Shown here: one piece after another, positions 1-64,000 of the stretch
Layout: each line of letters starts with the position of its first letter
How positions within the stretch are numbered: the stretch's first letter is position 1
NCBI GenBank assembly: GCA_007376285.1
Contig: VMFZ01000004.1
Coordinates: forward strand, 300-64,299
Length of the DNA stretch: 64,000 nucleotides
From: Parcubacteria group bacterium Gr01-1014_17
GTDB lineage: Bacteria; Patescibacteriota; Minisyncoccia; Phycocordibacterales; UBA10002
Direction of reading: 5' to 3'
Notes under the pieces: model-generated
The model's database searches: none
What the model was told of the DNA's origin: nothing
Seen by the model: the letters and a program-made list of their open reading frames with translations, nothing else
Made by a program: the position numbers and the translations under genes

Positions 1-1167
1 CTTTCAAACGACCTCTGCTCCTTAAACCCCGACGAAGATAAGTTTGCATTTTCCGCCGTGTTTGAAATCAACGAAAAAGCAGAGGTGCTTTCGCGTTGGT
101 TCGGGCGCACCGTCATCCGCTCCGTCAAACGATTTACCTACGAAAACGCGCAAGAAGTTATTGATGCAAAAACGGGAGCGCTCTCCGAAGAACTTTTGAC
201 GCTGAATCGCCTCGCGAAAATAATGCAGGAGAAAAATCGCAAGGCGGGCGCGATTGATTTTGCGCAAGATGAAGTGAAGTTTGAACTGGACAAAGACGGC
301 TGGCCGGTGCGCGTGTATAAAAAGCCCCATCTGCAAACGCACAAGCTGATTGAAGAATGGATGCTCCTTGCGAACCGCGAAGTCGCGGAGTTTCTTTCGC
401 ACGCGCGCCCGCCTGCCGATCGGCGGGCAGGCGAAAAGCAGAAAAGCAAAGCACCCGTCTTATACCGCATCCACGACTTGCCCGACAGCGACAAAATAAC
501 CGAGCTTGCCCTATTTGTGCGTGCGCTCGGGCACCACTTGCCCATTACAGGTAAAAGTGTAACTGGTAAAGACCTTCAGCAATTGTTTAAGAAAATAGAG
601 GGCTCTGCGGAAGAAGCACTGATTAAAACAACGGCGCTCCGCTCAATGTCCAAGGCAATCTATTCAACCAAAAACATTGGACATTTTGGGTTGGCGATGC
701 CATTTTATACGCACTTCACCTCCCCTATCCGCCGCTACGCGGACTTGCTTATACACCGTATGCTCGCGGGGCATCTCCACGGAGAAAAGATGGATGAACA
801 GGAATGGTCGGAATATGAACGACTTGCGGCGCACATTACAGAAAAGGAAATCGCGGCGGCAGAAGCCGAGCGTGAGTCGGTGAAAATCAAGAAAGTAGAG
901 TATATGTCGGAGCGTGTGGGGCAAGAGTTTAGTGGTGTTATTTCCGGTGTTACCGAATGGGGCGTATATATAGAAGAGAACGACACCAAGGCGGAAGGTA
1001 TGGCGGCGCTCCGTAACTTTGGAGACGACTTCTACTCGTTGGATGAGAAGCATTACTGCATTGTCGGCGCGCGCTCAAAGAAAAAATATTCCCTCGGCGA
1101 CAAAGTGCGCTTCAAAATTCTCAGCGCCGACACGGAGCGCAAAACACTAGATTATCAGATTGTGTAA
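1..1167 (+). CDS. rnr: RNase R / RNase II family 3'-5' exoribonuclease, C-terminal part (5' end outside window)
   Basis: RNB-domain motif HFGLAMPFYTHFTSPIRRYADLLIHR and C-terminal S1-like region. The frame is open to the window edge. Confidence 0.8.
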   Translation, partial: LSNDLCSLNPDEDKFAFSAVFEINEKAEVLSRWFGRTVIRSVKRFTYENAQEVIDAKTGALSEELLTLNRLAKIMQEKNRKAGAIDFAQDEVKFELDKDGWPVRVYKKPHLQTHKLIEEWMLLANREVAEFLSHARPPADRRAGEKQKSKAPVLYRIHDLPDSDKITELALFVRALGHHLPITGKSVTGKDLQQLFKKIEGSAEEALIKTTALRSMSKAIYSTKNIGHFGLAMPFYTHFTSPIRRYADLLIHRMLAGHLHGEKMDEQEWSEYERLAAHITEKEIAAAEAERESVKIKKVEYMSERVGQEFSGVISGVTEWGVYIEENDTKAEGMAALRNFGDDFYSLDEKHYCIVGARSKKKYSLGDKVRFKILSADTERKTLDYQIV

Positions 1168-1177
1168 AAAAGAAAAC

Positions 1178-1211
1178 CGGCGAGGACGCATATTGCGCAC
1201 CTCACCGGTAA
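1178..1211 (+). terminator. hairpin followed by T-tract downstream of rnr
   Basis: accggcgagg...cctcaccggt stem followed by tctttttg. Confidence 0.4.
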
Positions 1212-1639
1212 TAAGACGATTACTTCTTTTTGATTTGAGTAACTCGGTATGTTACCCTTACGACGGTGTCTCGTTGGGGCATTGGTCCCGTCATTCGAGT
1301 CGGTCCACAAGGAACAGGGGCATGGTAATTGCTGACCGACACATAGTCCCAGTCCTCACACATAATCCGTCAAGTTGCGCGTGGTTGCGGGGTTTGCTAG
1401 TATGCAGATACAAATGCCTTCGGGCCGGCCCCCGCAAGGGGGAGAAAAGGAAAAGCCGTTAGAGTAAATCTCTCGCGGCTTTTCTTATTTTCTCAAACTT
1501 CTTTTTGTTCAAGAATCCTATTTTCTATATCTGGTGCCGGAAAAAGAGAGCGAGCAGAACCTCGTTGAGGCGCGCCGAGAAAGAGTTTTGCGAGCGCCTT
1601 ATTTGCCCATAAAACCAAAGTCGTGCAATACTGGACGGA

Positions 1640-3835
1640 ATGGCGCACAAATTGTTGATTGTTGAATCGCCTGCAAAGGCGAAAACCATCGGGAAATATC
1701 TCGGCGCGGATTTTGTTGTCAAAGCATCTATCGGTCATGTGCGGGACTTACCGAAGTCCAGTAAAAACGCCGTGGACATCGCGGCGGGTTTCGTACCGCA
1801 TTACGAAATCGTCAAGAAAAAAGAAACGGTAGTTGCAGAAATAACCGAAGCGGCGAAAAAAGCAAGCGAAGTGATTCTCGCGACCGACCCCGACCGCGAA
1901 GGCGAAGCAATCGCGTGGCACATTGCCGAAATCCTTAAAGAAAAACTCGGGAAAGCACGACCGCCCATAGCGCGCGCCGTCTACCACGAAATTACCAAAG
2001 AAGCGATTGAAGACGCGCTCGCGCATCCGCGCGCGGTAGACCAAAACCTGCGCAAAGCGCAAGAGGCGCGGCGCGTGTTGGACCGTCTTGTGGGCTATGA
2101 CCTTTCCGGGCTCATTTGGAAAAAAATCCGCTACGGGCTTTCCGCGGGCCGCGTGCAATCCCCCGCGCTCCGCATCCTTGCGGAGCGCGAGCGCGAGATT
2201 CTGGCGTTTGTACCAGAGACCTTCTGGGTGATTACCGCAGATACGGAAACGCCGTCTCGTGCAAAGCTCTTGCTCACCTGCTCAGAAGAACCGCGCGACA
2301 ATAAACTGGTAGAGAAAATTCTTGAGGAAGGAAAAAAGGGCGCGTGGAGCATTACGGATGTATCCGAGACCAAAACAAAACGCGCGCCGAAGCCGCCCTT
2401 TATTACTTCAACGCTCCAACAAGCCGCATCAACGCGCCTCGGTTTTTCTCCAAAGCGGACGATGCTCCTTGCGCAAAAGCTCTACGAAGCGGGACAGATT
2501 ACCTATATGCGCACCGACTCCACCAACCTCGCCGAGTCGGCGCGCGCGCAAATTGCGGGCGTGATTAGCAAAGAGTTTGGAAAAGAACTTGTTGCGCTTC
2601 GCACCTACAGCGGCAAAGTGAAGAACGCACAAGAGGCGCACGAGGCGATTCGCCCGACTCATTTCTCGCAAAAAAACGCGGGCGCAACGCCCGAGCAGAA
2701 GAAACTCTACGACCTTATCTGGAAGCGCACCGTTGCCTCGCAAATGCCTGACGCGGAAATGCTTCGTACCAAAATTACGGCAAATATTGCCGAGAAAAAC
2801 ATTCCGGATTTTGCGGCAAATGGCGTACGACTCTTATCGGAAGGGTGGCTCTGTGCCGATCCGGAGGCACACGGCGAGGATGTGGAATTACCCAAAGCAT
2901 CAGTTGGCGATGCACTCGCGCTGCTCGCGCTCAACACACAAGAAAAACAGACCGAACCGCCTTCGCGTTACAGCGAAGCGGGGCTGGTAAAAGAACTTGA
3001 GAAGCGCGGCATCGGGCGACCATCCACCTACGCCTCTATTATGGAGACATTAGTTGAACGCGAATATGTAACGCGCGAAAATCGTTCTCTCAAACCCACC
3101 GACACCGGTATGGTGGTCAGCGGCTTTTTGGAAAAACATTTCGCTTCTTACATCAACGATTCGTTCACCGCAGAAATGGAAGACAAACTAGACGACATTG
3201 CAAACGGAAGCCGCGAATATGAAAAGACCTTGAAAGAGTTCTATGTTCCTTTTCACAAAGATGTGAAGTCAAAAGAAAAACTTGATAAAGCAACAACACT
3301 TGGCAACGCGCCGAAAGAATTCAAATGTCCGCCTTGCGGAGGGCCGATGGTTTGGAAGCTCGGGCGCAGCGGAAAGTTTCTTTCCTGCGAACGCTTTCCA
3401 GATTGCACTGGAGCGCTCACCGCAGAGGGGCAGGAAATAAAACCAGACGAGCCGATCGGAAAAGACACGAACACCGGCGAGGATATCTTTCTACTGAACG
3501 GCCGATTCGGCTTTTATGTGCAGGTAGGAAAGTTAGAAAAAGGCGCGAAAAAAAAGGATGCCCCTAAACTCCGGCGCGCGAGCGTTCCGCGCTCGTTTGA
3601 TGTGTCCAAACTCACGGTTGCGGATGCGCTCAAGTTCCTTTCGTTGCCCCGCGTACTAGGCACACACCTGGCGACCGGCAAAGACATTAGTGCAAACATA
3701 GGCCGATTCGGTCCATATATCGTGCACGATGGCGACTTCCGTTCGCTCAAACCGCCCGACAACCCGTACGACATCGCCCTCCCCCGCGCGCTTGAGATTC
3801 TGAAAGAAGAAAAAAAGACCAGAGGCAAAAAATAA
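1640..3835 (+). CDS. topA: DNA topoisomerase I
   Basis: N-terminus MAHKLLIVESPAKAKTIGKYLG (Toprim); C-terminal zinc ribbons CPPCGG...CERFPDC; 731 aa. Confidence 0.95.
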   Translation: MAHKLLIVESPAKAKTIGKYLGADFVVKASIGHVRDLPKSSKNAVDIAAGFVPHYEIVKKKETVVAEITEAAKKASEVILATDPDREGEAIAWHIAEILKEKLGKARPPIARAVYHEITKEAIEDALAHPRAVDQNLRKAQEARRVLDRLVGYDLSGLIWKKIRYGLSAGRVQSPALRILAEREREILAFVPETFWVITADTETPSRAKLLLTCSEEPRDNKLVEKILEEGKKGAWSITDVSETKTKRAPKPPFITSTLQQAASTRLGFSPKRTMLLAQKLYEAGQITYMRTDSTNLAESARAQIAGVISKEFGKELVALRTYSGKVKNAQEAHEAIRPTHFSQKNAGATPEQKKLYDLIWKRTVASQMPDAEMLRTKITANIAEKNIPDFAANGVRLLSEGWLCADPEAHGEDVELPKASVGDALALLALNTQEKQTEPPSRYSEAGLVKELEKRGIGRPSTYASIMETLVEREYVTRENRSLKPTDTGMVVSGFLEKHFASYINDSFTAEMEDKLDDIANGSREYEKTLKEFYVPFHKDVKSKEKLDKATTLGNAPKEFKCPPCGGPMVWKLGRSGKFLSCERFPDCTGALTAEGQEIKPDEPIGKDTNTGEDIFLLNGRFGFYVQVGKLEKGAKKKDAPKLRRASVPRSFDVSKLTVADALKFLSLPRVLGTHLATGKDISANIGRFGPYIVHDGDFRSLKPPDNPYDIALPRALEILKEEKKTRGKK

Positions 3836-3838
3836 GAG

Positions 3839-3859
3839 GACTGCACGCCGTGCAGTCCT
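3839..3859. terminator. bidirectional hairpin between convergent topA and sigma genes
   Basis: ggactgcacgccgtgcagtcc perfect stem. Confidence 0.55.
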
Positions 3860-4743
3860 CAAGGTCTTCGTTTCCATTCCGACTCGCCAAGGAGTATCCG
3901 CATACGCGAAGGCGTTCGAAGTTTACGAAGTGCTCGCGCCTCAATTTGGCGGATGCGCTCGCGAGTTACCTTGAACTTTTTCCCGACCTCCTCAAGCGTC
4001 AATCCATAACCGCCGTCAGAGAAACCAAAACGATCTTTGAGTATGTGCTGTTCTCGCTCCGAAAGTGTCCCAAGCGCCTGCTCAAGACTGGAGAGAAGCG
4101 TCTCCCGTTCCACACGAGCCGAGGGATCAACCGCATGCTCATCGGGAATCACATCACCAAGGAATGTCTCGTGGCCTTCATCGTTCCGCGAGATTGGGAT
4201 ATTTAGCGATACCGTGAAGGCAAGATTGAGGCATCGTTCGACGAACTCGGGGGTCTCTCCGGTCGCCGCGGCAAGCTCAATTGTTGAAGGTACCCGCCCA
4301 AACTCCTCAGCAAGCTCGTCGCTTATGCGCAGAATGCGCCAGCGACGGGAAAGTGCGTGTACTGGAATTCTGATGACACGCGCTTGATTTGCTATCGCGC
4401 GCATCATGCACTGCCTTATCCACCATCTCGCATAGGTAGTGAGCTTAAAACCTTTGCTTGGCTTGAAATGTTCAACCGCTTTCATGAGGCCAATATTTCC
4501 TTCCTGTATCAACTCCAAGAAACTTAGTCCGTATCCGACATATCCTTTTGCTAACAAAATCACAAACCGCAGATTGTGCTGGATAATTTTATCCCACACA
4601 CCGCGATTTTTGGTTTTCTTAAACTTTCGGCACAAGCGGACAGTCTCGTCTGGAGGTAGGACAGGAAATTCGCTGACTTCACGAAGGTATGCTGCAACTG
4701 AATCGCTCTCCTCCCACATCCTCTGACCATTTTTGGTCATCAT
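3859..4743 (-). CDS. rpoD: RNA polymerase sigma-70 family factor (compact group-1-like)
   Basis: region 2 TYARWWIRQ and region 4 [18 protein letters not shown]. Confidence 0.85.
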
Positions 4744-4816
4744 AATGAACTCCTTTCTTTAATCTCGCGCCATACTACTATATAACAAATGGATTCGCAA
4801 GAAGACATTTTCACCA

Positions 4817-5440
4817 CTATTTCAAAATCACTTTTTCCAAGATAATCGGGGATTTTGGAATATCGCGCGCGCCGACTTCGGCGTGGCTTATGGCGAGCGC
4901 GACATCAAGTCCAGCCGTCACTTTTGCAAAAATCGTGTGCTTGCCCGCGAGCCATGGCGTTTCTTTCGCCGTTACCACAAAAAACTGGCTGCCGTTTGTG
5001 TTAGGCCCTGAGTTCGCCATAGCGACTGCTCCGCGCATAAATTTTTCATCATTTATTTCGTCCGCAAACTGATAACCGGGCCCGCCCGTGCCCCACAACT
5101 CGCTATGCGTGTCGTCTTTGGAAAGCGGGTCGCCACCTTGAATCATAAAGTCCGCAATCACGCGATGGAACTTGGTGCCGTCAAAAAAACCTTTCTCGAC
5201 AAGAGCGATAAAATTTGCAACTGTCTTCGGCGCTTTGTCGTGCAAAAACGAAATCTGAACCGAGCCGTAGTTTGTTTTGAGCGTTGCACCGCTCCACTGC
5301 CTTGCGACGCGCTCCGCGCCGTTTGCTTCTATTGCCTGCTTTACATCTTTTGCGCCATTAGCAAAATACCACCAGAGCCCAAGTGCCGCGGCAACCAACA
5401 CCAGCGCAACAATAAATGGAATTCGAAATTCTTTCATCAT
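4817..5440 (-). CDS. cyclophilin-type peptidyl-prolyl cis-trans isomerase, membrane-anchored
   Basis: FHRVIADFMIQGGDP motif. The N-terminal TM helix follows the internal MMKEF start; the upstream part of the track ORF is probably untranslated. Confidence 0.8.
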   Translation of the reverse strand: MMKEFRIPFIVALVLVAAALGLWWYFANGAKDVKQAIEANGAERVARQWSGATLKTNYGSVQISFLHDKAPKTVANFIALVEKGFFDGTKFHRVIADFMIQGGDPLSKDDTHSELWGTGGPGYQFADEINDEKFMRGAVAMANSGPNTNGSQFFVVTAKETPWLAGKHTIFAKVTAGLDVALAISHAEVGARDIPKSPIILEKVILK

Positions 5441-5441
5441 A

Positions 5442-5909
5442 TTATTTCTTCCACCACTTCCACTTAATAGATGGCACTTTGAAACGAGGCATGCGGGGCA
5501 TCTTGAAGCGCGGCACGCGCACATACTTCTTGCCCGTGCCATACCAACCGCGAAGCATTTCCTTCACGGCGCGCCGACTACGGCGCAAAAACGAAATATA
5601 TCTTCCCTTCGCGCGGCCGAGCCCTGTCTCAAGCTCATCGCGCGCATCACTGATTGCCGTATGAATATCGCTCCGCTCCGCAACGGCGCGGAATGTCCCG
5701 CGCCGCGAACGAATGTTAAACTCGGCGCGGAATATATCGCCTTTTTCATGATGATGCGTCGTGCGACCCACCTCAATTTGCACCTTGAGCGTCGGGTCGT
5801 CAAGAGCAATCAAACCCGCGAGCGACAAAAAGCGGCGCTCCACAAACTCGCGCAACTCCGGCGAGAGCTCTATGTTGGTTGCTTTTATGTTAAAAGAAAG
5901 CGGCAACAT
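5442..5909 (-). CDS. hpf: ribosome hibernation promoting factor (S30AE/HPF family)
   Basis: N-terminus FNIKATNIELSPELREFVE is typical of HPF/RaiA. It has a basic C-terminal tail. Confidence 0.75.
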   Translation of the reverse strand: MLPLSFNIKATNIELSPELREFVERRFLSLAGLIALDDPTLKVQIEVGRTTHHHEKGDIFRAEFNIRSRRGTFRAVAERSDIHTAISDARDELETGLGRAKGRYISFLRRSRRAVKEMLRGWYGTGKKYVRVPRFKMPRMPRFKVPSIKWKWWKK

Positions 5910-5925
5910 TATTTTCTATTATAAC

Positions 5926-6576
5926 TTACTTTATATTTACTTTGTAACGCGCGATAAGTTCTGTTTGCGCCAACACATACCCTTTCATCTCCGTCAATAT
6001 CTCCGCCTTAGTACTTCCCACACGAAGCGGGAGCGTGCGGCTCAATGCATATACGCGAAATACATACTTATGTTCTTTTTGGTCGGATGGACACGAACCA
6101 CCATATCCGATTTTTCCCCAAGAATTAAGGCCTACTCTACCCGGCGGCTCTTTGCCTTCAGGAATTTCGCGAACTGTAGGCGGAATGTTGAACACAACCC
6201 AATGAGTCCGCGTTCCTCCTACTGCATCAGAGTCATCCATAATTAAAACAAGCGATTGCGCTTTTTCCGGCACGCCAGATATAGAGAGTGGTGGAGATAT
6301 ATTTAAACCACTTGTGGTGAGCGCAGTCGAACCATCACAAGTGTAGCGCGCAGGCATCACGCTTCCGTTTGCAAACACTGTACTTGAAAGCGCAAATGCT
6401 TGTTTCTTCGGTTCTGCGTTTATTTCAGCGCTTCCAATTCCTGCAACTTGCTCGGTACTGGGTGGTGTGGAAAGAAATTTTATAAACCCATCAAACCACG
6501 ATGTGCCCGACGGGTTAAACGCGAGCAAAGAAAACAAAAGTGTGATTCCCAAAATAATTCCTCCAGCGAGTTCCAT
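5926..6576 (-). CDS. YbhB/YbcL family PEBP-like protein, membrane-anchored
   Basis: PEBP motifs SLVLIMDDSDAVGGTRTHWVVFNIP ... GYGGSCP ... HKYVFRVYAL. Confidence 0.7.
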   Translation of the reverse strand: MELAGGIILGITLLFSLLAFNPSGTSWFDGFIKFLSTPPSTEQVAGIGSAEINAEPKKQAFALSSTVFANGSVMPARYTCDGSTALTTSGLNISPPLSISGVPEKAQSLVLIMDDSDAVGGTRTHWVVFNIPPTVREIPEGKEPPGRVGLNSWGKIGYGGSCPSDQKEHKYVFRVYALSRTLPLRVGSTKAEILTEMKGYVLAQTELIARYKVNIK

Positions 6577-6597
6577 TCTTGTCTTATAACACAAAAA

Positions 6598-7182
6598 TTA
6601 CTTGCGCGCAACCTTGAGCGCATTCCCCCACCACGCAAGTTGCGCGAGCATTTCATCTGCGGACTCGGTAAGCGTGTCGGTTTTGAGCTTGCCGCTTTTA
6701 TCAAGCAACCCCCAGAAATTTTGGATGTGCACAGCGTTTCGGATAGGCGCCATTTGAAGTTCAATCGCCACGAGCCGCAGTTGTTCAACAACGCGCGCGC
6801 CACCAACGCCACCCCAACTCACAAATCCAACCGGCTTGTTGTTCCATTCCGCGTACGCATAATCCAGCGCGTTTTTCAACACCGCAGGATATCCGTGATT
6901 GTATTCTGGCGAACAAATAATAAACGCGTCTTTTTCTTTTATTTTCTCCGCCCACTTTTTAACCGCGGGGTTTTTGTAGTCCGTTCCCCCCATAAATGGC
7001 GACGACGACTGGTCAAAAAATGGTAACGGGTAGTCGCGCAAATCCAAAAGCTCCGCCTCAATGCCCACGCGCTTGTTCGCCTCGCCATATATCCAGCGCG
7101 CGGGCTGTTCGCCAAACCGCCCCTGCCTCGTGCTCCCCACAATTACTCCAACCTTCAACTTTTTTCCACTTTGTTTTTTCAT
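6598..7182 (-). CDS. NAD(P)H-dependent FMN reductase (flavodoxin-like fold)
   Basis: KVGVIVGSTRQGRF ... FIICSPEYNHGYPAVLKNALD. The start is taken at the internal MKKQ. Confidence 0.75.
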   Translation of the reverse strand: MKKQSGKKLKVGVIVGSTRQGRFGEQPARWIYGEANKRVGIEAELLDLRDYPLPFFDQSSSPFMGGTDYKNPAVKKWAEKIKEKDAFIICSPEYNHGYPAVLKNALDYAYAEWNNKPVGFVSWGGVGGARVVEQLRLVAIELQMAPIRNAVHIQNFWGLLDKSGKLKTDTLTESADEMLAQLAWWGNALKVARK

Positions 7183-7297
7183 AGAATGTAAATGATACCA
7201 TACGCGCTTATTTTTCCACCACAACCCTCCTACTTTCCTAGGAATGTAGGAGGAACAGCACAACATTCAATACGCCACCCGTGTGGCGTATTACGAC

Positions 7298-7603
7298 TTA
7301 CAGTAAACGGTAGGTTACATAGTGGCCTACCTTACCCACTTGCTCCACCTTGCCCTCGCGCTCAAGTTCGTCTAAGTAGCGCACAGCGGTGCGTGGAGAT
7401 ACGCCGAGCGCGGCGCGGATTTCGGTGTTGGAGAGTTCGCGTTTATCTTGAAAAAGAGAAAGTATTTTTTGCTTGCGCGCCTGTTTTTGCGACGCTGTCT
7501 CAATCGCCGAGGCACAAATACCGACAACCTGCTCCCTCGTTCTCCTTGAGAGCAAAAGAACAATAACAACAATCCCGATGATGATTAAAATTATTTGCGT
7601 CAT
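7298..7603 (-). CDS. small membrane-anchored winged-helix DNA-binding protein; last gene of the R-M island operon
   Basis: N-terminal TM helix plus wHTH NTEIRAALGVSPRTAVRYLDELEREGKV. It lies 9 nt downstream of the res stop. Confidence 0.5.
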   Translation of the reverse strand: MTQIILIIIGIVVIVLLLSRRTREQVVGICASAIETASQKQARKQKILSLFQDKRELSNTEIRAALGVSPRTAVRYLDELEREGKVEQVGKVGHYVTYRLL

Positions 7604-7612
7604 TGGGTTAGT

Positions 7613-9922
7613 TTATTTATGCTTTTTTATCGTCTCAACAATGTCGTTTGTTTTCACCTTTTCCGCCAGCAAAAATTGAAACCGCTCACCGCTCAGTTCC
7701 GCCCATTTCTCGCCAAGTTCTTTTTTATAGTTCGTATCTTCCGAACCTTTCAGTTGTCCGCCTTTGTATTCAATTAAAAAGATATCTCCATTTTTTGTAC
7801 TTACCACGAAGTCGGCGAAAAATCGCGCCTTTTTCCAGCCGCTCAAACAGAAACCACTGTCTTTCGGATTTCGCACCCACCATTCAACATTTTCCAAATT
7901 ATCAATCTTTTTTATGAACTCAATCTCTTCTTTGTTTAAGTAGTCCGCTTTATCGTAGACGCACTTGCTGAACGGTTCGCGTGAAATACGCGCAAAAGAA
8001 AACTCTTGCGGGAAAACAAAACTCTCCCCATTTGATTTCAGCATCCCTTTTTTCTCTAAATCCACAAATCGCTTTCGCGCCACTTTCTCAATAATCGCAT
8101 CAAGCGCGACATCTAGTTTTTCTTTTAATTCATATCGCACGCGATTGAGCGTCTTAAGCGACACTCCTTCCTTTTGAAGCAACCCAGCCAGCACGCGCCC
8201 AACGAACGCTGACATTTCTTTCTGCGAAATAAACTCTCGTCTTACTTTCTTACAGAGCCACGCGATAAGCCGTTCAATGTTTTCTCCTCCCCATTCGTCA
8301 GACACAGTGTATGTCCCTAACTTTTCTCTTACCAACTCGCCTTTTCGGTTGAAATCAATTTCAATCATCTCGCTCGCGCCGCTACCGACAGAAAATCCTA
8401 TATCAGCCGCCACTCCCACAAGCAGAGGCGCGTTTCCGATAATATCTTCCACATAGTCAAGTTTCCTCCACACGCCGTTTTCTTTTTGCATATTAATATA
8501 CGGCAATTTTATCTCTTCGCGCACTTTCTTTTGCGCGATACCGCCTCCAAGTGCAACTCCACCGTCTTCAATTTCTATCTGCTCGTAGCCGTTTTTCTTG
8601 AGTGCTTCAATAACTGCATCCGCCGTTTTGGTAAAACTGTTTGTTGCACCGAACACATACGCTTTGTTAAGTTCCTCCGCCGCGTGCTCCCGAACATACG
8701 GCAAACGCATTACCCGCCCGATGGTTTGCTCCACCGAGAGCGCGGCGCCAAGATTGGAAACAGACACAAGAATATACGCAAAGGGACAGTCCCACCCCTC
8801 TTTAAGCGCATTGACGGTAATAATGTAACGAATCGGGCAGTCGCTCTTCAAGAGTTTTTCCCCATCCGGCAAGTCGTCATTTTTTGCCGTTTTAATCGCA
8901 ATTTCTCCTTCATCTATTCTCGCCTCATCAACCAGAAACTTCTTAATCTGCTGAACAAACACCCGTTTTTCGCTCTCTTTTTCTTGCTCCGCCTGTATGA
9001 GCATAATCGGGCGAATATATCCGGTTTTGTTTTTGTCTGCCGACTCTTCCAATTCTTTCCGTTTTTTTATGCCCGCCAAAATTGTCTCTTCCCACGGCGT
9101 TACATTCAGCAAACGAATCGGCATCTTTATCATCTTTTGCTTTTGCAATTCCCGCGCCTCTATTTCAAGTAAGATATTGCTCTCGGCGCGCGGCGTTGCC
9201 GTGAATTCAAGCACAAAAGATGGATTCAGCACTTGTATCGTCTCAAAAGACAAGTCCGCTCCGATATTGTGCCCCTCGTCCACCACCACAAATGGATTAT
9301 GCAAACGAATCACATTCGCCAAAGAAAAAACAACCTCGTTATTTTTGCTTTTTTGCAAAAGCGGAGCCACTCTTTCCGGCAAGTCCTCAAAATGCCCCAT
9401 CAGTTCTCCATTGCTCTGAAATACTTTCAGCGCGTCTCTCTGCTCCCGCCGAAACGCGCTCAAGGTTGAAACGACAATGCACACATTTTCCGCAATGTCG
9501 CTTTTCTTGATTGTTTTCGCTTCGCCTACATTAAACACCTTCACCTTCGCGTCAAATCGCGCGTCAATCGCGCTACGAATATCATTAGTGCGATTTTTGA
9601 GCACGCGAAGCGTTTGTTTCAGAATCGCGTCAGACGGCACAAACCACATAACTAAACCAGCATCCCCGCGCTCTTTCAGAAATGAGTCAAAAATAACACC
9701 AACGGAGTGCGCCGCGATGAGCGTTTTGCCTCCGCCGGTCGGCACTTTAATGCATACAATCGGCGCGTTGTTTTCGTCAGAAAAATCCTGATACTGCCGC
9801 TCCGAAACGCTTAATTTTCCAAACGCAAAACGCGCGCCGTCTTCCGGCGGATATTTTTTGCATTCCACTGCATACTCGCGCAGTTTATCCAGACAATCCT
9901 GTTGGTATTTTTTGAGTTGCAT
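7613..9922 (-). CDS. res: Type III restriction endonuclease Res subunit (SF2 helicase plus endonuclease)
   Basis: Walker A VPTGGGKTLIAAH and DEAH box VVVDEGHN; 769 aa. Its start overlaps the gene X stop in a TAATG arrangement. Confidence 0.85.
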   Translation of the reverse strand: MQLKKYQQDCLDKLREYAVECKKYPPEDGARFAFGKLSVSERQYQDFSDENNAPIVCIKVPTGGGKTLIAAHSVGVIFDSFLKERGDAGLVMWFVPSDAILKQTLRVLKNRTNDIRSAIDARFDAKVKVFNVGEAKTIKKSDIAENVCIVVSTLSAFRREQRDALKVFQSNGELMGHFEDLPERVAPLLQKSKNNEVVFSLANVIRLHNPFVVVDEGHNIGADLSFETIQVLNPSFVLEFTATPRAESNILLEIEARELQKQKMIKMPIRLLNVTPWEETILAGIKKRKELEESADKNKTGYIRPIMLIQAEQEKESEKRVFVQQIKKFLVDEARIDEGEIAIKTAKNDDLPDGEKLLKSDCPIRYIITVNALKEGWDCPFAYILVSVSNLGAALSVEQTIGRVMRLPYVREHAAEELNKAYVFGATNSFTKTADAVIEALKKNGYEQIEIEDGGVALGGGIAQKKVREEIKLPYINMQKENGVWRKLDYVEDIIGNAPLLVGVAADIGFSVGSGASEMIEIDFNRKGELVREKLGTYTVSDEWGGENIERLIAWLCKKVRREFISQKEMSAFVGRVLAGLLQKEGVSLKTLNRVRYELKEKLDVALDAIIEKVARKRFVDLEKKGMLKSNGESFVFPQEFSFARISREPFSKCVYDKADYLNKEEIEFIKKIDNLENVEWWVRNPKDSGFCLSGWKKARFFADFVVSTKNGDIFLIEYKGGQLKGSEDTNYKKELGEKWAELSGERFQFLLAEKVKTNDIVETIKKHK

Positions 9923-10755
9923 TATTGCTCTTTTTTTAGATCGTAATAATAGTTGCCAGCATAGGCAGAACCTATTGGGAAATTCTCAAATTCGCTTTCA
10001 GCTAATACTATCAGTGTTCGACTATTTTTTTCATATTTCATTAAGTAATAATGCTTTTCTTCGTCGCCTGTAGAATCTTTATAACCAATAACTAGATTTA
10101 TCAAATTTCCATCTTCCCTTAACCACAAGATATCCTCCTTATTCTCAAGATTCAATTCAATACTTCTGGATATTCCAGGTCCGATATCCCCCATCGTAGT
10201 AGGTACAAGCATTATCCCGCTTTGACCTGTTTCAGGAGCACGCACTTCTAAAGTCAAGAAGTGGCCTGGAACCGCTCTATATTCAAAAGCTTTTTGTCCC
10301 AAATCAGGACTATCTTCAAATTTTGCAAAAACAAAAAACACATCCTTAGCTACAGACTTTCCTGGATTCAAGAGCTTAAAATTTATAGTTGTGTTGCCGT
10401 CATAACTTATGGAATCCAAATTAATATAGGGTCTATTGGCTGCTTTGTACATCTCAACCCCCTGTATGAAAGAGGAGATTCCTACCGAAGCGGTTACTAA
10501 AGTCAGAAAGACCAATGCACAATTTAACCAAAATGTCCTTCTTTGATATTTAAGTAGGATATATTGCTCTATATAACGGGAAGATGGGTCAACATACCAA
10601 CTTGTAGTAGTGCCGTTTTTCTCAGATGTATTAGCGTAACTCTGTTCCTCCTTAGAAGCATGACGAAGAGCGTCAAACAATTCCTTATCTGAAGACTTTG
10701 GGTTGAGCAATTTTGCTACATTTTTACCTTTATTAAACAATTTCGGAATGTTCAT
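9922..10755 (-). CDS. uncharacterised single-pass membrane protein encoded between mod and res (gene X)
   Basis: 277 aa with one TM (FWLNCALVFLTLVTASVGISSF). It is very AT-rich and translationally coupled on both sides. I recognise no homolog. Confidence 0.6.
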   Translation of the reverse strand: MNIPKLFNKGKNVAKLLNPKSSDKELFDALRHASKEEQSYANTSEKNGTTTSWYVDPSSRYIEQYILLKYQRRTFWLNCALVFLTLVTASVGISSFIQGVEMYKAANRPYINLDSISYDGNTTINFKLLNPGKSVAKDVFFVFAKFEDSPDLGQKAFEYRAVPGHFLTLEVRAPETGQSGIMLVPTTMGDIGPGISRSIELNLENKEDILWLREDGNLINLVIGYKDSTGDEEKHYYLMKYEKNSRTLIVLAESEFENFPIGSAYAGNYYYDLKKEQ

Positions 10756-10756
10756 A

Positions 10757-12334
10757 TCAATATACCCTTACTTGGTAAGGGATTTGCTTAAAGGTGATAT
10801 TGTAATCATTCAAAATCTCCTCACTCAAAAGGCATTTATCCGCATAGACAACTTTTTCCTCGCCGTCTTTTTTCATACCTTTGAGCGCGGTGCGGTTCAA
10901 GATATTGTCGTCCTTCTGCTTGAATAAAAGATAGTATTCGGTGCCGCTATGCTCTCCGATAAACGCGCCTTTGATTTTCCGCTTATCAATATGTGAAAGC
11001 GTCTCGGTAAAATACACATAACTCGCCATTTCCTCAAACGACACTTTCTCGTTGATATTTCCGTCCGCCTTAAAAAGCGGTACGCCAAGTTCCGCGTACT
11101 CAAAATCCCCCTTTCCTAACTTTTTCGCTACGCGCCGCACTCGTTCTTGCGTAATCTCCCGCGCAATTTTCTTTTCCATTTCAACCAAAATAAACTTGCG
11201 ATCTCCGCCGTCTTCTTTATTCAATTCCATAACTGCATGCGCTGTTGTGCCGGAACCCGCAAAAGAATCAAGGATAAGAGAATTTTTATCACATGTTAGC
11301 TCAATTAAATACTCAATCAATTCTATTGGTTTTGAATAGTTAAAGACTGCTTCTCCGAAAATATCTTTCAACAGTCTATTTGACTGGGTGGTTGAATATT
11401 TTGAAATAACACCTATTGGCTGAATCAATCGGTCTATCAAGTTACCTTCGTTGTCACAATTTAAGTATTGTTTTGTGTACACAGCCCATTCATTGTTTTT
11501 ATCTTGTTTAATAACAACAAAATCATTTTTTGTTCCCCAAATCAATTTTTCTTTTCCCCATCTCCAACGGCTTATCTTTTTAGAATCCTTATTCGGATAA
11601 ATCAACTTACCATCGGGTGCTTTAATTGGATAGTCTAGGGATTTTACATAACCAAGACTTGCACTATCTAATTTTATTAGTTGATATTTACCTCTTGTTG
11701 AGACATACTTATCGGCCAATTTATAACGGTCTTCGTCTTCAACGGGTAAGCCGAATATTCTTGAATTTTTTATCTCTTTCGCATATACCAAAATATACTC
11801 GTGTTTTATTCTGAAAAAGTTACTGTCAGATTTTCCTCCTCCTTCTTTGTTTTCCCACACAATATTCGCAACAAAATTTTCCGAACCGAAAATATCGTCC
11901 ATAATCATTTTCAGGTTGCAGTGCTCGTTATCGTCAATGGAAATAAAAATTACGCCGTCGTCGCGAAGCAGTTGGTGGAGCAATTTCAAGCGCGGGTACA
12001 TCATACAGAGCCACTTGTCGTGTCGCGTTAAATCCTCGCCTTCGGGACCCACCACCTTTCCAAGCCATTCGCGGATGTGCCCGGAATTAACTCGGTCGTT
12101 ATACACCCACTTTTCATTGCCGGTGTTGTACGGCGGGTCAATGTAAATGCACTTCACTTTTCCGTAATAAAACGGCAGAAGTGCTTTCAACGCTTCAAGA
12201 TTATCCCCTTCCACGATTAAGTTCTCGCTATGCTCTCCGAGCGACAGCGATTTGTTTTTCCGAAGCAGGCGGAACGGCACCTCCTTATCGTGCCCCACCA
12301 CCTTATCTTTTCCTATCCATGTAAATAACGGCAT
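10757..12334 (-). CDS. mod: Type III R-M DNA methyltransferase Mod (beta-class N6A/N4C MTase)
   Basis: DPPY motif IYIDPPYNTG followed by FxGxG ILDSFAGSGTT. The start is taken at MPLFTW, 1 nt after the doc stop. Confidence 0.85.
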   Translation of the reverse strand: MPLFTWIGKDKVVGHDKEVPFRLLRKNKSLSLGEHSENLIVEGDNLEALKALLPFYYGKVKCIYIDPPYNTGNEKWVYNDRVNSGHIREWLGKVVGPEGEDLTRHDKWLCMMYPRLKLLHQLLRDDGVIFISIDDNEHCNLKMIMDDIFGSENFVANIVWENKEGGGKSDSNFFRIKHEYILVYAKEIKNSRIFGLPVEDEDRYKLADKYVSTRGKYQLIKLDSASLGYVKSLDYPIKAPDGKLIYPNKDSKKISRWRWGKEKLIWGTKNDFVVIKQDKNNEWAVYTKQYLNCDNEGNLIDRLIQPIGVISKYSTTQSNRLLKDIFGEAVFNYSKPIELIEYLIELTCDKNSLILDSFAGSGTTAHAVMELNKEDGGDRKFILVEMEKKIAREITQERVRRVAKKLGKGDFEYAELGVPLFKADGNINEKVSFEEMASYVYFTETLSHIDKRKIKGAFIGEHSGTEYYLLFKQKDDNILNRTALKGMKKDGEEKVVYADKCLLSEEILNDYNITFKQIPYQVRVY

Positions 12335-12335
12335 A

Positions 12336-12767
12336 TTATTTTTCAGATTCTTTAAAGTCCTCCATATAAAGACCGACAAACTTCTGTACTGCATCAACCG
12401 TTGCGTCTTTAACATGCGCATTACTCTCCGCAACCCACTTCGCAAAGTTATAGAGTTCTTGATTGCTCACCCGAAGCCATTTCTCATTCTTATACAAGAA
12501 ATATAGGAGCGTCGTAACTGCAATTCTCTTATTGCCATTCTGAAAAGGGTGATTCTTGATGAGAAAATAAAAAAGCACCGAGGACTTTTCAATAAGCCCT
12601 TGATACAGATATTTCTTGTCAAATTTCTGAAAGGGGGCGATAAGGCAACTTTCCAAAATGTTTGGATTTCGTGTTTTAAATTCCGGAATCGGCTCATTCC
12701 ATGTCATCCATTCTTTCGCCAGCGTGTGAGCGATATATTCAACTTCTGTAATAGAAATGGGTTTCAT
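12336..12767 (-). CDS. doc: Fic/Doc family toxin (death-on-curing)
   Basis: Fic motif HPFQNGNKRIAV; 143 aa. Confidence 0.85.
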   Translation of the reverse strand: MKPISITEVEYIAHTLAKEWMTWNEPIPEFKTRNPNILESCLIAPFQKFDKKYLYQGLIEKSSVLFYFLIKNHPFQNGNKRIAVTTLLYFLYKNEKWLRVSNQELYNFAKWVAESNAHVKDATVDAVQKFVGLYMEDFKESEK

Positions 12768-12769
12768 AA

Positions 12770-13039
12770 TTATTCCTTTCCAAGCAAACGAAGTGCTTCA
12801 CCATATTCTCTTATGGTTTTTGCGACAGACGCTTCAATATCGTTCTTTTTTTTGTCTGTTAATTCTCTGCCGAGTATTCGGTTGAGCTCATCGTACGCGA
12901 TAATGTAGTTCCTACCAACTTTTTGCGCTTTAATATCGCCACTTTGTATTTTATTAAATACAGCAGTTCGGCTTATACACAAGATTTTAGCCGCTTCCGT
13001 TGCAGATATATACTTTTGAGTTTTATTTTCCATAGTCAT
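12770..13039 (-). CDS. HTH (excisionase-like) DNA-binding protein, putative antitoxin partner of Doc
   Basis: ISATEAAKILCISRTAVFNKIQSGDIKAQKVGR HTH; its stop is 2 nt before the doc start. Confidence 0.55.
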   Translation of the reverse strand: MTMENKTQKYISATEAAKILCISRTAVFNKIQSGDIKAQKVGRNYIIAYDELNRILGRELTDKKKNDIEASVAKTIREYGEALRLLGKE

Positions 13040-13124
13040 ATTATAATCGTGTTAACTTAATAGTCAAGTGTGAACATATGTTAACTTGTGTATAACCGTA
13101 TTTACCGATACGACATACCGCCGC

Positions 13125-13817
13125 TTAAAGCAATCCTTTTTCCTTAAAACTCAAAAACTTATTTCCAGCCACGATAATATGATCCAGCACTTCTATTCCC
13201 ATAATCTTTCCCGCTTCAACGAGCCGCTTGGTTGTCTCTATGTCTTCCTTTGACGGCTCAGTATCGCCCGATGGGTGGTTGTGGGCAAAAATTACTGACG
13301 CGGCTTTATTTTTGATTGCCTCCGCGAACACCTCGCGAGGATGAACAACACTCGCATTGAGTGAGCCGATTGATACCTCCGCTATTGAGTGGTTTCTGCT
13401 GTTGAGGGCTATGCTGTAAAAATGCTCTTTGTGGTAGTCCTTGAGTTTACTTTTCACAAGCCGACATACTTTTTCGGGGTCAGTGAGTTCTTTGTTTTTG
13501 TATGACGGAGTTTGTGTAGACAATCGCCGTCCAATCTCAAAAACCGCTTTTATTTGCGTTGCTTTTGCTAATCCAATTCCTTTGATTAAAGACAATTCCT
13601 CAATGCTTGCCTCAGCTAATTTCTGCAAACTGCCGAATTGCGATAATAGTTTTTGTGCCGTTATGGAAACCGATTCGCCGGCAATACCGCGACCCAAAAT
13701 AACCTGCAATAATTCTTGCGCCGATAGCGCTTGCTCGCCAAACTCCACCAATCGTTCGCGCGGTCGCTCTTCTTTCGGTAAATCGCGAATCGTGAATGAC
13801 TTAATCATAGAATACAA
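13125..13817 (-). CDS. radC: RadC-like JAB/MPN domain protein
   Basis: JAMM motif HNHPSGDTEPSKED and a helix-hairpin-helix N-terminus. Confidence 0.85.
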   Translation of the reverse strand: MYSMIKSFTIRDLPKEERPRERLVEFGEQALSAQELLQVILGRGIAGESVSITAQKLLSQFGSLQKLAEASIEELSLIKGIGLAKATQIKAVFEIGRRLSTQTPSYKNKELTDPEKVCRLVKSKLKDYHKEHFYSIALNSRNHSIAEVSIGSLNASVVHPREVFAEAIKNKAASVIFAHNHPSGDTEPSKEDIETTKRLVEAGKIMGIEVLDHIIVAGNKFLSFKEKGLL

Positions 13818-13884
13818 TAAATCCTAGCATTTTTTGACACATAAAAACAGCCCCGCTTCGCTCGGGCTTCGGCAGTTACAAGCC

Positions 13885-13929
13885 CCCGCATTTCTTTATA
13901 CCAGTGTTTTGCAAAACACTAGTATAGAT
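13885..13929. repeat. repeat A copy 1 (palindrome ACCAGTGTTTTGCAAAACACTAGT) at the 3' end of the ArsR-like gene
   Basis: near-identical to 14201..14247; it encodes the C-terminal ILVFCKTLV of the regulator. Confidence 0.7.
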
Positions 13930-14168
13930 TCACCGCGGGCGGTGAGCCGGTGAAGTACGCTCGGACCAGAGTTCCGTTTCATAATAAGGCCTGCAATCGC
14001 CAATTTCCGAATGTGGTCGGAAGCATTCTCGTACCCAAGTTTAAGCCGCTTGGTAATAGCGGCAACCGAGAGTTCAGGTTCTTTGTGCAGTAATTCAAGA
14101 ATCTTAATCCGATTGTGATTTGCAAAGCCGCGCACCACGCGCTCCGCTTTCCTATATTCAAAAGCCAT
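13896..14168 (-). CDS. ArsR-family HTH transcriptional regulator (paralog 1)
   Basis: ANHNRIKILELL ... AITKRLKLGYENASDHIRKLAIAGLI; start taken at MAFEYRK. Confidence 0.7.
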   Translation of the reverse strand: MAFEYRKAERVVRGFANHNRIKILELLHKEPELSVAAITKRLKLGYENASDHIRKLAIAGLIMKRNSGPSVLHRLTARGESILVFCKTLV

Positions 14169-14200
14169 ATCTATTATTATACTACCACACATCCCACGTC

Positions 14201-14247
14201 CCCGCATTTCTTTATACTAGTGTTTTGCAAAACACTAGCATAGACAT
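14201..14247. repeat. repeat A copy 2, upstream operator candidate of the ArsR-like gene
   Basis: cccgcatttctttatactagtgttttgcaaaacactagcatagac. Confidence 0.7.
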
Positions 14248-14362
14248 ATCCCATGTCACTTTTTTACAAACAAAAGCAACTGTTTTTTGTGTGGTGAAGC
14301 ATTTGACATATTGAGTTGGCTATAGTACTATCTTCTCTAGAAAATATTATCAGTGAGGTTCT

Positions 14363-14881
14363 ATGAGATTTGAAAAAACAAATAAGTTCTTCATAACTGG
14401 GTGGCATTCATTCAAACAAAACTTCGTTGTACAACGTATCGTTCTTGCAATTCTTTTGTTTGGCGCAGGATTCAACATTGGTCTTCCTCTTGTTGTGGAA
14501 GGAACGCGAATGGAATTTCTGTTCCATGTGTGGTTTATCATTGTTACTATGCTGTGCCTCGGTATTCACATTGGTTACGCGCTTCGATATCGGCCGGAGG
14601 AAAAAAATATTTTTTTGCCCTTTGTGTTTCCGGTTGAGTTTCTGGCTCCATTTTTTTTCATCGTCGGTGGGCTTGCAACAGCGCGGGTGCTTATCTACTG
14701 GACCGTGTATGCAAAGTCCTTCGGGTGGGAAACAGTACGCCGGCAAATCTACTTTGACGGAAATGTGTTCCTAATCTGCTTCATCCTTGGCACATATTGG
14801 CTTGAACTTGGGCTTGCACGCATGCGCGGCAAAAAATCGCTGCGCATATGGCCATTCATACTCAAAGCAAATAAGAACTAA
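14363..14881 (+). CDS. hypothetical polytopic membrane protein
   Basis: 172 aa with 4-5 hydrophobic helices. Confidence 0.45.
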   Translation: MRFEKTNKFFITGWHSFKQNFVVQRIVLAILLFGAGFNIGLPLVVEGTRMEFLFHVWFIIVTMLCLGIHIGYALRYRPEEKNIFLPFVFPVEFLAPFFFIVGGLATARVLIYWTVYAKSFGWETVRRQIYFDGNVFLICFILGTYWLELGLARMRGKKSLRIWPFILKANKN

Positions 14882-14890
14882 AAGCAATTC

Positions 14891-14919
14891 GGCACGGCGA
14901 GATGGTCTCGCCGTGTTTT
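14891..14919. terminator. hairpin ggcacggcgagatggtctcgccgtg followed by a T-tract
   Basis: perfect stem followed by ttttt. Confidence 0.6.
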
Positions 14920-15061
14920 TCATATTTTATTTCGGCCCGCACTTTTCACCCGACAAAAACAGCCATGCTTTGCTGAATCTACGCAGGACAAGCCGCCCAT
15001 CCGCCCGCTTTGAAACCCTCCAAAACTCTATGGAACCCTTCGCCCGAAGGGTCCCCTACAA

Positions 15062-15092
15062 AACATTCTCACTTTCTTAAGAATGTGAGAAT
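15062..15092. repeat. repeat B copy 1 (30-bp palindrome ACATTCTCACTTTCTTAAGAATGTGAGAATGT)
   Basis: three copies in the window (15062, 15682, 15990); this one overlaps the tag 3' end. Confidence 0.75.
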
Positions 15093-15670
15093 GTTTTTGT
15101 AATGTCGTTTTTACGGAAACACCGCTCCATATGGTCGTTCACCATCCCCACTGCCTGCATATGTGCATATAGCGTTGTAGGACCGAGAAATCGAAAACCG
15201 CGCGCTTTGAGGTCGTGCGCCCAGCGAATTGCCTCGTCGCTCGTCTGACGATAATCTTTGATTGTTTTAATTCTGTACTGAATTGGCGTACCGCCGACAA
15301 AACCCCACATATATTTTGAAAAATTACTAAATTCTTTCTGTATCTTCAGAAATCTTTTTGCATTGTTAATTGTCGCTTCTATTTTCGCGCGGTTGCGCAC
15401 AATACCGGCGTCGCCAAGAAGCCGCACCACATCTCGCTTTTCAAACGCTGCAATTTTCTTTGGGGAAAAATCCGCGAACATTTTTCTGAAATGCTCGCGC
15501 TTATGCAAAATCGTGCGCCAACTTAACCCCGCTTGAAAGATTTCCAATACCAAGAATTCAAAAATCTTTCGGTCTTCATAAAGCGGAACGCCCCATTCCG
15601 TGTCGTGATACTCCTTCATACGCGCATCATTCTCATCTACCCACGCGCATCGTTTTCTTTTTTCTTCCAT
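15077..15670 (-). CDS. tag: DNA-3-methyladenine glycosylase I
   Basis: EYHDTEWGVPLYEDRKIFEFLVLEIFQAGLSWRTIL is typical of Tag. Confidence 0.85.
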   Translation of the reverse strand: MEEKRKRCAWVDENDARMKEYHDTEWGVPLYEDRKIFEFLVLEIFQAGLSWRTILHKREHFRKMFADFSPKKIAAFEKRDVVRLLGDAGIVRNRAKIEATINNAKRFLKIQKEFSNFSKYMWGFVGGTPIQYRIKTIKDYRQTSDEAIRWAHDLKARGFRFLGPTTLYAHMQAVGMVNDHMERCFRKNDITKTFSHS

Positions 15671-15681
15671 ACAAGTACGAA

Positions 15682-15712
15682 ACATTCTCACATTCTTAAG
15701 AATGTGAGAATG
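15682..15712. repeat. repeat B copy 2
   Basis: aacattctcacattcttaagaatgtgagaatgtt; encodes the KTFSHS C-terminus of ArsR paralog 2. Confidence 0.75.
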
Positions 15713-15971
15713 TTTTTATGAGCTGTATCATACGGTGGCCGTACGGAGAAAGCGAGTGTGCCACTTCCCTGCCGCGATATTTCTTATCAACAAGTCCTGC
15801 ATACACGAGGCGGCGAGTATGTTCAGCAATCGTTTTCAGATTGCAGTCCAAATGCTCTGCTATGCCATCAAGCGAGACGCCCTCTGAAGTATGTATTAAG
15901 AAAAGTATCTGAAGGCGTCGATGGTTCGCGACTCCCTTAAAATGCCGTTCCAATTGTTTAGGTGTTTTCAT
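15696..15971 (-). CDS. ArsR-family HTH transcriptional regulator (paralog 2)
   Basis: ANHRRLQILFLI ... IAEHLDCNLKTIAEHTRRLVYAGLV; homologous to paralog 1. Confidence 0.7.
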   Translation of the reverse strand: MKTPKQLERHFKGVANHRRLQILFLIHTSEGVSLDGIAEHLDCNLKTIAEHTRRLVYAGLVDKKYRGREVAHSLSPYGHRMIQLIKTFSHS

Positions 15972-15989
15972 TCTTATTCATTATACTAG

Positions 15990-16020
15990 CACATTCTCAC
16001 TTTCTTAAGAAAGTGAGAAT
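15990..16020. repeat. repeat B copy 3, operator/promoter candidate between ArsR paralog 2 and typA
   Basis: acattctcactttcttaagaaagtgagaatgt. Confidence 0.7.
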
Positions 16021-16112
16021 GTTGTTATGCGGATATTCAATGTTTGCGTTCTTTTGCATTTTATCGTATTATGAATGTGAAATCGTGGCCGCGAGGCCAT
16101 TTTCATTTGTAT

Positions 16113-17918
16113 ATGCAAGAAATTAGAAACATCGCCATTATCGCCCATGTTGACCACGGCAAAACCACGCTCACTGACGCGCTTCTCGCGCAATCGGGTG
16201 TTGGGAAAGCCGGCGCGTCTATGGATTCAAACGCGCTCGAGCTTGAGCGCGGCATTACGATTTACGCGAAAAATACTTCTATTCCCTACAAAGGCGGAAA
16301 AATAAATATCGTAGACACGCCCGGGCACGCAGACTTCGGAAGCGAGGTGGAGCGCGTCTTGCGCTCCATTGATTGCGTGCTCCTTGTCGTAGATGCACAA
16401 GAAGGACCGATGCCTCAGACGCGCTTTGTGCTTAAGAAATCGTTGGAACTCGGGCTTAAGCCGATTGTCGTTATAAACAAAATGGACAAGACGGCGGCAG
16501 ACGCACAGGTCTTGGAACTTTTTTTTGAACTTGGCGCTACGGACGCGCAGGCAAACTTCCCTATCGTGTACGCCATCGGCCGCGAAGGAGTTGCGAAAAA
16601 GAATTTGACCGATGAATCCAAAGACCTCTCGCCACTTCTTGATACCATTCTGGAACATGTGCCGAATGTCTCTTTGCCGGAACTTGCGGCGAAGCCGCTT
16701 CGCCTCCAACCATTCAATCTCGCGTACGACAACTTTCTCGGCAGAATGGCAGTCGCGCGCGTGTATGAAGGTGTTGTAAAACCCGGAATGAATGTGTTTA
16801 TAAAAAATCAAAAAGGCGAAATACGAAACGGAAAAATCATTAAGCTTTTCACATGGAACGGAATGGAAAAAAACGAGGCGGCAGAGGTAGTGGCTGGAGA
16901 TATCGCGCTCGTTGCTGGGCTTACCAACATTGAAATCGGCGAGACCGTGTCTGCTGAAAAAGATGCGGATGTGCTCCCCACCATTTCAATTGACGAGCCC
17001 ACGATTGAACTGCAATTTCTCGTCAACAATTCGCCGTTCGGCGGCCGCGACGGAAAGTTCGTGACTTCGCGCCAAATTCGCGACTACTTGGAGCGCGAGC
17101 TTGAAGTGAATGTGGGGCTCAAGGTGGACTTCTCTTCAAATGAATTCTTCAAGGTACTCGGGCGCGGCGAACTCCACATTGCGATACTTCTAGAAAATAT
17201 GCGCCGCGCGGGCTACGAAGTGCAAGTGTCACAACCGCAAGTTATTATCCGCGAAGAAATTGTAAGTAAGGAACCACTTGTGGTGAGCAAAGTCGAACCA
17301 TTTGAAGAAGTAATTATAGACACGCCGCTTGCGTACCAAGGTGTTGTTATTGAGAAGCTTGGCCGCCGCGCGTTTATCATCAAAAACATACACGAGCACA
17401 ACGGCTCAGTTCGTCTCACACTGGAAGGCCCGACGCGCGGGCTCTTGGGCTATCGCAACCAGTTTGTGGTAGACACGCGCGGCGATGGAATTATGTCGTC
17501 GCGCGTCGTCGGCTTCAAGCCGTACGCGGGCGAAATTTCAAAACGCGCAGTTGGTTCTATGCTCTCAATGGCAACCGGAAAAGCGCTCGGCTACGCGCTC
17601 TGGGGTTTCCAAGAACGCGGCATACTTTATATAGGACCCGGAACGGAAGTGTATGAAGGAATGGTCATAGGCAATACTTCAAAAGGCGAGCAGATGTCGG
17701 TAAACCCGACCAAAGGCAAACAACTCTCCAATGTCCGCGCTTCTGGCACCGACGAAGCGATAGACCTTGTACCGCCATACGAGATTACAATTGAACGCGG
17801 ACTGGAAGTAATGGCGGAAGACGAATATCTGGAAATTACTCCAAAAAGCGTGCGCCTACGGAAAAAATACCTTACCGAAATAGATCGCAACCGCGCGAAG
17901 CGCAAGGAGGGGAAATAA
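16113..17918 (+). CDS. typA: translational GTPase TypA/BipA
   Basis: [25 protein letters not shown]; ~600 aa EF-G-like. Confidence 0.9.
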
Positions 17919-17940
17919 TAAAAATATATTTCGTTCGTTT

Positions 17941-18013
17941 TGGACCGTACCGGTTTCGAACCGGTCACCTTTGCTATGCCATAGCAACGCTCTACCAAAT
18001 GAGCTAACGGCCC
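17941..18013 (-). tRNA. tRNA-Ala (GGC)
   Basis: cloverleaf with G3:U70, anticodon loop AUGGCAU, T-loop UUCGAAA; no encoded CCA. Confidence 0.85.
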
Positions 18014-18031
18014 GAAACGCCACTATAGCAT

Positions 18032-18487
18032 CTACTCAAAATACAATTCAATTTTGTCTTTGTCTTTCATTGGGTAGTCAAGCAGTTCGGCATTTTCTGT
18101 TCCGTTAACTGTCATGCGCGGAGTCGTGGTGCCGAAATCTTCCAACTGTTTATTCCACACCGCAAAGAAATCTGCCAGAGTGAAATCTCTCTGTTCGGGC
18201 GATTCAACATGTATCGTTCCGCTGGTATCGTGCGTGTGGAGCGCGTTCATGCAGATTCGTGTGACGCCGATATTGGCGGGAATCTCCACGCGCTTGCCGC
18301 TGGCGAAGATGGCAAGGTTCGGATGGATGTGAAATTGGGTCGCCATATCCGTGGTACAGGTAAGCGCTACCTCACGATTGGTCCGCGGCGTTGACGGCCC
18401 GGAAAATACTTTCGCTACGAATATACCTAATCCAACTACCGCCACAAGCACCCCTATTACGACAAATGTAAGTTTTGATTCCTGCAT
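18032..18487 (-). CDS. hypothetical membrane-anchored protein
   Basis: N-terminal TM, 151 aa, no recognised domain. Confidence 0.45.
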   Translation of the reverse strand: MQESKLTFVVIGVLVAVVGLGIFVAKVFSGPSTPRTNREVALTCTTDMATQFHIHPNLAIFASGKRVEIPANIGVTRICMNALHTHDTSGTIHVESPEQRDFTLADFFAVWNKQLEDFGTTTPRMTVNGTENAELLDYPMKDKDKIELYFE

Positions 18488-18515
18488 AGTGTTATAATCA
18501 TACTATACTATTCGT

Positions 18516-19028
18516 ATGGATGCATCACTTTTCCACACACTGAACAATCTCGCAGGGCAATCACCTGTGTTTGACGCGGCGATTATTTTTCTCGCCAAGT
18601 ATTTTCCCTACGCGGTTGTACTTGCGTTTCTCGCTCTGCTCTTTTATTCCGGCTATGCAAAACGAGAAAAAATCCGCATCTTTTGGGTAACTATGTTTTC
18701 GGTAGCGATTGCCCGCTATGGAATTACCGAACTCATCCGCTTTTTCTACTACCGCCCGCGGCCGTTTGTTGCGTATGAAATACAGCCGCTCTTTGCAGAA
18801 CATTCATGGTCGTTTCCTTCCGGACATGCAGCATTCTTTTTTGCGCTCGCAACTTCATTATACTTTTATAACAAAAAATGGAGCGCGTGTTTTTTTCTTG
18901 CGGCAATACTCATTTCCATCAGCCGTATCATCGCCGGCGTCCATTACCCGTCTGATATTTTAGGCGGTGCGTTTGTCGGTATTGCGATTGCGTATGTGGT
19001 GTGTCGTATAACAAAAAAATCCCGTTAG
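18516..19028 (+). CDS. PAP2 family phosphatase (undecaprenyl-diphosphatase-like)
   Basis: PSGH motif FPSGHAAFFF and SRIIAGVHYPSDILGG. Confidence 0.8.
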   Translation: MDASLFHTLNNLAGQSPVFDAAIIFLAKYFPYAVVLAFLALLFYSGYAKREKIRIFWVTMFSVAIARYGITELIRFFYYRPRPFVAYEIQPLFAEHSWSFPSGHAAFFFALATSLYFYNKKWSACFFLAAILISISRIIAGVHYPSDILGGAFVGIAIAYVVCRITKKSR

Positions 19029-19035
19029 GGATTTT

Positions 19036-19058
19036 TTTGTTACTGGACTCTTTCCAGT
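19036..19058 (+). terminator. hairpin cactggactctttccagtg after the PAP2 gene
   Basis: stem actgga/tccagt. Confidence 0.4.
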
Positions 19059-19088
19059 GTCTAGCTTCCAGTTTCTAGCCATCTAGAG

Positions 19089-19400
19089 TTAGAAGCTCAT
19101 GCGGTCTCCGCCGCGGTGGTAACCACCGCCGCCTCCGCTTCTCGGAGGGCGTTCCGCCATCGGGCGCGCTTCGTTTACCGTCACCGCGCGACCGTCCATC
19201 TCCTTACCATTCCACATATCAATCGCTTTCTGTGCATCCGCGTCTTCCATTTCAACAAAACCGAAACCGCGTGAGCGGCCCGACATTTTGTCCATAATGA
19301 CATTCGCAGACACGACCGCGCCTGCTTTCGCAAACGCTTCGCGCATTGACTCTGAAGTGGTAGAGTAGGAAAGATTTCCTACATACAATTTCTTTGCCAT
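19089..19400 (-). CDS. RRM-type RNA-binding protein with Gly-rich tail
   Basis: RNP1 RGFGFVEM, RNP2 LYVGNLS, C-terminal GGGGGYHRGG. Confidence 0.8.
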   Translation of the reverse strand: MAKKLYVGNLSYSTTSESMREAFAKAGAVVSANVIMDKMSGRSRGFGFVEMEDADAQKAIDMWNGKEMDGRAVTVNEARPMAERPPRSGGGGGYHRGGDRMSF

Positions 19401-19622
19401 AGTGAGAAAAAAATACTGCTAACTGTCGTCCGACCTATCTCAATACGGCGCTTAAGCTTTCGCTTTCACTGACCCCCTTGAGAAAACAACGACACTTATA
19501 TCGTAGCATAGTTGCTATTTTTATGCAACTTCTGTATAAAGCACGAAGCGGAAAGCGAAATTTTGGTCCGCGTAGGACCCCCGTAGAGAGGGTAAAGCGG
19601 CCGAAATTTTTCTTTCCGCAAA

Positions 19623-20075
19623 GTGCTTTCCATGGCCAAGCCCAAACAAACCTATATGAAAAAAGTCCTTTCGTTTTATTTCGCGCCGCTGTGGCGCACC
19701 TTTTTCACCACGCTCTATCTCCTCTGTTTCGGCTACTTCGTCATATTCTTTTCCGACTATGTCATTCTCGCCATCCGCTTCCTCTACTATACCTTCACTC
19801 TCCCAACCATCGCGCTAACGCTTGACTATCTGTTTTGGGGCGCGTCGTTTATCGTGATGCTCGTTATCCCTTTTTCCATCTCGCTCTACGCGATTTTCAT
19901 TCCGTTTGAACTGATGAAAAAATTGGACTGGACGCGGAATCAGAAAATTGCCGTCGCATTCATCGTCGCGCTTGCGACGATTGACATAGTGGTCGCGTCC
20001 GACATCTTCATTCGTCTTATTGAAAAACAACCGCCCATTGTCCGCTTTTTGCAAGAGATTGAGTTGATAAAATAA
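19623..20075 (+). CDS. hypothetical membrane protein
   Basis: 150 aa, 4 hydrophobic helices. Confidence 0.4.
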   Translation: MLSMAKPKQTYMKKVLSFYFAPLWRTFFTTLYLLCFGYFVIFFSDYVILAIRFLYYTFTLPTIALTLDYLFWGASFIVMLVIPFSISLYAIFIPFELMKKLDWTRNQKIAVAFIVALATIDIVVASDIFIRLIEKQPPIVRFLQEIELIK

Positions 20076-20088
20076 ATAGCGTACAATT

Positions 20089-20673
20089 TTGCGTATGCGC
20101 AAAATTGTTTTTGACATAGAAACGACGAATGACTTCGCCGAAGTGGGGAGCCGCGAACCCGCGGCGCTGGAACTCGCCATCGTGTGTATCTACGATTCGG
20201 AAAGCGATTCTTACACAAGTTTTCTCAAAAGCGAACTCAAAGTCCTCTGGCCTATTTTGGAACGAGCTGACCTGCTTATCGGATTCAACATAGAGCACTT
20301 TGATTTGCCTATTCTTGCGAAATATTATTCGGGCGACCTCTCGCGCATCAAAAGCGTAGACCTACTCAAAGAAGTGAAGACCGTGCTCGGACGGCGGCTC
20401 AAACTGGACACACTGGCGGAAGCTACCCTCGGAAAGAAAAAACTGGGGCACGGAATGGAGTCGCTCGTGTGGTGGAAGAAAGGCGAAGTGGAAAAAGTGC
20501 GAAAGTACTGCATTGAAGATGTGAAAATCACCAAAGAACTCTATGACTATGCGCGAACGCACCACATTCTCAAATACAGAGACGGAAAAGTACTCAAAGA
20601 CATCGCGCTTCCAAACGCACCGCAATGGGAAATATTCAAAACCAGCACCCTCACCCACACCTTGCCGTTTTAA
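20089..20673 (+). CDS. DEDD-type 3'-5' exonuclease (RNase H-like fold)
   Basis: Exo I FDIETT, Exo II FNIEHFDLPIL, Exo III YCIEDVKITKELY. Confidence 0.65.
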   Translation: MRMRKIVFDIETTNDFAEVGSREPAALELAIVCIYDSESDSYTSFLKSELKVLWPILERADLLIGFNIEHFDLPILAKYYSGDLSRIKSVDLLKEVKTVLGRRLKLDTLAEATLGKKKLGHGMESLVWWKKGEVEKVRKYCIEDVKITKELYDYARTHHILKYRDGKVLKDIALPNAPQWEIFKTSTLTHTLPF

Positions 20674-20719
20674 CTTGTGCGCGTATACTGGGGACATTAC
20701 GAACTAAACTTTTTGAACT

Positions 20720-21514
20720 ATGGAACCCCAAGCGCAACAGAGTAATTTCTTGACGATTCCGCTCGCGATTGTGGTCGCGGGCATTGTGATTGCAGGCGCA
20801 ATATTTTTTGGCGGGAGAAGCGGCGGCACGGCAACCAACAATCAACCGACAGACACGCAACCTGCGGCAGTTGCAGTTGCGCTTCGAGAAGTAAGTAGCG
20901 GAGACCACATCCGCGGCAATCCTGATGCAAAGATTATGCTCGTTGAATATTCCGACACCGAGTGCCCATTCTGCAAAGCATTTCACGGCACGATGCAAAA
21001 ATTGATGGACGAGTACGGAAAAAACGGCTCGCTTGCGTGGGTGTATCGACACTTCCCACTTGACCAACTCCACCCGGTGAAGGCGCGCAAAGAAGCCGAA
21101 GCAAGTGAGTGTGCCGGGGAGCTCGGCGGCAACATTGCATTCTGGTCGTACATTGACCGCATTTTTGAAATCACACCGTCAAACAACGGACTAGACCTTG
21201 CCGAACTTCCGAAAATCGCTACATTCCTAAAACTTGATGAGAAAAAATTCAATGAGTGCGTTGCAAGTGGAAAGTATGCGGAAAAAATTGAAAAGGATTA
21301 TCAAGATGGCGTCTCCGCTGGCGCATCTGGAACACCATTTAGCGTACTTGTACTGAAAAACGCAATCACTAAAACACAGGAAGCCGCGCTCGCGCCGTTT
21401 ATCGCGCAATTCCGCGGCGGCGTTGCCATTTCTTCCGACAAAACCAAAATCACCCTAAACGGTGCGCTTCCCTATAATGCCGTAAAAATGATTCTTGATG
21501 TGTTGCTTAAATAG
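20720..21514 (+). CDS. DsbA-like thiol:disulfide oxidoreductase, membrane-anchored
   Basis: N-terminal TM, thioredoxin-fold CPFC active site. Confidence 0.75.
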   Translation: MEPQAQQSNFLTIPLAIVVAGIVIAGAIFFGGRSGGTATNNQPTDTQPAAVAVALREVSSGDHIRGNPDAKIMLVEYSDTECPFCKAFHGTMQKLMDEYGKNGSLAWVYRHFPLDQLHPVKARKEAEASECAGELGGNIAFWSYIDRIFEITPSNNGLDLAELPKIATFLKLDEKKFNECVASGKYAEKIEKDYQDGVSAGASGTPFSVLVLKNAITKTQEAALAPFIAQFRGGVAISSDKTKITLNGALPYNAVKMILDVLLK

Positions 21515-24428
21515 ACTGGCATAACCGACACCAGTCGCAATCTTTTTTGCTACAGCCGTTTTTGAGAAACGACAAGTTCAAAATTTGCGAGGCGGCTTCT
21601 ATAATTTGCTGTTTGAGCGAGCTCACTTCCCAATCCGATATTTCAAACGCCTCGCGGTGGTAGCGGCCGCTTTTGTCGAGCTTGATAAAATCAATGACGC
21701 CAGTTCTCATATTCCAATTTTTTCCGCCGCTTCGGCGGGTCGCCGATGAGGCGACTTGTATTTCGTCCAAAAGCAATTTGTAGAACACGAGTTGGCGGTA
21801 ATAATTGCCGTCGCTTGCTTTCGTTTTCCCCAAAATCTCGTTCCGCGTCCGCGGCTTCCCTGTTTTATAATCCACCACTGCTACGCTACCGTTCTGCAGC
21901 ATTTCCACTTTGTCCAAACTGCCCGTAAGTTCCAATTTTTCTTTCCCAACGGTGAGAAAAATGCCAGCGACGCGATACTCGTTCCACGAAACGCGCGAAA
22001 ACTGCCGTGAAGAGAGATACCCTTTCAGTTCACGCTTCCCTTCCGCCAAGTACACTTTGAAATCGCGTTCCGAAATATGCGTGCGCCGGAGTGTGTTTTC
22101 AAACACGCGAAATATCTCGGTAAAAGGTTTGTCGGCGTCGCGGGCGCGAGCGGCGAAGTGCGCTGCGAGCGCGGTATGTATCGCCGAACCGTACAGTTCC
22201 GCGCCAGATTGCGCGCGCGGGACGCGTACGAGGTTCAAGAAAAAATATTTGAGCGGACATTCCAAAAAATTATTGAGGTGCGTTACGGCAAAGCCTTGTC
22301 CCAAAAACAAGGCGTTCATGTATTTTCTTTCTTTTAAACATCCCCCGCCCTTCGGGCACCCCCTTCCAAGGGGGATTGCAGAAATCTCACCTTGAGGGGA
22401 GTACCCGAGCGGAGCGAGTGGGAGGGATGTAATTCGTGTATGTTCCCGCGCCGCCTCCTCCATCTCAAAAATAAAACGGCTGGGCAGAACAGCGCGGCCA
22501 TCGGTATTTTTCGCATGCCAACTCACCGATACTTCTTTGCGCGCGCGTGTTAGCGCGACATAAAATAAACGCCGCTCGTCGTGCGTATCGTTTTCCGCAT
22601 CATCATCCACATATATAGGAAGCTCAAAAAGCGCGCGGCTACGCTTCCCGCCCCATTTGCCGTCTTGCGCGAAAGCGATAAACACATAATCAAACTCCAA
22701 CCCTTTTGCTTTGTGCGCCGTACATACTAAAACGCCGTCGGGCGCTTCCACCGAGGAAACAATACCGATACCGTGCGCCTCCGCCCGTTCCAAGCGCGCG
22801 AGAAAGTCCGCGAGCTTCGCGCGCTTATCGCGCTCAGCGAGGCGCTTCGCGCTTTCAAGAAACGCCGCGTAATGCGCGAGCGCTTCTGGCGCGTCAGGCC
22901 TGCCGAGCGCGATTTCCAAAAATCCGGACTCGTGCGCAATGCGTTCAAAGCCCTCCATGAGGGGTTCATTGTGCGCAATCGTCTGCCATGCAAAAAGCTT
23001 TTTCTGAAATGCGGCGAGTTCTTTTCCGTATTTTACGATACGGAGAATGAGCAGGCCTCCTTCACGCACGCGCACCGCTTCCATTACAGAAAGCAATGGC
23101 AATTTCAGAAAGTCATAAAACAAAACCGGTGCCAGAGACGCATCATCGGCTGGATTCAAAATCGCGACAAACAATTTGCGTAGCGCGTCAATGCGCACCG
23201 ACTGGAGCGCATCCGCATTCCCCCGCCGCGCCGCGGGAATGCCGCGCGCGTGGAGTGCTTGCTCCACCTTCTCTGCATCTTTGTTCTCACGCGCAAGCAC
23301 CGCAATCTCTCGCGGCACGACACCATTTTTAATCAACGCTTCAATCCTACCTATAATCCACGCGAGTTCGCTCGCTTCACTCTGCGCTTCAACGACGCGA
23401 ATGGCGAGTGGCGCGTGCCCTGCACGCGCCGCGAGTCTCTGGTGAACATTCCCATCTCCCGCCGCGAATTTTTCCATAAGCGAATGTGCTGCAGAAAGCA
23501 CCAGCGGCTGTGAGCGATAATTGTCGGTAAGCGCAATCGCGCGCGCGCTTGGAAATCGCTTTTTGAAATACAGAAAGTTTTCGAGCGACGCACCCTGAAA
23601 ACGGAAAATGGCTTGCTTCTCGTCGCCAACGATAAAGAGGTTCGGTGAAGGGTCGTAATCGCATAAAAGTTCCAGTAAGCGGTTCTGGCTCCGGTTCGCA
23701 TCTTGGTGTTCATCTGCAAGTACATATTGATGCTCCTCTTGCAAACGCAATTTGAAATTGGGAGATTGCTCAAGCGCGCGGACAGCTTCTATTATCATAT
23801 CTTCAAAATCGTACAGGCGGCGCTTCACGAGTTCTTTTTCGTACGCGCTGTAGAGTGTCGCGAACTCGCGGCTTCGTTTCCACTTATCGCTTTTTGTATC
23901 AGCACTTCGCGTCAAAAGTTTTAGAAACTCCACAGGAGAGACATTTTCGCGCTTCAATTGTTTAATCGCGTCAATCACAGGCAGAACATAGTAAGCAGGA
24001 GAATTTTTCGGACGCAAAAGTAAAGAGCGTATGCGGTTAATTAAGGTCTCTATAATACGCACCTGTTCCAAATCCTCCATATGTTCAGCGCCTACGATGC
24101 GCGAGAATTCTTCCGGATAGCGCTTAATCAAATCATTCGCAAAACTGTGGAAGGTGTGTATCCGAACTTCGTATGCCCGCGGGCCGATGATTTCCAAAAG
24201 CTTCGTGCGCATCGCCTTCACTCCCGCTTCAGTAAATGTGAGCGCCAAAATCGCGTCCGCAGGCGTGTCGGTCTGTCGTAGAATGTTCGCAATGCGGAGC
24301 GTTAGAATTGAGGTCTTGCCAGTCCCAGGACCTGCAACGACCACCACTGGCCCGTCAATTGCATCTACCGCCTCGCGTTGTGCTCGGTTGAGTTTTTTAT
24401 AGAGGTCGTTAAATATCGTGTCGATCAT
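21507..24428 (-). CDS. UvrD/PcrA-family helicase with C-terminal nuclease-like domain (AddA-like), carrying in-frame hairpin insertions
   Basis: VVVAGPGTGKTS Walker A and C-terminal Cys cluster CDWCRLC. The start is probably MIDTIF; the track ORF extends into a palindrome. Confidence 0.8.
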   Translation of the reverse strand: MIDTIFNDLYKKLNRAQREAVDAIDGPVVVVAGPGTGKTSILTLRIANILRQTDTPADAILALTFTEAGVKAMRTKLLEIIGPRAYEVRIHTFHSFANDLIKRYPEEFSRIVGAEHMEDLEQVRIIETLINRIRSLLLRPKNSPAYYVLPVIDAIKQLKRENVSPVEFLKLLTRSADTKSDKWKRSREFATLYSAYEKELVKRRLYDFEDMIIEAVRALEQSPNFKLRLQEEHQYVLADEHQDANRSQNRLLELLCDYDPSPNLFIVGDEKQAIFRFQGASLENFLYFKKRFPSARAIALTDNYRSQPLVLSAAHSLMEKFAAGDGNVHQRLAARAGHAPLAIRVVEAQSEASELAWIIGRIEALIKNGVVPREIAVLARENKDAEKVEQALHARGIPAARRGNADALQSVRIDALRKLFVAILNPADDASLAPVLFYDFLKLPLLSVMEAVRVREGGLLILRIVKYGKELAAFQKKLFAWQTIAHNEPLMEGFERIAHESGFLEIALGRPDAPEALAHYAAFLESAKRLAERDKRAKLADFLARLERAEAHGIGIVSSVEAPDGVLVCTAHKAKGLEFDYVFIAFAQDGKWGGKRSRALFELPIYVDDDAENDTHDERRLFYVALTRARKEVSVSWHAKNTDGRAVLPSRFIFEMEEAAREHTRITSLPLAPLGYSPQGEISAIPLGRGCPKGGGCLKERKYMNALFLGQGFAVTHLNNFLECPLKYFFLNLVRVPRAQSGAELYGSAIHTALAAHFAARARDADKPFTEIFRVFENTLRRTHISERDFKVYLAEGKRELKGYLSSRQFSRVSWNEYRVAGIFLTVGKEKLELTGSLDKVEMLQNGSVAVVDYKTGKPRTRNEILGKTKASDGNYYRQLVFYKLLLDEIQVASSATRRSGGKNWNMRTGVIDFIKLDKSGRYHREAFEISDWEVSSLKQQIIEAASQILNLSFLKNGCSKKDCDWCRLCQSI

Positions 24429-24457
24429 TGGGGTAGTATACGCGCTTTTTTCCCACG

Positions 24458-24492
24458 ACACCCGATGTCTGCAATTTAGACATCAGGTGTCG
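24458..24492. repeat. P element (35-bp palindrome CACC[AC]GATGTCTGCAATTTAGACATC[TA]GGTG)
   Basis: 14-bp arms around a gcaattt loop; further copies are listed below. Confidence 0.8.
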
Positions 24493-24571
24493 TTGGTACA
24501 AGTATTTTGCAAAATACTGAAATACACTATCTCTGGCGACCGCTAGAGATAATGTAGGTATTCGTCTAACT

Positions 24572-24605
24572 ATTCCAATTAACTGCTATAGCAAGTAGTT
24601 GGAAT
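24572..24605. repeat. palindrome C copy 1 (TTCCAATTAACTGCTATAGCAAGTAGTTGGAA), upstream of the helicase
   Basis: related to the perfect 28-bp palindrome at 59283..59316 upstream of clpB. Confidence 0.6.
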
Positions 24606-24879
24606 AGTGACAAAAATCACGGAGGCACCAAATATCTAAATTGAAGACATCTGGCACGAAAGAAAAAGCGGAGGAATGTGCTTTTGCTGAACGGCGAGGA
24701 GCCGAGCGGGCATGGCTTCCGAGTCTGCGAGGAAGAGCGAGGCGAGCGGATAAGGAAAATTTCCTCGCAGGGGAAATAAATGCCTGTCCCCGCCTCATCG
24801 GCGGAGGCGCTATGCATAATCCCCTCCACTACGGTCGGGGTGAAAAGGCAATTATTAGTAATTTTCTACATTTAATTTT

Positions 24880-25989
24880 GTGATTGAAAAAGCAACGGCT
24901 TCAGTGAAGATTAAGAAAGAAGCTAAAAAAGAAAAGGAATCTCCTCACGCAAAAACTCTTGCCGGAATTAAAAACCCTCCGAAAGTAGGAGATCTTGCCG
25001 AGGGCACGGTTATTGCGAATGCGCGCGGTCGCGTCTACATAGACCTGCCGCCTTTTGGCACTGGTGTTATTTATGGCAGAGAATATCTTGCAGCGCGCGA
25101 GATCCTTAAAAAGGTTTCTATCGGGGACTCCGTAACTGCGAAGGTCGTAGAAACAGACAGTAAGCACGGCTACATTGAGCTCTCGCTCAAAGAAGCACGG
25201 CAAGCGATGCTCTGGAGCGAAGCCGAAGCCGCGGCGCGCGAACGCAAACCCTTTGACATTACTGTGAACGAAGCGAACAAGGGCGGCCTCATTATGGAAT
25301 GGCAAGGCATCCAAGGATTCCTCCCCGCCTCCCAGCTCGGAGCCGCCCATTATCCGCGCGTGGAAGACGGCGACAAAGACAAAATTTTGGATGAGCTCAA
25401 AAAACTCGTGGGGCAAAAGCTCACCGTTGCGGTCATCTCCGTGCTTCCCAAAGAAGGTAAGCTTATTTTCTCGGAGAAAGCGCTCACGGAAAAAGACCGC
25501 GCGCAAATGGTCGGCAAGTACAGTATCGGCGATGAGATGGACGGCGCGATTACCGGCGCTGTGGACTTCGGCGTGTTTGTAAAAATTGAGGACGGACTGG
25601 AAGGACTCGTGCATATTTCCGAAATGGATTGGGCACTCGTGGAGAACCCGCGCCTACGCTACAAAACCGGCGATGCGGTGAAGGTGAAGATTATAGACAT
25701 CAAAGACGGTAAAGTGTCGCTCTCTATCAAGGCCTTGAAACCAAACCCATGGATGGATGCGGAGAAGCGTTTCAAGAAAGGCGACCGCGTGCAGGGTGTC
25801 GTCATCAAATACAACAAGTACGGCGCGCTTGCTTCTATTGAAGAAGGAGTCGCTGGACTCGTGCATATCTCGGAGTTTGGCGGAGACGAAACCAAACTTC
25901 GCAATTCGCTTGAACTCGGCAAATCATACACCTTCACCATCACCCTCTTTGAACCCAAAGAACAACGAATGACGCTGTCGTATAAATAA
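24880..25989 (+). CDS. rpsA: 30S ribosomal protein S1 (short, multi-S1-domain)
   Basis: four S1-like repeats (GDLAEGTV..., GQKLTVAVISV..., GDAVKVKIIDI..., GDRVQGVVIK...). Confidence 0.8.
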   Translation: MIEKATASVKIKKEAKKEKESPHAKTLAGIKNPPKVGDLAEGTVIANARGRVYIDLPPFGTGVIYGREYLAAREILKKVSIGDSVTAKVVETDSKHGYIELSLKEARQAMLWSEAEAAARERKPFDITVNEANKGGLIMEWQGIQGFLPASQLGAAHYPRVEDGDKDKILDELKKLVGQKLTVAVISVLPKEGKLIFSEKALTEKDRAQMVGKYSIGDEMDGAITGAVDFGVFVKIEDGLEGLVHISEMDWALVENPRLRYKTGDAVKVKIIDIKDGKVSLSIKALKPNPWMDAEKRFKKGDRVQGVVIKYNKYGALASIEEGVAGLVHISEFGGDETKLRNSLELGKSYTFTITLFEPKEQRMTLSYK

Positions 25990-25994
25990 TAGTG

Positions 25995-26029
25995 GACACC
26001 AGATGTCTGCAATTTAGACATCTGGTGTC
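25995..26029. repeat. P element copy
   Basis: gacaccagatgtctgcaatttagacatctggtgtc immediately after the rpsA stop. Confidence 0.8.
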
Positions 26030-26075
26030 TTTTGCTGTATAGTCAATATCGGAATAGTAAAACGAAAGGACGGTT

Positions 26076-26411
26076 ATGGCCCATATAAGTGAATGTATCT
26101 ACTGCGGACAAGCAATAATAAACGCCGAATGGCACCCGGAGTGTCGGCTCGCACATTTTGAAGACCTGATCGCGCGGATTCAAATACATTTGAGAGGCTC
26201 ACCTGTACAACCGCTTCCATCTGACCTGCAAGAAGAAATCAGAACAGAGCCCGCGAGAACATTCGCGGTGTTTGAAAAAATGCGCCAGCAACGGGAAGAT
26301 AAAACATATAGAAAAGAACGTTGGAAATCGGCACGAGAAGAGCATCTCCGAAAATGCGCTGACCAGTGGGAAAACAAACACCCGGACCCAAACCCAATTG
26401 TTTACGGATAA
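26076..26411 (+). CDS. hypothetical Cys/His-containing small protein, flanked by P elements
   Basis: CIYCGQAI...HPEC possible zinc ribbon; 111 aa. Confidence 0.4.
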   Translation: MAHISECIYCGQAIINAEWHPECRLAHFEDLIARIQIHLRGSPVQPLPSDLQEEIRTEPARTFAVFEKMRQQREDKTYRKERWKSAREEHLRKCADQWENKHPDPNPIVYG

Positions 26412-26430
26412 TTTATCCGCCAAACCAAAC

Positions 26431-26463
26431 ACACCCGATGTCTAAATTGCAGACATCGGGTGT
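26431..26463. repeat. P element copy (inverted loop orientation)
   Basis: acacccgatgtctaaattgcagacatcgggtgt. Confidence 0.8.
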
Positions 26464-26474
26464 TAATTATATTG

Positions 26475-26990
26475 CTAATTAAATTGACTCATTGCTTTTT
26501 CACGGCCGTCGGAAATGATGAACGCAACTGCTTCGTCTATTTTTTTGTGCATCTTTTTGAGTTCGGAAAGCTCCGAGGGTTTGAATTTTCCTAGAATGTG
26601 GTGTTCTACCGCTTCCTCTCCTTTTGGTTTCTTAAGTTTTCCGCTCGGGGTCATCGGAGAAATACCGATGCGAATGCGTACAAACGCCTGGGTCTTAATT
26701 GCTTTTACAATTGACTCCACCCCCCGATGCCCACCCGCGCTTTTGTTGAAAGAAATCTTAAATTTTCCAAACGGCAAGTCCAAGTCGTCGTGAATGACGA
26801 TAAGCTGCTCCGCTTGTTTTGCGCTTTTTATAAGCGGCTTCACCGCATCGCCCGATTTATTCATAAAAGTATCAGGGGTGACGAGTTTTGCGGAGATATC
26901 TTTGAGTGTGGCGACCGCCGCGCGCCCCGCGTTGTGGCGCGTGTTTTCATATTCCGCCCCCGGATTTCCTAAACCGACAATAGTATACAT
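26475..26990 (-). CDS. pth: peptidyl-tRNA hydrolase
   Basis: MYTIVGLGNPGAEYENTRHNAGR. Confidence 0.9.
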   Translation of the reverse strand: MYTIVGLGNPGAEYENTRHNAGRAAVATLKDISAKLVTPDTFMNKSGDAVKPLIKSAKQAEQLIVIHDDLDLPFGKFKISFNKSAGGHRGVESIVKAIKTQAFVRIRIGISPMTPSGKLKKPKGEEAVEHHILGKFKPSELSELKKMHKKIDEAVAFIISDGREKAMSQFN

Positions 26991-27108
26991 ATAAATGTAT
27001 TTCTACCACACTCTTTGCCTGCGCGCCACACCTTTTTTCTCGCCTCTTCGGCGAGTCGTCGATGAGACGACTTGCTACGCGCGCGTGGCGCGATATAATA
27101 GAGAGCAT

Positions 27109-27606
27109 ATGGCGAAGAATTTTTCAGAACTCCTTCGTTTTGCTCTCATTGCCGCCGTAATTGTCATTCCATTTCGCCTCCTAGTTGCCCAACCGTTTCT
27201 CGTGTCCGGCAACTCAATGTTCCCGACCTTCAAAAACAACGACTATCTGATTGTAGACGAACTCACCTACCGATTCCGTGCTCCATTGCACGGCGATGTA
27301 GTTGTCTTTCGCTCGCCCGTTGAACCGAGCAAGTATCTTATCAAAAGAATAATCGGAACCCCGGGCGAGACGATTCGATTTGCGCCTCCAAACGGGCTAT
27401 TCGGGAACAGCGGCTTTTCTTCTGATGTGACCCTGAAAGACGGCGAATACTTTGTTGAAGGCGACAATCGCGCCGAGAGCTTTGACTCGCGCTACTGGGG
27501 AGTTCTCCCGCGCGCGAATATAAAAGGAAGGGCGTTTGTGCGCCTCTGGCCGCTGACAAAAATACAATTCTTGCCGGGCGCGACCACGACCACGCTCGTT
27601 CCTTAA
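27109..27606 (+). CDS. lepB: signal peptidase I
   Basis: GNSMFPTF (Ser box), GDVVVFRSP, FVEGDNRAESFDSRYWG. Confidence 0.85.
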   Translation: MAKNFSELLRFALIAAVIVIPFRLLVAQPFLVSGNSMFPTFKNNDYLIVDELTYRFRAPLHGDVVVFRSPVEPSKYLIKRIIGTPGETIRFAPPNGLFGNSGFSSDVTLKDGEYFVEGDNRAESFDSRYWGVLPRANIKGRAFVRLWPLTKIQFLPGATTTTLVP

Positions 27607-27620
27607 TAACTATTATCTCT

Positions 27621-28796
27621 ATGCACCCAATCGCCCTACCGCCGCCAATTTCGCAATCCGCAACGCGCGCTCCGCGCGCGCTGTCGCGCGCCGCAGGCGT
27701 CGCGCTTCATTATGGCTTCATCCCGACCGAAGCGCTCCGCATTTCCAGAGAGGACCGTGAGAAAGCGCGCGCGCTTATGGAAGAGCCGCACGCGCCGCTC
27801 ACGCCCGCGTACGCGGAAGAAAAAGTTGCGCTCGTTAGATTGTACGACGATGAAAAGATGGACCGCTTGCACCAACCGGCGATGTTTTACCGCGAAGAGC
27901 GCGATAATGCGCGCGGTATGCTCACCGTACACTTGGATGTACTCGGAAGCGCAAAAAGCGTGGTGGAAGCGCTCCTCATTAAAACTACGGTAGAGACCTT
28001 GCGCGAAGCCGGCGTTTCGCGCGCGATGCTCCGAATCAATTCCGTGGGCGACCGTGAGTCGCTTGGAAAATTTATCCGCGAGCTTCAGGGCTTTTACCGC
28101 AAGAAAATTGCCGAACTGCACGCGCCATGCCGCCAAGCGCTCAAAGAAAACATCTTTGCGGCGCTTCTGTGTGAACACGAACACTGCGCCGCGTTCAGAA
28201 GCGATGCGCCGCGCGCGATTGGATTTCTTTCTGAACCAGCGCGCGTGCATTTCAAAGAGGTGTTGGAATACCTGGAACGGATGGAAATCACATACGAACT
28301 GCACGAGCACCTGTTGGGACCAGCCGGTGTCTGTTCGCAGACGGTTTTTGATGTACGCGACGAGAGCGGCGCCCTGCTCGCATCGGGCTTCCGCTATAAC
28401 CACCTTGCCCGCCGACTTGGCGGGCGGCGCGAGGTGCCGGCGCTCGGCGCAACGCTTTTTCTTTCCGGACACACTGTGTTGGCGCGGGCAAAGCGCTTCG
28501 TGCCTATATGCCCGCAAGTGTATTTCATCCAACTTGGACGGGAAGCTAAACTGCGCAGTTTGCACATCATTGAAATGCTACGGCGTGCCGCTGTACCTCT
28601 CGCGCAATCAATCGCACACGACAAACTCTCGGTGCAAATCGCACACGCCGAATCCTTACATATACCCTTTATCGTCATTATGGGGCAAAAAGAAGCGACT
28701 GATGACACTGCGCTCGTGCGCGACCGCGAACGAAGCTTCCAAGAGACATTGCCGATTCCGAAGCTCGCGGTATTTCTCAAACGCTTGCTCGCATAA
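27621..28796 (+). CDS. histidyl-tRNA synthetase-like class II aaRS (divergent; HisRS/HisZ family)
   Basis: HisRS motif 3-like GFRYNHLARRLGGRREVPALGATL, insertion-domain-like LRINSVGDRESL, C-terminal anticodon-binding-like IPFIVIMGQKE. GC is markedly higher than the neighbours. Confidence 0.5.
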   Translation: MHPIALPPPISQSATRAPRALSRAAGVALHYGFIPTEALRISREDREKARALMEEPHAPLTPAYAEEKVALVRLYDDEKMDRLHQPAMFYREERDNARGMLTVHLDVLGSAKSVVEALLIKTTVETLREAGVSRAMLRINSVGDRESLGKFIRELQGFYRKKIAELHAPCRQALKENIFAALLCEHEHCAAFRSDAPRAIGFLSEPARVHFKEVLEYLERMEITYELHEHLLGPAGVCSQTVFDVRDESGALLASGFRYNHLARRLGGRREVPALGATLFLSGHTVLARAKRFVPICPQVYFIQLGREAKLRSLHIIEMLRRAAVPLAQSIAHDKLSVQIAHAESLHIPFIVIMGQKEATDDTALVRDRERSFQETLPIPKLAVFLKRLLA

Positions 28797-28815
28797 CAAA
28801 AAGATGATATCTTGA

Positions 28816-29082
28816 TTGCTCTATATGATGACAAATGCAGAGGTATCGCGAAGCGACGATGAAAATAATATAAGCATCTTGCGCCGCTTTACTAAGCGCG
28901 TGCAGGGTTCGGGCGTCTTGAATCGTGTCCGCTCCATACGGTTTTTTGAGCGCACACCGTCAAAATACAAGCGCAAAGCGCATGCGCTGAAGCGCATCGT
29001 ACGCCGTGACGCGTTTCAAGAGCTTGCGAAACTCGGGAAGGTGAAAGAGGGCGAGTACAAATACAAACGAGGTAAAAAATGA
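28816..29082 (+). CDS. rpsU: 30S ribosomal protein S21
   Basis: LRRFTKRVQGSGVLNRVRSIRFFERTPSKYKRKAHALKR. Confidence 0.75.
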   Translation: MLYMMTNAEVSRSDDENNISILRRFTKRVQGSGVLNRVRSIRFFERTPSKYKRKAHALKRIVRRDAFQELAKLGKVKEGEYKYKRGKK

Positions 29083-29537
29083 GTGGCGATTTCTTAATCG
29101 TAAATCTCACTAAATGCACGACGCTCGGAACGCGGGCGCGTTTTCTGAATATAAAAAATAAAACGGTAGGTAGAGCGTTCTCCATATCTCTCGTCTTTGC
29201 AGGAGCGGCACAAATGCGCCGCTTGAACCGCGCATACCGCAAAAAATCTTACACGCCGAATGTTCTCTCGTTCCGTCTTGCGAAAAATGAAGGGGAAATC
29301 TTTATATGCCCATATGTTGCCGCGCGCGAAGCCCGCGCAGAAGGGGTTGCGCTCTCGGCACGGGTCGCATACCTCGTTATCCACGGTTTACTCCATTTGA
29401 AAGGATACGCGCATGGCGCTACAATGATTAAGTCAGAGGAGCGGCTGTGCAAATCTTTTAAATTGCCGCAACCTGCACATTCTAAATCGTGGCGCAAAAA
29501 ATCTCCTGCGGAATTGATATCGGCACCGACCGCGTAA
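29079..29537 (+). CDS. ybeY: rRNA maturation endoribonuclease YbeY
   Basis: HGLLHLKGYAH metal-binding motif. Confidence 0.8.
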   Translation: MSGDFLIVNLTKCTTLGTRARFLNIKNKTVGRAFSISLVFAGAAQMRRLNRAYRKKSYTPNVLSFRLAKNEGEIFICPYVAAREARAEGVALSARVAYLVIHGLLHLKGYAHGATMIKSEERLCKSFKLPQPAHSKSWRKKSPAELISAPTA

Positions 29538-30658
29538 AAGTGCTCATTATGGAGCAGGGCGTTCCTGTGCCGCATGTTTTGGGTTGCGGCTCTGCGGAAA
29601 GCGGAGGCGTACATCAAGGGTACATAGAGCATCCTGAAGAAACCGCGAATGCCGTGCGCGAGGCACTTTCTGTAGCGGCAAAAGCCGCGGGGGTAATGCC
29701 GCGGCGCGCCACAGTCGGAGCTGGTGGCATTGGGCTATCTTCAGTCACCGCAAACGGCGCTATTGTGGTTTCGCGCGCAGATGCTGAAATTACCGAACTT
29801 GACGCAAGCAAAGCAGTTGAGACGAGCCGCATTTCAATTCCGACATCTCTTCTTCAAAATAGGCGCATAATCCATACGACACCGCTCCAATACAAAGTTG
29901 ATGGAAAATCCGTGCCTACCTCCCCAGTCGGTTTTAAGGGCGCGAAGCTTGAAGTGCGTACATTTTTCGTTACCTGCATGGAACAACATCTTGAGAATCT
30001 TTTTGAAGCAGTGGAAACCGCGGGTATTGCCATAGAAGATGTGGTTGCAACACCGCTCGCGGCAAGTACCGCAACAATAACCCGCGCGCAAAAAGCCGCA
30101 GGAGTCGTGCTTGCGAACATCGGCTCAGAAACCGTGTCTATCGCAGTGTTTGAAAACGGATTGCCTGTTTCAATTGAAGTGTTTCCAGTAGGAAGCGTTA
30201 ATGTAACAAACGACATTGCGCTCGGGCTACGCATTCCTTTGGAAGAAGCCGAAAGCGTGAAGCGCGGGGCGATTATCGGCGCTTCGTTTCCGCAGAAAAA
30301 ACTTGATGAGATTATTGCGGCGCGGCTCACAGATATTTTTGAACTGATTGAAGCGCATCTTAAAAAAATGGGGCGAAGCGGTCTTCTCCCCGCAGGGGTC
30401 GTGCTCACCGGCGGCGGCTCGGCGCTTGCAACAATTGATGACCTTGCAAAAGCGGCGCTTAGGTTACCTGCGCGCATTGCGTCTGCAATTACCGGAGAAA
30501 GCGGAAAGAGCCAAATAAAAGACGCGAGTTGGTCCGTTGCCTACGGGCTTGCAGCAATGGGGCTCCAAGACGCGGCGCGCGGGCTTCCTTTGGGCATTGA
30601 AACCGCGCGCCGCGCCAAGCACACAGTGGTGGGGTGGTTTAAGCAATTTTTGCCGTAA
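29489..30658 (+). CDS. ftsA: cell division protein FtsA
   Basis: actin-like ISCGIDIGTDRVKVLIME; 389 aa. Confidence 0.9.
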   Translation: MAQKISCGIDIGTDRVKVLIMEQGVPVPHVLGCGSAESGGVHQGYIEHPEETANAVREALSVAAKAAGVMPRRATVGAGGIGLSSVTANGAIVVSRADAEITELDASKAVETSRISIPTSLLQNRRIIHTTPLQYKVDGKSVPTSPVGFKGAKLEVRTFFVTCMEQHLENLFEAVETAGIAIEDVVATPLAASTATITRAQKAAGVVLANIGSETVSIAVFENGLPVSIEVFPVGSVNVTNDIALGLRIPLEEAESVKRGAIIGASFPQKKLDEIIAARLTDIFELIEAHLKKMGRSGLLPAGVVLTGGGSALATIDDLAKAALRLPARIASAITGESGKSQIKDASWSVAYGLAAMGLQDAARGLPLGIETARRAKHTVVGWFKQFLP

Positions 30659-30838
30659 GAGCCGCTCGCATAGCTCCCGTGTCCGAACACGCATACCCGC
30701 CGCCAGCGCGGCGGGTTGCTCTGCTCGGCTCGGCGTTGTCAAGAGCCCTCGCTTCGCTCGGGTCGTTGACAAACCGTGCCGCCTCGCCTCCGCAAGGTCG
30801 CGGACACGGGACTATGCTCGCTTTTGTTTTCATTTCCG
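30659..30838. repeat. MITE-like element R copy 1 (~180 bp with ~22-bp terminal inverted repeats GCTCGCATAGCTCCCGTGTCCG / CGGACACGGGACTATGCTCGC)
   Basis: starts at the ftsA stop; ~95% identical to 33041..33228. Confidence 0.75.
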
Positions 30839-30873
30839 GCACCAGATGTCTGCAATTTAGACATCTGGTGCCT
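30839..30873. repeat. P element copy
   Basis: ggcaccagatgtctgcaatttagacatctggtgcc. Confidence 0.8.
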
Positions 30874-31026
30874 CGGGAGACACCCTGCCCGCTCGGCTCC
30901 TCGCCCGCCCGTACCGAATGGTACATTCGGGCGGGCCGTTCCGCAAAAGCACATTCCTCACTCTGTTTTTTTCACCATCTGTACATACAGACATTTTGCA
31001 AAATGTTTGTATAAAACAGGCAAAAG

Positions 31027-31058
31027 AAAACCCGCGACCGTTTGACGGTCGCGGGTAG
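31027..31058 (-). terminator. hairpin cccgcgaccg-tttga-cggtcgcggg downstream of the minus-strand gene 31076..31732
   Basis: 10-bp GC stem; A-tract on the plus strand equals a U-tract on the minus strand. Confidence 0.6.
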
Positions 31059-31075
31059 GATTGAATGTGAAGAAA

Positions 31076-31732
31076 TCATGCTTTCCGCTTCTGCTCGTAG
31101 CCGGGTTCTTCCCAAACCTCAACATAATATTCCTCTCCATCTCCCCGGACAACCAAGAATGGATCCCTCTGCACTTTCTCCACGATCATCTCGTCGATGA
31201 AAAAAGTTGCACCGCACACGCGCTGGTGAATCTCTTTGGCGGTAGCCAATGCGAATCCGGGTACAGGACCGCTATACTCCTTGAGTGGAGTAATTTTCCA
31301 GAACGCCCTGTCTTTAGTAGACATGGAGCACACGAGAATGATGAACAGAACGACAAACATGGCGACGAAACCGGAAGCACAAACTGAACTAATCGTCTTG
31401 ACCAAGCCAGCATCATTTGAGACAAAGATTATTGAACTTGCAACCGCCAAAACGATAGATACTCCAAAAAACTTAAACAGCGGAATTAATCTGTTGTCGT
31501 CCCCGAATTTCTTTATCTGCTCTTCTTTGTATTTCCGCACCGAATCGTGACTGAATGGAGTGATACCGGCAATACGCAATGCACATGCAAGCGACCCCTC
31601 CTTGCAGAGTTTTTCTTTTTGAGGATGGTGGTAGCCCAATTGTTCGTGGGCATAGTCCAAGACATCCTGTGTCATGGCTTCTTCTGGATCAATTTTTGGC
31701 AAAGAACGCCGTTCGAGTGTGGTAGTATTCAT
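31076..31732 (-). CDS. hypothetical membrane protein inserted between ftsA and ftsZ on the opposite strand
   Basis: 218 aa with two hydrophobic helices in the middle; no recognised domain. Confidence 0.5.
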   Translation of the reverse strand: MNTTTLERRSLPKIDPEEAMTQDVLDYAHEQLGYHHPQKEKLCKEGSLACALRIAGITPFSHDSVRKYKEEQIKKFGDDNRLIPLFKFFGVSIVLAVASSIIFVSNDAGLVKTISSVCASGFVAMFVVLFIILVCSMSTKDRAFWKITPLKEYSGPVPGFALATAKEIHQRVCGATFFIDEMIVEKVQRDPFLVVRGDGEEYYVEVWEEPGYEQKRKA

Positions 31733-31884
31733 CTTTCTCCCGTCCTTTCTTTATTTGTTGTTATTCGTTGGAACTTGCAGTGTAGGTAAAGACACACATC
31801 TTTATCTGGGTCAGAGTATAGCACACCCCATTTTTCCTGTCAACTCTTTTTTTTAAGAAAGGGTGATATGATGCCCGTACATTT

Positions 31885-33039
31885 ATGCCTTTAATTACAC
31901 CGGATGTAGAAGCGTTTGCGCGGATAAAAGTGTTCGGTATCGGCGGCTCGGGCAAAAATGCCTTGAACCATATGATCAACTCCAAGGTCAAAGGAGTTGA
32001 GTTTGTCGCAATCAACACAGACGCGCAAGACCTGCATAACACGCTCGCCAAAAAGAAAATCCATATTGGAAAGAATGTTACGCGCGGGTTGGGCGCCGGT
32101 ATGAATCCTGAAGTGGGCAAGCGCGCCGTTGAAGAAACGAAAGAAGAAATACAGGAAGCGACGAAAGGCGCGGATATGGTGTTCATTGCTGGCGGGCTCG
32201 GCGGCGGCACTTTCAGCGGCGCCGCGCCCATGGTAGCCAAAACCGCGAAAGAACTCGGTGCGCTTACTGTCGCGGTAACGACTAAGCCGTTCTTTTTTGA
32301 GGGCTCGCAGAGAATGAAAATTGCGGAGCAGTGGCTTGAAGAACTCCGTAAGAGCGTTGACGCAATTATTATCATTCCGAATGACCGCTTGCTCGCTTCC
32401 ATCACCAAAGACACGACCGCCAAAGCCGCGTTCGGCACCTGCGACGAAGTGCTCCGGCAAGCCGTGGAAGGAATTTCTGACTTGATTACTACGCCGGGTA
32501 TTATCAACTTGGACTTTGCAGATATTCGTGCGATTTTGGAAAATGCTGGCTCGGCGCTTATGGGCATAGGGAGCGCAACCGGCGACAAACGCGCCGAGGA
32601 AGCCGCGAAAGCCGCCATCAATTCCCCGCTTCTTGAAGTGTCCATCAACGGCGCGAAGGGCGTGCTCTTCTCTATTGCGGGCGGCGACGACCTCACGATG
32701 TTTGAAATACAAGAGGCCGCAAAGATTATTACGGAATCAATAGACCCGAATGCCAAAGTGATTTTCGGCACCATCCGCGATGAAAAGCTAAAGAAAGGCG
32801 AAATTAAAATTACAGTCATTGCATCTGGCTTTCCAGAAAGCGCACTGCCGCGCAAATCGCTTTTTACCGGACTTATGAATAGCGGCGCAGACGACGACAA
32901 GCGCGGGAAGCAGAACACGGTTTCTGCATCTGCTTCCATTATTACCAAAGAAACAAAGTCGGACGAGAAAAAAGGGTCCGCTAGCGAAGACGACGACTGG
33001 GGTTCTGTGCCTGCGTTTCTAAGACGGGCGAAGAAGTAA
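31885..33039 (+). CDS. ftsZ: cell division protein FtsZ
   Basis: GGGTGSG-like GLGGGTFSGAAP, NTDAQDL, tubulin signature. Confidence 0.95.
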   Translation: MPLITPDVEAFARIKVFGIGGSGKNALNHMINSKVKGVEFVAINTDAQDLHNTLAKKKIHIGKNVTRGLGAGMNPEVGKRAVEETKEEIQEATKGADMVFIAGGLGGGTFSGAAPMVAKTAKELGALTVAVTTKPFFFEGSQRMKIAEQWLEELRKSVDAIIIIPNDRLLASITKDTTAKAAFGTCDEVLRQAVEGISDLITTPGIINLDFADIRAILENAGSALMGIGSATGDKRAEEAAKAAINSPLLEVSINGAKGVLFSIAGGDDLTMFEIQEAAKIITESIDPNAKVIFGTIRDEKLKKGEIKITVIASGFPESALPRKSLFTGLMNSGADDDKRGKQNTVSASASIITKETKSDEKKGSASEDDDWGSVPAFLRRAKK

Positions 33040-33040
33040 A

Positions 33041-33228
33041 GGGCGCTCGCATAGCTCCCGTGTCCGAACACGCATACCCGCCGCCAGCGCGGCGAGTTGC
33101 TCTGCTCGGCTCGGCGTTGTCAAGAGCCCTCGTCCGCCTAAGGTGGACTCGGGTCGTTGACAAACCGTGCCGCCTCGCCTCCGCAAGGTCGCGGACACGG
33201 GACTATGCTCGCTTGCGTTTTTCTTTCT
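33041..33228. repeat. MITE-like element R copy 2
   Basis: same TIRs; carries a 16-bp extra apical segment relative to copy 1. Confidence 0.75.
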
Positions 33229-33263
33229 GGCACCAGATGTCTGCAATTTAGACATCTGGTGCC
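33229..33263. repeat. P element copy
   Basis: ggcaccagatgtctgcaatttagacatctggtgcc. Confidence 0.8.
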
Positions 33264-33334
33264 TCTCTATCCAAGTATTTTGCAAAATATTTGTAGGGAC
33301 TAATTCGTGAGAATTAGAGAATAGACAAAGAAAA

Positions 33335-33366
33335 ACCCGCGACCATATTTCAGATCGCGGGTTTTA
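33335..33366 (-). terminator. hairpin acccgcga...tcgcgggt downstream of the minus-strand gene 33391..34038
   Basis: 8-bp GC stem plus T-tract. Confidence 0.5.
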
Positions 33367-33390
33367 GTTAGATGGTATTTCCAAATCCAC

Positions 33391-34038
33391 CTAACATGAC
33401 ACCAGTCCAGCTTCGCGTAGGGTGCGATCGAGGAACTGCGCTTTCACTAACACCTGCCGTGCGAGGTCTCGTCGGCTGCTATAATACATCGGTGCACTCA
33501 GCAAGAGTTGGAACGAAGCGAAGCCGAGACCGCCGAGGATGCCCCACTTCAGGAAAGTGAGGAACATTCCCAGATTCATTCCCAGATTGAAGACCGCTTT
33601 GTTGATCTGTGTCTCGCTGTAGTAGCCGATCGCGAAGATCACCATGGCAGCGATCACCGGAATCAAGAACGTCATGCCGAACTGGAACTTAGGAAACCTC
33701 ACGGGTGAGGCCATGTGTATGTAGCTCGGAATGCGGCCCATGATAATCCAGTCGTCGAGCGACAGGACATTCTTGAGGTGTTCTGTGGTGCTCTCCGCTT
33801 CGCGCTGATACTTCTTCGAGCAACACGCATTGTTATGGAAGTACGGGAAACGAATGCGTAGGTTCTCCTTCACGAGCGGCTCCACAACTTGTTCGAAGGT
33901 GTAGCGTCCAAGGAGTACTTCGTTGACGACAGGGGCCTTTTGCTTCCATATTTCGACGAGATTGAAGAGGGATTGCCTTCTGTCCACATATTCGGGGAGC
34001 GATACTGCTTCACGGACGGATGAGTAGAATTCACTCAT
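33391..34038 (-). CDS. hypothetical membrane protein
   Basis: 215 aa; C-terminal half has 3 hydrophobic helices. Confidence 0.45.
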   Translation of the reverse strand: MSEFYSSVREAVSLPEYVDRRQSLFNLVEIWKQKAPVVNEVLLGRYTFEQVVEPLVKENLRIRFPYFHNNACCSKKYQREAESTTEHLKNVLSLDDWIIMGRIPSYIHMASPVRFPKFQFGMTFLIPVIAAMVIFAIGYYSETQINKAVFNLGMNLGMFLTFLKWGILGGLGFASFQLLLSAPMYYSSRRDLARQVLVKAQFLDRTLREAGLVSC

Positions 34039-34314
34039 AATTTTCCTTTCGTTATTGATTTTTTTACCAAAGAACTTTCACTACTAGCCTAGCATAAGAT
34101 ATATATCTTGTCAAGTTGTTGTACTCGTCCGTAACATACGGCCCTATAAAGCCCTATTTCAATAGGCGGTGGGAAAACGAAAACACCGCCCTTGCGGGCG
34201 GTGTTTTCTATCCAACTGACGAAAGCACAGAATGCCATCGCCGGACTTGGTATGCAGTGAGTATAGCAAACGCTTATTTTGTGTCAAGTTGTTCTGTGGA
34301 TAACACTCTCGTAC

Positions 34315-34383
34315 AGCCGGTAGAGGGATTCGAACCCTCGTCAGTCGGAATACCAAGTCCGACAACGGAACCATCCTACCGGC
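34315..34383 (-). tRNA. tRNA-like gene, possibly tRNA-Thr (GGU), with a shortened D-arm
   Basis: 7-bp acceptor GCCGGUA/UACCGGC, canonical T-arm GAGGG-UUCGAAU-CCCUC, anticodon loop UUGGUAU. Only 69 nt, with D region GGAUGGUUCC. Its 5' end abuts the TTG start of trxB. Confidence 0.4.
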
Positions 34384-35364
34384 TTGAGTAAAAGTATATC
34401 ATATTCATTTTTTGATTTGCTTTCATGTTATACTTTTTCTATGACTTACGACTTAGCTATTATTGGCGGAGGACCGGCTGGCGTGGCGGCAGGAGTGTAT
34501 GCGGCGCGGAAGAAATTGAAGACGGTTTTTATTACGAAGGACTGGGGCGGGCAGAGTAGCGTTTCTACTGGTATTGAAAACTGGATAGGAACGGTGCGGT
34601 TGGACGGCGCGGAACTGGCGAAAAATCTGGAAGTGCACCTGCGCGCGTACATAGCCGATACGGTTACGATACAAGACGGCGAATGGGTACAGCATGTCGC
34701 GCAAAATGGCGCGGATTTTCGCATTACAACCGACGCGGGTGCATATGACGCGCGCGCGGTCCTTGTTGCAACAGGGAGCGCGCGCCGAAAACTGCAAGCA
34801 AAAGGCGCGGACCGGCTAGAGCATAAAGGAATCACCTACTGCGCGTCTTGCGACGGACCTGTGTTTGCGGGGAAAAATGTGGCAGTTATAGGCGGCGGCA
34901 ATGCGGCGTTTGAAACCGCGGCACAGCTCCTCGCCTACTGCCCGACGGTTACTATTATTCATCGACGCGATTCATTTAAGGCAGATGAGATTATTGTTGA
35001 GCGCGTGCTTGCGAACCCAAAAACACGCGTCATTAAAAATGCAGACATTACTGAAGTGAAAGGCGAAAAGTTCGTTCAAGAAATTATATACAAAGACAAA
35101 ACAACTGGCGTGGAACAATCGCTCGCAGTGGAAGGCGTCTTTGTAGAAATCGGCTCAACCCCCGCGACGGATTTCGTTGCGGAGATTGTGAAGCGAAACC
35201 ACTATAATCAAATTATTACTGACTCGAAGACGCAACGCGCGAGTATAGAGGGCGTTTGGGCAGCCGGTGACTGCACCGACGGCTTATACCACCAAAACAA
35301 CATTGCCGCGGGCGACGCCGTCAAAGCGCTGGAGGATGTTTATTTATACTTGCATGGGAAATAA
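34384..35364 (+). CDS. trxB: thioredoxin-disulfide reductase-like FAD/NAD(P) oxidoreductase
   Basis: AIIGGGPAGVAAGVYAARK FAD site, redox CASC, NAD site VAVIGGGNAAFE; TTG start. Confidence 0.8.
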   Translation: MSKSISYSFFDLLSCYTFSMTYDLAIIGGGPAGVAAGVYAARKKLKTVFITKDWGGQSSVSTGIENWIGTVRLDGAELAKNLEVHLRAYIADTVTIQDGEWVQHVAQNGADFRITTDAGAYDARAVLVATGSARRKLQAKGADRLEHKGITYCASCDGPVFAGKNVAVIGGGNAAFETAAQLLAYCPTVTIIHRRDSFKADEIIVERVLANPKTRVIKNADITEVKGEKFVQEIIYKDKTTGVEQSLAVEGVFVEIGSTPATDFVAEIVKRNHYNQIITDSKTQRASIEGVWAAGDCTDGLYHQNNIAAGDAVKALEDVYLYLHGK

Positions 35365-35365
35365 A

Positions 35366-35438
35366 TGGGCGGTATAAGAATTGCACTTATTGCCTCCTCG
35401 ACGTCAACGAGGCGCTCTGCTAAATGAGCTAACCGCCC
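35366..35438 (-). tRNA. tRNA-Val (GAC) with non-canonical T-loop UGCAAUU
   Basis: acceptor GGGCGGU/ACCGCCC, D-stem GCUC/GAGC, anticodon loop UUGACGU, A73. The D-loop lacks GG. Confidence 0.7.
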
Positions 35439-35470
35439 ATACTGACGCGAGTTTATATCAAAAACTCGCA

Positions 35471-35561
35471 TGGCGGAAGGGGTGGGATTCGAACCCACGT
35501 TGGGCTTGCGCCCACATCCGATTTCGAGTCGGTGCCGTTATGACCACTTCGGTACCCTTCC
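35471..35561 (-). tRNA. tRNA-Ser (CGA), class II with long variable arm, CCA encoded
   Basis: acceptor GGAAGGG/CCCUUCC, G73, anticodon loop CUCGAAA, variable arm GUGGGCGCAAGCCCAAC, T-loop UUCGAAU. Confidence 0.85.
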
Positions 35562-35624
35562 ATCGCAATTTTTTAACTATATCATTTTTTGAGATTTTCT
35601 CAAAAAGTGTTATGCTTTTCGCAC

Positions 35625-35699
35625 GGCCCTATCGTCTAGCCTGGCCTAGGACGCGAGCTTTTCAAGCTTGAAACCCGGGTTCGAATCCCGGTGGGGTCA
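35625..35699 (+). tRNA. tRNA-Glu (UUC)
   Basis: D-arm GUCUAGCCUGGCCUAGGAC is typical of Glu; anticodon loop UUUUCAA; T-loop UUCGAAU. Confidence 0.85.
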
Positions 35700-37220
35700 A
35701 TGAATCTCATAGAACTCCTTGAACCGAAACCGGAAAATGGGGAGCGGCCGTTTGTATTTTGGATGCAAAAACACGCGGCAGTGATGGTGCTTTTGGTGTC
35801 GCTGTTTGCTTTATATGGATTTTTCCTTACGCATAAAATTGATTTAACTACAGCCGACATCGGGAGGCACATCAAAAACGGAGAAATAATGTTTAAGGAC
35901 TCAGCTGTTCTTTCCAAAAACTACTACTCGTACACGAATCCGGATTTTCCTGTTTTAAACCACCACTTTGCAAGTGGCGCGCTATTTTACTTCGCGTATA
36001 AACTCGGTGGATTTCCGGCGGTACAGCTTTTTTTTATTCTACTTTCTTTTTCCGCATTCGCTGTATTTCTCCTTGCATCGCGCGGACGCGCGCAATGGGG
36101 CATCATTGGTTTTGTTGCGCTTCTTGCAATCCCTCTCCTTGGTGAACGGACCGAGATTCGCCCAGAGGTCTGGAGCTATCTTTTTGCCGGATTATTTTTT
36201 TTCGTACTATCGCGCGCTTCGCGTAGCGCGCACACCAAAACCCTTTGGCTTTTGCCGCTTCTGGAAATATTCTGGGTAAATACGCATATATATTTTCTGC
36301 TGGGACCGCTTTTGGTTGGCGCGTTTTTGGTAGAAGCGCTTTTACAAAAACGCATTGCTTTTTTGCGTCTATTTGCTGTATTTGGAACTACACTTGCGGC
36401 GATGTTTGTAAACCCATTTGGTTACCGTGCCATTACTGAAGCCGCAGGTATTTTTGAAAATTACGGGTACCGAATTGCGGAAAATCAATCGGTTTGGTTT
36501 TTGGAACAGCTCGGCATGCACAATCCGAACTTTCTTATATTTCAAATCGCGCTCGCACTGCTTGTACTATCTTATGTTGTTGTGCTTATAAAAAATCGCG
36601 CAGAGTTTCATCTCGCGCACTTTTTTGTTATGGCTGGCGTCGGCACGCTTGCTGTGTTTGCGACACGGAACTTTGCGCTCTTCGGACTTTTTCTTATTCC
36701 AATACTTTCAGAAAATATTACAGGTGCGTGGAAAAACCGCGGAGCGCATATACAATTGGAGCAGAGTGCGGCGTTTTGCGCTGTACTAATTTTCGCACTT
36801 TTTGTTATATTTTCCATACCGCGCCAATTCCCATACTGGCGAACATTCGGCATCGGGCTTGAATCTGGCAACAGTGCTGCGGAGAATTTTCTGCGCGAAA
36901 ACAAAATCCAAGGACCTTATTTCAATAACTACGACATCGGCGGATATCTTATTTTTCATCTATTTCCACGAGAAAAAGTGTTTGTAGACAACCGTCCTGA
37001 AGCGTACCCTGCGGCATTTTTCCAAAATGAATACATCCCAATGCAGGAAAACGAAGAAAAATGGAAAGAAGCGCTCGCACGCTATAACTTTAATGCGATT
37101 GTGTTTTCACAAAGAGACGCAACGCCGTGGGGACAAAAATTTCTCATCGCGCGCGTGCAAGACCCGCAGTGGGCGCCTGTGTTTGCCGACGGTCGGATTA
37201 TTATTTTTACGCGCCGATAA
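35700..37220 (+). CDS. polytopic membrane protein, GT-C-like (polyprenol-phosphate-sugar-dependent glycosyltransferase candidate)
   Basis: ~12 predicted TM helices over 507 aa. The ATG is immediately after tRNA-Glu. Its stop overlaps the GT2 start (TAATG). Confidence 0.5.
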   Translation: MNLIELLEPKPENGERPFVFWMQKHAAVMVLLVSLFALYGFFLTHKIDLTTADIGRHIKNGEIMFKDSAVLSKNYYSYTNPDFPVLNHHFASGALFYFAYKLGGFPAVQLFFILLSFSAFAVFLLASRGRAQWGIIGFVALLAIPLLGERTEIRPEVWSYLFAGLFFFVLSRASRSAHTKTLWLLPLLEIFWVNTHIYFLLGPLLVGAFLVEALLQKRIAFLRLFAVFGTTLAAMFVNPFGYRAITEAAGIFENYGYRIAENQSVWFLEQLGMHNPNFLIFQIALALLVLSYVVVLIKNRAEFHLAHFFVMAGVGTLAVFATRNFALFGLFLIPILSENITGAWKNRGAHIQLEQSAAFCAVLIFALFVIFSIPRQFPYWRTFGIGLESGNSAAENFLRENKIQGPYFNNYDIGGYLIFHLFPREKVFVDNRPEAYPAAFFQNEYIPMQENEEKWKEALARYNFNAIVFSQRDATPWGQKFLIARVQDPQWAPVFADGRIIIFTRR

Positions 37221-37909
37221 TGAACCAGTTGCTTTCAATCATCGTGCCAGCATACAACGAGGAGAAAACCATCGCTCGCGTATTGGCGCGGCTTATCGCA
37301 CTTTCATTTCCAAAAGGCGCGCTTGAAATTATCGTAGTGAATGACGGCTCAACTGACGGTACTGCCGCCGTGCTTGCGCAATTTCTCCAGAAAATCATTC
37401 TCATTTCGCATACGCAAAACCGCGGGAAGGGCGCGGCCATGCGCGCGGGCCTTGCCCGCGCGCATGGCCTGTACACAATCGCGCAAGACGCGGATGCGGA
37501 ATATGCGCCGGAAGAAATTCCTGCACTACTTGCAGAACTGCAAAATAGTCCCGACGCGGACGCGCTCTACGGCTCGCGGAACCTAACGCCAACTGGCCGC
37601 GGTTATGCGCATTATGTACTGGGCGCGTGGCTCCTGACGAAATGCGTCAATCTCGTTTTCCGCGCGCATCTAACCGACACTTATTCGTGCTACAAAATTA
37701 TGCGCACCGACTTATTCCGCTCGCTTAACCTAGCAAGCAACGGATTTGAAATTGAAATGGAAATCACGGCGCGACTCCTCAAAAACAAAAAGAAAATAAT
37801 TGAAGCGCCTATCTCGTACGCGCCGCGCGCGTTCCAGGAAGGTAAAAAAATCCGCTGGTTCGACGGCATTCGCGGGTTAGCGACGCTTCTACGCATCGTG
37901 TTAGAGTAG
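37220..37909 (+). CDS. family 2 glycosyltransferase (polyprenol-phosphate glycosyltransferase, DPM1/ArnC-like)
   Basis: IIVPAYNEE, VVNDGSTDGT, GKGAAMRAG, IAQDADAEY (DXD). Confidence 0.85.
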   Translation: MNQLLSIIVPAYNEEKTIARVLARLIALSFPKGALEIIVVNDGSTDGTAAVLAQFLQKIILISHTQNRGKGAAMRAGLARAHGLYTIAQDADAEYAPEEIPALLAELQNSPDADALYGSRNLTPTGRGYAHYVLGAWLLTKCVNLVFRAHLTDTYSCYKIMRTDLFRSLNLASNGFEIEMEITARLLKNKKKIIEAPISYAPRAFQEGKKIRWFDGIRGLATLLRIVLE

Positions 37910-37914
37910 TTTGT

Positions 37915-47502: not shown

Positions 47503-47736
47503 TTGACACACAAAGACAAGATGCTACCATTAAGGAATAAAAGAGATATGTTGTGTGCTTCTTTTGTAAAACCAGGAATCGCCAGCGCCATTAGCCGCGA
47601 TGTCGCGCAAGTGTTTTTTGCATCGCTTTTTGTTGGACAACTAATTGAACAAACGATTAATTTTAACGCGGTAATCATAGGATTAGTTTTGGCTCTTTTA
47701 TTTTGGTTTTTAAGCGTGTTATTAGCTAAAGAATAA
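47503..47736 (+). CDS. small hydrophobic protein (first of three tandem small TM peptides)
   Basis: 77-aa ORF, C-terminal TM. Confidence 0.35.
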   Translation: MTHKDKMLPLRNKRDMLCASFVKPGIASAISRDVAQVFFASLFVGQLIEQTINFNAVIIGLVLALLFWFLSVLLAKE

Positions 47737-47739
47737 ATT

Positions 47740-47853
47740 ATGGAGAATATTGATGTAAATAATGCATTGGTTAATTTCTATCTCATTGGCGCAGTACTTG
47801 CGATCATGTTTATTTCTTTTGGCATTTATATAAAAGGAAAAAGTAAAAAATAA
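47740..47853 (+). CDS. 37-aa hydrophobic peptide
   Basis: MENIDVNNALVNFYLIGAVLAIMFISFGIYIKGKSKK; not in the ORF track (below 60 aa). Confidence 0.3.
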   Translation: MENIDVNNALVNFYLIGAVLAIMFISFGIYIKGKSKK

Positions 47854-47856
47854 ATT

Positions 47857-47937
47857 ATGACAAAACTATACATTCTTTATGGTCTAATGGCTATCGCTAT
47901 TGTTCTACTCGTTATTTTGGCGAGAAAAAGCAGATAG
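47857..47937 (+). CDS. 26-aa hydrophobic peptide
   Basis: MTKLYILYGLMAIAIVLLVILARKSR; 4 nt after the previous stop. Confidence 0.3.
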   Translation: MTKLYILYGLMAIAIVLLVILARKSR

Positions 47938-47978
47938 ATAAAAAGAAAACCAGCGGCCATTTTTGGTTGCCGATGTGA

Positions 47979-48992
47979 TTAAACCGTAAAATTGCGGACG
48001 GAGTAGAGGGTTTCTTCGTCTTCTTGTGGTTCCACTGGTATAGGAGGAATCGCGACTGGCGGCTCGCCTTCTTCGCCATTTTCTTGGGCTACCGGCGGCT
48101 TTTCTGCTTTCATGCGCGCAAGATGGCGGTCAATCATTTCGGATGGGCTTCGCTTTTCTTTTGATTCAAGCATCGCCAAAATGGCGAGCAGGTCGTCTGT
48201 TGAAAAGAAGTCAATCAGAATTTTGCCACCGGTTTCGCGCTTCAAGATATGCACGCGCGTTCCGAGAGATTCGCGGAGTTTGCCTTCAATTACCACGAGC
48301 TCCGGGTCTATGGCGACATCTTTCTTCCGCGCGCGGTCAACCGCAATCTTGCGTGCCGTTTCCTCCGCCTCGCGTACCGTGATTTTCTTCACCGAGATTT
48401 CCTTAAACAAAACCAGCTGCTCTTCTGGGCGGTCTACCAACATCAAAAGAGGTCGAGTGTGCCCTTCGTTTATAACGCCGCTTGAGACAGCATCCAGAAT
48501 CTCATCGGGTAAATCCAAAATCCGCATCGTGTTGGTCACATACACGCGGCTTTTGCCAACACGCGTGCCGATTTCGTGGTGTTTGAAGCCGAAGTCCTCG
48601 GCGAGCCGCTTGAACGCGCGTGCGCGCTCCACGGCGTTCAAGTCCTCGCGCTGGAGGTTTTCTATAATTGAAATCTCAAGCTTTTCGCGGTCGCTGTTTT
48701 CCCCCGCGCGGATTAAGACCGGCACATGAGGAAGCCCAACAAGTTTTGATGCGCGCAAACGACGCTCACCCGCTAAAAGCTCGTACTCCACGGCAATGCC
48801 GCCGTCATCTTTCGCTGTTTCTTTCCGCGTGACGACAAGTGGCTGAAGTACGCCGTATGCGCGGATGGATTCGGAAAGGTCGCGTAGTTTCTCGGGGTCA
48901 AACTCGCGGCGCGGCTGAAACGGGTTCGGCTTTATCTTGTCCGTCTCAATCCAAAATATCGCATTGTTCTGAAAACTTTCTGCTAGATTCAT
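47979..48992 (-). CDS. parB: chromosome partitioning protein ParB/Spo0J with Pro/Glu-rich C-terminal extension
   Basis: GVLQPLVV, ELLAGERRLRAS ParB box. Confidence 0.85.
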   Translation of the reverse strand: MNLAESFQNNAIFWIETDKIKPNPFQPRREFDPEKLRDLSESIRAYGVLQPLVVTRKETAKDDGGIAVEYELLAGERRLRASKLVGLPHVPVLIRAGENSDREKLEISIIENLQREDLNAVERARAFKRLAEDFGFKHHEIGTRVGKSRVYVTNTMRILDLPDEILDAVSSGVINEGHTRPLLMLVDRPEEQLVLFKEISVKKITVREAEETARKIAVDRARKKDVAIDPELVVIEGKLRESLGTRVHILKRETGGKILIDFFSTDDLLAILAMLESKEKRSPSEMIDRHLARMKAEKPPVAQENGEEGEPPVAIPPIPVEPQEDEETLYSVRNFTV

Positions 48993-49061
48993 AAGATAAT
49001 AAGCAGTATAGCATACGAAGAAAAAAAGACAGGGGAATAAAATTGTGTATAATTGCGGTAC

Positions 49062-49145
49062 GCCGGAGTGGCGGAATCGGCAGACGCACGGGACTCAAAA
49101 TCCCGCGATGGCAACATCATGAGAGTTCGACTCTCTCCTCCGGCA
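49062..49145 (+). tRNA. tRNA-Leu (CAA), class II
   Basis: acceptor GCCGGAG/CUCCGGC, A73, anticodon loop CUCAAAA, long variable arm. Confidence 0.85.
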
Positions 49146-49170
49146 ATTTTGTTTTTATAAACCATACTTC

Positions 49171-50073
49171 ATGAATCTTGAATCTAAGATTCTAGTCATT
49201 GTTGGACCGACTGCGAGCGGGAAAAGCGCGCTCGCGGTTACGCTCGCGCGCCGATTCAGAGGCGAAGTGATTTCCGCCGATTCACGACAAGTGTATCGTG
49301 GGCTCGATGTCGGTACAGGAAAAATCACAAAAAAAGAAATGCGCGGCGTCCACCACCATTTGCTTGATATCGCGAACCCGAAAAAGCAATTCACGGTTGC
49401 AGAATATAAGAAGCTCGCCCGAGAAAAGATCTCCCAGATTCAATCGCGCAACAAAATTCCCATCATCTGCGGTGGCACTGGTCTTTATATTGATGCGCTT
49501 CTTGGAAATATCGCCATCCCAGAAGTACCTCCAAACCTCGCACTCCGCAAAAAACTAGAGAGAAAGACGGCCCCTGAATTGTTCGCTCTGCTCCAAATGT
49601 TCGACCCACAACGCGCAAAAACCATTGACCAGCACAACCCGCGACGACTTATTCGCGCGATTGAAATTATAAAAGCCATTGGTTCTGTCACTCCATCACA
49701 ACATACCAACATTCTGCAGAATATGAGAATGATTGGCCTCATACTCCCACCAGCAGAACTCAAAAAGAAAATATCTAGGCGCTTATTCGTGAGAATTAGA
49801 GAATATAAGATGATACAAGAAGTCCGAGAGTTGCACCGGAAAGGATTGTCGTGGAAACGGATGGAATCGCTAGGGCTTGAGTACCGCTACCTTTCCCGCT
49901 ATTTACGCGGCTTCCTTACTAAAACAGAAATGATTGAGAAACTCAAAACCGAAATCTGGCGCTACGCAAAACGGCAGATGGTGTGGTTCAAGCGGAATAA
50001 AGAAATAAAATGGTTTACACCAAAAGAACAAAGAAAAATATTTTCTGCAGTTCAAGTGTTTTTGTGTCAATAA
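49171..50073 (+). CDS. miaA: tRNA dimethylallyltransferase
   Basis: ILVIVGPTASGKSALAV, ISADSRQVYRGLDVGTGK. Confidence 0.9.
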   Translation: MNLESKILVIVGPTASGKSALAVTLARRFRGEVISADSRQVYRGLDVGTGKITKKEMRGVHHHLLDIANPKKQFTVAEYKKLAREKISQIQSRNKIPIICGGTGLYIDALLGNIAIPEVPPNLALRKKLERKTAPELFALLQMFDPQRAKTIDQHNPRRLIRAIEIIKAIGSVTPSQHTNILQNMRMIGLILPPAELKKKISRRLFVRIREYKMIQEVRELHRKGLSWKRMESLGLEYRYLSRYLRGFLTKTEMIEKLKTEIWRYAKRQMVWFKRNKEIKWFTPKEQRKIFSAVQVFLCQ

Positions 50074-50127
50074 ACCAGTTTTTCTATCTTACTTGCAAGT
50101 AAGATATGGCTTTCAGGTGAACTAAAC

Positions 50128-50922
50128 TTAATTTTTATTAAAAGAATCCTGTATAGATTTGACGACAACTGATACAAAGTTACTTACGGGAAAATCCTTT
50201 ACATCAAGCAAAGAAAGATATGGACACCAATCCTCAATTTCTAATAGAAGTATTTTATTTGTGTATGTTTTCAAGAAGTCAATTCTTTGAATACCAGTCA
50301 TAGGATTCCACTCAACGAATTGATAAGCCAAAGAAGACTCTTCCGCAGTTGGGAAATATAATTCTAAATCCCATCGCCCACCTTTTGTTTTGAGCGCGTG
50401 ATGAAAATTATTATCTATAAAAAAGAAAGAAATCTCAGAGGCGAATTTTATCTTTGGCTGAATGATATATTTTTTGGCGTCAAAGTATTGTTTGAGGTGG
50501 TTTGTCGGAACAGATACGATTCCTTTTCCGCTTCCACTATAAATTGGTTTCAGGAGGTATTCTTTTGAATCCTGTCGCAAAGCTTTTTCATAGTTATTGA
50601 ATGATGGGACAACTTGATATTTTGTATTATACAATTTTACAAGATATCGTTTTCCTTTTTGATCCCCCATTCCAATAAATCGATTGTTGTGATATATATT
50701 TCTTCTAGAAAAGTTGTGATAGATTTTGAGCATGCGTTCCGAGCCGTTAAAACACCCCCATACATTCCTTATTAAGAAAAAAGAGTTCTTGGAAAATATG
50801 GAATCGTCAAAGAGATCTAAAACTTCTGTTCGAAAATATTTATCCAGGAGCTTAGCCAAAGCAATATCCTCAGATCTAGAATCCTTATTCTTCAGGTTAG
50901 AGATAATGGTTACATTCTCCAT
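50128..50922 (-). CDS. ATP-grasp-like hypothetical protein (AT-rich, probably acquired)
   Basis: KPIYSGSGKGIVSV, IIQPKIKFASE, LLLEIEDWCPY resemble ATP-grasp motifs. Confidence 0.45.
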   Translation of the reverse strand: MENVTIISNLKNKDSRSEDIALAKLLDKYFRTEVLDLFDDSIFSKNSFFLIRNVWGCFNGSERMLKIYHNFSRRNIYHNNRFIGMGDQKGKRYLVKLYNTKYQVVPSFNNYEKALRQDSKEYLLKPIYSGSGKGIVSVPTNHLKQYFDAKKYIIQPKIKFASEISFFFIDNNFHHALKTKGGRWDLELYFPTAEESSLAYQFVEWNPMTGIQRIDFLKTYTNKILLLEIEDWCPYLSLLDVKDFPVSNFVSVVVKSIQDSFNKN

Positions 50923-50973
50923 GTGAATATTTTCTCTTAAACTCTCATTAAGAGAGTAGGTATGACATCTTGA

Positions 50974-51044
50974 CGGGCCCAGCAGGACTCGAACCTGCAG
51001 TCACGGATTTGGAGTCCGTTGGTTTGCCATTAACCGATGGGCCC
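50974..51044 (-). tRNA. tRNA-Trp (CCA)
   Basis: acceptor GGGCCCA/UGGGCCC, G73, anticodon loop CUCCAAA. Confidence 0.85.
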
Positions 51045-51698
51045 ATATTTTTCTAAAAATGCGGTCGCAGTCATTAAAAGCCGTTTGGCAAGATCGTTGC
51101 TATGATACCGAAGCGACAAACATCCTGGATAATCTTTTTTAATTCGCTTACCGGTATGCGGTTTGCGATACGGTTTAATGAATTGCCCCCTATCTATATT
51201 AGTTACTTTTGACCAAAACGCAATTTGTTTCTCAGCATCATGGTATTCGTGCAAATGTATACAAAGACGAAATTTCTTTTCATCGAGCGGAAACGAGTGT
51301 CGCAAGAGTGTGAGGAATGTCTTAATTAATTTTGGATCAGAATTTGTAAAGCAAGTCCCTTTTGAGATACTTTTGAGCCCTTCGCACCAATATAATAAAG
51401 CACATATAATTCGCTCCACGGAAATATCATTAATTTTCGGAAGAGTTGTCGAAGCTTGTTCTTTATACCGCAGAAGCAAATCTTGAGTTCTTTGTCGTTT
51501 TCTTTCAGCCGAAAGAACTTGACCTAATTTTATTTTTGTCAGCAGTCGCTTCCGCGCTTTATCTGACATTGTAACATTTCTTACCCATGTTGAAACCGAA
51601 CTCTTCGCAACCGCAACTCTCCTAACAATTTCATTTACAGAAAAACCTTTTTCTCGGAGACGAATAGACTGCAATCGTTCTTTAATTTTCAGTTTCAT
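51030..51698 (-). CDS. hypothetical protein with N-terminal HTH (AT-rich); last 5 codons overlap the 5' end of tRNA-Trp
   Basis: KGFSVNEIVRRVAVAKSSVSTWVRN HTH; C-terminal ...YGPIG is encoded by the tRNA acceptor stem. Confidence 0.5.
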   Translation of the reverse strand: MKLKIKERLQSIRLREKGFSVNEIVRRVAVAKSSVSTWVRNVTMSDKARKRLLTKIKLGQVLSAERKRQRTQDLLLRYKEQASTTLPKINDISVERIICALLYWCEGLKSISKGTCFTNSDPKLIKTFLTLLRHSFPLDEKKFRLCIHLHEYHDAEKQIAFWSKVTNIDRGQFIKPYRKPHTGKRIKKDYPGCLSLRYHSNDLAKRLLMTATAFLEKYGPIG

Positions 51699-52102
51699 AA
51701 AAACTAAAAGATAAGTTATATAACCTATACTACCAGTCCATACGAATACAACAAGAAAAAATGGGGATAACTTCCCCATTTTCTACTTTTTCGTCTCTTT
51801 GTGCTTCGTGCGCTTGCGGCATCCCATAGGACAAGCATACGGGACAGGCCAATTGCAAATTATTTCTTGGTTTCCTTATGTTCCGTCCGGACTTTGCACC
51901 AACGACAAAATTTCCTGAGCGTTATCTTGCGCTCCACTTTTTTCTTGTTTTTCTCGCTCCAGTAGTTTATGCGCTTGCACGAAGCGCACGCGAGTTTGAT
52001 TAACCTATCCTGACTCATAATTAAAACATCATAGCGCACTTTTATAAAAAAGAAAAGCCCCGACTCGCTTTCACGAATCGGGACTGTGTATCAAACTAAA
52101 CC

Positions 52103-53173
52103 CTAACTTTTCCCGCCGCTGTCTCTACTGAACGACTGCTGGCGTTTTCCGAAGGTCGGCCAGTCAATGATGATGTCGTAGATGCCTGACACCAACTCAA
52201 TGGTGGAGTAAAGACCGCTTACGATTGGAACATAAGTCCAAGAAGTTGCCGATGTCGATGAGACACGAATCCAAAATCCCTTTGCAACACCATCGCTTGG
52301 ATGTTCGGCGTAGAAAGAGAGAGGTAGTGTTTTAGTGAATCTGATTTGCACTAAAGGCGACACTCCGTTATTGAACGCGCGAGCAACCTGCTCGTCAACT
52401 CTGTTTACCGTAACCGAATTGATGTCCGGCTTGACCACAATCACACCCTCCAATGTCGCCGATGTGGTAACCGACCGCCCGAGTATCGGCTGTCTCGCGC
52501 CTGTTTGCGCCGAGTATACCGCTTTGACGGTAATTCCGTCTTCGCGATTGTCAAACGCCATAATGAGAACATTTTTCTGTCCCGCGAGATATACGGGAAA
52601 CAAGAAATTTCCGGTCCTCTGGTCTCGGTCAAGCGAACGGGTCTCCGTCGTCTCCCCTTGTTCATTCAAGAGAGCAACTTCAGCCCAATCCGCACCAGCG
52701 ATTTCCAAAGGCAAATCGCCAGCCGGCCACATCCGCACTTTGATTTCTGTGGTTGGCGAAGCGTAATTACCGTCAGATTGCTTTACTAACTTGAACGACT
52801 GGTTCCCTTGGAACAACTCCCGCCCACCCTTGTCGCGGAACGCGACTCGCACCTCAATCGGGTCCAACGGGTTCCTCGTCTCAAACGAGAAATTCGCGGT
52901 TGAGACAATGGCGAGTAACTCGCCGAAGTCGGGCTGGTTCGGCACCGACGGCACATACCCTTTTTCAAGGTAGGTAACCGTCCCGGGCGTTCCATACACG
53001 AACCCACGCGAGTTCACATTCACCGTAACCTTCGTTACGAGTCGCTTTGCGTTCGCGATAAGCACCTCCGGAGAGGTAATCGGGAGCGTGGACGGGAGGT
53101 CAACTGGCTGGGCGAACACTGACGCCGACACGAACAACAACATTGCTGAGAAAACTGACATTTCCGTTTTCAT
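52103..53173 (-). CDS. hypothetical secreted protein
   Basis: signal peptide MKTEMSVFSAMLLFVSASVFAQP; 356 aa. Confidence 0.5.
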   Translation of the reverse strand: MKTEMSVFSAMLLFVSASVFAQPVDLPSTLPITSPEVLIANAKRLVTKVTVNVNSRGFVYGTPGTVTYLEKGYVPSVPNQPDFGELLAIVSTANFSFETRNPLDPIEVRVAFRDKGGRELFQGNQSFKLVKQSDGNYASPTTEIKVRMWPAGDLPLEIAGADWAEVALLNEQGETTETRSLDRDQRTGNFLFPVYLAGQKNVLIMAFDNREDGITVKAVYSAQTGARQPILGRSVTTSATLEGVIVVKPDINSVTVNRVDEQVARAFNNGVSPLVQIRFTKTLPLSFYAEHPSDGVAKGFWIRVSSTSATSWTYVPIVSGLYSTIELVSGIYDIIIDWPTFGKRQQSFSRDSGGKS

Positions 53174-53209
53174 TTTTTTCTTTCTTTCTAGTTTTTGGTT
53201 TTTCTTGTT

Positions 53210-53476
53210 TTACTGACTTTTTGCTGAGGACTGCACAACAGGGCTAACTCGAAAGCTCACCCGATATGTTTTCTGTTCCGCGCGAACAGGCGCCGAAACA
53301 GCTTGTTCCGATACCACGGCGGCGGGCTTTTTGGCACGCCAGTCGTGGTATTTGTTGACACTGAACAGCGCAATATTTAACAGAATAAGCGCCACGAGAA
53401 TGTAACCGAACTTTCTCATAGGTTTTAAGTTTTTAACTGACAACGAACTGTTTGAAACGAAAAAAGGTCCTACCAC
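53210..53476 (-). CDS. hypothetical small membrane protein
   Basis: 88 aa, one TM. Confidence 0.35.
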   Translation of the reverse strand: MVGPFFVSNSSLSVKNLKPMRKFGYILVALILLNIALFSVNKYHDWRAKKPAAVVSEQAVSAPVRAEQKTYRVSFRVSPVVQSSAKSQ

Positions 53477-53533
53477 AAGGTAGAATCAACCCTTTCTCGA
53501 CTGTCGTACAGTATACACGACTTTGACTATATG

Positions 53534-54697
53534 TCAAATATAAATCCTTTTTATGAGCGGGTTCAGGCGCGTAACCACCTCGTACCACGAGCTGTCGGTG
53601 ATAAGTGAAATGCCTTCGGCAGACGCCGGTGATTTTTGATTTTTCGTAATAATCACAACCTCATCTCCGACGCGCAGATTTTTTATTTTACTTACATCTA
53701 CCGTCAGCATATCCATAGAAACGCGGCCTACTACTTTACATTCTTTCCCTTGTATCAGCACGCGGCCGATTGACGACAGCGCGCGTGAGTAGCCATGCCA
53801 ATAGCCGATTGGAATAATAGCGAGCGTCGTATCTTCTTGAAGCATCTCCGCAAAATCGTAGCCAACGCGCGCGCCTCTCGGAAGCTTTTTTATTTCGCTT
53901 ACGATTGATTTCCATTCAAGTGCCGGACGGAGCGTAATTTTATCTTTCAGAAACTCCCGCACTTCGCGTGCAGGCCACAACCCATAGAGCCCAATGCCGA
54001 TACGCACCATATCATAGTGCGTTTCTGGAAAGAGCATTGTGCTCGCGGTTGCTGCGGCGTGAACGAGCGGCTTTAACCCCGCTTTTTTGAACGCTATAAT
54101 CCATTGTTCAAACTCCGCGATTTGAGCGCGGGTATCTTTTGGAAACGCGGGATTTTTCGCATTTGCAAAGTGCGTATATAACCCTTGAAGCTGGACACTG
54201 GATGCTGCCTGCCCGCCGATTGGCAGGCGGGGATGCTGGAAAGACAAAAGAACTCTCGGAAGGTCGCCTTTCAAAAATCCTTGGCGGTGCATCCCCGTAT
54301 CAACTTTAATATGAATCTTTAACGGTTTTGAGAGTTCTGCTTTTTTAAGCGTATCAAATATTTCAAAGGAAGAAACCGTAAGAGAAATATCATTTTGAGC
54401 CGCCTCGGCAAAAAGCTCCGGCATAGTGTAACCGAGAACGAGAATCGGAATCTTGATTCCTTCGCGTCGAAGCGAGCGTGCTTCGGTTATGGAATCAACA
54501 CCAAGAAAATCCGCGCCGAGCCGTTCCATTTCTCGCGAAAAATCCACGAGCCCGTGCCCGTAAGCATTGCTCTTCACTACCGCCATCAGTTTTGTCTTTT
54601 TCGGAATAAGCCCGCGGAAAATGCCAAAATTATGTTTAATCGCCTTTTGGTCAACTTCAATCCAAGTACGGAGGCCTTCTCGTTCTGATATAGACAT
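53534..54697 (-). CDS. alr: alanine racemase
   Basis: PLP site AVVKSNAYGHG; start taken at MSISERE, adjacent to tRNA-Tyr. Confidence 0.9.
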   Translation of the reverse strand: MSISEREGLRTWIEVDQKAIKHNFGIFRGLIPKKTKLMAVVKSNAYGHGLVDFSREMERLGADFLGVDSITEARSLRREGIKIPILVLGYTMPELFAEAAQNDISLTVSSFEIFDTLKKAELSKPLKIHIKVDTGMHRQGFLKGDLPRVLLSFQHPRLPIGGQAASSVQLQGLYTHFANAKNPAFPKDTRAQIAEFEQWIIAFKKAGLKPLVHAAATASTMLFPETHYDMVRIGIGLYGLWPAREVREFLKDKITLRPALEWKSIVSEIKKLPRGARVGYDFAEMLQEDTTLAIIPIGYWHGYSRALSSIGRVLIQGKECKVVGRVSMDMLTVDVSKIKNLRVGDEVVIITKNQKSPASAEGISLITDSSWYEVVTRLNPLIKRIYI

Positions 54698-54700
54698 AAA

Positions 54701-54783
54701 TGCGCCGGGGTGGACTCGAACCACCGATGCCCAATGGGCGGGAGATTTACAGTCTCCTGGAATGGCCGCTATCCGACCGGCGC
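54701..54783 (-). tRNA. tRNA-Tyr (GUA), class II
   Basis: acceptor GCGCCGG/CCGGCGC, anticodon loop CUGUAAA, long variable arm. Confidence 0.85.
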
Positions 54784-54829
54784 GACAGAAAGATAATAGC
54801 AGATTTTTTCCAAATAGGGAACACAAAAA

Positions 54830-54860
54830 CACCAGATGTCTGAATTGCAGACATCTGGCG
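54830..54860. repeat. P element variant
   Basis: caccagatgtctgaattgcagacatctggcg followed by ttttttt. Confidence 0.75.
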
Positions 54861-54874
54861 CTTTTTTTGAACAA

Positions 54875-56425
54875 CTACTTCTTTTTCAGCGTCTGAATTG
54901 ACTTTCCAATTGCCGCACCCGCCCTTTCAGCAGTACCGCTCTGGAACTGCTGTTCAACGCTTGATGGTTTGCCTCGTAGGTGCTGAAGCTCTGCTTCCGC
55001 ATCGTTGCGGATATTTTCTGCGCTGCTCATTACCTCAAACAAATCATCGTGGTCCACATCTCCAGAAGACATAACGCCCTTTACCTCGGCGAGCTTCCTT
55101 TTCATATCTGCGATAAGACCTCGAAGCGCTGAAACATCTTTCTGTTGCTTTTCATACCGAGTTGCCTCTTTTTCGTACCGTGCGATTTCTTTCTCCGCCT
55201 GCTTCACGACCCGTGAAAGATTGGAAATGTTTTCAAGCACGCGCATTGAGTCGTACGCATCTTGCGAACCCTCAAATACGCCGTCGCGCAAGGTCTCCAT
55301 TGCGGTCTCAATATCCCCTCCCGATGCCTCGCTTTTTGCTTGCGCGAGCGCGCCGCTGACGACTCCGACACTCGCCTCAACTTTGGCGACTAATTCAGGA
55401 TATGCCGCCGTGGTCTTGCTTTTTTTGATGCGCGCAAATTGTGTCGTAAGCCGCTTCACCTGCGAGTCTGCTTGTTTCAAAGTCATCGGCCATTGCGCAA
55501 GCGCACCGAGACGCGGACCTACATCGCGCAATTCTTCGCCGCGTTCCATAATAACTTCCATAGCACTTTGCACATCATCAGTCATTTCAGTTGCGCCTTT
55601 CACTACTCCAAGCGCTTGCGTTAAATCAGACACCAATGTCATATATTCTGACGGAATCGGCACATTTTGTTTCGCAAGTTTATCGATCATTTGCTTAATC
55701 ATTTTGAGTCCCTGTTCCATACCGCGCAAATTGCGTTTCATTTCAGTCAACTGCCGTTTTTGCATTTCCGCCTCGCGCGCCTCAAAGTCATCTCCTTCAT
55801 CACCACCATAACCTCCTGATTCTCCGCCAAACCCTCCTCCACCTTCATGTCCATACTGACTGCCAGATCCAGAATCGCCGCCAAAATCCCCTCCGCCGCG
55901 CATCATTCCACCTTCAGAACCACCACGCGAACCGCCGGATTGTTGCGACCCTCCGCGCATCATTTCTTTTTGGCGCATCATCTGCTCTTTTCCCCCCATC
56001 ATTTCTTGCCCTTTCATCATTTCTTGCGGAGAACCTTTTTGATTATACATTCCCTGTTCCGAACCTCCGCGCATCATTCCACCTTGCGGTGGCATCGGAC
56101 GCTGCTGGTATCCGCCTTGCTGTCCGCCTTGCTGTCCGCCTTGCTGATAGTTCCCTTCTGGCGGTCGTTGCTGATATCCACCCTGATATCCGCCGGAACT
56201 GCCAGGCGGAGGCGGCATATGATCTCCCCCAAAACTACCTTGCGGTGGCGGAGGCATCATCGGCGGTTGATGGCTTCCTCCACCAAAATCACCTCCACCT
56301 GATGGTGGTGGCGGAGGAGGCGGTGCGCCTCCTTCCTGCGCGAACGCCAATGCCACACAACTAAATACAAACGCGGTGCTTAATACCACAACAATACCAA
56401 CGCTTCTCAATCGTAATAAATACAT
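54875..56425 (-). CDS. secreted low-complexity (G/Q/M/P-rich) protein with C-terminal coiled-coil domain
   Basis: signal peptide, a PPPPPPPSGGG run, GGYQQ/GGQQ/GGMMRGG repeats, then a ~300-aa helical domain. Confidence 0.55.
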   Translation of the reverse strand: MYLLRLRSVGIVVVLSTAFVFSCVALAFAQEGGAPPPPPPPSGGGDFGGGSHQPPMMPPPPQGSFGGDHMPPPPGSSGGYQGGYQQRPPEGNYQQGGQQGGQQGGYQQRPMPPQGGMMRGGSEQGMYNQKGSPQEMMKGQEMMGGKEQMMRQKEMMRGGSQQSGGSRGGSEGGMMRGGGDFGGDSGSGSQYGHEGGGGFGGESGGYGGDEGDDFEAREAEMQKRQLTEMKRNLRGMEQGLKMIKQMIDKLAKQNVPIPSEYMTLVSDLTQALGVVKGATEMTDDVQSAMEVIMERGEELRDVGPRLGALAQWPMTLKQADSQVKRLTTQFARIKKSKTTAAYPELVAKVEASVGVVSGALAQAKSEASGGDIETAMETLRDGVFEGSQDAYDSMRVLENISNLSRVVKQAEKEIARYEKEATRYEKQQKDVSALRGLIADMKRKLAEVKGVMSSGDVDHDDLFEVMSSAENIRNDAEAELQHLRGKPSSVEQQFQSGTAERAGAAIGKSIQTLKKK

Positions 56426-56524
56426 AAAAAATTCATTACCTAATAAATCATTGCAAAAAGACCACCCTGCATTCTACAAGACGGCTACATGAAAAGCAAA
56501 ACTGCAAAAGTGGATAAATACACA

Positions 56525-64000: not shown

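Follow-up and report, generated by a model that had tools for sequence, protein, structure and literature searches.

The window, by which we mean the entire 64,000-nt stretch of DNA analyzed, belongs to a MAG contig of a tiny groundwater bacterium of the Parcubacteria (CPR), and the locus studied within it is chromosomal. The ORF list of the window places seven genes on the minus strand (Table 1), all of them where the initial annotation had put them, and profile searches upheld the identities that it had assigned to radC, HTH, doc, mod, res, and wHTH. The junctions read from the sequence also agree with that account: 85 nt separate radC from the HTH gene and 2 nt the latter from doc, the doc to mod and mod to X transitions are TAA-t-ATG and TGA-t-ATG, respectively (1-nt gap each), the X stop and the res start overlap in TAATG, and 9 nt lie between res and the last gene. 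Nonetheless, the proposed unit of seven translationally coupled genes shrinks to six (HTH_17, Doc, Type III Mod, X, Type III Res, and TM-wHTH), since radC is uncoupled and set apart by the 85-nt, promoter-bearing gap. The last gene, formerly termed wHTH-TM, encodes the TM segment first and the wHTH second. The locus is a six-gene operon with HTH_17-Doc at its head, an intact Type III cassette, X, and TM-wHTH, which supports the earlier proposal of a composite, in which one operon combines an uncharacterized protein with Type III R-M genes and with a Doc-type toxin plus its HTH partner.

Table 1. Features of the locus, ordered by descending position in the window.
Feature	Coordinates	Strand	Description
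radC	13125..13817	-	230 aa; UPF0758_N + HhH + RadC JAB; NF000642 1.9e-74, Pfam
Promoter and putative operator	13040..13085	-	GTTAAC 13085-13080, GTTCAC 13075-13070, GTTAAC 13056-13051
Promoter elements		-	-35 TTGACT 13067-13062; -10 TATAAT 13045-13040
HTH_17 (excisionase/MerR-type)	12770..13039	-	89 aa, or 87 aa from ATG 13033
Doc-family toxin	12336..12767	-	143 aa; motif HPFQNGNKR at residue 73
Type III Mod methyltransferase	10757..12334	-	525 aa; DPPY at 66, FAGSG at 358
X	9922..10755	-	277 aa; N-terminal helical domain, TM helix ~75-97, C-terminal Ig-like beta-sandwich 112-274 (predicted)
Type III Res	7613..9922	-	769 aa; SF2 helicase GGGKT at 63, DEGH at 215
TM-wHTH	7298..7603	-	101 aa; hydrophobic helix residues 1-19, then winged helix-turn-helix
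Hairpin	7268..7293	-	5 nt past last stop; 11-bp stem, dG -16 kcal/mol, z -2.3
Palindrome CCTCCTAC...GTAGGAGG	7226..7253	.	dG -16.7, z -3.4
Variable segment	7253..12264 (12264 approximate)	-	mod body, X, res, TM-wHTH, hairpin

The region is AT-rich, as initially noted, with an overall G+C of 0.42 (X 0.365, HTH 0.367, doc 0.387, mod 0.406, res 0.455), and the lowest 5-kb G+C stretch of the window begins at 10001. The backbone value of 50-55% given along with that observation did not hold, the rest of the window being at 0.49.

Genes and regulatory elements

The radC gene is a conserved upstream neighbor outside the coupled operon. It lies directly upstream of HTH-doc both in the Taylorbacteria contig L100 (93% identity) and in L109 (80%), and it also precedes TA, mod, and res genes in two further contigs (L002 and L010). 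The gap between radC and the HTH gene holds a sigma-70-like promoter that matches 11/12 positions and is the best one between 7000 and 14400. Its GTTAAC/GTTCAC boxes, the -35 element, and the 6-nt spacing from the -10 to ATGGAA are kept in five loci (four other contexts), where the HTH proteins are 55-94% identical. Because this conserved ATG is only 6 nt past the -10, the HTH mRNA is probably leaderless; translation probably starts at the second ATG of the ORF. The HTH_17 protein matches HTH_17 of Pfam (1.2e-06) and TIGR01764 (5.9e-07) and, in PADLOC, the N-terminal HTH of Type II MTases and mad1. We regard it as a putative autorepressor and Doc antitoxin, although it could be a regulator alone or an antitoxin alone.

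Assignment of the second gene to the Doc family relies on TIGR01550 (1.8e-14, 54 bits versus a cutoff of 38.65), Fic of Pfam (7.8e-11), the Doc-like toxins of phrog_577, and the death-on-curing family protein of PDB 9vzc, together with a motif that conforms to the Fic-fold Doc-type signature HxFx(D/N)(A/G)NKR. Its 4720 relatives are for the most part from CPR bacteria. The gene directly upstream of doc is of the HTH_17/excisionase type, with no Phd/YefM-family antitoxin at that position, and an HTH_17 gene occupied the same place in 6/6 other Doc contexts examined; HTH_17-Doc is a two-gene module conserved across many CPR bacteria. A gene for a DNA-acting enzyme starts 1-3 nt after HTH-Doc in the window, L112, and L104/L105, and the ORF in that position is a short mod remnant in L099-L103 and L109-L111.

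Profiles, motifs, and structure matches identify the two enzymes as Type III Mod and Res subunits. Mod matched PDLC03644 over its full length (1.4e-161), N6_N4_Mtase (1.5e-41), and the structures 6k0w (1.2e-50) and 4zcf_A, the Mod of EcoP15I (1e-47). Res matched PDLC03650 (1.9e-89), ResIII (5e-16), and the Res of EcoP15I (4zcf_C, 4.3e-07), and its C-terminus carries a D704...E718-Y-K720 nuclease-like motif; the PD-(D/E)xK nuclease is backed at motif level only. The usual order is kept, with the 834-nt gene X intervening where mod would directly adjoin res. Such a split, which the initial annotation had singled out as exceptional, is common within this Mod family: among 75 related loci with mod followed by res, the two genes are adjacent in 51 and separated by an insert in 24. 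These inserts are highly heterogeneous and include RhuM, Fic, HEPN, AbiU2, and PemK/TA genes as well as one transposase. Upstream of mod, 5/38 relatives have an HTH_3 gene.

X itself yielded no match in Pfam, PADLOC, NCBIfam, or PHROGs and has 7 relatives among 1.84 billion representatives, and no relative turned up in IMG/VR or in phage or plasmid collections; it founds a new, small, unannotated membrane-protein family. A model built on the 8-sequence alignment, with topology taken solely from the positive-inside rule, predicts a single TM helix and an Ig-like beta-sandwich without a recognizable enzyme fold. The BFVD matches had TM-scores of at most 0.43, none of the conserved residues is His, Cys, Ser, or Glu, and some family members do not have the cytoplasmic domain. 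One TM helix plus a beta-sandwich is an architecture compatible with Sie-like superinfection-exclusion proteins (small, prophage-encoded membrane-anchored proteins whose domain outside the cytoplasm goes with a block of DNA entry), though the PHROGs provide no match. In 5/8 contexts, several of them 1-2 kb contigs, the X-family gene directly follows a DNA methyltransferase gene. Besides the window, these comprise L094 (with a Mod fragment that shares 82% identity with the Mod of the window), L097, and L098, where the X-like gene sits 2-4 nt from a Type III mod or overlaps it, and L090, where a Type II MTase gene precedes it by 35 nt. In L086 the X-like gene adjoins a Fic gene, and the gene for the full-length relative P0002 is found downstream of ddl with neither an R-M nor a Fic gene beside it. 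X homologs thus do occur next to R-M genes, contrary to the reservation that they might never be associated with R-M or defense. We infer that X most likely serves methyltransferase-containing machinery as an accessory at the envelope, without enzymatic activity of its own.

TM-wHTH matched HTH_24 (1.7e-08) and HTH_11 (6.9e-08), and its Kyte-Doolittle maximum (2.94) is at residue 1; no counterpart was found downstream of res in related loci. The hairpin that follows this gene is likely the operon terminator and lies within the variable segment.

The exchangeable segment

In a blastn comparison with the syntenic Taylorbacteria contig L100, homology ended at 12265 and restarted at 7252. Nucleotide identity to Taylorbacteria is 88.5% from radC through HTH-doc to codon ~24 of mod, similarity appears again from the palindrome onward, and BipA and FMN_red are syntenic flanks. 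Hence, codons 1 to ~24 of mod belong to the conserved backbone and its remainder to a variable cassette, and the island originally delimited as 7298-13817 narrows to a swappable ~7253-12264, with radC-HTH-doc as backbone. Between the breakpoints, the Mod and Res of L100 are other proteins, of 687 aa and 788-795 aa, respectively; in Taylorbacteria, 28 codons of the window-type mod remain ahead of this other Type III system. A third Mod type is found behind the radC-HTH-doc trio in L112, and L109-L111 retain a 36-codon remnant of this L112-type mod, then a Type II R-M system. The breakpoints lie within 21-27 codons of the start of the former mod, of which short ORFs, still coupled, are left over. 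The doc-stop/mod-start junction is kept even after cassette replacement.

The palindrome is unique in the window, yielded 0 matches in 100 shuffles, and is 27/27 identical in Taylorbacteria, exactly at the point of resumed homology; it is conserved backbone and forms the right end of the variable segment. Both palindromes described initially as island boundaries are real. The one at 7226-7253 does bound the variable segment, whereas the repeat near 13885 ("repeat A", 13879-13928, with a second copy at 14195-14244) bounds a different one.

Overall, the locus is best explained, as we hold with moderate confidence, as an HTH_17-Doc-led, exchangeable Type III R-M operon with X and TM-wHTH as accessories. 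It is rather unlikely, in our view, that its genes are not functionally integrated, i.e., that a recombination hotspot has piled up promoterless genes, X and TM-wHTH being unrelated cargo and HTH-Doc a selfish TA upstream. The varying contents of the locus among related genomes, the heterogeneity of the mod|res inserts, transposase included, and the P0002 context would fit such a history. Moreover, X, doc, and TM-wHTH were all missing from 80 species-level Mod relatives, which makes the gene combination idiosyncratic; recombination at a hotspot, rather than co-adaptation, could have produced it. Against this, an X-family gene at a Type III mod in three more independent contigs, plus one after a Type II MTase gene, is unlikely to arise by chance in a family of eight, and the doc-stop/mod-start junction survives cassette replacement, with an enzyme gene or a mod remnant directly after HTH-Doc in the loci named above.

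Relation to known systems

The cassette shares with Type III R-M systems of the EcoP15I/EcoP1I type a Mod with DPPY and FxGxG, a Res with SF2 and D...ExK motifs, and mod before res in one operon. It differs from them in the membrane protein gene splitting mod and res, in a shorter Res (769 versus 970 aa), and in an operon headed by HTH-Doc and closed by a membrane-anchored wHTH. Unlike in phase-variable Type III systems, no simple-repeat tract of the phase-variable type was found here. The HTH_17-Doc pair resembles Phd-Doc of phage P1 in its small, motif-bearing Doc, in the small DNA-binding gene 2 nt before it, and in the antitoxin-then-toxin order; here, however, the partner is HTH_17 rather than of Phd/YefM fold, and the two genes are not free-standing but open a longer operon. 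Likewise, a small HTH gene in first position, inverted-repeat boxes over the promoter, and a probably leaderless transcript recall R-M control by C proteins, whose gene transcripts are often leaderless. C proteins are nevertheless Xre/HTH_3 proteins of mainly Type II systems, while the protein described here matches HTH_17 and not HTH_3, and its binding to the boxes and any control of timing are putative.

Operons that join R-M genes to a DOC or RhuM toxin have been published as multi-level defense (Anantharaman et al. 2013, PMC3710099), which counters the initial impression of a module not described as such. PrrC-EcoprrI and the R-M operons with DOC, RhuM, or HEPN of that study likewise place extra genes inside or at the head of the operon, DOC-superfamily toxins among them, and the RhuM, Fic, HEPN, or AbiU2 genes in the mod|res slot of relatives of this Mod mirror those neighborhoods. 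On the other hand, the published cases center on Type I systems and HEPN RNases, whereas the system in the window is of Type III, embeds the familyless X devoid of a recognizable enzyme fold, and has Doc upstream of mod with an HTH_17 partner. An R-M operon led by a TA-like pair, with a new membrane protein between the enzyme genes, is a variant of the known "stacked defense" layout and not a new kind of system.

We also considered X as a PrrC-like ABC-ATPase plus HEPN anticodon nuclease, a candidate discarded for the lack of Pfam and PADLOC matches and for the predicted beta-sandwich fold. A broader use of the PrrC logic would make X a guard-type abortive-infection effector that Mod-Res keeps inactive and that damages the membrane once an anti-restriction factor of a phage strikes Mod-Res. 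The tight coupling of X inside the R-M operon, its TM helix, the toxin/Abi families (HEPN, AbiU2, RhuM, Fic, PemK) in the same slot of relatives, and the published PrrC paradigm (PMC3710099) speak for this role. Nevertheless, we find it distinctly unlikely for a protein with a single TM helix and a large Ig-like ectodomain, no recognizable toxin or enzyme fold, and no PADLOC or PHROG match, some of whose relatives even dispense with the cytoplasmic domain needed to sense the R-M complex. Finally, an assembly chimera, for which the MAG source and the sharp G+C drop within the region could be invoked, is extremely unlikely given that the radC-HTH-doc-mod 5' junction recurs in several independent assemblies of the related Taylorbacteria and the mod|X-like junction in the independent short contigs L094, L097, and L098 (the first of which also keeps X-like|res-start), that the BipA and FMN_red flanks are syntenic, and that records of the X protein exist from several sources.

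Proposed mechanism and significance

As an exchangeable, HTH_17-Doc-led Type III operon, the locus may work as follows. Transcription would begin at the promoter before the HTH gene, where the HTH_17 protein would bind the GTTAAC boxes flanking the -35 and repress its own operon, whose message is probably leaderless, with the downstream genes translated by coupling. By analogy with EcoP15I, Mod would methylate self DNA and the Mod-Res complex would cut unmethylated incoming DNA; hallmarks of Type III systems are hemimethylation by Mod and an ATP-dependent cleavage for which two unmethylated sites in inverse orientation are required. Doc could be a kinase-type Fic-fold toxin like that of P1, which its HTH partner would restrain through a C-terminal tail, and may serve as an addiction module or as an abortive back-up upon collapse of operon expression. 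The cytoplasmic N-domain of X might contact the R-M proteins, while its fast-changing Ig-like ectodomain would face outside and either sense or exclude phage at the surface; TM-wHTH, with its membrane anchor, may keep DNA or the complex close to the membrane.

CPR bacteria are largely devoid of CRISPR-Cas, and their defense is believed to depend on R-M and abortive systems (PMC4742961); diversification of these systems in genomes of ~1 Mb is therefore of real interest. The locus provides a concrete route for it: a fixed regulatory/toxin head and a fixed right border, with exchangeable R-M cassettes in between and short 5' remnant ORFs as the record of earlier occupants. The X family, which rides with methyltransferase genes, is a candidate new kind of R-M accessory. 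Current views of defense islands are not overturned by these findings.

A bolder proposal, to which we attach low probability, is that the conserved radC-HTH_17-Doc trio serves CPR as a platform dedicated to capturing and expressing defense cassettes that target DNA and have no promoter of their own, and/or that X and TM-wHTH act as membrane tethers for DNA and the Type III enzyme. If the former were true, a leaderless, autoregulated promoter would serve cassettes that are swapped by recombination within ~25 codons of the start of the gene in place, a site of exchange that would preserve coupling to doc every time, resulting in an integrase-less, integron-like turnover of R-M systems; if the latter, restriction would occur at the site of DNA entry. 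With defense hotspots that lie between conserved core genes and with integron-like platforms, the locus has in common the fixed, promoter-bearing radC-HTH-doc, the fixed right border at the palindrome, and the differing R-M cassettes between them. It departs from integron-like platforms in its breakpoints, which fall in early mod codons, and in that none of the ORFs between 4.8 and 21 kb is an integrase or recombinase gene and no attC-like sites were found at the locus. Among the related contigs, L010 is the sole case with a serine recombinase near radC.

Operon layout, gene identities and promoter

Reading of the sequence recovered all seven minus-strand ORFs that the initial annotation had placed between 7298 and 13817, as well as the junctions it described: doc TAA-t-ATG mod, mod TGA-t-ATG X, and a TAATG overlap between X and res. 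HTH and doc are spaced by 2 nt, res and the last gene by 9 nt, and radC and HTH by 85 nt. The latter gap carries the best sigma-70-like match within 7000–14400 (TTGACT-16-TATAAT, 11/12), and the operon is therefore one of six genes rather than the seven-gene coupled unit first proposed. Profile searches run on each protein, as had been recommended, upheld the family assignments, and the catalytic motifs of both Res (GGGKT, DEGH, D704..EYK) and Mod (DPPY, FAGSG) are intact. X has no match in Pfam, PADLOC, NCBIfam or PHROGs. The reported AT-richness was borne out, X having a G+C content of 0.365 and the region one of 0.42, but the 50–55% attributed to the backbone was too high, the rest of the window being at 0.49.

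Coordinates and assignments of features (in the window unless a related locus is named)
Feature	Coordinates	Assignment or content
radC		RadC family (NF000642, 1.9e-74)
HTH gene		HTH_17/excisionase-type protein
doc		Doc toxin family (TIGR01550, above cutoff); motif HPFQNGNKR
mod		Type III Mod (PDLC03644, 1.4e-161; EcoP15I Mod, 1e-47)
X	9922–10755 (−)	277 aa
res		Type III Res (PDLC03650, 1.9e-89; also matches EcoP15I Res)
TM-wHTH		101 aa; hydrophobic helix at N-terminus, then wHTH
Variable segment	7253–~12264	mod body, X, res, TM-wHTH
Palindrome	7226–7253	right end of variable segment
FMN reductase ORF as listed	6598–7266	N-terminal extension across the palindrome
30-nt direct repeat	6306–6335; 17272–17301	in PEBP-like gene; in BipA gene
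Nearest tRNA	17941	
Second variable segment	13852–15679	ArsR-like gene, membrane protein, Tag glycosylase
Repeats of second segment	13879–13928; 14195–14244; 15057–15098; 15676–15717; 15985–16026	
Palindromes in Taylorbacteria contig L100	~5180–5226; ~5507–5565	one family of the second segment
L104	4717–7658	HTH_17-Doc and nuclease genes
L113	309–3070	HTH_17-Doc at dinB
L002 (Omnitrophota)	3464–7800	closest Res proteins, with L010
L010 (Planctomycetales)	1267–5683	closest Res proteins, with L002
L094	1343–1680	29-codon ORF with remnant of Res start, then Fic_N-like ORF

Alignment of the radC-HTH gap with the regions upstream of HTH_17 genes at five loci (four other contexts; HTH proteins 55–94% identical) revealed GTTAAC/GTTCAC boxes kept on either side of a nearly invariant TTGAC, and a constant distance of 6 nt from the −10 element to a conserved ATGGAA start. 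Since these boxes and this spacing are conserved upstream of HTH_17 genes, the true HTH start is probably ATG 13033. The operon mRNA would probably be leaderless, with the HTH protein as the probable ligand of the boxes. Two hairpins lie 3' of the last gene; no phase-variation-type repeats were found, nor any Rfam match across 6500–16500.

The segment exchanged behind radC, HTH and doc

The Doc protein has 4720 relatives, the majority in the candidate phyla radiation (CPR), and an HTH_17 gene lies directly upstream of doc in every readable Doc context. The closest of these relatives (94% identity) belongs to Candidatus Taylorbacteria, where several independent assemblies of the locus give the order BipA - ArsR - radC - HTH - Doc - 28-aa ORF - Mod (687 aa) - Res (788–795 aa) - FMN reductase. 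This locus is syntenic with the window, with protein identities of 88% for BipA, 93% for radC, 94% for HTH and Doc, and 61% for FMN reductase. Nucleotide identity is 88.5% over 13851–12265, and homology is back at 7252. The left breakpoint falls at about codon 24 of mod, and the Taylorbacteria 28-aa ORF is what remains of a window-type Mod N-terminus (MPLFTWIGKDKVVGHDKDVPFRL); its stop codon shares bases with the start codon of an unrelated Type III Mod. On the right, homology breaks at the palindrome, which occurs once in the window and has 27/27 bases identical in Taylorbacteria.

Further relatives carry other genes at this position. The pattern recurs in a second lineage: in L112, radC-HTH-Doc is followed by a third Mod type, and in L109–L111 by a 36-aa remnant of the L112-type Mod and then a Type II REase (PDLC03572, 1.6e-57) accompanied by a D12-class MTase. 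In L106, HTH-Doc precedes an uncharacterised 167-aa gene. Because homology breaks at these points and other relatives carry other cassettes behind the trio, we confine the variable island to ~7253–12264, instead of the 7298–13817 originally assigned to it, and on sequence comparison read radC-HTH-doc as a conserved platform ahead of an R-M exchange site. Remnant 5' ORFs and the conserved palindrome mark this site, and the conserved CPR HTH_17-Doc leader in front of it, often accompanied by radC, is new. Inclusion of radC in the mobile unit was rejected: the gene is associated with the unit but has its own transcription and belongs to the conserved backbone.

In L104 and L105, HTH_17-Doc is followed 2 nt on by a nuclease-like DUF2779 (Cas4/RecB-like) protein and then an RNase_T exonuclease, which may represent a different nuclease cassette behind the leader. 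In L113, a 140-aa IMS (DinB) fragment flanks the pair on one side and dinB in full length on the other, which looks like an insertion into, or next to, a duplicated 5' part of dinB. Regarding the window's FMN reductase, its Taylorbacteria homologue has 190–197 aa and the Pfam match begins at residue 38 of the listed ORF, which suggests an ATG near 7181 as the true start.

The mod-res junction and the X family

The splitting of mod and res had been counted towards a non-canonical layout. Among 80 species-level loci with Mod relatives (40–53% identity), res follows mod in 75, adjacently in 51 (−1 to +131 nt) and beyond a 250–1900-nt insert in 24. These inserts comprise RhuM (6), Fic (3), HEPN, HEPN_AbiU2, DUF3800, DUF4276 with or without AAA_21, Bro-N, Uma2, PemK+DUF2281, RelB, 23S_rRNA_IVP, DUF2442, DUF7387 and an IS4/5 transposase. 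With inserts in 24/75 relatives, the junction is a known kind of accessory-gene slot. X, doc and TM-wHTH were found in none of the 80 loci. The module had also been called undescribed; R-M neighbourhoods with DOC or RhuM toxins have already been published as defence on several fronts, for which PrrC-EcoprrI is the model case (PMC3710099). Neither the R-M system nor the Doc toxin is new, nor is the stacking of R-M with toxins as a concept; the novelty lies in the X family with its methyltransferase-gene linkage and in a membrane-anchored wHTH within a Type III cassette.

An exhaustive phmmer search of 1.84 billion representatives returned seven X relatives (P0002–P0008), plus weak matches to Ig-repeat giants (Big_9/CARDB). 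Word-indexed searches with X and the X alignment retrieved only X itself and P0006, a metagenome scan only two loci, both already known, and the X-family profile nothing meaningful among PDB sequences. No X or Doc relatives turned up in IMG/VR, nor any X relatives in the phage or plasmid collections. A BFVD fold search with X gave low TM-scores only, and its single-sequence AF2 model was useless (pLDDT 43). X and P0002 have a cytoplasmic N-domain followed by a TM helix and a beta-sandwich, and the positive-inside rule predicts that the sandwich lies outside the cell. P0003–P0006 have no N-domain, P0007 keeps N-domain and TM helix with a different C-domain, and P0008 consists of N-domain and TM helix only. 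Contrary to a scenario in which X homologs never occur near R-M genes, an X-family gene comes right after a DNA methyltransferase gene in five of the eight contexts, the window included.

Genomic contexts of the X relatives
Locus	Relative	Context
L094	P0007	Mod fragment 82% identical to window Mod, 4-nt overlap with P0007
L097	P0004	Mod (53%) beside it, 4-nt gap
L098	P0008	Mod (42%) beside it, 2-nt gap
L090	P0006	Eco57I-like gene, 53-aa ORF, Type II MTase (PDLC03390, 3.2e-77), P0006
L086	P0005	Fic (PDC-S04/SoFic-like), then P0005, amid TA genes
L081	P0002	74-aa ORF, 502-aa protein (weak GHKL-ATPase match), P0002
L085	P0003	contig too short for neighbours

In L094, the 29-codon ORF after P0007 preserves the N-terminal 15 residues of Res (MQLKKYQKDCLDKL) and then ends, the same insertion-left 5' remnant signature as at the doc-mod junction.

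From established knowledge, the Mod-Res complex would perform Type III restriction like EcoP15I, Doc would be a translation-arresting kinase that the protein encoded upstream restrains, on the P1 Phd-Doc model, and the HTH protein would repress its own expression as in TA and C-protein systems. X would most likely act at the envelope as a non-enzymatic accessory, be it a sensor, an exclusion factor or a tether, and TM-wHTH may be a DNA binder anchored in the membrane. That the locus genes are instead unrelated cargo at a hotspot we consider unlikely, and slightly more doubtful still is a role of X as a guard-type membrane effector. An assembly chimera is highly improbable, since the junctions recur in independent assemblies.

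Mobility signals and a second variable segment

An integrase-mediated island is unsupported, because no tRNA adjoins the region and none of the ORFs at 4.8–21 kb was recognised as a recombinase. The copies of the 30-nt direct repeat (93% identity) flank the low-G+C region at a distance of 11 kb from each other. They are unlikely to be att sites, as both lie in conserved genes syntenic with Taylorbacteria.

The loci whose Res proteins come closest are L002 and L010. Both have a radC gene (49–50% identical) upstream of a TA pair, Gp49/HTH_3 at one locus and AbiEii at the other, with mod as the next gene; L010 also carries a large serine recombinase beside radC. These arrangements are a hint that radC moves together with R-M islands of this kind.

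A second variable segment is missing from the Taylorbacteria contig that is syntenic with the window. Long near-perfect palindromes of two families form its borders and flank small wHTH genes; copies of one family occur in Taylorbacteria too. These palindromes may serve as operators, as bidirectional terminators or as borders of cassettes.

Follow-up and report, generated by a model that had tools for sequence, protein, structure and literature searches.

[quoted passage not shown] With confidence that stays somewhat short of even, we favor its reading as an accessory embedded gene of the operon that adds an envelope-level anti-phage layer, a role and a site of action that we infer from gene position. 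The window, that is, the whole 64,000-nucleotide stretch of contig analyzed here, holds the following features of the operon and its borders.

13040 to 13067, minus strand: match to a sigma-70-like promoter, TTGACT-16-TATAAT, 11 of 12 consensus positions, directly upstream of the HTH_17 gene
12770 to 13039, minus strand: HTH_17 protein of 89 aa (PF12728, 1.2e-06), apparently the first gene of the operon
12336 to 12767, minus strand: short Fic/DOC-family protein of 143 aa (PF02661, 7.8e-11; PADLOC PDC-S23, 3e-19)
10757 to 12334, minus strand: mod, Type III R-M methyltransferase (PF01555, 1.8e-41; PADLOC MTase_III PDLC03644, 1.8e-161)
9922 to 10755, minus strand: ORF277, 277 aa, ATG start, stop codon at 9922-9924 (ORF list and sequence)
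7613 to 9922, minus strand: res, Type III R-M restriction subunit of 769 aa (PF04851, 5e-16; PADLOC REase_III, 1.9e-89)
7298 to 7603, minus strand: protein of 101 aa with an N-terminal transmembrane (TM) helix and a winged-helix DNA-binding domain (HTH_24, 1.7e-08)

The host operon is of Type III by definition, as Mod (N6_N4_Mtase, Type III class) is followed on the same strand by Res (ResIII helicase-nuclease). The initial annotation had described a 277-aa ORF wedged between these two genes and coupled to both, which is confirmed by the ORF list, by the Pfam and PADLOC matches of the flanking genes and by the junctions themselves: the TGA stop of mod (10757-10759) and the ORF277 ATG at 10755 are separated by a 1-nt spacer, and the TAA stop of ORF277 (9922-9924) shares 1 nt with the ATG of res (9922-9920), giving TAATG. 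In a second assembly of this locus (L103), an independent gene caller again places 277 aa between mod and res, and the existence of seven homologues (E from 2.5e-65 to 6.6e-11) indicates a real gene rather than a chance ORF. Its GC content is 36.5%, against a window mean of 48.1%; initially ranked first in the window for AT content, it comes second to the gene at 50128-50922 (33.5% GC). A search for insertion repeats bracketing ORF277 found none, and an Rfam scan of the operon gave no match.

Family and architecture of the embedded protein

To define the family, we used an exhaustive HMMER search covering representatives of about 15 billion proteins, which yielded seven relatives of ORF277, all seven from groundwater metagenomes. 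The earlier observation that no domain could be recognized is upheld by searches of Pfam, PADLOC, NCBIfam, PHROGs and PDB sequences: none of the eight family members matches Pfam, not one of the 5027 PADLOC models, HEC and PDC sets included, recognizes ORF277, its only PHROGs match has E = 0.26, and C-domain and N-domain profiles find nothing significant among PDB sequences. A word-indexed search of 5.8 billion proteins returned ORF277 itself only, to which the family profile added just one protein (P0006). A locus scan with alignment A2 re-found the known metagenome loci, with no hit among genomes or viral contigs; a scan of viral contigs with the N-domain alignment was likewise negative, and tblastn against phage and plasmid collections detected no ORF277 homologue. 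The phage, plasmid and viral collections searched thus offer no homologue through which the family could be linked to known exclusion proteins. Three large repeat proteins from the HMMER search (P0009-P0011) were dismissed as spurious or as matching at the motif level only, and the C-terminal domain of P0007 was rejected as a diverged version of the family C-domain at an hhalign probability of 8%.

The protein divides into three segments.

10534 to 10755, minus strand: N-terminal domain, aa 1-74, predicted cytoplasmic (AF2 model and alignment A3)
10465 to 10533, minus strand: TM helix, aa 75-97, FWLNCALVFLTLVTASVGISSFI (hydropathy and AF2)
9925 to 10464, minus strand: C-terminal domain, aa 98-277, predicted to be an extracytoplasmic Ig-like beta-sandwich

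The single TM helix claimed at the outset is recovered by hydropathy, where aa 75-97 form the sole hydrophobic segment (Kyte-Doolittle maximum 2.13). In the AF2 model the N-domain is helical, with one helix at 23-46 and a second that starts at 57 and runs on continuously into the TM helix (57-106, pLDDT about 90), and across the four family members that possess an N-domain alignment A3 reveals an invariant, membrane-proximal RYIEQ...K.QR.T motif. The C-domain begins with a conserved RPY(I/V)NL motif and continues as an Ig-like beta-sandwich, which also contains a single short helix (aa 206-213, EDILWL). This fold comes from an alignment-based AlphaFold model (pLDDT 77.5), the single-sequence model reaching only pLDDT 43. 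Structure prediction had been proposed as a check; as modeled, the protein consists of helices and an Ig-like sandwich, and fold comparison points to no catalytic, enzyme or pore fold. The proposed segment sizes, a cytoplasmic N-terminus of about 75 aa and an extracytoplasmic domain of about 180 aa, are those we find, and their sidedness is favored by charge: in all eight family members the N-terminal flank of the TM helix has at least as many K+R as the C-terminal flank, a modest positive-inside bias, and export of a charged 75-aa N-terminus that lacks a signal peptide is improbable. ORF277 is thus probably a type II single-pass protein with N-in/C-out topology.

Proteins that share parts of this layout were compared in turn. 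With CARDB and Big_9, ORF277 has in common the predicted Ig-like beta-sandwich fold, with no Pfam threshold reached, and its similarity to Big_9/CARDB repeat proteins is confined to a local stretch of 41 residues. Against these domains and helix-plus-sandwich proteins such as archaeal pilins and archaellins and FlaF/FlaG, about 60 C-domain residues fall outside the aligned sandwich core. In a class III signal peptide, the hydrophobic helix follows at once on a short charged N-terminus, and a prepilin peptidase site is present; ORF277, where 74 residues precede that helix, has no such peptide. Its relatives with a short N-terminus have the sequence ...KHKIWFEIF..., in which no G/A cleavage motif occurs, and a type IV pilin or archaellin was rejected.

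The mod-res slot and the neighborhoods of the family

To place ORF277 among related systems, we surveyed 84 other Mod relatives, of which 80 have the mod-then-res order. The gap between the two genes is at most 60 bp in 51 of these 80 loci and exceeds 250 bp in 26, and it is the other cargo in these 26 that makes the mod-res junction a known kind of embedded-gene slot. This cargo includes RhuM, Fic, HEPN/AbiU2, AAA_21+DUF4276 (HEC-01), DUF3800, Bro-N and NYN genes, many of them known from defense or toxin systems, with HEPN/AbiU2, Fic, RhuM, NYN and AAA_21+DUF4276 counted as abortive-infection or toxin-type cargo; in a close syntenic relative (L098), which reads RadC, Fic, Mod, X, Res, X is a 262-aa ORF plus NYN. 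The slot also holds an IS element and unknown genes. By blastp and hmmsearch, the slot proteins of close relatives were rejected as ORF277 homologues. None of the 84 Mod relatives carries a member of the ORF277 family, so the R-M system can do without one. A membrane effector or sensor inside an R-M operon had initially been called unusual; embedding in itself is not, as these 26 occupied loci show, and what is unusual is the kind of cargo, a membrane or surface protein of a new and fast-diverging family.

The upstream neighbor can be read for seven family members, the window protein counted, and in five of these it is a DNA methyltransferase gene lying directly before the member. Four members (window, L014, L015 and L102) start 0-4 nt after a Type III mod or overlap it, with the Mod genes of the latter three belonging to the PADLOC subfamily of the window Mod, PDLC03644 (1.4e-30, 3.7e-62 and 2.9e-98, respectively), and the fifth (L010) directly follows a Type II MTase that itself comes after an Eco57I-like gene. 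The four Type III linkages are possibly less than independent, as three of the Mod C-termini (window, L014 and L102) show about 80% identity and several of the contigs stem from one sequencing series, so that descent may be shared. The adjacent family members of these three loci have 43-50% identity within their common modules, and module sets vary by locus. The remaining two members lie after a Fic gene (L006) and a GHKL-like ATPase gene (L001), neither beside R-M genes, in toxin-antitoxin-rich contexts where the GHKL-like ATPase or Fic gene is part of a Ddl-linked island. At the level of modules, the N-domain and TM helix stand beside a Type III mod in three of their four occurrences (window, L014 and L015), and the N-domain/TM and C-domain modules are each seen separately after a Type III mod; P0004, without an N-domain, directly follows a Type III mod, and P0002, with one, has no R-M neighbor.

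Genes embedded in defense operons have reportedly proved, time and again, to be new immune systems. Such embedding is taken as a predictor of defense function (PMC3710099; bioRxiv 10.1101/2024.01.29.577857; PMC11411939). Precedents for embedded genes being, in most cases, defense genes are PrrC and the toxins Doc, RhuM and HEPN within R-M operons (PMC3710099; PMC12707154), TgvAB inside Type I R-M (PMC11411939), and the HEC/PDC candidates of the guilt-by-embedding survey by Payne et al. 2024, which covered Hma, BREX, DISARM and Type I systems (bioRxiv 10.1101/2024.01.29.577857). Like the surveyed genes, ORF277 sits between core defense genes on the same strand, tightly packed and in a variable slot; unlike them, it has a Type III host system and is a predicted membrane or surface protein, not a nuclease, ATPase or toxin of the cytoplasm. 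ORF277 extends the embedding pattern to Type III R-M, where about one-third of the loci of one subfamily hold mod-res cargo, and adds a cargo type that is new among known candidates, a predicted surface-exposed membrane protein from a family without any annotation.

Possible roles of the embedded protein

The reading that we tentatively prefer is that of an accessory anti-phage layer at the cell envelope. ORF277 shares a transcript and translational coupling with mod and res in an apparent operon that runs HTH_17, Doc, mod, ORF277, res, and its surface beta-sandwich would contact something beyond the membrane, for example phage tail or injection machinery or the cell wall, such that infection is excluded or detected. 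The suggestion of an abortive-infection or phage-exclusion partner made in the initial annotation survives in part, as both the recurrent linkage to mod and the toxin-type cargo of the slot point that way; the membrane effector or sensor activity attached to it finds no counterpart in the predicted structure, whose outer domain is an Ig-like sandwich of a generic type with neither an enzyme nor a pore fold. Were the defensive role true, CPR bacteria, whose phage defense is, to our knowledge, almost unstudied, would possess a layer at the envelope that is genetically wired to restriction; with a very small family found in uncultivated groundwater lineages only, the reach and testability of the idea are limited.

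Several known systems offer partial analogies. As an R-M operon accessory with a Doc-like gene in the same operon, ORF277 resembles PrrC/RloC and the Doc, RhuM and HEPN cargo, and by analogy with PrrC/RloC-type R-M cargo it may possibly act as a second line of defense; unlike these, it contains no ABC ATPase, HEPN, Fic or RhuM domain and no enzymatic fold, and it is a membrane-anchored protein whose bulk is predicted to lie outside the cell. A guardian of that type (ABC-type ATPase plus HEPN anticodon nuclease) was rejected on the basis of no Pfam or PADLOC match and a model of helices and a beta-sandwich, as was a Fic/Doc, RhuM, HEPN or NYN toxin, which none of the eight family members matches at E up to 10, and a cytoplasmic toxin is unlikely. 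Superinfection-exclusion membrane proteins, such as those of the lactococcal Sie2009 type and T4 Imm and Sp, are small and membrane-anchored with an extracytoplasmic part, as ORF277 would be in the favored N-in/C-out topology, and by analogy it could act on phage DNA entry; it differs from them in lying in a chromosomal R-M operon rather than a prophage and in its extra 75-aa domain, predicted cytoplasmic, and its identity as a prophage Sie protein was rejected for want of relatives in PHROGs (best E = 0.26) or in phage and viral collections. Zorya ZorAB and Kiwa KwaA are membrane-sensor defense systems, and the analogy with ORF277 is one of function, a membrane component being encoded with a cytoplasmic helicase-nuclease, here Res; ORF277 has neither their MotAB-like nor their multi-pass architecture, and homology to ZorA/ZorB or KwaA was rejected in the absence of a PADLOC match. 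A more elaborate version, in which the Ig-like domain at the surface would sense adsorbing phage or the injection of DNA, the conserved N-domain would recruit or license Mod2Res1 at the entry site, and ectodomain swaps would represent arms-race specificity variants, we consider improbable; we know of no description of such "sense at membrane, cut in cytoplasm" logic for R-M systems.

A somewhat unlikely alternative is that ORF277 is a passenger outside defense, namely a surface or wall protein of an episymbiotic CPR bacterium, serving for instance attachment or envelope structure, that occupies a slot prone to recombination within a mobile R-M operon and has no functional tie to restriction. 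Ectodomains of the Ig-like kind are generic, adhesins and wall proteins being other typical carriers, and the predicted ectodomain is such a generic sandwich, as found in adhesin, chaperone and S-layer-type domains; the slot, moreover, accepts many unrelated genes, the IS element and the unknowns among them, two relatives (L001 and L006) live outside R-M loci, and the low GC of ORF277 suggests separate acquisition. Chance residence fits less well with five of seven members lying directly after a methyltransferase gene and the other two after Fic or GHKL genes in toxin-antitoxin-rich islands, with the occurrence of the N-domain/TM and C-domain modules each on its own after a Type III mod, and with translational coupling kept on both sides of ORF277. 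If a passenger nonetheless, ORF277 would mark a limit of guilt-by-embedding.

We regard as decidedly unlikely a membrane tether or regulator, whose N-domain would bind Mod2Res1 and place or gate restriction at DNA entry, or which would tune Res dosage via coupling. The overlap of the ORF277 stop with the res start makes Res translation depend on that of ORF277, and the N-domain and TM helix keep their place beside a Type III mod in three of four occurrences even where the ectodomain is replaced or missing; the association is nevertheless broken in both directions, by P0004 and by P0002, and in 51 of the 80 related systems res directly adjoins mod, with no need of such a partner. Very unlikely is a PrrC-like abortive-infection effector guarded by Mod/Res and released when a phage inhibits restriction, to oligomerize and permeabilize the membrane: its position is that of PrrC-type guardians and toxin cargo in R-M operons (PMC3710099; PMC12707154), and its cytoplasmic domain would be free to bind, but ORF277 has one moderately hydrophobic TM helix only and a large, folded Ig-like ectodomain, lacks similarity to PADLOC pore-forming or TM effectors, and resembles Kir channels (an identity that was rejected) in helix-plus-sandwich layout only, at TM-scores of at most 0.31.

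Outer genes of the operon

Upstream of mod, the HTH_17 and Fic/DOC genes are separated by a 2-nt gap and form an apparent toxin-antitoxin-like pair, the Fic/DOC gene lying directly before mod. The promoter match at 13040-13067 is the best in its region by consensus match alone, the total of such sites there not exceeding the shuffled expectation. The start of mod itself allows several readings: the long ORF reaches a TTG at 12445, the PADLOC MTase_III match begins at residue 38 of this long form, and one gene caller (in the L103 assembly) places the start about 11 codons downstream of the ATG at 12334, which we take as the likely one. At the other end, the gene for the 101-aa TM and winged-helix protein was rejected as a conserved partner, its relatives being absent from all other fetched loci; starting 9 nt past the res stop, it may be the gene that ends the operon.

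The operon around ORF277

ORF277, the 277-aa membrane protein gene between the Type III genes mod and res, is a genuine gene that is translationally coupled on both sides. A single nucleotide separates the TGA stop of mod (10757-10759) from its ATG, its TAA stop overlaps the res ATG within the sequence TAATG, and another assembly of this locus gives the identical gene call. These junctions, together with a hydropathy profile featuring only one hydrophobic segment (aa 75-97), agree with the initial annotation of a protein with one transmembrane (TM) helix, wedged between mod and res and coupled at both ends. The surrounding minus-strand genes follow one another with gaps of 0-9 nt.

Genes of the operon, in minus-strand order
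12770-13039, minus: HTH_17 gene, first in gene order
12336-12767, minus: short Fic/DOC gene (PADLOC PDC-S23)
10757-12334, minus: mod, Type III methyltransferase (PF01555, 1.8e-41; PADLOC MTase_III PDLC03644, 1.8e-161)
9922-10755, minus: ORF277, 277 aa, ATG start
7613-9922, minus: res, Type III restriction subunit (PF04851, 5e-16; REase_III, 1.9e-89)
7298-7603, minus: 101-aa TM and winged-helix protein (HTH_24, 1.7e-08; weak AbiEi_4)

The mechanical mod ORF (10757-12445, minus) begins 37 codons further upstream, at TTG 12445, and overlaps the Fic/DOC gene; as the PADLOC profile begins at ATG 12334 while one gene caller places the start 11 codons further on, the true start is uncertain within ~35 nt. 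The top promoter-like site of the region (11/12 matches, 13067 to 13040) lies directly upstream of the HTH_17 gene and is only suggestive, because the overall site count is not above shuffled expectation, and an Rfam scan found no family in the operon region. At the distal end, the 101-aa protein combines an N-terminal TM helix (aa 3-19) with a winged-helix DNA-binding domain. Its gene begins 9 nt past the res stop, so that a second membrane protein may be encoded in the operon; no relative of it occurs in any of the other loci covered. The HTH_17 and Fic/DOC genes (12336-13039, minus) form a toxin-antitoxin-like pair heading the operon. Fic genes also flank mod in relatives (locus L098) and adjoin members of the ORF277 family in locus L006 and probably L014. 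Two 50-nt copies (13879-13928 and 14195-14244; 92% identical), each with the palindrome TATAC[C/T]AGTGTTTTGCAAAACACTAG, bracket a MarR/ArsR-like gene (13896-14207) and may represent operator sites or a small mobile cassette.

At 36.5% GC, against 48.1% for the window, ORF277 is the second lowest gene in GC content, so that its description as the most AT-rich gene of the window has to be amended in favor of 50128-50922 (minus; 33.5%). ORF277 is not bracketed by direct or inverted repeats. The lowest-GC gene adjoins tRNA-Trp, and its 264-aa product matches no family beyond a weak ATP-grasp hit (E = 0.038); the neighboring gene 51030-51779 is likewise low in GC (37.3%), and the region may be another acquired island.

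A small modular family and its Ig-like C-domain

In an index of 5.8 billion proteins the sole match to ORF277 is its own entry (Parcubacteria group bacterium Gr01-1014_17), which is annotated as hypothetical. An exhaustive HMMER scan over 1.84 billion representatives, standing for ~15 billion proteins, yielded seven true relatives, P0002-P0008 (E 2.5e-65 to 6.6e-11); three large repeat proteins, whose match is limited to a 29-41-residue motif, were not counted. Neither ORF277 nor any relative matches a model in Pfam, PADLOC, NCBIfam or PHROGs, and no PDB sequence matches the profiles of its domains, which bears out the initial impression of a protein without a recognizable domain.

The full arrangement of N-domain (aa 1-74), TM helix and C-domain (aa 98-277) is present in ORF277 and P0002. 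P0007 and P0008 retain the N-domain and TM helix, followed in the former by an unrelated beta-rich C-terminus (hhalign probability 8%) and in the latter by a short tail, and P0003-P0006 have ~10-30 residues, a different TM helix and then the C-domain. The motifs RYIEQ...K.QR.T, on the cytoplasmic side, and RPY(I/V)NL, just past the helix, are invariant. Overall, the family is undescribed, very small, modular, fast-diverging and confined to groundwater metagenomes.

The structure was modeled with AlphaFold. A single-sequence model proved useless (pLDDT 43); the 8-sequence alignment gave a pLDDT of 77.5 and a pTM of 0.58, with most of the C-domain at 85-92. In the latter model two helices (23-46 and 57-106, the second of which holds the TM segment) precede a beta-sandwich that includes a single short helix. 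The repeat proteins that have the 41-residue motif are Big_9/CARDB/Cadherin-like Ig repeats, and this sharing, together with the modeled sandwich, identifies the C-domain of this single-pass membrane protein as an Ig-like sandwich. Nothing points to a catalytic, pore-forming or nucleotide-binding fold. As the K+R count of the N flank equals or exceeds that of the C flank in 8/8 family proteins, and as export of a charged 74-residue N-terminus that lacks a signal peptide is improbable, the topology is likely N-in/C-out.

The mod-res junction as a cargo slot

Embedding of accessory genes in restriction-modification (R-M) operons is established, as for PrrC within a Type Ic system; where Doc, RhuM and HEPN proteins occur in such operons, they have been proposed to provide multi-level defence (PMC3710099; PMC12707154). 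Anti-phage activity has been proven for TgvAB, which lies within a Type I system (PMC11411939). One systematic study of "guilt-by-embedding" covers Hma, BREX, DISARM and Type I R-M and holds that one embedded instance already justifies defence testing; the portion of its text available to a search mentions neither Type III R-M nor membrane proteins (bioRxiv 10.1101/2024.01.29.577857). For Type III systems, a literature search on genes located between mod and res turned up no relevant work.

We surveyed 80 loci of Mod relatives from GTDB genomes (40-53% identity), plus the contigs that carry the four metagenomic Mod relatives nearest in sequence (61-69%). A res gene lies downstream on the same strand in 80 of the 84, with a mod-res gap of at most 60 bp in 51, 60-250 bp in three and more than 250 bp in 26 (32%). 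Same-strand inserts encode RhuM (3e-104), Fic (several), HEPN, HEPN_AbiU2, DUF3800, Bro-N, NYN, AAA_21 plus DUF4276 (PADLOC HEC-01A/B) and uncharacterized ORFs, as well as, by eye, toxin-antitoxin-like ORFs and an apparent IS transposase. Among syntenic relatives the closest is L098 (RadC, Fic, Mod, X, Res; Mod identity 69% overall and 82% at the C-terminus), where X is a 262-aa soluble protein plus a NYN protein; the slot holds an uncharacterized 176-aa protein in L101 and is empty in L100. The varied inserts mark the mod-res junction of this R-M subfamily as a slot for exchangeable cargo, in which toxin or abortive-infection-type genes predominate, and thus as a Type III embedding hotspot outside the published survey (Type I, BREX, DISARM, Hma), as far as its available text goes. 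None of the inserts across the 84 loci is related to ORF277, and only one other, a 107-aa ORF in L020, has a TM segment.

Within its Type III R-M operon, ORF277 sits in a recognized type of accessory slot. The initial annotation held that a membrane effector or sensor inside an R-M operon would be unusual and might act as an abortive-infection or phage-exclusion partner, an interpretation that is supported in part: with 26/80 slots exceeding 250 bp the position is less unusual than supposed and matches that of other candidate genes embedded in defence systems, and what is new is the cargo type and the family.

Two minor observations concern slots and their cargo. In L052 (8058-9329) the slot carries two identical 191-aa ORFs in tandem, within a ~700-bp duplicated segment. 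In the window, the low-GC stretch 39117-40826 (plus; ~37%) contains a 209-aa ORF that begins MAYIFLDESGD and by eye looks similar to the DUF3800 protein in the L028 slot; three small ORFs come next.

Methylase linkage and possible roles

Genes directly upstream of ORF277 and its relatives
ORF277 (window): Type III Mod (PDLC03644)
P0007 (L014): Type III Mod of the window's subfamily (1.4e-30), genes overlapping
P0008 (L015): Type III Mod (3.7e-62), gap 2 nt
P0004 (L102): Type III Mod (2.9e-98), gap 4 nt
P0006 (L010): (split) Type II methylase, preceded by an Eco57I-like gene
P0005 (L006): 347-aa Fic protein (SoFic/PDC-S04), in a toxin-antitoxin-rich island
P0002 (L001): 74-aa ORF and 502-aa protein weakly matching GHKL (HATPase_c_3)

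A DNA methyltransferase gene lies directly upstream in 5/7 informative members, a Type III mod in four of these five; P0003 (L005) was left out, its contig being too short. Each of the two modules also follows a Type III mod by itself, the N-domain/TM module in P0007 and P0008 and the C-domain in P0004. Past P0007 the next gene looks Fic-like by eye rather than res (no Pfam match), and past P0008 it is convergent. Over their C-terminal 150 residues the Mod proteins of L014, L102 and L015 are 81%, 80% and 53% identical to that of the window, so the mod-linked occurrences have part of their ancestry in common. At ~80% Mod identity, the family members next to mod are only 43-50% identical in the modules they share and are assembled from different sets of modules, which argues that the ORF277-family gene diverges or recombines much faster than mod.

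These data are consistent with a model where ORF277 would contribute to phage defence and, as its bulk is a non-enzymatic, predicted surface domain, might act at the envelope by exclusion or sensing. A surface protein with no part in defence could instead be hitch-hiking in the slot, a reading weakened by the repeated placement of the family beside methylases. ORF277 could also tether or regulate Mod/Res at the membrane through its conserved N-domain; against this, P0004 follows mod without an N-domain, and P0002 carries one with no R-M neighbor. A further alternative, an abortive-infection effector that damages the membrane and is kept in check by the R-M complex, is weakened by the architecture of ORF277. 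As a candidate for envelope-level defence, ORF277 is clean and testable, with recurrent methylase linkage; its reach is limited by a very narrow distribution, the lack of a mechanistic handle and an uncultivated host lineage.

Finally, L001 and L006 are syntenic for UPF0102, Mur ligase and Ddl, with the family member downstream; the intervening gene differs (the GHKL-like protein in L001, the Fic protein in L006), which suggests a second variable defence slot beside the family gene at these loci.

Follow-up and report, generated by a model that had tools for sequence, protein, structure and literature searches.

The locus lies within a window of 64,000 nucleotides, the whole stretch of DNA that was analysed. 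Its genes are all on the minus strand in the order RadC, HTH, Doc, mod, ORF277 and res (Table 1). An intergenic region of 85 nt separates RadC from the HTH gene, while the genes that follow are tightly packed. The stop codon of Doc (TAA, 12338..12336) is separated from the ATG of mod (12334..12332) by the single nucleotide 12335, exactly as the preliminary description had it, and ORF277 follows mod after a gap of 1 nt and overlaps res by 1 nt. The same description placed the Fic motif HPFQNGNKR in the Doc reading frame, and upstream of it, across a 2-nt gap, an 89-aa excisionase-like HTH reading frame. Both are present. The junction of Doc with a Type III mod gene is real, and is found also in a sister genome discussed below.

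Table 1. Coordinates of the features of the locus, numbered within the window.
Feature	Position	Strand	Remarks
RadC (JAB domain) gene	13817..13125	minus	Pfam RadC 8.3e-44; upstream flank of the cassette
Promoter and operators of the HTH-Doc cassette	13087..13040	minus	From motif positions and comparison with related loci
HTH_17/excisionase-type ORF	13039..12770	minus	89 aa; 2 nt between its stop and the Doc ATG
Doc-family Fic-fold gene, putative toxin	12767..12336	minus	143 aa; HPFQNGNKR = residues 73-81
Type III mod methyltransferase	12334..10757	minus	525 aa; DPPY and FAGSGTT motifs
ORF277	10755..9922	minus	277 aa; predicted membrane segment; between mod and res
Type III res subunit	9922..7613	minus	769 aa

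The HTH, Doc, mod and res reading frames are not the product of chance, because they have family matches in Pfam, NCBIfam and PADLOC. In the open-reading-frame listing the mod frame can be extended to a TTG at 12445. We place its start at the ATG at 12334: alignment with the PADLOC profile starts there at position 1, and the homologues open with MP(L/S)(F/L)(T/N)WIGK.

The Doc protein and its HTH partner

Doc scores 43.1 bits against the Pfam family Fic PF02661 (cutoff 24; E = 7.8e-11), which is its only Pfam domain match, and 54 bits against the NCBIfam model TIGR01550 DOC_P1 (cutoff 38.65). When its profile was compared with the PDB it matched 9vzc, a 'Death-on-curing family protein', with E = 1.1e-7; the match to P1 Doc (3k33) was marginal at E = 0.42, with an alignment spanning the motif. 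Doc-type active sites have the consensus H-x-F-x-(D/N)-(A/G)-N-K-R, where K replaces the second G of the canonical Fic motif, and HPFQNGNKR fits this. Every position from H73 to R81 except Q76 is invariant in 24 homologues. Mutation of the catalytic residues, which the preliminary description had raised as a ground for doubt, is not seen; H73, F75, N77, G78, N79, K80 and R81 are all unaltered in this set. More than 4,700 homologues were found in protein clusters, and scanning one genome per species gave 545 confirmed matches to the family. Comparison with the sister genome gives dN/dS = 0.09, indicating strong purifying selection. The predicted secondary structure is all-helical; the AF2 model, made from 24 closely related sequences, has a pLDDT of 46.8, too low to serve for a fold search. 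Judged by its sequence, the reading frame encodes a Doc-type Fic protein that is intact.

The partner protein matches PF12728 HTH_17 with 29.1 bits (cutoff 27) and TIGR01764 'excise' with 29.8 bits (cutoff 28.8). Its true start is probably Met3 at 13033, giving a protein of 87 aa, since the −10 element TATAAT abuts the annotated ATG and close homologues are 87 aa long, beginning MENK. Residues 8-54 are a winged HTH domain, and residues 60-86 a long conserved C-terminal helix that ends in the motif EYGExLxLLGxE. The AF2 model (pLDDT 83) shows the winged HTH followed by the long helix, and its best Foldseek matches are Pukovnik Xis, RdfS, BmrR, BldC and RacA. The gene has dN/dS = 0.05 relative to the sister genome. 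We interpret the protein as a winged helix of the MerR/excisionase type that is a putative antitoxin and autorepressor. A Phd/YefM identity is excluded because of the HTH_17 and 'excise' matches and the likeness of the model to Xis and MerR-like proteins.

We surveyed 80 related genome loci with Doc homologues, taking neighbors within 7 kb for the presence of restriction-modification (R-M) genes. In 79 of them Doc is immediately preceded by the HTH gene, and the lone exception is cut by the end of a contig. The two genes are a median of 1 nt apart, and 98.6% of the gaps do not exceed 12 nt. This pairing also bears on whether the HTH protein could be a classical R-M C-protein. C-proteins are Xre-type HTH proteins whose genes travel with R-M systems, and they bind C-boxes upstream of the C and R genes. 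The fold here is of the MerR/Xis type and not Xre, and the idea was dropped because the gene keeps company with Doc in 79/80 loci and has an R-M methyltransferase close by in just ~10.

The class-I Fic inhibitory motif (S/T)xxxE(G/N) was not found in the HTH protein on inspection by eye, and its absence is expected in the partner of a Doc-type protein. Mirror-tree comparison with Doc gave r = 0.22 for the C-terminal helix and r = 0.41 for the N-terminal domain, so by this measure the helix carries no signal of co-evolution with Doc beyond that of the N-terminal domain. The long helix could be merely a dimerisation helix in the style of MerR.

The promoter and its operators

The promoter directly upstream of the HTH gene scores 11 of 12. 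It has −35 = TTGACT (13067..13062) and −10 = TATAAT (13045..13040), with six nucleotides then remaining before the ATG at 13033. A 16-bp palindrome GTTAACATATGTTCAC occupies 13085..13070, and a third GTTAAC box lies at 13056..13051, all of these on the minus strand. GTTAAC occurs at three sites in the 64-kb window, of which two are inside the HTH-Doc promoter. The spacing of six nucleotides between the −10 element and the ATG suggests a leaderless mRNA. A −10-like hexamer is found 5-9 nt before the HTH ATG in 41/80 loci (control 21%), and a Shine-Dalgarno-like motif in only 6/80.

The operators are widely conserved. GTTAAC is present in 61 of 76 upstream regions of the related loci. At least two such boxes are found in 75/80 loci, with GTTAAC-type palindromes overlapping the −35/−10 region, and a palindrome of the 16-bp type in 54/80. 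Moreover, the variants of the operator follow changes in the recognition helix of the HTH protein. Loci with GTTAAC have a helix of sequence SR[IVT]AV[F/Y]. Where the operator is GTTGTC/GACAAC the helix is SRQAVL (4/4), where it is GTTATC/GATAAC the helix has AVL (3/3), and the three loci with CTTAAC/GTTAAG (L006, L010 and L051) have AVFQ. This comparative evidence points to a pair that is autoregulated through predicted binding of operators in its own promoter. The proposal in the preliminary description that the HTH protein is the partner or regulator of Doc is borne out by these comparisons, given its upstream position in 79/80 loci, the conserved operator-bearing promoter and the covariation of operator and helix, all of which suggest a dedicated partner.

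The extent of the unit can be judged from nucleotide homology to six distant loci, which runs from 13084-13087 to the vicinity of the 3′ end of Doc. On the strength of the 79/80 pairing, the common operator-bearing promoter and the tracking of operator by recognition helix, HTH-Doc is on comparative grounds a discrete autoregulated cassette of ~750 bp, resembling a type II toxin-antitoxin (TA) system. It appears usually to be an independent mobile module, very common in CPR/Patescibacteria. No relatives of the cassette were found on IMG/VR viral contigs, and plasmids gave only distant ones with <45% identity. In L005 and L060 RadC is a direct neighbor of the cassette, and in L042 and L077 it lies within a few kb.

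Association with restriction-modification genes

Mod matches the PADLOC profile MTase_III PDLC03644 with 1.4e-161 (residues 1-524 aligned on positions 1-541 of 542) and Pfam N6_N4_Mtase with 1.5e-41, and is 57% identical to the Mod of L005. Res matches Pfam ResIII (5e-16) and PADLOC REase_III (1.9e-89), the matches covering the ATPase part with the SF2 helicase motifs GGGKT and DEGH. A C-terminal D...ExK-like nuclease motif, FADFVV...FLIEYKG, was identified by eye in the translation. By profile these are a Type III Mod and Res, with res downstream of mod. We found no simple-sequence repeats in mod or res, and so no sign of phase variation. The presence of an extra open reading frame between mod and res is atypical for a Type III system. 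Pfam, NCBIfam and PADLOC gave nothing for ORF277, and a word-indexed search recovered only the protein itself. An exhaustive search of 1.84 billion representatives gave only 10 relatives, the best of which has 47% identity and lies outside an R-M context. The idea of a conserved Type III accessory subunit was dropped for these reasons, and ORF277 looks like a cargo gene. In L005 its slot is filled by a DUF3800 gene.

The sister Taylorbacteria genome is informative about the history of the locus. It has RadC-HTH-Doc and codons 1-23 of mod in common with the window, at 88.5% nucleotide identity, with RadC syntenic and 93% identical. After those 23 codons there is a different Type III R-M system, with a Mod of 687 aa that is 35-43% identical in segments and a Res that is 28% identical to that of the window. 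Synteny resumes beyond the swapped R-M genes. Insertion of the pair upstream of mod, as first described, is therefore not the best account, since the sister retains the TA genes and 23 mod codons with the R-M genes behind them replaced. The comparison suggests an exchangeable R-M system behind a cassette that serves as the stable anchor. GC content is 0.37-0.46 over HTH-Doc-Mod-ORF277-Res and about 0.50 in the flanks, and we take these five genes to be a low-GC block that was acquired horizontally.

Among the related loci a DNA methyltransferase gene is found within 7 kb of the cassette in 10/80, leaving ~70 without. Type III R-M is near the cassette only in the window lineage, L005 and L039. 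Most of the other neighbors are housekeeping genes such as PolA, DnaE, RecO, KsgA and YchF. The preliminary description had named Fic/Doc genes as companions of Type I R-M loci; this holds for tvrAT (PMC6265443) and for L006 and L069, both with the order hsdR-HTH-Doc-hsdM. The HTH-Doc pair shows no specificity for Type III R-M, since ~70/80 of its loci have no R-M methyltransferase within 7 kb. Nor is the tight spacing of Doc and mod noteworthy, as had been thought. It is ordinary in compact genomes, with 35% of same-strand neighbor gaps in the related loci being 10 nt or less. Yet the association may have a direction. The gene immediately downstream is a methyltransferase (Type I, IIG or EcoRI-like) in six of ~73 loci, and there is no methyltransferase among the Pfam families listed for the genes immediately upstream. 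The pattern may point to a relation with R-M that is non-random and directional, beyond what pure coincidence explains.

One alternative is that HTH-Doc is mainly a regulatory module, in which the HTH protein, perhaps helped by Doc acting as co-repressor, would control transcription of a downstream R-M or defence operon and Doc would have little or no role in vivo as a toxin or in addiction. Only one strong promoter lies upstream of the five tightly packed genes, and the operators overlap it; where R-M is present the cassette is always directly 5′ of the methyltransferase or the head of the operon (L006, L069, L060, L080, L076, L056, L082 and the window). PADLOC profiles for Type II methyltransferases likewise show a match to HTH_17 at their N-termini. 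A module of this sort would resemble C-proteins, and published precedents exist in RptR (PMC12255303) and in TvrAT, which has no addiction phenotype (PMC6265443). However, HTH, Doc and operators are all conserved in the ~70/80 loci with no R-M nearby, and a third of the loci (24/72) have the downstream gene on the opposite strand. The catalytic motif of Doc, invariant and under strong purifying selection, is hard to explain in a mere co-repressor. We regard this reading as unlikely.

The preliminary description had suggested instead that Doc and its partner may serve as an abortive-infection or addiction back-up to the R-M. On this reading they would belong functionally to the Type III system and would fire on phage shut-off of host expression or on loss of the operon. 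Several R-M-linked loci are composite defence islands with genes of Abi type: L080 has AIPR and GmrSD, L078 has GmrSD and a reverse transcriptase, L060 has an AAA_15/AAA_21 ATPase, and in L005, L006 and L069 the methyltransferase is followed by DUF3800. Doc matches the PADLOC candidate-defence profiles PDC-S23, PDC-S05 and PDC-M59B (3e-19 to 5e-8), the junction with mod has outlasted replacement of the R-M genes in the sister lineage, and a distant Doc lies beside an LlaJI R-M system on a Treponema plasmid. Against this, the low frequency of methyltransferases and the rarity of Type III systems in the survey would be surprising for a component of such a system. The cassette of L001 is 79% identical and has no adjoining R-M. 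The interchangeability of the R-M partner further argues against co-adaptation. A functional union with the Type III genes thus seems to us quite improbable.

A further reading is that the cassette is a portable 'controller plus killer' unit, captured repeatedly just 5′ of methyltransferases from unrelated R-M classes (Type I hsdM, IIG, EcoRI-like and Type III mod). Its promoter, leaderless and under operator control, would set the expression of the R-M genes, and Doc would arrest translation on their loss or on silencing by phage. We think this rather doubtful too; if true, the cassette would be a general accessory module of R-M systems. The CPR phylum is, to our knowledge, largely without CRISPR.

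The reading that we favor, with moderate confidence, is that HTH-Doc is a self-contained cassette of the type II TA kind that has spread horizontally in CPR/Patescibacteria. Its linkage to R-M would then be the product of clustering in defence islands together with genome compaction, and not an obligate partnership.

Proposed function and comparison with known systems

In the TA cassette as we envisage it, the operator-bearing sigma-70-type promoter would drive a probably leaderless mRNA encoding the 87-aa HTH protein and the 143-aa Doc. A dimer of the HTH protein most likely binds the GTTAAC-ATAT-GTTAAC palindrome and the extra GTTAAC box, overlapping the −35/−10 region, and this would repress its own promoter. 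Contact with Doc, and neutralisation of it, would most likely fall to the C-terminal helix at residues 60-86. P1 Doc phosphorylates EF-Tu, and by analogy free Doc would be expected to halt translation. Transcription of the Type III R-M genes probably comes at least in part from the TA promoter, and these genes would share its autoregulation. We propose this co-transcription because no strong terminator was found between Doc and mod, and a junction of 1 nt leaves no room for a promoter. The likeliest benefit of the cassette would be stabilisation of the island, with a possible role in defence.

The closest conceptual relative is Phd-Doc of P1. In both there is a small Doc toxin, putative here, with a K-containing Fic motif, an antitoxin gene upstream and tightly coupled, and palindromic operators in the pair's own promoter. 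The main distinction is the antitoxin, which is of the Phd/YefM type in P1 and here an HTH_17 winged HTH of the MerR/excisionase type with a long helix. In addition, the sequence similarity of the two Doc proteins is marginal, as noted above, and the pair studied here is chromosomal in CPR bacteria. A survey of TA systems lists AbrB, Xre, PHD and YhfG as partners of Fic/Doc, with no MerR or HTH_17 partner (Makarova et al. 2009, PMC2701414). Combination of a toxin fold with a swapped DNA-binding antitoxin has precedents in the truncated MerR paired with PIN (PMC2701414) and in Doc:PanA, where there is a Phd-C element (PMC10440598), and by comparison a C-terminal 'linear' neutralising element would be expected. 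In the literature we found no description of a Doc antitoxin of HTH_17/MerR type, nor of Doc next to a Type III R-M system.

Two systems embedded in R-M loci bear comparison. TvrAT are Phd-Doc orthologues in the SpnIV (tvr) Type I R-M locus of S. pneumoniae; they repress tvrR, exhibit no addiction behavior and are the sole R-M-embedded Phd-Doc pair to have been studied experimentally (PMC6265443). Like the pair described here they are of the Doc family, inside an R-M operon, with a regulatory effect on neighbors that is observed there and proposed here. They differ in their setting, flanked by the hsdM/hsdS and hsdR genes of a Type I system and next to a recombinase, and in having a Phd-like antitoxin. 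The pair in the window heads a Type III operon, and its family lies mostly away from R-M. RptR is encoded by the first gene of the EPEC Type I RMS-DarTG island and binds three palindromes at the −10 element (PMC12255303). The resemblance is in a small dimeric repressor encoded first in an R-M operon, three short palindromes over the core promoter and an embedded TA system. Yet RptR is an unrelated four-helix protein, DarTG lies between hsdS and hsdR, and regulation by RptR was established by experiment where that by the HTH protein is deduced from comparison.

If the TA interpretation is right, the cassette represents a very abundant family, largely confined to CPR/Patescibacteria, in which Doc is combined with an antitoxin of the MerR/excisionase type. 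Its operator code would be unusually well conserved and readable, providing a clean system for the co-evolution of repressor and operator and a candidate promoter/repressor part for unculturable organisms. It would also mark exchangeable defence loci in CPR, as in the R-M swap behind the fixed TA anchor. The understanding of Type III R-M would be unchanged, unless the minority directional association with methyltransferases proves functional.

Lastly, Doc should be distinguished from the RhuM/Fic/DOC proteins of Type I R-M systems. These are PDC-S23-like proteins of ~310-330 aa encoded by a single gene, with an extra N-terminal (RhuM) region ahead of a Doc-like C-terminal domain. Doc aligns with the C-terminal ~100 residues of the PDC-S23 profiles (3e-19), its matches lying only at positions ~200-325. 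It is a stand-alone protein of 143 aa with a dedicated HTH partner and without the N-terminal region, which excludes the identity. One of the plasmid tblastn matches is annotated 'virulence protein RhuM/Fic/DOC family protein'.

The conserved HTH-Doc unit

The genes and control elements of the locus are collected in the table. The coordinates, the HPFQNGNKR motif of Doc and the gap sizes reported in the preliminary description were all confirmed from the window ORFs and their translations. Mod and Res form a full-length Type III pair (PADLOC MTase_III 1.4e-161 and REase_III 1.9e-89) with intact catalytic motifs in the translations. The GC content of the whole HTH-Doc-Mod-ORF277-Res block is 0.37-0.46 vs ~0.50 in the flanks, which is compatible with horizontal acquisition.

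Features of the HTH-Doc-Type III locus (window positions)
Feature	Position	Strand	Remark
RadC gene	13817..13125	minus	85-nt intergenic region, then HTH gene
16-bp palindrome GTTAACATATGTTCAC	13085..13070	minus	flanks -35 box
-35 box TTGACT	13067..13062	minus	16-nt spacer to -10
Extra GTTAAC box	13056..13051	minus	between -35 and -10
-10 box TATAAT	13045..13040	minus	
HTH gene	13039..12770	minus	2-nt gap, then Doc
Doc	12767..12336	minus	1-nt gap, then mod; HPFQNGNKR is residues 73-81
mod	12334..10757	minus	1-nt gap, then ORF277
ORF277	10755..9922	minus	1-nt overlap with res
res	9922..7613	minus	
50-nt repeat with internal palindrome (ACTAGTGTTTTGCAAAACACTAGT)	13879-13928, 14195-14244		two copies
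42-nt repeat with internal palindrome (AACATTCTCAC...GTGAGAATGTT)	15057-15098, 15676-15717, 15985-16026		three copies

HTH and Doc are a conserved two-gene unit. An HTH homologue lies directly upstream of Doc in 79 of the 80 related loci that we fetched, the sole exception being at a contig end, and the median gap between the two genes is 1 nt. By comparison with the sister genome (Candidatus Taylorbacteria) both are under strong purifying selection, with dN/dS = 0.09 for Doc and 0.05 for HTH.

The putative toxin belongs to the Doc family, since it matches the family profiles and carries the motif. The matches are to Pfam Fic (E = 7.8e-11) and NCBIfam TIGR01550 DOC_P1 (54 bits, cutoff 38.65). 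A profile of 24 Doc homologues, in which the motif is invariant except for Q76, matched PDB entry 9vzc ('Death-on-curing family protein') at 1.1e-7, and P1 Doc (3k33) marginally across the motif (E = 0.42). The family is very large, with >4,700 clusters, and identity is 63% or higher throughout the best 120 of them. When one genome per species was scanned, at least 545 relatives were confirmed, almost all in CPR/Patescibacteria bins.

The partner matches HTH_17 and the 'excise' domain. In its AF2 model (pLDDT 83) residues 8-54 fold as a winged helix-turn-helix, which a short linker connects to a 27-residue helix (60-86) with a nearly invariant end (E76-Y77-G78-E79-x-L81-x-L83-L84-G85-x-E87). 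The closest structures are Pukovnik Xis, RdfS, BmrR, BldC and RacA, all MerR/excisionase-type winged-helix proteins. Identification as a Phd/YefM antitoxin was therefore rejected, and in contrast to the Phd systems Doc is here paired with a protein that is not Phd. The Fic/Doc partners of Makarova et al. 2009 are AbrB, Xre, PHD and YhfG, and truncated MerR is paired there only with PIN (PMC2701414). We found no description in the literature of an HTH_17/MerR-type partner for Doc.

Promoter, operators and probable regulation

With 11/12 matches, the best sigma-70-like site of the 7-kb region immediately precedes the HTH gene, and its operator layout is repeated in related loci despite HTH protein identities of only 45-60%. 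GTTAAC is the commonest upstream hexamer, present in 61/76 regions; 75 of the 80 upstream regions contain at least two boxes, and 54 have the 16-bp type of palindrome. Variant operators retain dyad symmetry, and across the related loci the operator type follows the sequence of the recognition helix. This is SR[IVT]AV[F/Y] at GTTAAC loci, SRQAVL at all four GTTGTC/GACAAC loci, AVL at all three GTTATC/GATAAC loci, and AVFQ at the CTTAAC/GTTAAG loci L006, L010 and L051. We infer that HTH binds GTTAAC-type sites and autoregulates the cassette, and the covariation of operator and helix is the strongest comparative evidence obtained.

In the window the -10 box lies with its end 6 nt upstream of the Met3 ATG (13033) of the HTH gene, where there is no Shine-Dalgarno motif. 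Close homologues of HTH are 87 aa long and start MENK. A -10-like hexamer is found 5-9 nt before the start codon in 41/80 loci, compared with 21% at control positions, and an SD-like motif in only 6/80. Because of the -10 position, the MENK starts and the rarity of SD motifs, the cassette mRNA is probably leaderless and the HTH protein probably 87 aa, in which case the deposited 89-aa start would be two codons too long.

The pair is most likely an autoregulated type II toxin-antitoxin (TA)-like cassette. An HTH dimer would repress its own promoter via the GTTAAC operators. Neutralisation of Doc would best be assigned to the C-terminal helix of HTH, in line with the modular design of DNA-binding domain plus linear neutralising element that is documented for Phd and for PanA with its Phd-C element (PMC10440598). 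Free Doc would stop translation, as P1 Doc does. Neither a terminator nor a credible promoter was found between Doc and mod, so transcription from the TA promoter probably continues through mod, ORF277 and res, placing them under its autoregulation. Alternatively, the main role of the pair may be to regulate the downstream operon, for which TvrAT, with no addiction phenotype (PMC6265443), and RptR (PMC12255303) provide precedents.

GTTAAC occurs only three times in the 64-kb window (13051-13056, 13080-13085 and 18104-18109), the first two sites being the TA operators, whereas shuffles give an expectation of 13.3 ± 4.0. The palindrome may be avoided because stray repressor sites are selected against, or because of a present or past HpaI-like restriction activity.

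A mobile cassette and its restriction-modification partners

Sequence comparison marks the TA-like cassette as a discrete and mobile unit. Nucleotide homology between the window and six distant loci (L001, L002, L005, L009, L016 and L028) starts at 13084-13087, i.e. at the first operator box, and stops near the 3' end of Doc. The L001 cassette has 79-81% protein identity and lies in another context, with no RadC, mod or res. No relatives were found in viral contigs, and plasmid relatives are distant ones only.

The preliminary description suggested an abortive-infection or addiction back-up for restriction-modification (R-M), and the pair may truly be one. However, the cassette is widespread away from R-M genes and its R-M partner is interchangeable, both of which argue against an obligate functional partnership. 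Our survey took the best 80 loci out of several hundred or more, with genes called by a simple greedy ORF picker. Pfam assigned three of the 72 immediate downstream neighbours to N6_Mtase and two to EcoRI-like methylases; the remainder are a housekeeping miscellany, e.g. PolA, DnaE, RecO, KsgA and YchF. With seeds drawn from the downstream neighbours, a DNA methyltransferase was counted within 7 kb of the cassette in 10/80 loci. It is immediately downstream on the same strand in six: hsdM in L006 and L069, a Type IIG-like gene in L060, and EcoRI-like genes in L080, L076 and L056. Roughly estimated rather than computed, the chance that the gene next to a random CPR gene encodes a DNA methyltransferase is well below 1%. 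On the upstream side, the 25 families listed for the 71 immediate neighbours include no methyltransferase; two of these neighbours are Type I HsdR, giving the arrangement hsdR-HTH-Doc-hsdM in L006 and L069. The association with R-M is a minority one and apparently directional.

Type III genes were found near the cassette only in the window lineage, L005 and L039, and in L005 two Type III systems flank HTH-Doc-RadC. Placement at a Type III operon is lineage-specific. TA modules have already been described within R-M loci, as have R-M islands whose first gene encodes a small repressor. The 1-nt Doc-mod gap is not special, given that 35% of all same-strand gaps in the surveyed loci are ≤10 nt, as are those of 18/48 same-strand genes downstream of Doc. 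Several R-M-linked loci are composite defence islands, with DUF3800 directly after the methyltransferase gene (L005, L006, L069), AIPR and GmrSD (L080), a reverse transcriptase and GmrSD (L078) or an AAA_15/AAA_21 ATPase (L060).

Exchange of the Type III system

The sister genome (L081-L084) is syntenic on both sides of the locus. Homology of 88.5% over 1,588 nt (window 13851-12265) spans RadC, HTH, Doc and the start of mod; it is then absent until beyond res, at 7252-6614. Another Type III system, one without ORF277, occupies the space between these blocks in the sister genome. Its Mod (687 aa) is only 35-43% identical to that of the window in motif segments, and its Res 28% identical. The sister junction retains the Doc stop, one nucleotide, and the ATG plus 23 in-frame codons of a window-type mod, after which the sequence diverges. 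This leaves a 28-codon remnant ORF (L081/L082 8434-8520) between Doc and the other mod, with the stop of the remnant and the start codon of the new mod overlapping in an ATGA. On the most parsimonious reading HTH-Doc joined to a window-type mod would be ancestral to both genomes, and the R-M system behind it would later have been swapped by recombination with a breakpoint in the 5' end of mod.

ORF277, wedged between mod and res, has a predicted membrane segment and no family match in Pfam, NCBIfam or PADLOC. Only 10 relatives were found among 1.84 billion representatives, the best (47% identity) outside any R-M context. A DUF3800 gene occupies the equivalent mod-res slot in L005 (11514-12254), and directly follows hsdM in L006 (5778-6569) and L069 (8941-9735). 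In the CPR R-M operons of this set there seems to be a slot for cargo genes immediately behind the methyltransferase gene.

Several unrelated lineages have a RadC (JAB-domain) gene next to the cassette or a few kb away (the window, L005 7404-8078, L060 233-955, L042 and L077), and the order RadC-HTH-Doc-methyltransferase was seen in the window, the sister genome and L060. Such recurrence is more frequent than expected of a single-copy gene. Some cassette contigs (L019, L027, L030, L035, L037-L040, L048, L050, L051, L058, L063, L066, L067 and L078) are labelled Gammaproteobacteria, Pseudomonadales, Acidobacteriota, Planctomycetales, Bdellovibrionales, Candidatus Saccharicenans or Bathyarchaeia in MAG records, and are either mis-binned CPR contigs or the result of wider transfer. 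On Treponema saccharophilum plasmid pTS1 (L085 3723-4309) a distant Doc, 43% identical over 89 aa and preceded by a 67-aa ORF, directly adjoins an LlaJI-type R-M system (dcm, AAA ATPase and LlaJI endonuclease), a further, anecdotal juxtaposition outside CPR. Lastly, the genes flanked by the 42-nt and 50-nt repeats encode two small ArsR/MarR-like winged-helix proteins and a Tag-like glycosylase. The repeats, which also have copies in the sister genome, may serve as operators or as terminators.

Follow-up and report, generated by a model that had tools for sequence, protein, structure and literature searches.

Paired long palindromes at the promoters and in the final codons of two Patescibacteria-specific winged-helix regulator families

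Operators in and beyond regulator genes

Most members of the Patescibacteria (CPR) have never been cultured, and to our knowledge the way their genes are regulated is almost wholly unexplored. In several other regulatory systems, such as the PurR sites downstream of the purR start, GalR OI and DeoR, operators located within or beyond a coding region aid the promoter operator by roadblock or looping. We know of none among these auxiliary sites that lies at a stop codon, and of none that is conserved, with fixation of synonymous sites, across a phylum-level group. In the case of LacI, the repressor bound at O3 blocks transcription of its own gene, which gives rise to truncated, SsrA-tagged transcripts and limits repressor synthesis (PMC3711431). 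The two regulators described here, TF1 and TF2, resemble LacI and O3 in that a predicted operator lies in the 3' end of the regulator's own coding region (80/80 and 78/80 loci, respectively), with a second one near, at the promoter. However, LacI has a different fold and is a tetramer, its O3 serves the downstream lac promoter, and the lacI promoter itself has no operator. In contrast, the arrangement at TF1 and TF2 is symmetric, with one copy at the promoter and another, at the 3' end, that has the stop codon at its centre. Two paralogous families share this arrangement across a whole bacterial group; the roadblock in their case is a predicted one. Full-text literature searches covering CPR regulators, palindromes and motif strings returned nothing relevant, and the layout was not found described in the papers covered.

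In other respects TF1 and TF2 are close to SmtB, CzrA and CadC, and to the non-metal regulators HlyU, BigR/SqrR, PagR and SdpR, with which they share the fold, the small size and an inverted repeat at their own promoter. They differ from the autoregulated ArsR/SmtB repressors in having no canonical metal sites, in the length of their perfect palindromes (30-38 bp), and in the second predicted operator within the end of the gene that encodes helix α5. A weak profile match was obtained with the segregation protein AspA of Sulfolobus plasmid pNOB8 (E = 2.9e-6), which is ArsR-like, likewise small and of winged-helix type, and has a palindromic binding site ahead of the aspA gene. However, AspA works in a partition system with ParA and ParB partners, none of which is found here, and the likeness is limited to the fold.

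The two regulators and their palindromes

The window, by which we mean the whole 64,000-nt stretch of DNA analysed (Parcubacteria group bacterium Gr01-1014_17, VMFZ01000004.1:300-64299), carries TF1 and TF2. The ORFs examined in the interval 12.3-18 kb correspond to Fic, HTH_17, RadC, TF1, a family-less membrane protein, Tag, TF2 and TypA (Table 1).

Table 1. Features at the TF1 and TF2 loci, in window coordinates.
Feature	Position	Strand	Remarks
radC, downstream of TF1	13125..13808	-	synteny with relative L081 resumes at 13851
50-nt direct repeat, downstream copy	13879..13928		palindrome A plus 18 nt of flank (AAGAAATGCGGGG, gene strand)
TF1 (paralogue 1)	13896..14168	-	90-aa ArsR/SmtB-fold winged-helix regulator; from ORF, Pfam, AlphaFold, Foldseek and orthologues
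Palindrome A, 3' copy	13897..13926	.	in the last 10 codons and stop of TF1; encodes ILVFCKTLV*
TF1 -10 box TATAAT	14176..14181	-	7 nt before ATG; read from sequence
50-nt direct repeat, upstream copy	14195..14244		
Palindrome A, 5' copy	14213..14242	.	intergenic, upstream of TF1; centre ~46 nt upstream of TATAAT box
Membrane protein gene, divergent from TF1	14363..14881	+	172 aa, no Pfam family; own promoter TTGACA-17-TACTAT at 14303-14331
GC-rich hairpin GGGGACCCTTCGGGCGAAGGGTTCC	15029..15058	-	directly after B copy 1; candidate terminator of TF2-tag unit
Palindrome B, copy 1	15060..15097	.	on tag stop codon; then no co-directional gene
tag, DNA-3-methyladenine glycosylase I	15077..15670	-	Pfam Adenine_glyco, E = 3.6e-74
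Palindrome B, copy 2	15680..15715	.	centred on TF2 stop codon; encodes KTFSHS*; 27 nt before tag ATG
TF2 (paralogue 2)	15696..15971	-	91-aa winged-helix regulator, 33% identical to TF1; from ORF and Pfam
TF2 -10 box TATAAT	15980..15985	-	8 nt before ATG
Palindrome B, copy 3	15988..16025	.	candidate TF2 promoter operator; central TTAAGA (16008..16003) is the -35 hexamer
typA/bipA, divergent from TF2	16113..17918	+	B copy 3 lies ~107 nt upstream of typA ATG

An earlier note on this DNA had taken the two genes for paralogous ArsR-family regulators, and this is borne out by their pairwise similarity (over 84 aa, E = 2e-16) and by the ArsR/SmtB fold. Scores against curated profiles are mixed. In Pfam, TF1 scores 30.5 with HTH_20 (cut-off 27) and 22.4 with HTH_5 (cut-off 22), while TF2 scores 27.8 with MarR (cut-off 24.6) and 21.7, below the cut-off, with HTH_5. 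The NCBIfam ArsR/SmtB profile NF033788 gives 48.5 for TF1 and 39.1 for TF2, both under its cut-off of 55, and a profile search of the PDB matched CadC (E = 9e-11). The AlphaFold model of TF1 (pLDDT 92.5) contains helices at residues 5-15, 18-29, 35-42, 46-58 and 77-89 and strands at 62-67 and 70-75, in the order α1-α2-α3-αR-wing-α5, and its best Foldseek matches are CadC, SmtB, CzrA and HlyU (TM 0.81-0.87, with 0.87 for both CadC and CzrA). As modelled, the fold of TF1 is the canonical ArsR/SmtB one (α1-α2-α3-αR-β1-β2-α5), and its helix α5 (residues 77-89) is the part of the protein encoded by the predicted 3' operator. The metal ligand motifs of this fold (CXC in α3; D/H-x-H-x10-H-x2-E/H in α5) are absent from both family alignments. 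The sole conserved cysteine of TF1, C86 in FCK, is encoded by the invariant operator core TTT-TGC-AAA.

Repeat A was located exactly at both places previously proposed, namely in the promoter position of TF1 and at its 3' end, where it codes for the final residues. The core AGTGTTTTGCAAAACACT occurs without mismatch at 13903-13920 and 14219-14236 (0.02 matches expected by chance), and the full palindrome spans 30 bp (TATACyAGTGTTTTG|CAAAACACTAGyATA). Each full copy is enclosed by one of two 50-nt direct repeats that are 92% identical to each other, and the 3' copy writes the ILVFCKTLV* of the TF1 C-terminus ...ESILVFCKTLV*. The distance between the TF1 -10 box and the ATG implies a leaderless mRNA. 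The orthologues of TF1 have good -10 boxes 6-10 nt ahead of the ATG, sharply positioned at +18/19 and +31/32 relative to the middle of the 5' site, and in most orthologues the 5' palindrome abuts or overlaps the -35 zone. In the window, the 5' copy is centred at roughly -60 from the transcription start; the core promoter would therefore not be occluded, and an activator role would fit too. On the other side of TF1, a short GC hairpin with a T-run (T5, ~13841-13868) lies between the 3' copy and radC. As an intrinsic terminator of TF1 this element is a candidate at most, having gone uncalled by the scan and showing no significant folding.

At TF2, the 28-nt string of repeat B is found at 15065-15092, 15684-15711 and 15993-16020 with 1, 0 and 2 mismatches, respectively (chance expectation 0.00). 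The earlier note had counted three copies of a 30-bp palindrome; the count of three stands, but the quoted string is 28 nt long and the true palindromes measure 36-38 bp. Reading of the ORFs confirmed that copy 2 encodes the KTFSHS of TF2 and that the tag frame runs into copy 1, inside which it ends as KTFSHS*, and copy 3 does lie in the region shared with typA, between the start codons of TF2 (15971) and typA (16113). A promoter scan of TF2 returned TTAAGA, a 17-nt spacer and TATAAT, with 10/12 positions matched and TTAAGA forming the palindrome centre. The tag gene has no convincing promoter of its own and is probably co-transcribed with TF2.

Palindromes of this length might be generic REP- or MITE-like repeats, scattered genome-wide and unrelated to the genes beside them, and a separate, truly dispersed palindrome family (GGCACCAGATGTCTGCAATTTAGACATCTGGTGCC, 7 copies) does exist in the window. 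However, palindrome B is confined within the 64 kb to the TF2-tag locus, save for one weak intragenic match, and palindrome A has only two full copies, both at TF1, along with three degenerate relatives, among them those at 24501 and 33274. Each palindrome type, furthermore, tracks its own regulator family through at least 150 genomes. The distribution within the window thus ran against REP copies and in favour of the linkage to the regulators that had been proposed; the generic-repeat explanation is already refuted by the comparative data, and we find it hardly credible. The window contains one more winged-helix gene (7298..7603, minus strand), which is not bracketed by palindromes, and therefore the layout does not extend to all small HTH genes of the window. 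In L081 and L026, two flanking ArsR-like genes of the ordinary kind are also without 3' palindromes.

Conservation of the layout and selection on the 3' copy

Orthologues of TF1 share 59-96% identity across Parcubacteria and those of TF2 62-79% across Patescibacteria; TF2 itself is 100% identical to a protein recorded for Parcubacteria group bacterium Gr01-1014_17. TF1 and TF2 belong to two ancient and deeply conserved families of small DNA-binding proteins with the ArsR/SmtB fold, both specific to Patescibacteria (families 1 and 2). In family 1, a ~30-bp palindrome centred on TTTTG|CAAAA is found within the 3' end of the gene in 80/80 species genomes, and 78/80 loci have another copy 26-105 nt ahead of the start codon. 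In family 2, the palindrome sits on the stop codon at 78/80 metagenome loci, with an additional upstream copy at 72/80. The regulator with its two palindromes recurs in ~150 related genomes irrespective of which genes adjoin it, and in this sense the units are self-contained and modular, as the earlier note had supposed. Clustering by BLAST of the neighbours at 160 loci revealed no conserved synteny or regulon, with no cluster larger than 5 beside the regulators. Within a genome, the 5' and 3' copies have 26.2/30 positions in common, compared to 23.8 (sd 0.18) for shuffled genome pairs, which points to the two copies evolving together. Covariation between recognition residues and operator was rejected as evidence, since the mutual information is dominated by the concordance of the 5' and 3' sites and by phylogeny.

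Codon usage differs sharply between the palindrome and the remainder of the gene. In family 1, TTT is used inside the palindrome in 80/80 cases versus 59% in the rest of the gene, AAA in 92% versus 52%, CTA/CTG in 94% versus 19%, and GAA in 32/32 versus 47%. Likewise, TTC accounts for 65/68 codons within the palindrome of family 2 compared to 28% elsewhere, and ACA for 59/60 compared to 34%. Some genes of family 2 have TAA in place of the Ser/Gln codon, so that the protein stops at KTF* and the palindrome runs on untranslated. Changes in one arm are mirrored in the other even where residues alter, for example in AFCKML, written by GCATTTTGCAAAATGC. Judged by these codon and arm patterns, the 3' copy is under selection at the nucleotide level. 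Because this selection holds the 3' copy in place, the C-terminal residues are dictated by the palindrome.

Constraint of this kind might act on RNA, with the 3' palindrome forming a hairpin at the mRNA end that acts as a terminator, protects the 3' end or serves as a cleavage site for RNase III, and with the promoter copy being a separate matter. As RNA, the palindromes are indeed predicted to form stable hairpins (A, -14.5 kcal/mol; B, -21.4 kcal/mol; z-scores between -5 and -8), and past B copy 1 there are another GC hairpin and UUUU. However, G-U pairs are not enriched relative to A-C at either position of either family: G.T versus A.C arm mismatches number 77 versus 73 and 92 versus 85 in family 1, and 48 versus 49 and 34 versus 38 in family 2. 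The lack of a G-U bias argues that the constraint is on DNA rather than on an RNA hairpin. In addition, stem position 6 is unpaired in 62/80 of the family 1 3' copies, and no sequence variation occurs in the 10 nt at the centre (TTTTGCAAAA), an invariance that no loop requires. The upstream copy keeps the identical sequence, and at the TF2 promoter it lies upstream of the -10 box and hence is not transcribed from there. No T-run reaches past the palindrome itself. A function of the 3' copy as RNA is therefore quite improbable, and the suggestion of the earlier note that the operator doubles as a terminator is not supported, given the missing G-U bias and the fact that any T-run is part of the palindrome. 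Rfam, applied to the whole window at the gathering threshold, identified tRNAs only, and nothing at 13-16 kb.

Selection on DNA could also be explained if the 3' copy were the promoter operator of the next gene only, squeezed into the regulator ORF by a compact genome. The next gene is co-directional at 57/75 loci of family 1 and 59/68 of family 2, and its start often lies within 60 nt. In family 2, a -10-like box is found past 34/76 of the 3' copies as compared to 12-16 in controls, and some of the selection acting on these copies may simply come from a role as next-gene operator; additional B sites are also found 20-100 nt upstream of other genes. However, the 3' palindrome is no less intact where a convergent gene follows or where the following gene lies more than 140 nt off. 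Its mean number of paired positions is then 12.3 and 12.1 in family 1, against 12.1 otherwise, and 14.3 and 14.1 in family 2, against 13.75 otherwise. The -10 boxes beyond the family 1 3' copy are at background level (23/78 versus 15/78) and show no preferred offset, and the downstream genes are not conserved. In the window, what follows the 3' copy of TF1 is the GC hairpin with its T-run and then radC, with no -10 box in register. An exclusive role for the next gene is accordingly unlikely. The conservation of the 3' site is independent of downstream content, which suggests that the site belongs to the regulator gene itself.

Predicted self-control and possible gene turnover at the palindromes

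The two-copy layout, with one palindrome at the promoter and the other in the regulator's own final codons, suggests an unusual form of self-control. We favour, with a probability of roughly 0.6, a cognate operator pair for each regulator, in which the promoter copy would serve autoregulation and the auxiliary 3' copy, by roadblock or looping, would gate the downstream genes. A single dimer or two dimers of each regulator would occupy its cognate palindrome; most ArsR-family proteins are plain dimers. Binding at the promoter copy would result in autoregulation, most likely repression. At the 3' copy, the bound regulator could bring RNA polymerase to a halt where the gene ends, in the manner of LacI at O3, or it could cooperate with the promoter copy across ~300 bp. 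By either route the 3' operator would add a second layer of feedback, and the downstream gene, here tag, would come under the same regulator. Comparative sequence analysis shows the sites, their conservation, the constraint at DNA level and the promoter geometry; from these we infer that the regulators bind, in which direction they regulate, and that the 3' copy acts by roadblock or looping. We know of no ArsR-family protein for which a roadblock strong enough to matter has been demonstrated. The family 1 copies are 283-340 bp apart and show no 10-11-bp periodicity (Rayleigh p 0.26-0.65). Strict looping is thus without support from helical phasing, yet at ~300 bp strict phasing would not be required.

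For a group of bacteria that is mostly uncultured, the analysis yields two regulator families together with predicted operators, a promoter geometry in which the predicted operator covers the -35 region of a leaderless transcript, and candidate targets nearby. The predicted operator in the regulator's own stop-codon region fixes synonymous codons and shapes the C-terminal helix, so that one and the same sequence codes for a protein and is predicted to bind it. If the operator-pair model is true, the roadblock of LacI at O3 would grow from a single E. coli example into a conserved design principle.

The bracketing of genes by palindromes may also be viewed as a footprint of integration and excision rather than of regulation, the palindromes being recombination junctions and the regulator with its neighbours an exchangeable cassette. 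Single genes flanked by imperfect palindromes of ~30 bp are known from the attC cassettes of integrons and from the pdif modules of Acinetobacter plasmids. Gene content beside or between the palindromes differs among close relatives, in possible likeness to these cassettes. Synteny with the close relative L081 (90% and 94% amino acid identity in typA and radC, respectively) has its left breakpoint exactly at the outer edge of B copy 2. Between TF2 and radC, L081 has a zinc-ribbon ORF and a B-variant palindrome, whereas the window has tag, B copy 1, the membrane protein gene and the whole TF1 module. In L014, a gene of ~470 bp lies between two A sites where L006 (93% nucleotide identity) has a single site; L117 and L120 are 99.8% identical, and they diverge at a distance of ~25 nt from a B site. 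The stretch over which the window and L161 are homologous at the nucleotide level extends exactly from palindrome to palindrome.

However, the TF1 and TF2 sites differ from attC and pdif in that they are perfect palindromes without an asymmetric core, are placed at fixed offsets from promoters and track a DNA-binding regulator. No association of the palindromes with an integrase or Xer was seen, and there is no recombinase among the ORFs surrounding the two regulators (12.3-18 kb). The regulators have no relatives in viral contigs, and PADLOC detected nothing beyond generic winged-helix-domain similarity; an origin from a phage or mobile element was rejected on these two grounds. In informative pairs of genomes the regulators keep the same locus, and only the genes beside the palindromes change. 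The strongly constrained synonymous sites and the fixed geometry of the promoters need no explanation beyond regulation, and deletions and duplications between 30-bp repeats are the expected by-product of any repeated operator. That the palindromes record recombination in place of regulation is thus doubtful. Nor did evidence emerge for the tiny mobile units of the earlier note, with regulators that keep their locus, no recombinase among the surrounding ORFs and no counterparts in viral contigs, although palindromes do coincide with breakpoints of insertions or deletions between close relatives. A travelling cassette of tag plus palindrome was rejected as well: among the 120 closest Tag homologues the KTFSHS tail is present only in the window's own Tag and missing from the 119 others, and therefore tag and palindrome are not a travelling unit.

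The operator-pair model is compatible with the palindromes having a second role, as junctions for gene exchange. Such an integrase-independent cassette hotspot, owned by the regulator in ultra-small CPR genomes, is a speculative and rather unlikely extension. An incoming gene would, owing to the operator copy in the stop-codon region, be bracketed by palindromes and placed under control of the regulator. If true, this would explain why varied accessory genes (nucleases, Tag, RadC, NUDIX, transporters) are found beside highly conserved regulators, and it would bear on how very small genomes gain and control such genes. Three pairs of relatives differ by genes beside or between palindromes, a pattern that repeat-mediated insertions and deletions would equally produce. 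The 66 genes adjoining B sites, as classified by Pfam, form a mixed accessory set.

Two regulator genes and their bracketing palindromes

The layout described in an earlier note, in which two paralogous regulator genes (TF1 and TF2) carry palindromes A and B that overlap coding sequence, is confirmed by a repeat search and by the ORF ends. The two A copies lie within a 50-nt direct repeat of 92% identity at a spacing of 316 nt, and over 42 nt the three B copies match the reference copy at 83-95% identity, with spacings of 619 and 309 nt, where chance would give 0.02 matches for the A core and 0.00 for the B string. The sole correction concerns the quoted B string, which does occur three times but is 28 nt long, not 30; the palindromes themselves measure 30 bp at the A sites and 36-38 bp at the B sites. 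Within A, TF1 ends in ILVFCKTLV before its stop codon, and within B both TF2 and Tag end in KTFSHS.

Features of the window and of relative loci (the latter, marked L, in their own coordinates)
Feature	Position	Strand	Remarks
typA	ATG at 16113	plus	divergent from TF2 side
Short GC hairpin (GTGGCCGCGAGGCCAT then TTTCATTT)	16085-16100		directly ahead of typA ATG
Half-site of B (TTATGAATGTGA)	16069-16080		near likely typA promoter
Palindrome B3	15988-16025		between typA and TF2; 36-38 bp class
TF2	15971..15696	minus	3' end in B2
Palindrome B2	15680-15715		between TF2 and tag
tag	15670..15077	minus	3' end in B1
Palindrome B1	15060-15097		after tag, then GC-rich hairpin
Membrane-protein gene, 172 aa	14363..14881	opposite to TF1/TF2/tag
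Palindrome A, 5' copy	14213-14242		upstream of TF1; 30 bp
TF1	14168..13896	minus	3' end in A
Palindrome A, 3' copy	13897-13926		TF1 end; 30 bp
36-nt repeat, 72% identity	13827-13862, 14939-14974; L081 3640-3700
radC	13808..13125	minus	beyond A 3' copy
Fic/DOC + HTH_17 (excisionase-type) pair	12336-13039	minus	directly downstream of radC
Third winged-helix gene, 101 aa	7298-7603	minus	not bracketed
Single palindrome CCTCCTACTTTCCTAGGAATGTAGGAGG	7226-7253		28 bp
UvrD/AddA-like helicase-nuclease, 973 aa	21507..24428	minus
Dispersed palindrome GGCACCAGATGTCTGCAATTTAGACATCTGGTGCC, 7 copies	24455-24493, 25995-26029, 26431-26463, 30838-30872, 33229-33263, 44335-44375, 54825-54865
Degenerate A relatives (TTTTGCAAAA core)	24501-24518, 30985-31012, 33274-33291
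~220-nt element, two copies	30655-30874, 33036-33265	minus	96% identity
Weak B match (ATACCAACATTCTGCAGAATATGAGAAT)	49703-49730		within 300-aa ORF
Variant B palindrome / TF2-like sub-family	L114 2578-2886; L096 about 250; L081 3601-3640

TF1 and TF2 are 33% identical (E = 2e-16) and match winged-helix families around the Pfam cut-offs, with NCBIfam ArsR/SmtB scores under the cut-off. A profile of TF1 relatives found CadC as its best match (E = 9e-11), followed by HlyU, CzrA and SmtB, and the AlphaFold model (pLDDT 92.5) has the canonical α1-α2-α3-αR-wing-α5 order and superposes on CadC and CzrA with a TM of 0.87. The usual metal-ligand motifs are absent from the alignments of both families. 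Relatives of TF1 (59-96% identical) occur in Taylor-, Vogel-, Wolfe-, Kaiser-, Nomura- and Adlerbacteria, and those of TF2 (62-79%) in Parcubacteria lineages and WWE3; the two families are large, strongly conserved and confined to CPR/Patescibacteria. The organism itself falls in CPR/Patescibacteria, as TF2 matches a protein of Parcubacteria group bacterium Gr01-1014_17 at 100% identity.

In 80 family 1 loci from species-representative genomes, a ~30-bp palindrome centred on TTTTG|CAAAA was present in every gene, its centre 245-257 nt into the gene, and 78 of the 80 loci had a second copy 26-105 nt upstream of the start. Among 80 metagenome loci of family 2, 78 carried the palindrome ACATTC(T/C)(C/A)ACATTCT..AGAATGT..GAATGT centred on the stop codon and 72 had an upstream copy too. 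When all flanking proteins of both families' loci were clustered, the largest neighbour cluster comprised at most five; thus neighbouring genes are not conserved, and the conserved unit is palindrome, gene, palindrome. The earlier note had allowed that the palindromes might be generic genome-wide REP copies unrelated to these genes, which is ruled out by the persistence of this unit while the neighbours vary. Bracketing is absent from the third winged-helix gene of the window and from two ArsR-like genes of the ordinary kind in the flanking sequences of the loci, and by these comparisons the layout is specific to families 1 and 2. The palindrome-encoded C-terminal residues are kept as SILVFCKxL(Q/E/V) in family 1 and IKTF(S/Q)HS in family 2. 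Given that the palindromes lie ~19 nt apart in the protein alignment of the two families, the layout may have been reached twice, or may have drifted. A TF2-like sub-family has a variant palindrome (ACATCCTTACAAACT..AGAATGTAAGGATGT), also centred on its own stop codon; in L081 this variant comes after a zinc-ribbon ORF.

At the TF2 promoter (sigma-70-type, 10/12 match), the B3 centre TTAAGA forms the -35 hexamer, and the TATAAT box ends 8 nt before the ATG. In family 1, good -10 boxes are concentrated at +18/19 and +31/32 from the 5' palindrome centre and 6-10 nt ahead of the ATG, so the mRNAs would be leaderless or nearly so, and the predicted operator would cover the -35 zone, the classical position of a repressor. 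TF1 of the window is an outlier: from its TATAAT box (14181..14176), the centre of the 5' site lies ~46 nt further upstream, so that either repression or activation may apply to this gene.

Constraint on the 3' copy and its predicted role

Synonymous codons are nearly fixed within the family 1 palindrome when compared with the rest of the same genes: Phe TTT 80/80 (59% elsewhere), Lys AAA 92% (52%), Leu CTA/CTG 94% (19%), Glu GAA 32/32 (47%) and Ile ATC 0/70 (30%). The same holds inside the family 2 palindrome for TTC (65/68; 28% elsewhere), ACA (59/60; 34%) and TCT/TCA (63/63; 35%). Several family 2 genes have TAA in place of the Ser/Gln codon; their proteins stop after KTF, yet the palindrome continues untranslated. 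Arm changes in family 1 are mirrored despite the residue changes (GTG...CAC, V..T; GTC...GAC, V..R; GCT...AGC, A..K; GCA...TGC, A..M), with 11 double changes at palindrome position 7, and the 5' and 3' copies share 26.2 of 30 positions in the same genome as compared with 23.8 (sd 0.18) between genomes. A transcribed RNA hairpin tolerates G-U but not A-C pairs. In both families, however, G.T arm mismatches are only as frequent as A.C, and other types are commoner still, so that the symmetry is read on DNA and a hairpin reading was rejected as the main explanation. In addition, the central 10 nt do not vary, which would be more expected of a sequence recognised by a protein than of the loop of a hairpin. 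Taken together, these patterns indicate that the 3' copy is selected as DNA.

The 3' copy might be merely the operator of the next gene. This was rejected, since a convergent or distant next gene makes no difference to how well the palindrome is preserved, and in family 1 the -10 boxes that follow the palindrome occur at the background rate and prefer no offset. In family 2, a -10-like box follows the 3' copy in 34/76 loci (12-16 in controls), suggesting that there it often serves the next gene too. The tag gene, which starts 27 nt after the B2 centre, has no convincing promoter and is thus probably transcribed by read-through from the TF2 promoter across B2. The closest documented precedent for an operator in the 3' end of a regulator gene is O3 of lacI, where bound LacI acts as a block to RNA polymerase, so that transcripts are truncated, lack a stop codon and lead to SsrA tagging (PMC3711431). 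By this analogy we favour the 3' copy as an auxiliary operator, which would act by block or loop and may provide a second layer of feedback and gate read-through into downstream genes. The two sites of a family 1 gene are 283-340 bp apart, and these distances have no helical periodicity.

Taken singly, the components are of known kinds: autoregulators with an ArsR fold have precedents, as have auxiliary operators located within coding sequence. Full-text literature searches on CPR regulators, palindromic operators and the motif strings found nothing relevant, and no description came to light of the combination suggested here. In it, the stop codon of the regulator gene is itself the centre of a predicted operator, which apparently shapes the α5 helix of the protein and whose conservation, down to fixed synonymous sites, extends over two paralogous families and a major radiation of bacteria.

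Possible gene turnover next to the palindromes

L081 is closely related to the window (amino-acid identity 90% for typA, 94% for radC and 94% for Fic), with the order typA, B, TF2, B, zinc-ribbon ORF, B-variant palindrome, radC. Nucleotide synteny breaks off precisely where B2 has its outer edge (window 15680) and is restored from 13851 on, so that a variable segment takes in Tag and B1 as well as the complete TF1 module and the gene for the membrane protein. The sequence directly upstream of radC (GCTGTTTTTATG...AAAAATG), part of the 36-nt repeat, has a degenerate second copy right after tag and B1 that flanks this segment; a duplicated junction thus flanks the block of membrane-protein gene and TF1. 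In L014, two A sites enclose a gene of ~470 bp at the position where L006 has a single site. L117 and L120 (99.8% identical) diverge ~25 nt from a B site, and the stretch of the window that is homologous to L161 (TF1 96% identical) is bounded exactly by a palindrome at either end. Among the 120 closest Tag homologues, the KTFSHS tail occurs in the protein of this genome alone. No recombinase was seen among the ORFs near the two regulators, and no relatives of the regulators were found in viral contigs. The differences among relatives fit cassette-like exchange and ordinary repeat-mediated indels equally well, and we consider cassette-like exchange at the palindromes improbable. The Fic/DOC and HTH_17 arrangement, shared by L081, is a gene set typical of small genomic islands.

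Other palindromes and elements in the window

The third winged-helix protein (HTH_24/HTH_11 matches) may cross the membrane through a hydrophobic segment at its N-terminus, and its gene is followed by a hairpin and then by the single palindrome in the next gene's promoter. The weak B match is probably due to chance. Copies of the dispersed palindrome, which is separate from A and B, lie ~20-60 nt upstream of tRNA-Phe, tRNA-Tyr and the duplicated ~220-nt element, and the palindrome looks like a promoter-associated motif or another regulator's operator. The minus-strand RNA of that element is predicted to form several stems, with a long one closing the structure (-103 kcal/mol, z = -7.0), and matches no Rfam family, making it a candidate structured non-coding RNA. 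The degenerate A relatives, which have different arms, may be bound weakly by TF1 or belong to a related regulator; two of the three directly adjoin dispersed copies. Upstream of the UvrD/AddA-like gene, four different palindromes are stacked in 180 nt (24455-24608), one of which, CTATTCCAAyTAmyTGCTATAGCAAGTAGTTGGAAkAG, recurs at 59274-59317.

Follow-up and report, generated by a model that had tools for sequence, protein, structure and literature searches.

Short REP/RPE-like hairpin repeats between and within genes of a Parcubacteria (CPR) chromosome

The genomes of CPR/Patescibacteria are regarded as streamlined. The ends of IS200/IS605 elements and their derivatives (PATEs) are substrates of single-strand hairpin transposition. 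For REP-like repeats, roles in termination and in the stabilisation of mRNA have been proposed (PMC3733652), and intragenic REPs as well as in-frame RPEs are documented precedents of hairpin repeats within genes (PMC3733652, PMC10969869). Our literature search found no paper on REP-like repeats in CPR/Patescibacteria genomes.

Here we present an overall view of a hairpin repeat in a stretch of 64,000 nucleotides (the window) from Parcubacteria group bacterium Gr01-1014_17. The window is a piece of a Parcubacteria (CPR) chromosome; a phage origin was rejected, since 22 kb gave no megablast match to phage records and the genes are chromosomal housekeeping genes. A look-up of the exact FtsZ protein of the window gave no recorded entry. 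One match to the element was seen in a viral collection, which is probably incidental. On the whole, seven copies of what we call type A are identified in the window with the consensus CACCMGATGTCTGCAATTTAGACATCKGGTG (pattern match, at most two mismatches), starting at 24459, 25997, 26432 (-), 30840, 33231, 44340 and 54830 (-), while 100 dinucleotide shuffles of the sequence give no match at all. This bears out the repeated palindrome of a preliminary description of this DNA together with its copies, as well as the two divergent-loop variants that it had placed at 38693 and 39905, whose centres are TGATGGGCTTCAA (38696-38728) and TGATAGGCGGCAA (39906-39938), respectively. A tenth copy, at 24626-24655, is decayed. 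The unit had been called a perfect palindrome, however it proves to be an inverted repeat around an asymmetric loop of 5-7 nt (GCAATTT). The window hairpins have stems of 14-18 bp and folding energies of -20 to -30 kcal/mol, with z of -5 to -9.

For the whole family, the element consists of inverted arms of 13-14 bp, [R][A/G]CACC[C/A]GATGT[T/C], around a subfamily-specific centre of 9-15 nt, with a unit length of 31-37 bp. The arms are conserved and covarying, and the centre is highly variable. Among 51 copies, pairing holds in 85.8% of the stem cells and drops to 30-42% once the partners are slid, and the covariation score of 0.268, against 0.108 in shuffles, is attained by none of 500 shuffles. 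The changes are seen at pairs 6/40 (AU:34, GC:11, CG:2), 5/41 (GC:18, AU:16, CG:7) and 11/35 (CG:37, AU:13). In addition, pairing continues past the pattern-fixed arms in 110 of 137 copies, for a chance expectation of about 6%. Conserved inverted arms with a variable spacer would also be expected of a palindromic operator, that is, a binding site on duplex DNA for a dimeric protein such as a global regulator or a nucleoid protein. The right half of type A is similar to a -35 box, and -10-like hexamers follow it at a distance of 17 nt (26015-26043 and 44358-44386); in copy 2 the right half TAGACA followed by 17 nt and TATAGT is marked as resembling a promoter of ORF 26076. However, a spacer varying from 9 to 15 nt shifts the half-sites in helical phase, the compensatory changes keep the pairing rather than the sequence, the copies lie mostly at 3' ends and not at promoters, and dozens of them lie within housekeeping ORFs, so we consider an operator very unlikely. 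Still harder to credit is that the arms are DNA uptake sequences set as inverted pairs, as in the terminators of Neisseria and Pasteurellaceae, in a lineage regarded as a scavenger of DNA. Neisseria gives the precedent, with paired uptake sequences forming terminators there, but single arms are not enriched here: GATGTCT occurs just 3 times outside the hairpins, exact solo 10-nt arms are missing with only 3 one-mismatch matches per arm, and known uptake sequences are far denser.

Eight of the nine window copies lie in the 8.6% of the sequence that is non-coding (p about 3e-8), which supports the dispersed, strongly intergenic REP-like family proposed before, and 24 of 25 type A copies are intergenic, often 6-27 nt past a stop codon. 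All window copies fall within 24-55 kb, largely because this zone has 61% of the intergenic bases of the window. Copy 1 (24455..24493, +; -24.2 kcal/mol, z -7.0), with the stem ACGACACCCGATGTCT / AGACATCAGGTGTCGT and one C.A mismatch, lies between a divergent helicase-nuclease gene and an S1 gene and has no T-tract. It had been thought to be read into the N-terminus of the helicase, which is not supported: the overlap is only 3 nt and involves an upstream GTG, the Pfam helicase domain begins at residue 24, and there is an ATG in frame 11 codons further in. The decayed type A copy (24626..24655, -; GCCAGATGTCTTCAATTTAGATATTTGGTG on the - strand) closes a diverged inverted copy (24622-24775) of a structured repeat of 220 nt. 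Copy 2 (25994..26030, +; -26.3 kcal/mol) begins 5 nt past the stop codon that ends the S1-domain gene (24880-25989); TTTGCTG comes next, and the copy is terminator-like. Copy 3 (26431..26463, -; -23.9 kcal/mol), whose loop is inverted relative to copy 2, has T-rich tails on both strands and separates ORF 26076-26411 (+) from pth 26475-26990 (-), which converge on it. Copies 4 (30838..30872, +; -27.7 kcal/mol) and 5 (33229..33263, +; -27.5 kcal/mol) are both without T-tract and form the 3' ends of two 220-nt structured repeats (30655-30874 and 33036-33265), about 185 nt downstream of ftsA and ftsZ, respectively. A segmental duplication behind these two copies was rejected, for the adjoining convergent genes are not paralogs and only the 220-nt repeat is common to both. 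The type C hairpin (38693..38731, +) is in frame within tsaD (37915-39060), and the intergenic type B hairpin (39905..39939, +; -20.3 kcal/mol) lies about 160 nt past a DUF3800 gene and just upstream of a T5orf172/GIY-YIG fragment ORF, in an island (39117-40826) that is missing from the relative L012. Copy 8 (44335..44375, +; -30.4 kcal/mol), with an 18-bp stem, begins 17 nt past the hsp20 stop, is terminator-like with TTTTTG following, and ends 20 nt ahead of tRNA-Phe. Copy 9 (54826..54864, -; -25.3 kcal/mol), with the loop GCAATTC on the - strand, two mismatches that turn into G.U pairs on that strand and T-runs on both strands, lies 10 nt after a 516-aa gene (54875-56425, -) and before tRNA-Tyr. 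The statement that most copies lie immediately after stop codons is thus true for four of the nine (25997, 26432, 44340 and 54830; 6-27 nt), not for the rest. A CRISPR array was also rejected, with spacings of 435 to 11,109 nt, mixed orientations and genes between the copies.

The terminator question needs separate discussion. Judged by their sequence, the four window copies at 25994, 26431, 44335 and 54826 look like intrinsic terminators, and the earlier remark that several copies are followed by T-tracts is true of four of the seven type A copies. Three of these sites are flagged by a terminator scan (25994-26030, 26431-26463 and 54832-54858). It might be proposed that the hairpins are a sequence-sharing family of bona fide intrinsic (Rho-independent) terminators, arisen by duplication or convergent selection, which exists to terminate; the position of the four copies 6-27 nt past stops, the scan, hairpin energies of -24 to -30 kcal/mol and the site after the 516-aa gene, which is kept in the relative L004, all speak for this. 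Nevertheless, the copies at 24455, 30838 and 33229 have no T-tract, the first of them standing between divergent genes, and T-tracts are not family-wide: T after the stem is weakly enriched (3.2 vs a background of 2.7 per 10 nt), and at least 6 T in 10 nt are found in 15% of the intergenic copies and in the same fraction of the ORF copies. The loops point either way with respect to the gene upstream, essential genes harbour sister types whose arms are the same, and the genome has ordinary unique terminators as well (31056-31030, 33365-33332 and 52085-52056). A family of dedicated terminators is therefore unlikely, and the terminator function ascribed to the element before has partial support, as a putative role of the four copies with T-tract.

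It is of great interest to discuss the copies within genes. The preliminary description missed that its 38693 variant is in frame within tsaD and that related elements have settled in many housekeeping genes. The type C copy in tsaD encodes PTPDVDGLQTSGVV, read as P-T-P-D-V-D-G-L-Q-T-S-G-V-V at about residues 260-273. The insert appears as a low-confidence coil in the predicted structure (pLDDT about 55), flanked by helices 243-256 and 271-299, and the solved TsaD 8iey has 12 residues fewer at this site. Among TsaD homologs, only the right arm is found in two (P0002 and P0004), the element is missing from P0003 and others, and two (P0005 and P0007) carry it at the site of the window together with a second copy elsewhere. 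Of 137 hairpins from metagenomes, 46 are embedded in long ORFs, mostly reading TPDV...TSGV (TPDV-x3-4-TSGV), and 32 of the 46 use the xPDV frame (p = 6e-7); this reading-frame bias points to selection acting on the peptide rather than on an RNA signal. A centre of 10 or 13 nt is found in 76% of the ORF copies vs 47% of the intergenic ones. Subfamilies 30 or 33 nt long, both multiples of three, also persist within housekeeping genes, whereas type A, which measures 31 nt from arm end to arm end, no multiple of three, and has stops in two of six frames, persists between genes, typically close behind stop codons. All nine host ORFs examined are housekeeping proteins by Pfam match: UvrD/PcrA-type helicases, rRNA adenine dimethylase (KsgA), Mg-chelatase-like ATPase (ComM), LigA, MurB, a CCA/poly(A)-polymerase-family enzyme, S16, trigger factor and SOD. 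The TPDV...TSGV segments are placed in surface loops of the host proteins.

We then turn to the distribution of the family among genomes. The preliminary description had named confinement of the copies to the window as counting against it, and the same elements are present in other CPR assemblies and in metagenomes, with matches in at least 120 metagenomic contigs. Cand. Taylorbacteria, bin.65 and two other MAGs have the type A core, accompanied by types B and C; exact type A cores in relatives number only 2-5. The arms are identical across genomes whose proteins are only 50-80% identical, and the same unit recurs, letter for letter, in separate genomes and at sites that are unrelated. Among relatives, orthologous sites are found filled, half-filled, empty or differently filled. 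For example, the site of copy 4 is kept in the syntenic locus L003, the L004 site orthologous to window 54830 has an element with inverted loop and different arm variants, and the occurrence is lineage-specific, with no hairpins in two syntenic relatives (L010 and L011; 75-80% nucleotide identity over 21 kb). We infer mobility and do not observe it, as no relative is closer than about 80% identity. The invariant arms might instead be explained by a non-mobile functional RNA hairpin, a 3'-end mRNA stabiliser or processing signal bound by a conserved host protein. This is consistent with arms that stay identical at such protein divergence, with the two window copies lying directly ahead of tRNA genes, and with the G.U pairs of copy 54830, which form on the transcribed strand. 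However, close relatives differ in whether they have the element, a remnant of half an element is seen, both orientations occur with one copy in a divergent promoter region, the ORF copies are biased in frame, and Rfam, at the gathering threshold and at E <=1, returns only tRNAs and no family for the hairpins. On this balance a functional RNA of this kind seems quite improbable.

No gene that could accompany such mobility was identified near the hairpins. Over 0.9 Mb of DNA, neither a transposase nor any other recurrent gene adjoins them, and an all-against-all BLAST of 87 hairpin-adjacent ORFs gives no family of more than two members; by reading of the sequences, paired adjacent ORFs resemble Frr, RecR and methyltransferases. 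The only gene bracketed by two window copies (26076-26411) encodes a 111-aa CxxC...HxxC protein, and a RAYT-like role for it was rejected, with neither a Pfam match nor an HUH motif. The bracketing noted earlier is real, with opposed loops, but the cassette role then suggested finds no support; no bracketed gene family recurs. As for heads and tails, GTAG within 10 nt of the stem is found in 2 of 134 copies and in no window copy, CGTC at a fixed offset in just 7 of 134, all of the metagenomic subtype CGTCAACACCC... and none of types A, B or C, and a CCA tail in none, the stems being 13-14 bp. By inspection, the flanking dinucleotides are not direct repeats, and there is no target-site duplication. 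MITEs have terminal inverted repeats with direct target-site duplications and are 70-300 bp long; such an element was rejected, since the units are shorter than 40 bp and have no flanking direct repeats.

Taken together, type A is probably a subfamily of a CPR superfamily of very short non-autonomous selfish palindromic repeats, REP/RPE-like, of which some copies have been co-opted as terminators. Such repeats would spread by copy-and-paste as single-strand hairpins through an activity acting in trans, by analogy with REP/RAYT and IS200/IS605, and selection would then filter the sites where copies persist. At a 3' end, a hairpin of 14-18 bp with a U-tract would act as an intrinsic terminator (25994, 26431, 44335 and 54826), and one without U-tract may serve the transcript as a 3' stabiliser or barrier. 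The hairpins kept at orthologous positions amid otherwise diverged spacers would also fit a host function. A further reading, which we hold as a tentative one, is that these repeats make up a class of their own in CPR bacteria: ultra-short selfish elements of modular build, in which the 13-bp arms are invariant and the centres can be swapped, and which would routinely colonise essential genes in frame. Such a class would propagate by a single-strand or hairpin-templated mechanism, which would keep the arms symmetrical, flip the loop (at one orthologous site inverted loops are seen) and need no element-encoded or adjacent transposase; if so, the class would be a recurrent source of new protein surface loops in reduced genomes. 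The family punctuates operons and enters genes in frame (tsaD, ligA, murB, uvrD and rpsP), and selfish or co-opted micro-repeats therefore persist even in genomes below 1 Mb. It is a candidate explanation for some unexplained short insertions in CPR proteins, its arms CACCMGATGT...ACATCKGGTG are a simple marker for lineages and insertion dynamics in metagenomes, and it is a candidate for a natural, compact terminator module in organisms without genetic tools.

Finally, we compare the hairpins with the known systems. They are like REPs, including the untagged REP-like families (Di Nocera et al. 2013, PMC3733652), in being dispersed hairpin repeats of 20-40 bp, mostly downstream of ORFs and between tandem or convergent genes, with subfamilies that differ in stem or loop and occasional intragenic copies, replication and repair genes included (PMC3733652). 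Unlike REPs, they lack the GTAG head (the 2 of 134 flanks aside), their stems are longer (13-18 bp), their host is a CPR bacterium, and their arms stay the same between divergent lineages, in contrast to classical REPs, which are for the most part species-specific. No RAYT or REPtron was found among the hairpin-adjacent ORFs. The CGTC-tagged REPs, with a CGTC head, a stem of 8-9 bp opening with two A-T pairs and a CCA tail, are also unlike them. With RPEs (Ogata et al. 2000), as these are outlined in PMC10969869 and PMC3733652, they share palindromes lying in frame in many unrelated housekeeping genes, a tolerated peptide segment, additional intergenic copies and, in those outlines, the lack of a known transposase. 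The RPEs, with the sequence families RPE-1 to RPE-10, are about 100-150 bp long and confined to Rickettsia, while the CPR unit is 31-37 bp, or about 11-14 residues; the CGTC head given there for RPE-4 and RPE-6 is seen in only the one metagenomic subtype and in no window copy. SPRITEs are similar as terminator-like repeated hairpins that follow genes and cluster or nest with small repeats of other kinds, but the T-tract is part of the SPRITE (PMC10969869) and is found in a minority of the CPR copies. With IS200/IS605 ends and PATEs, the hairpin as the recognisable unit, the missing target duplication and both orientations are in common, though neither a TnpA (Y1 HUH) gene nor a conserved cleavage motif was found; the analogy is one of mechanism only. 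The best reading of the comparison is that the hairpins are a further member, in CPR, of the known REP/RPE-like kind of repeat.

The palindromes of the window are shown to be hairpins. A pattern search allowing at most two mismatches finds seven copies of type A, CACCMGATGTCTGCAATTTAGACATCWGGTG, at 24459, 25997, 26432 (minus strand), 30840, 33231, 44340 and 54830 (minus strand), the number claimed in the preliminary description, and no match in any of 100 dinucleotide-preserving shuffles. The divergent-loop variants noticed at 38693 and 39905 are present as well, as type C (38696-38728, GATGT-TGATGGGCTTCAA-ACATC) and type B (39906-39938, TGATAGGCGGCAA), which have their arms in common with type A and differ in the centre; a tenth copy, at 24626-24655, is a decayed type A. 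In folding, every copy has a stem of 14-18 bp and a 5-nt loop (-20 to -30 kcal/mol, z -5 to -9), and the outer stem varies among copies while complementarity is kept (GACACC/GGTGTC, GGCACC/GGTGCC, ACACCACC/GGTGGTGT). The element therefore has inverted arms flanking an asymmetric loop and is not the perfect palindrome it was taken for.

The family is not confined to the window. The 21-nt type A core is found in Cand. Taylorbacteria RIFCSPLOWO2_01_FULL_48_100, in 'bin.65' (five times) and in two MAGs that have a Saccharibacteria label, with types B and C adjoining type A at some loci of these genomes. One contig labelled Saccharibacteria (L003) shows synteny to the window, at 72-82% nucleotide identity, so that its label may be unreliable. 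When the arms alone are fixed (CACCMGATGT-N9-15-ACATCKGGTG), a metagenome scan gives matches in at least 120 contigs, and the 137 distinct hairpins in the 0.9 Mb of DNA examined have conserved arms and highly diverse centres. Among 51 copies with a 13-nt centre, stem positions outside the fixed search pattern covary, namely pairs 6/40 (AU:34, GC:11, CG:2), 5/41 (GC:18, AU:16, CG:7) and 11/35 (CG:37, AU:13); the stem covariation score, 0.268, is higher than in any of 500 shuffles or any slid control. Pairing decays past about 14 bp, which gives units of 34-37 nt (35 nt for type A). The variable spacer length of 9-15 nt and the compensatory stem changes argue for the hairpin, rather than a duplex operator, being what is recognised or selected.

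The window belongs to a bacterial chromosome whose gene set is reduced; encoded in it are an AddA-like helicase-nuclease, an S1 protein, Pth, LepB, FtsA, FtsZ, TrxB, TsaD, a short ValS, LepA, ParB and Alr, along with ten scattered tRNAs. Its non-coding 8.6% holds eight of the nine intact hairpins (p about 3e-8). The location immediately after stop codons, earlier ascribed to most copies, applies to four of the nine, at 25994, 26431, 44335 and 54826, which lie 6-27 nt past a stop codon and have T-rich tails; a terminator scan flags all of these except 44335. The other five are elsewhere: those at 30838 and 33229, which have no T-tract, each make up the 3' end of one copy of a 220-nt repeat, found after ftsA and after ftsZ, 24455 lies between divergent genes, 39905 in a small island missing from a relative, and 38693 within tsaD. 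The copy supposed to be read into the N-terminus of the helicase overlaps only with an upstream GTG, by 3 nt. A role as terminators, proposed for the element in general, is plausible for the four window copies, but does not appear to be a property of the family. Behind the stems of the family as a whole, T is only weakly enriched, to an equal degree in ORF and intergenic copies; orientation is mixed, and ordinary unique terminators also occur in the genome. Two sigma-70-like sites are flagged at 26015-26043 and 44358-44386, where the right half of type A, TAGACA, is followed after 17 nt by TATAGT or TAAGAT; since the second site ends 10 nt upstream of tRNA-Phe, some type A copies may donate a -35 box. 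Two copies do bracket a Cys-rich ORF, as described before, and its product is small and zinc-ribbon-like; an HUH enzyme was considered here and rejected.

The clearest case of a copy within a gene is tsaD, where an in-frame type C copy encodes PTPDVDGLQTSGVV. The closest TsaD homologs, P0002 and P0004, keep just QTSGVV or HTSGVV, and in the DNA encoding P0002 (L009) QTSGVV is the right arm, CAG ACA TCG GGT GTC GTT. An unrelated PSEQIK occupies the position in P0003 and others, while P0005 and P0007 have the element at the window's site and a second copy elsewhere in the protein. The solved TsaD 8iey lacks 12 residues at the insert position, and the AlphaFold model (mean pLDDT 90.6) places the insert between two helices, as a coil of pLDDT about 55. 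At the second TsaD site, P0006, P0008, P0009 and P0014, from other lineages, have different palindrome-like peptide inserts (NPPPNPPPL.KEGG.GGGF; SAFCKTSPPIQSELNGHTPTPVLQN; TsaD alignment, columns 280-305), which suggests that further in-frame repeat families exist.

Overall, long ORFs hold 46 of the 137 hairpins, and 32 of these 46 share one reading frame, xPDV...TSGx (p = 6e-7). A centre of 10 or 13 nt, which makes the unit length a multiple of three, is present in 76% of ORF copies versus 47% of intergenic ones. Nine host ORFs examined match Pfam families of UvrD/PcrA-type helicases, rRNA adenine dimethylase (KsgA), Mg-chelatase-like ATPase (ComM), LigA, MurB, a CCA/poly(A)-polymerase-family enzyme, ribosomal protein S16, trigger factor and SOD. 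Type A has 31 nt between arm ends, and two of its frames contain TAG or TAA; 24 of its 25 copies are intergenic.

The window holds other repeats as well. The repeat of about 220 nt behind ftsA and ftsZ (30655-30874 and 33036-33265, 96% identical) has a diverged inverted copy at 24622-24775 and further copies at L003:480-760 and L008:2950-3112. In its fold (-121.7 kcal/mol, z -8.2) a long closing stem encloses three internal hairpins, and the type A hairpin comes last; the repeat may be composite or nested, or may instead be the gene of a small structured RNA whose 3' end is the hairpin. A mini double-hairpin repeat, CCGCCGCTTCGGCGGGTCGCCGATGAGGCGA, has all three copies within ORFs (21724-21754 in the helicase, 27040-27070 in lepB, 38321-38351 in tsaD), the last being the site of an 18-residue insert relative to 8iey and of a lower-confidence coil in the model. 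The near-perfect 32-bp palindrome ACATTCTCACnTTCTTAAGAAnGTGAGAATGT is repeated three times around genes 15077-15971 (15057-15098, 15676-15717, 15985-16026; weaker at 49695-49736) and looks like an operator. An 18-bp palindrome, AGTGTTTTGCAAAACACT / AGTATTTTGCAAAATACT, occurs at 13879-13928, 14195-14244, 24477-24526 and 33250-33299, two copies following closely on the type A hairpins at 24455 and 33229, and another long one, ACTATTCCAAnTAnnTGCTATAGCAAGTAGTTGGAATAGT, at 24569-24616 and 59276-59323. In the helicase-S1 spacer (24430-24880), four different palindromic repeats are piled up.

Comparison with relatives shows turnover. The syntenic loci L010 and L011 (75-80% nucleotide identity, 21 kb) have no hairpins of this family. 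Downstream of hsp20, type A is present in the window and type C, at a greater distance, in L083, and L012 has nothing; in L083 (3420-3680) the type C hairpin comes after an incomplete second copy of the hsp20 3' end. Between the 516-aa gene and tRNA-Tyr, both the window and L004 have type A, with the loop inverted and A-T versus C-G at stem position 5, in an otherwise diverged spacer. Each centre type occurs with both arm variants, ACACCC/GGGTGT and GCACCA/TGGTGC. The type B hairpin shares the island between tsaD and valS (39117-40826), missing from L012, with two unknown ORFs, a DUF3800 protein and a T5orf172/GIY-YIG-like fragment of 61 aa; in place of the island, L009 (3328-4059) has a stand-alone Cas1-family gene of 243 aa overlapping the end of tsaD.

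We infer the mobility of the hairpins and its mechanism. Neither a transposase or recurrent neighbour gene nor a target duplication was found beside them in the 0.9 Mb of DNA examined, and the GTAG or CGTC head is absent on types A-C, CGTC being upstream of just one metagenomic subtype (7 of 134 copies). Full-text literature searches turned up no account of such repeats from CPR/Patescibacteria. The family is notable for its very short units, modular centres and arms invariant across divergent lineages, for the sharp partition of an intergenic-only type from in-frame types, and for colonising essential genes of a streamlined genome. Identical units at unrelated sites with lineage-specific expansion, orthologous sites filled, half, empty or replaced, and an intergenic bias with an extra class of tolerated in-frame copies all agree with a family of miniature palindromic repeats that is REP/RPE-like. 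Such behaviour is known for REPs, intragenic ones included, and for Rickettsia RPEs (PMC3733652, PMC10969869), and the kind is already known, namely REP-like stem-loop repeats with occasional in-frame copies.
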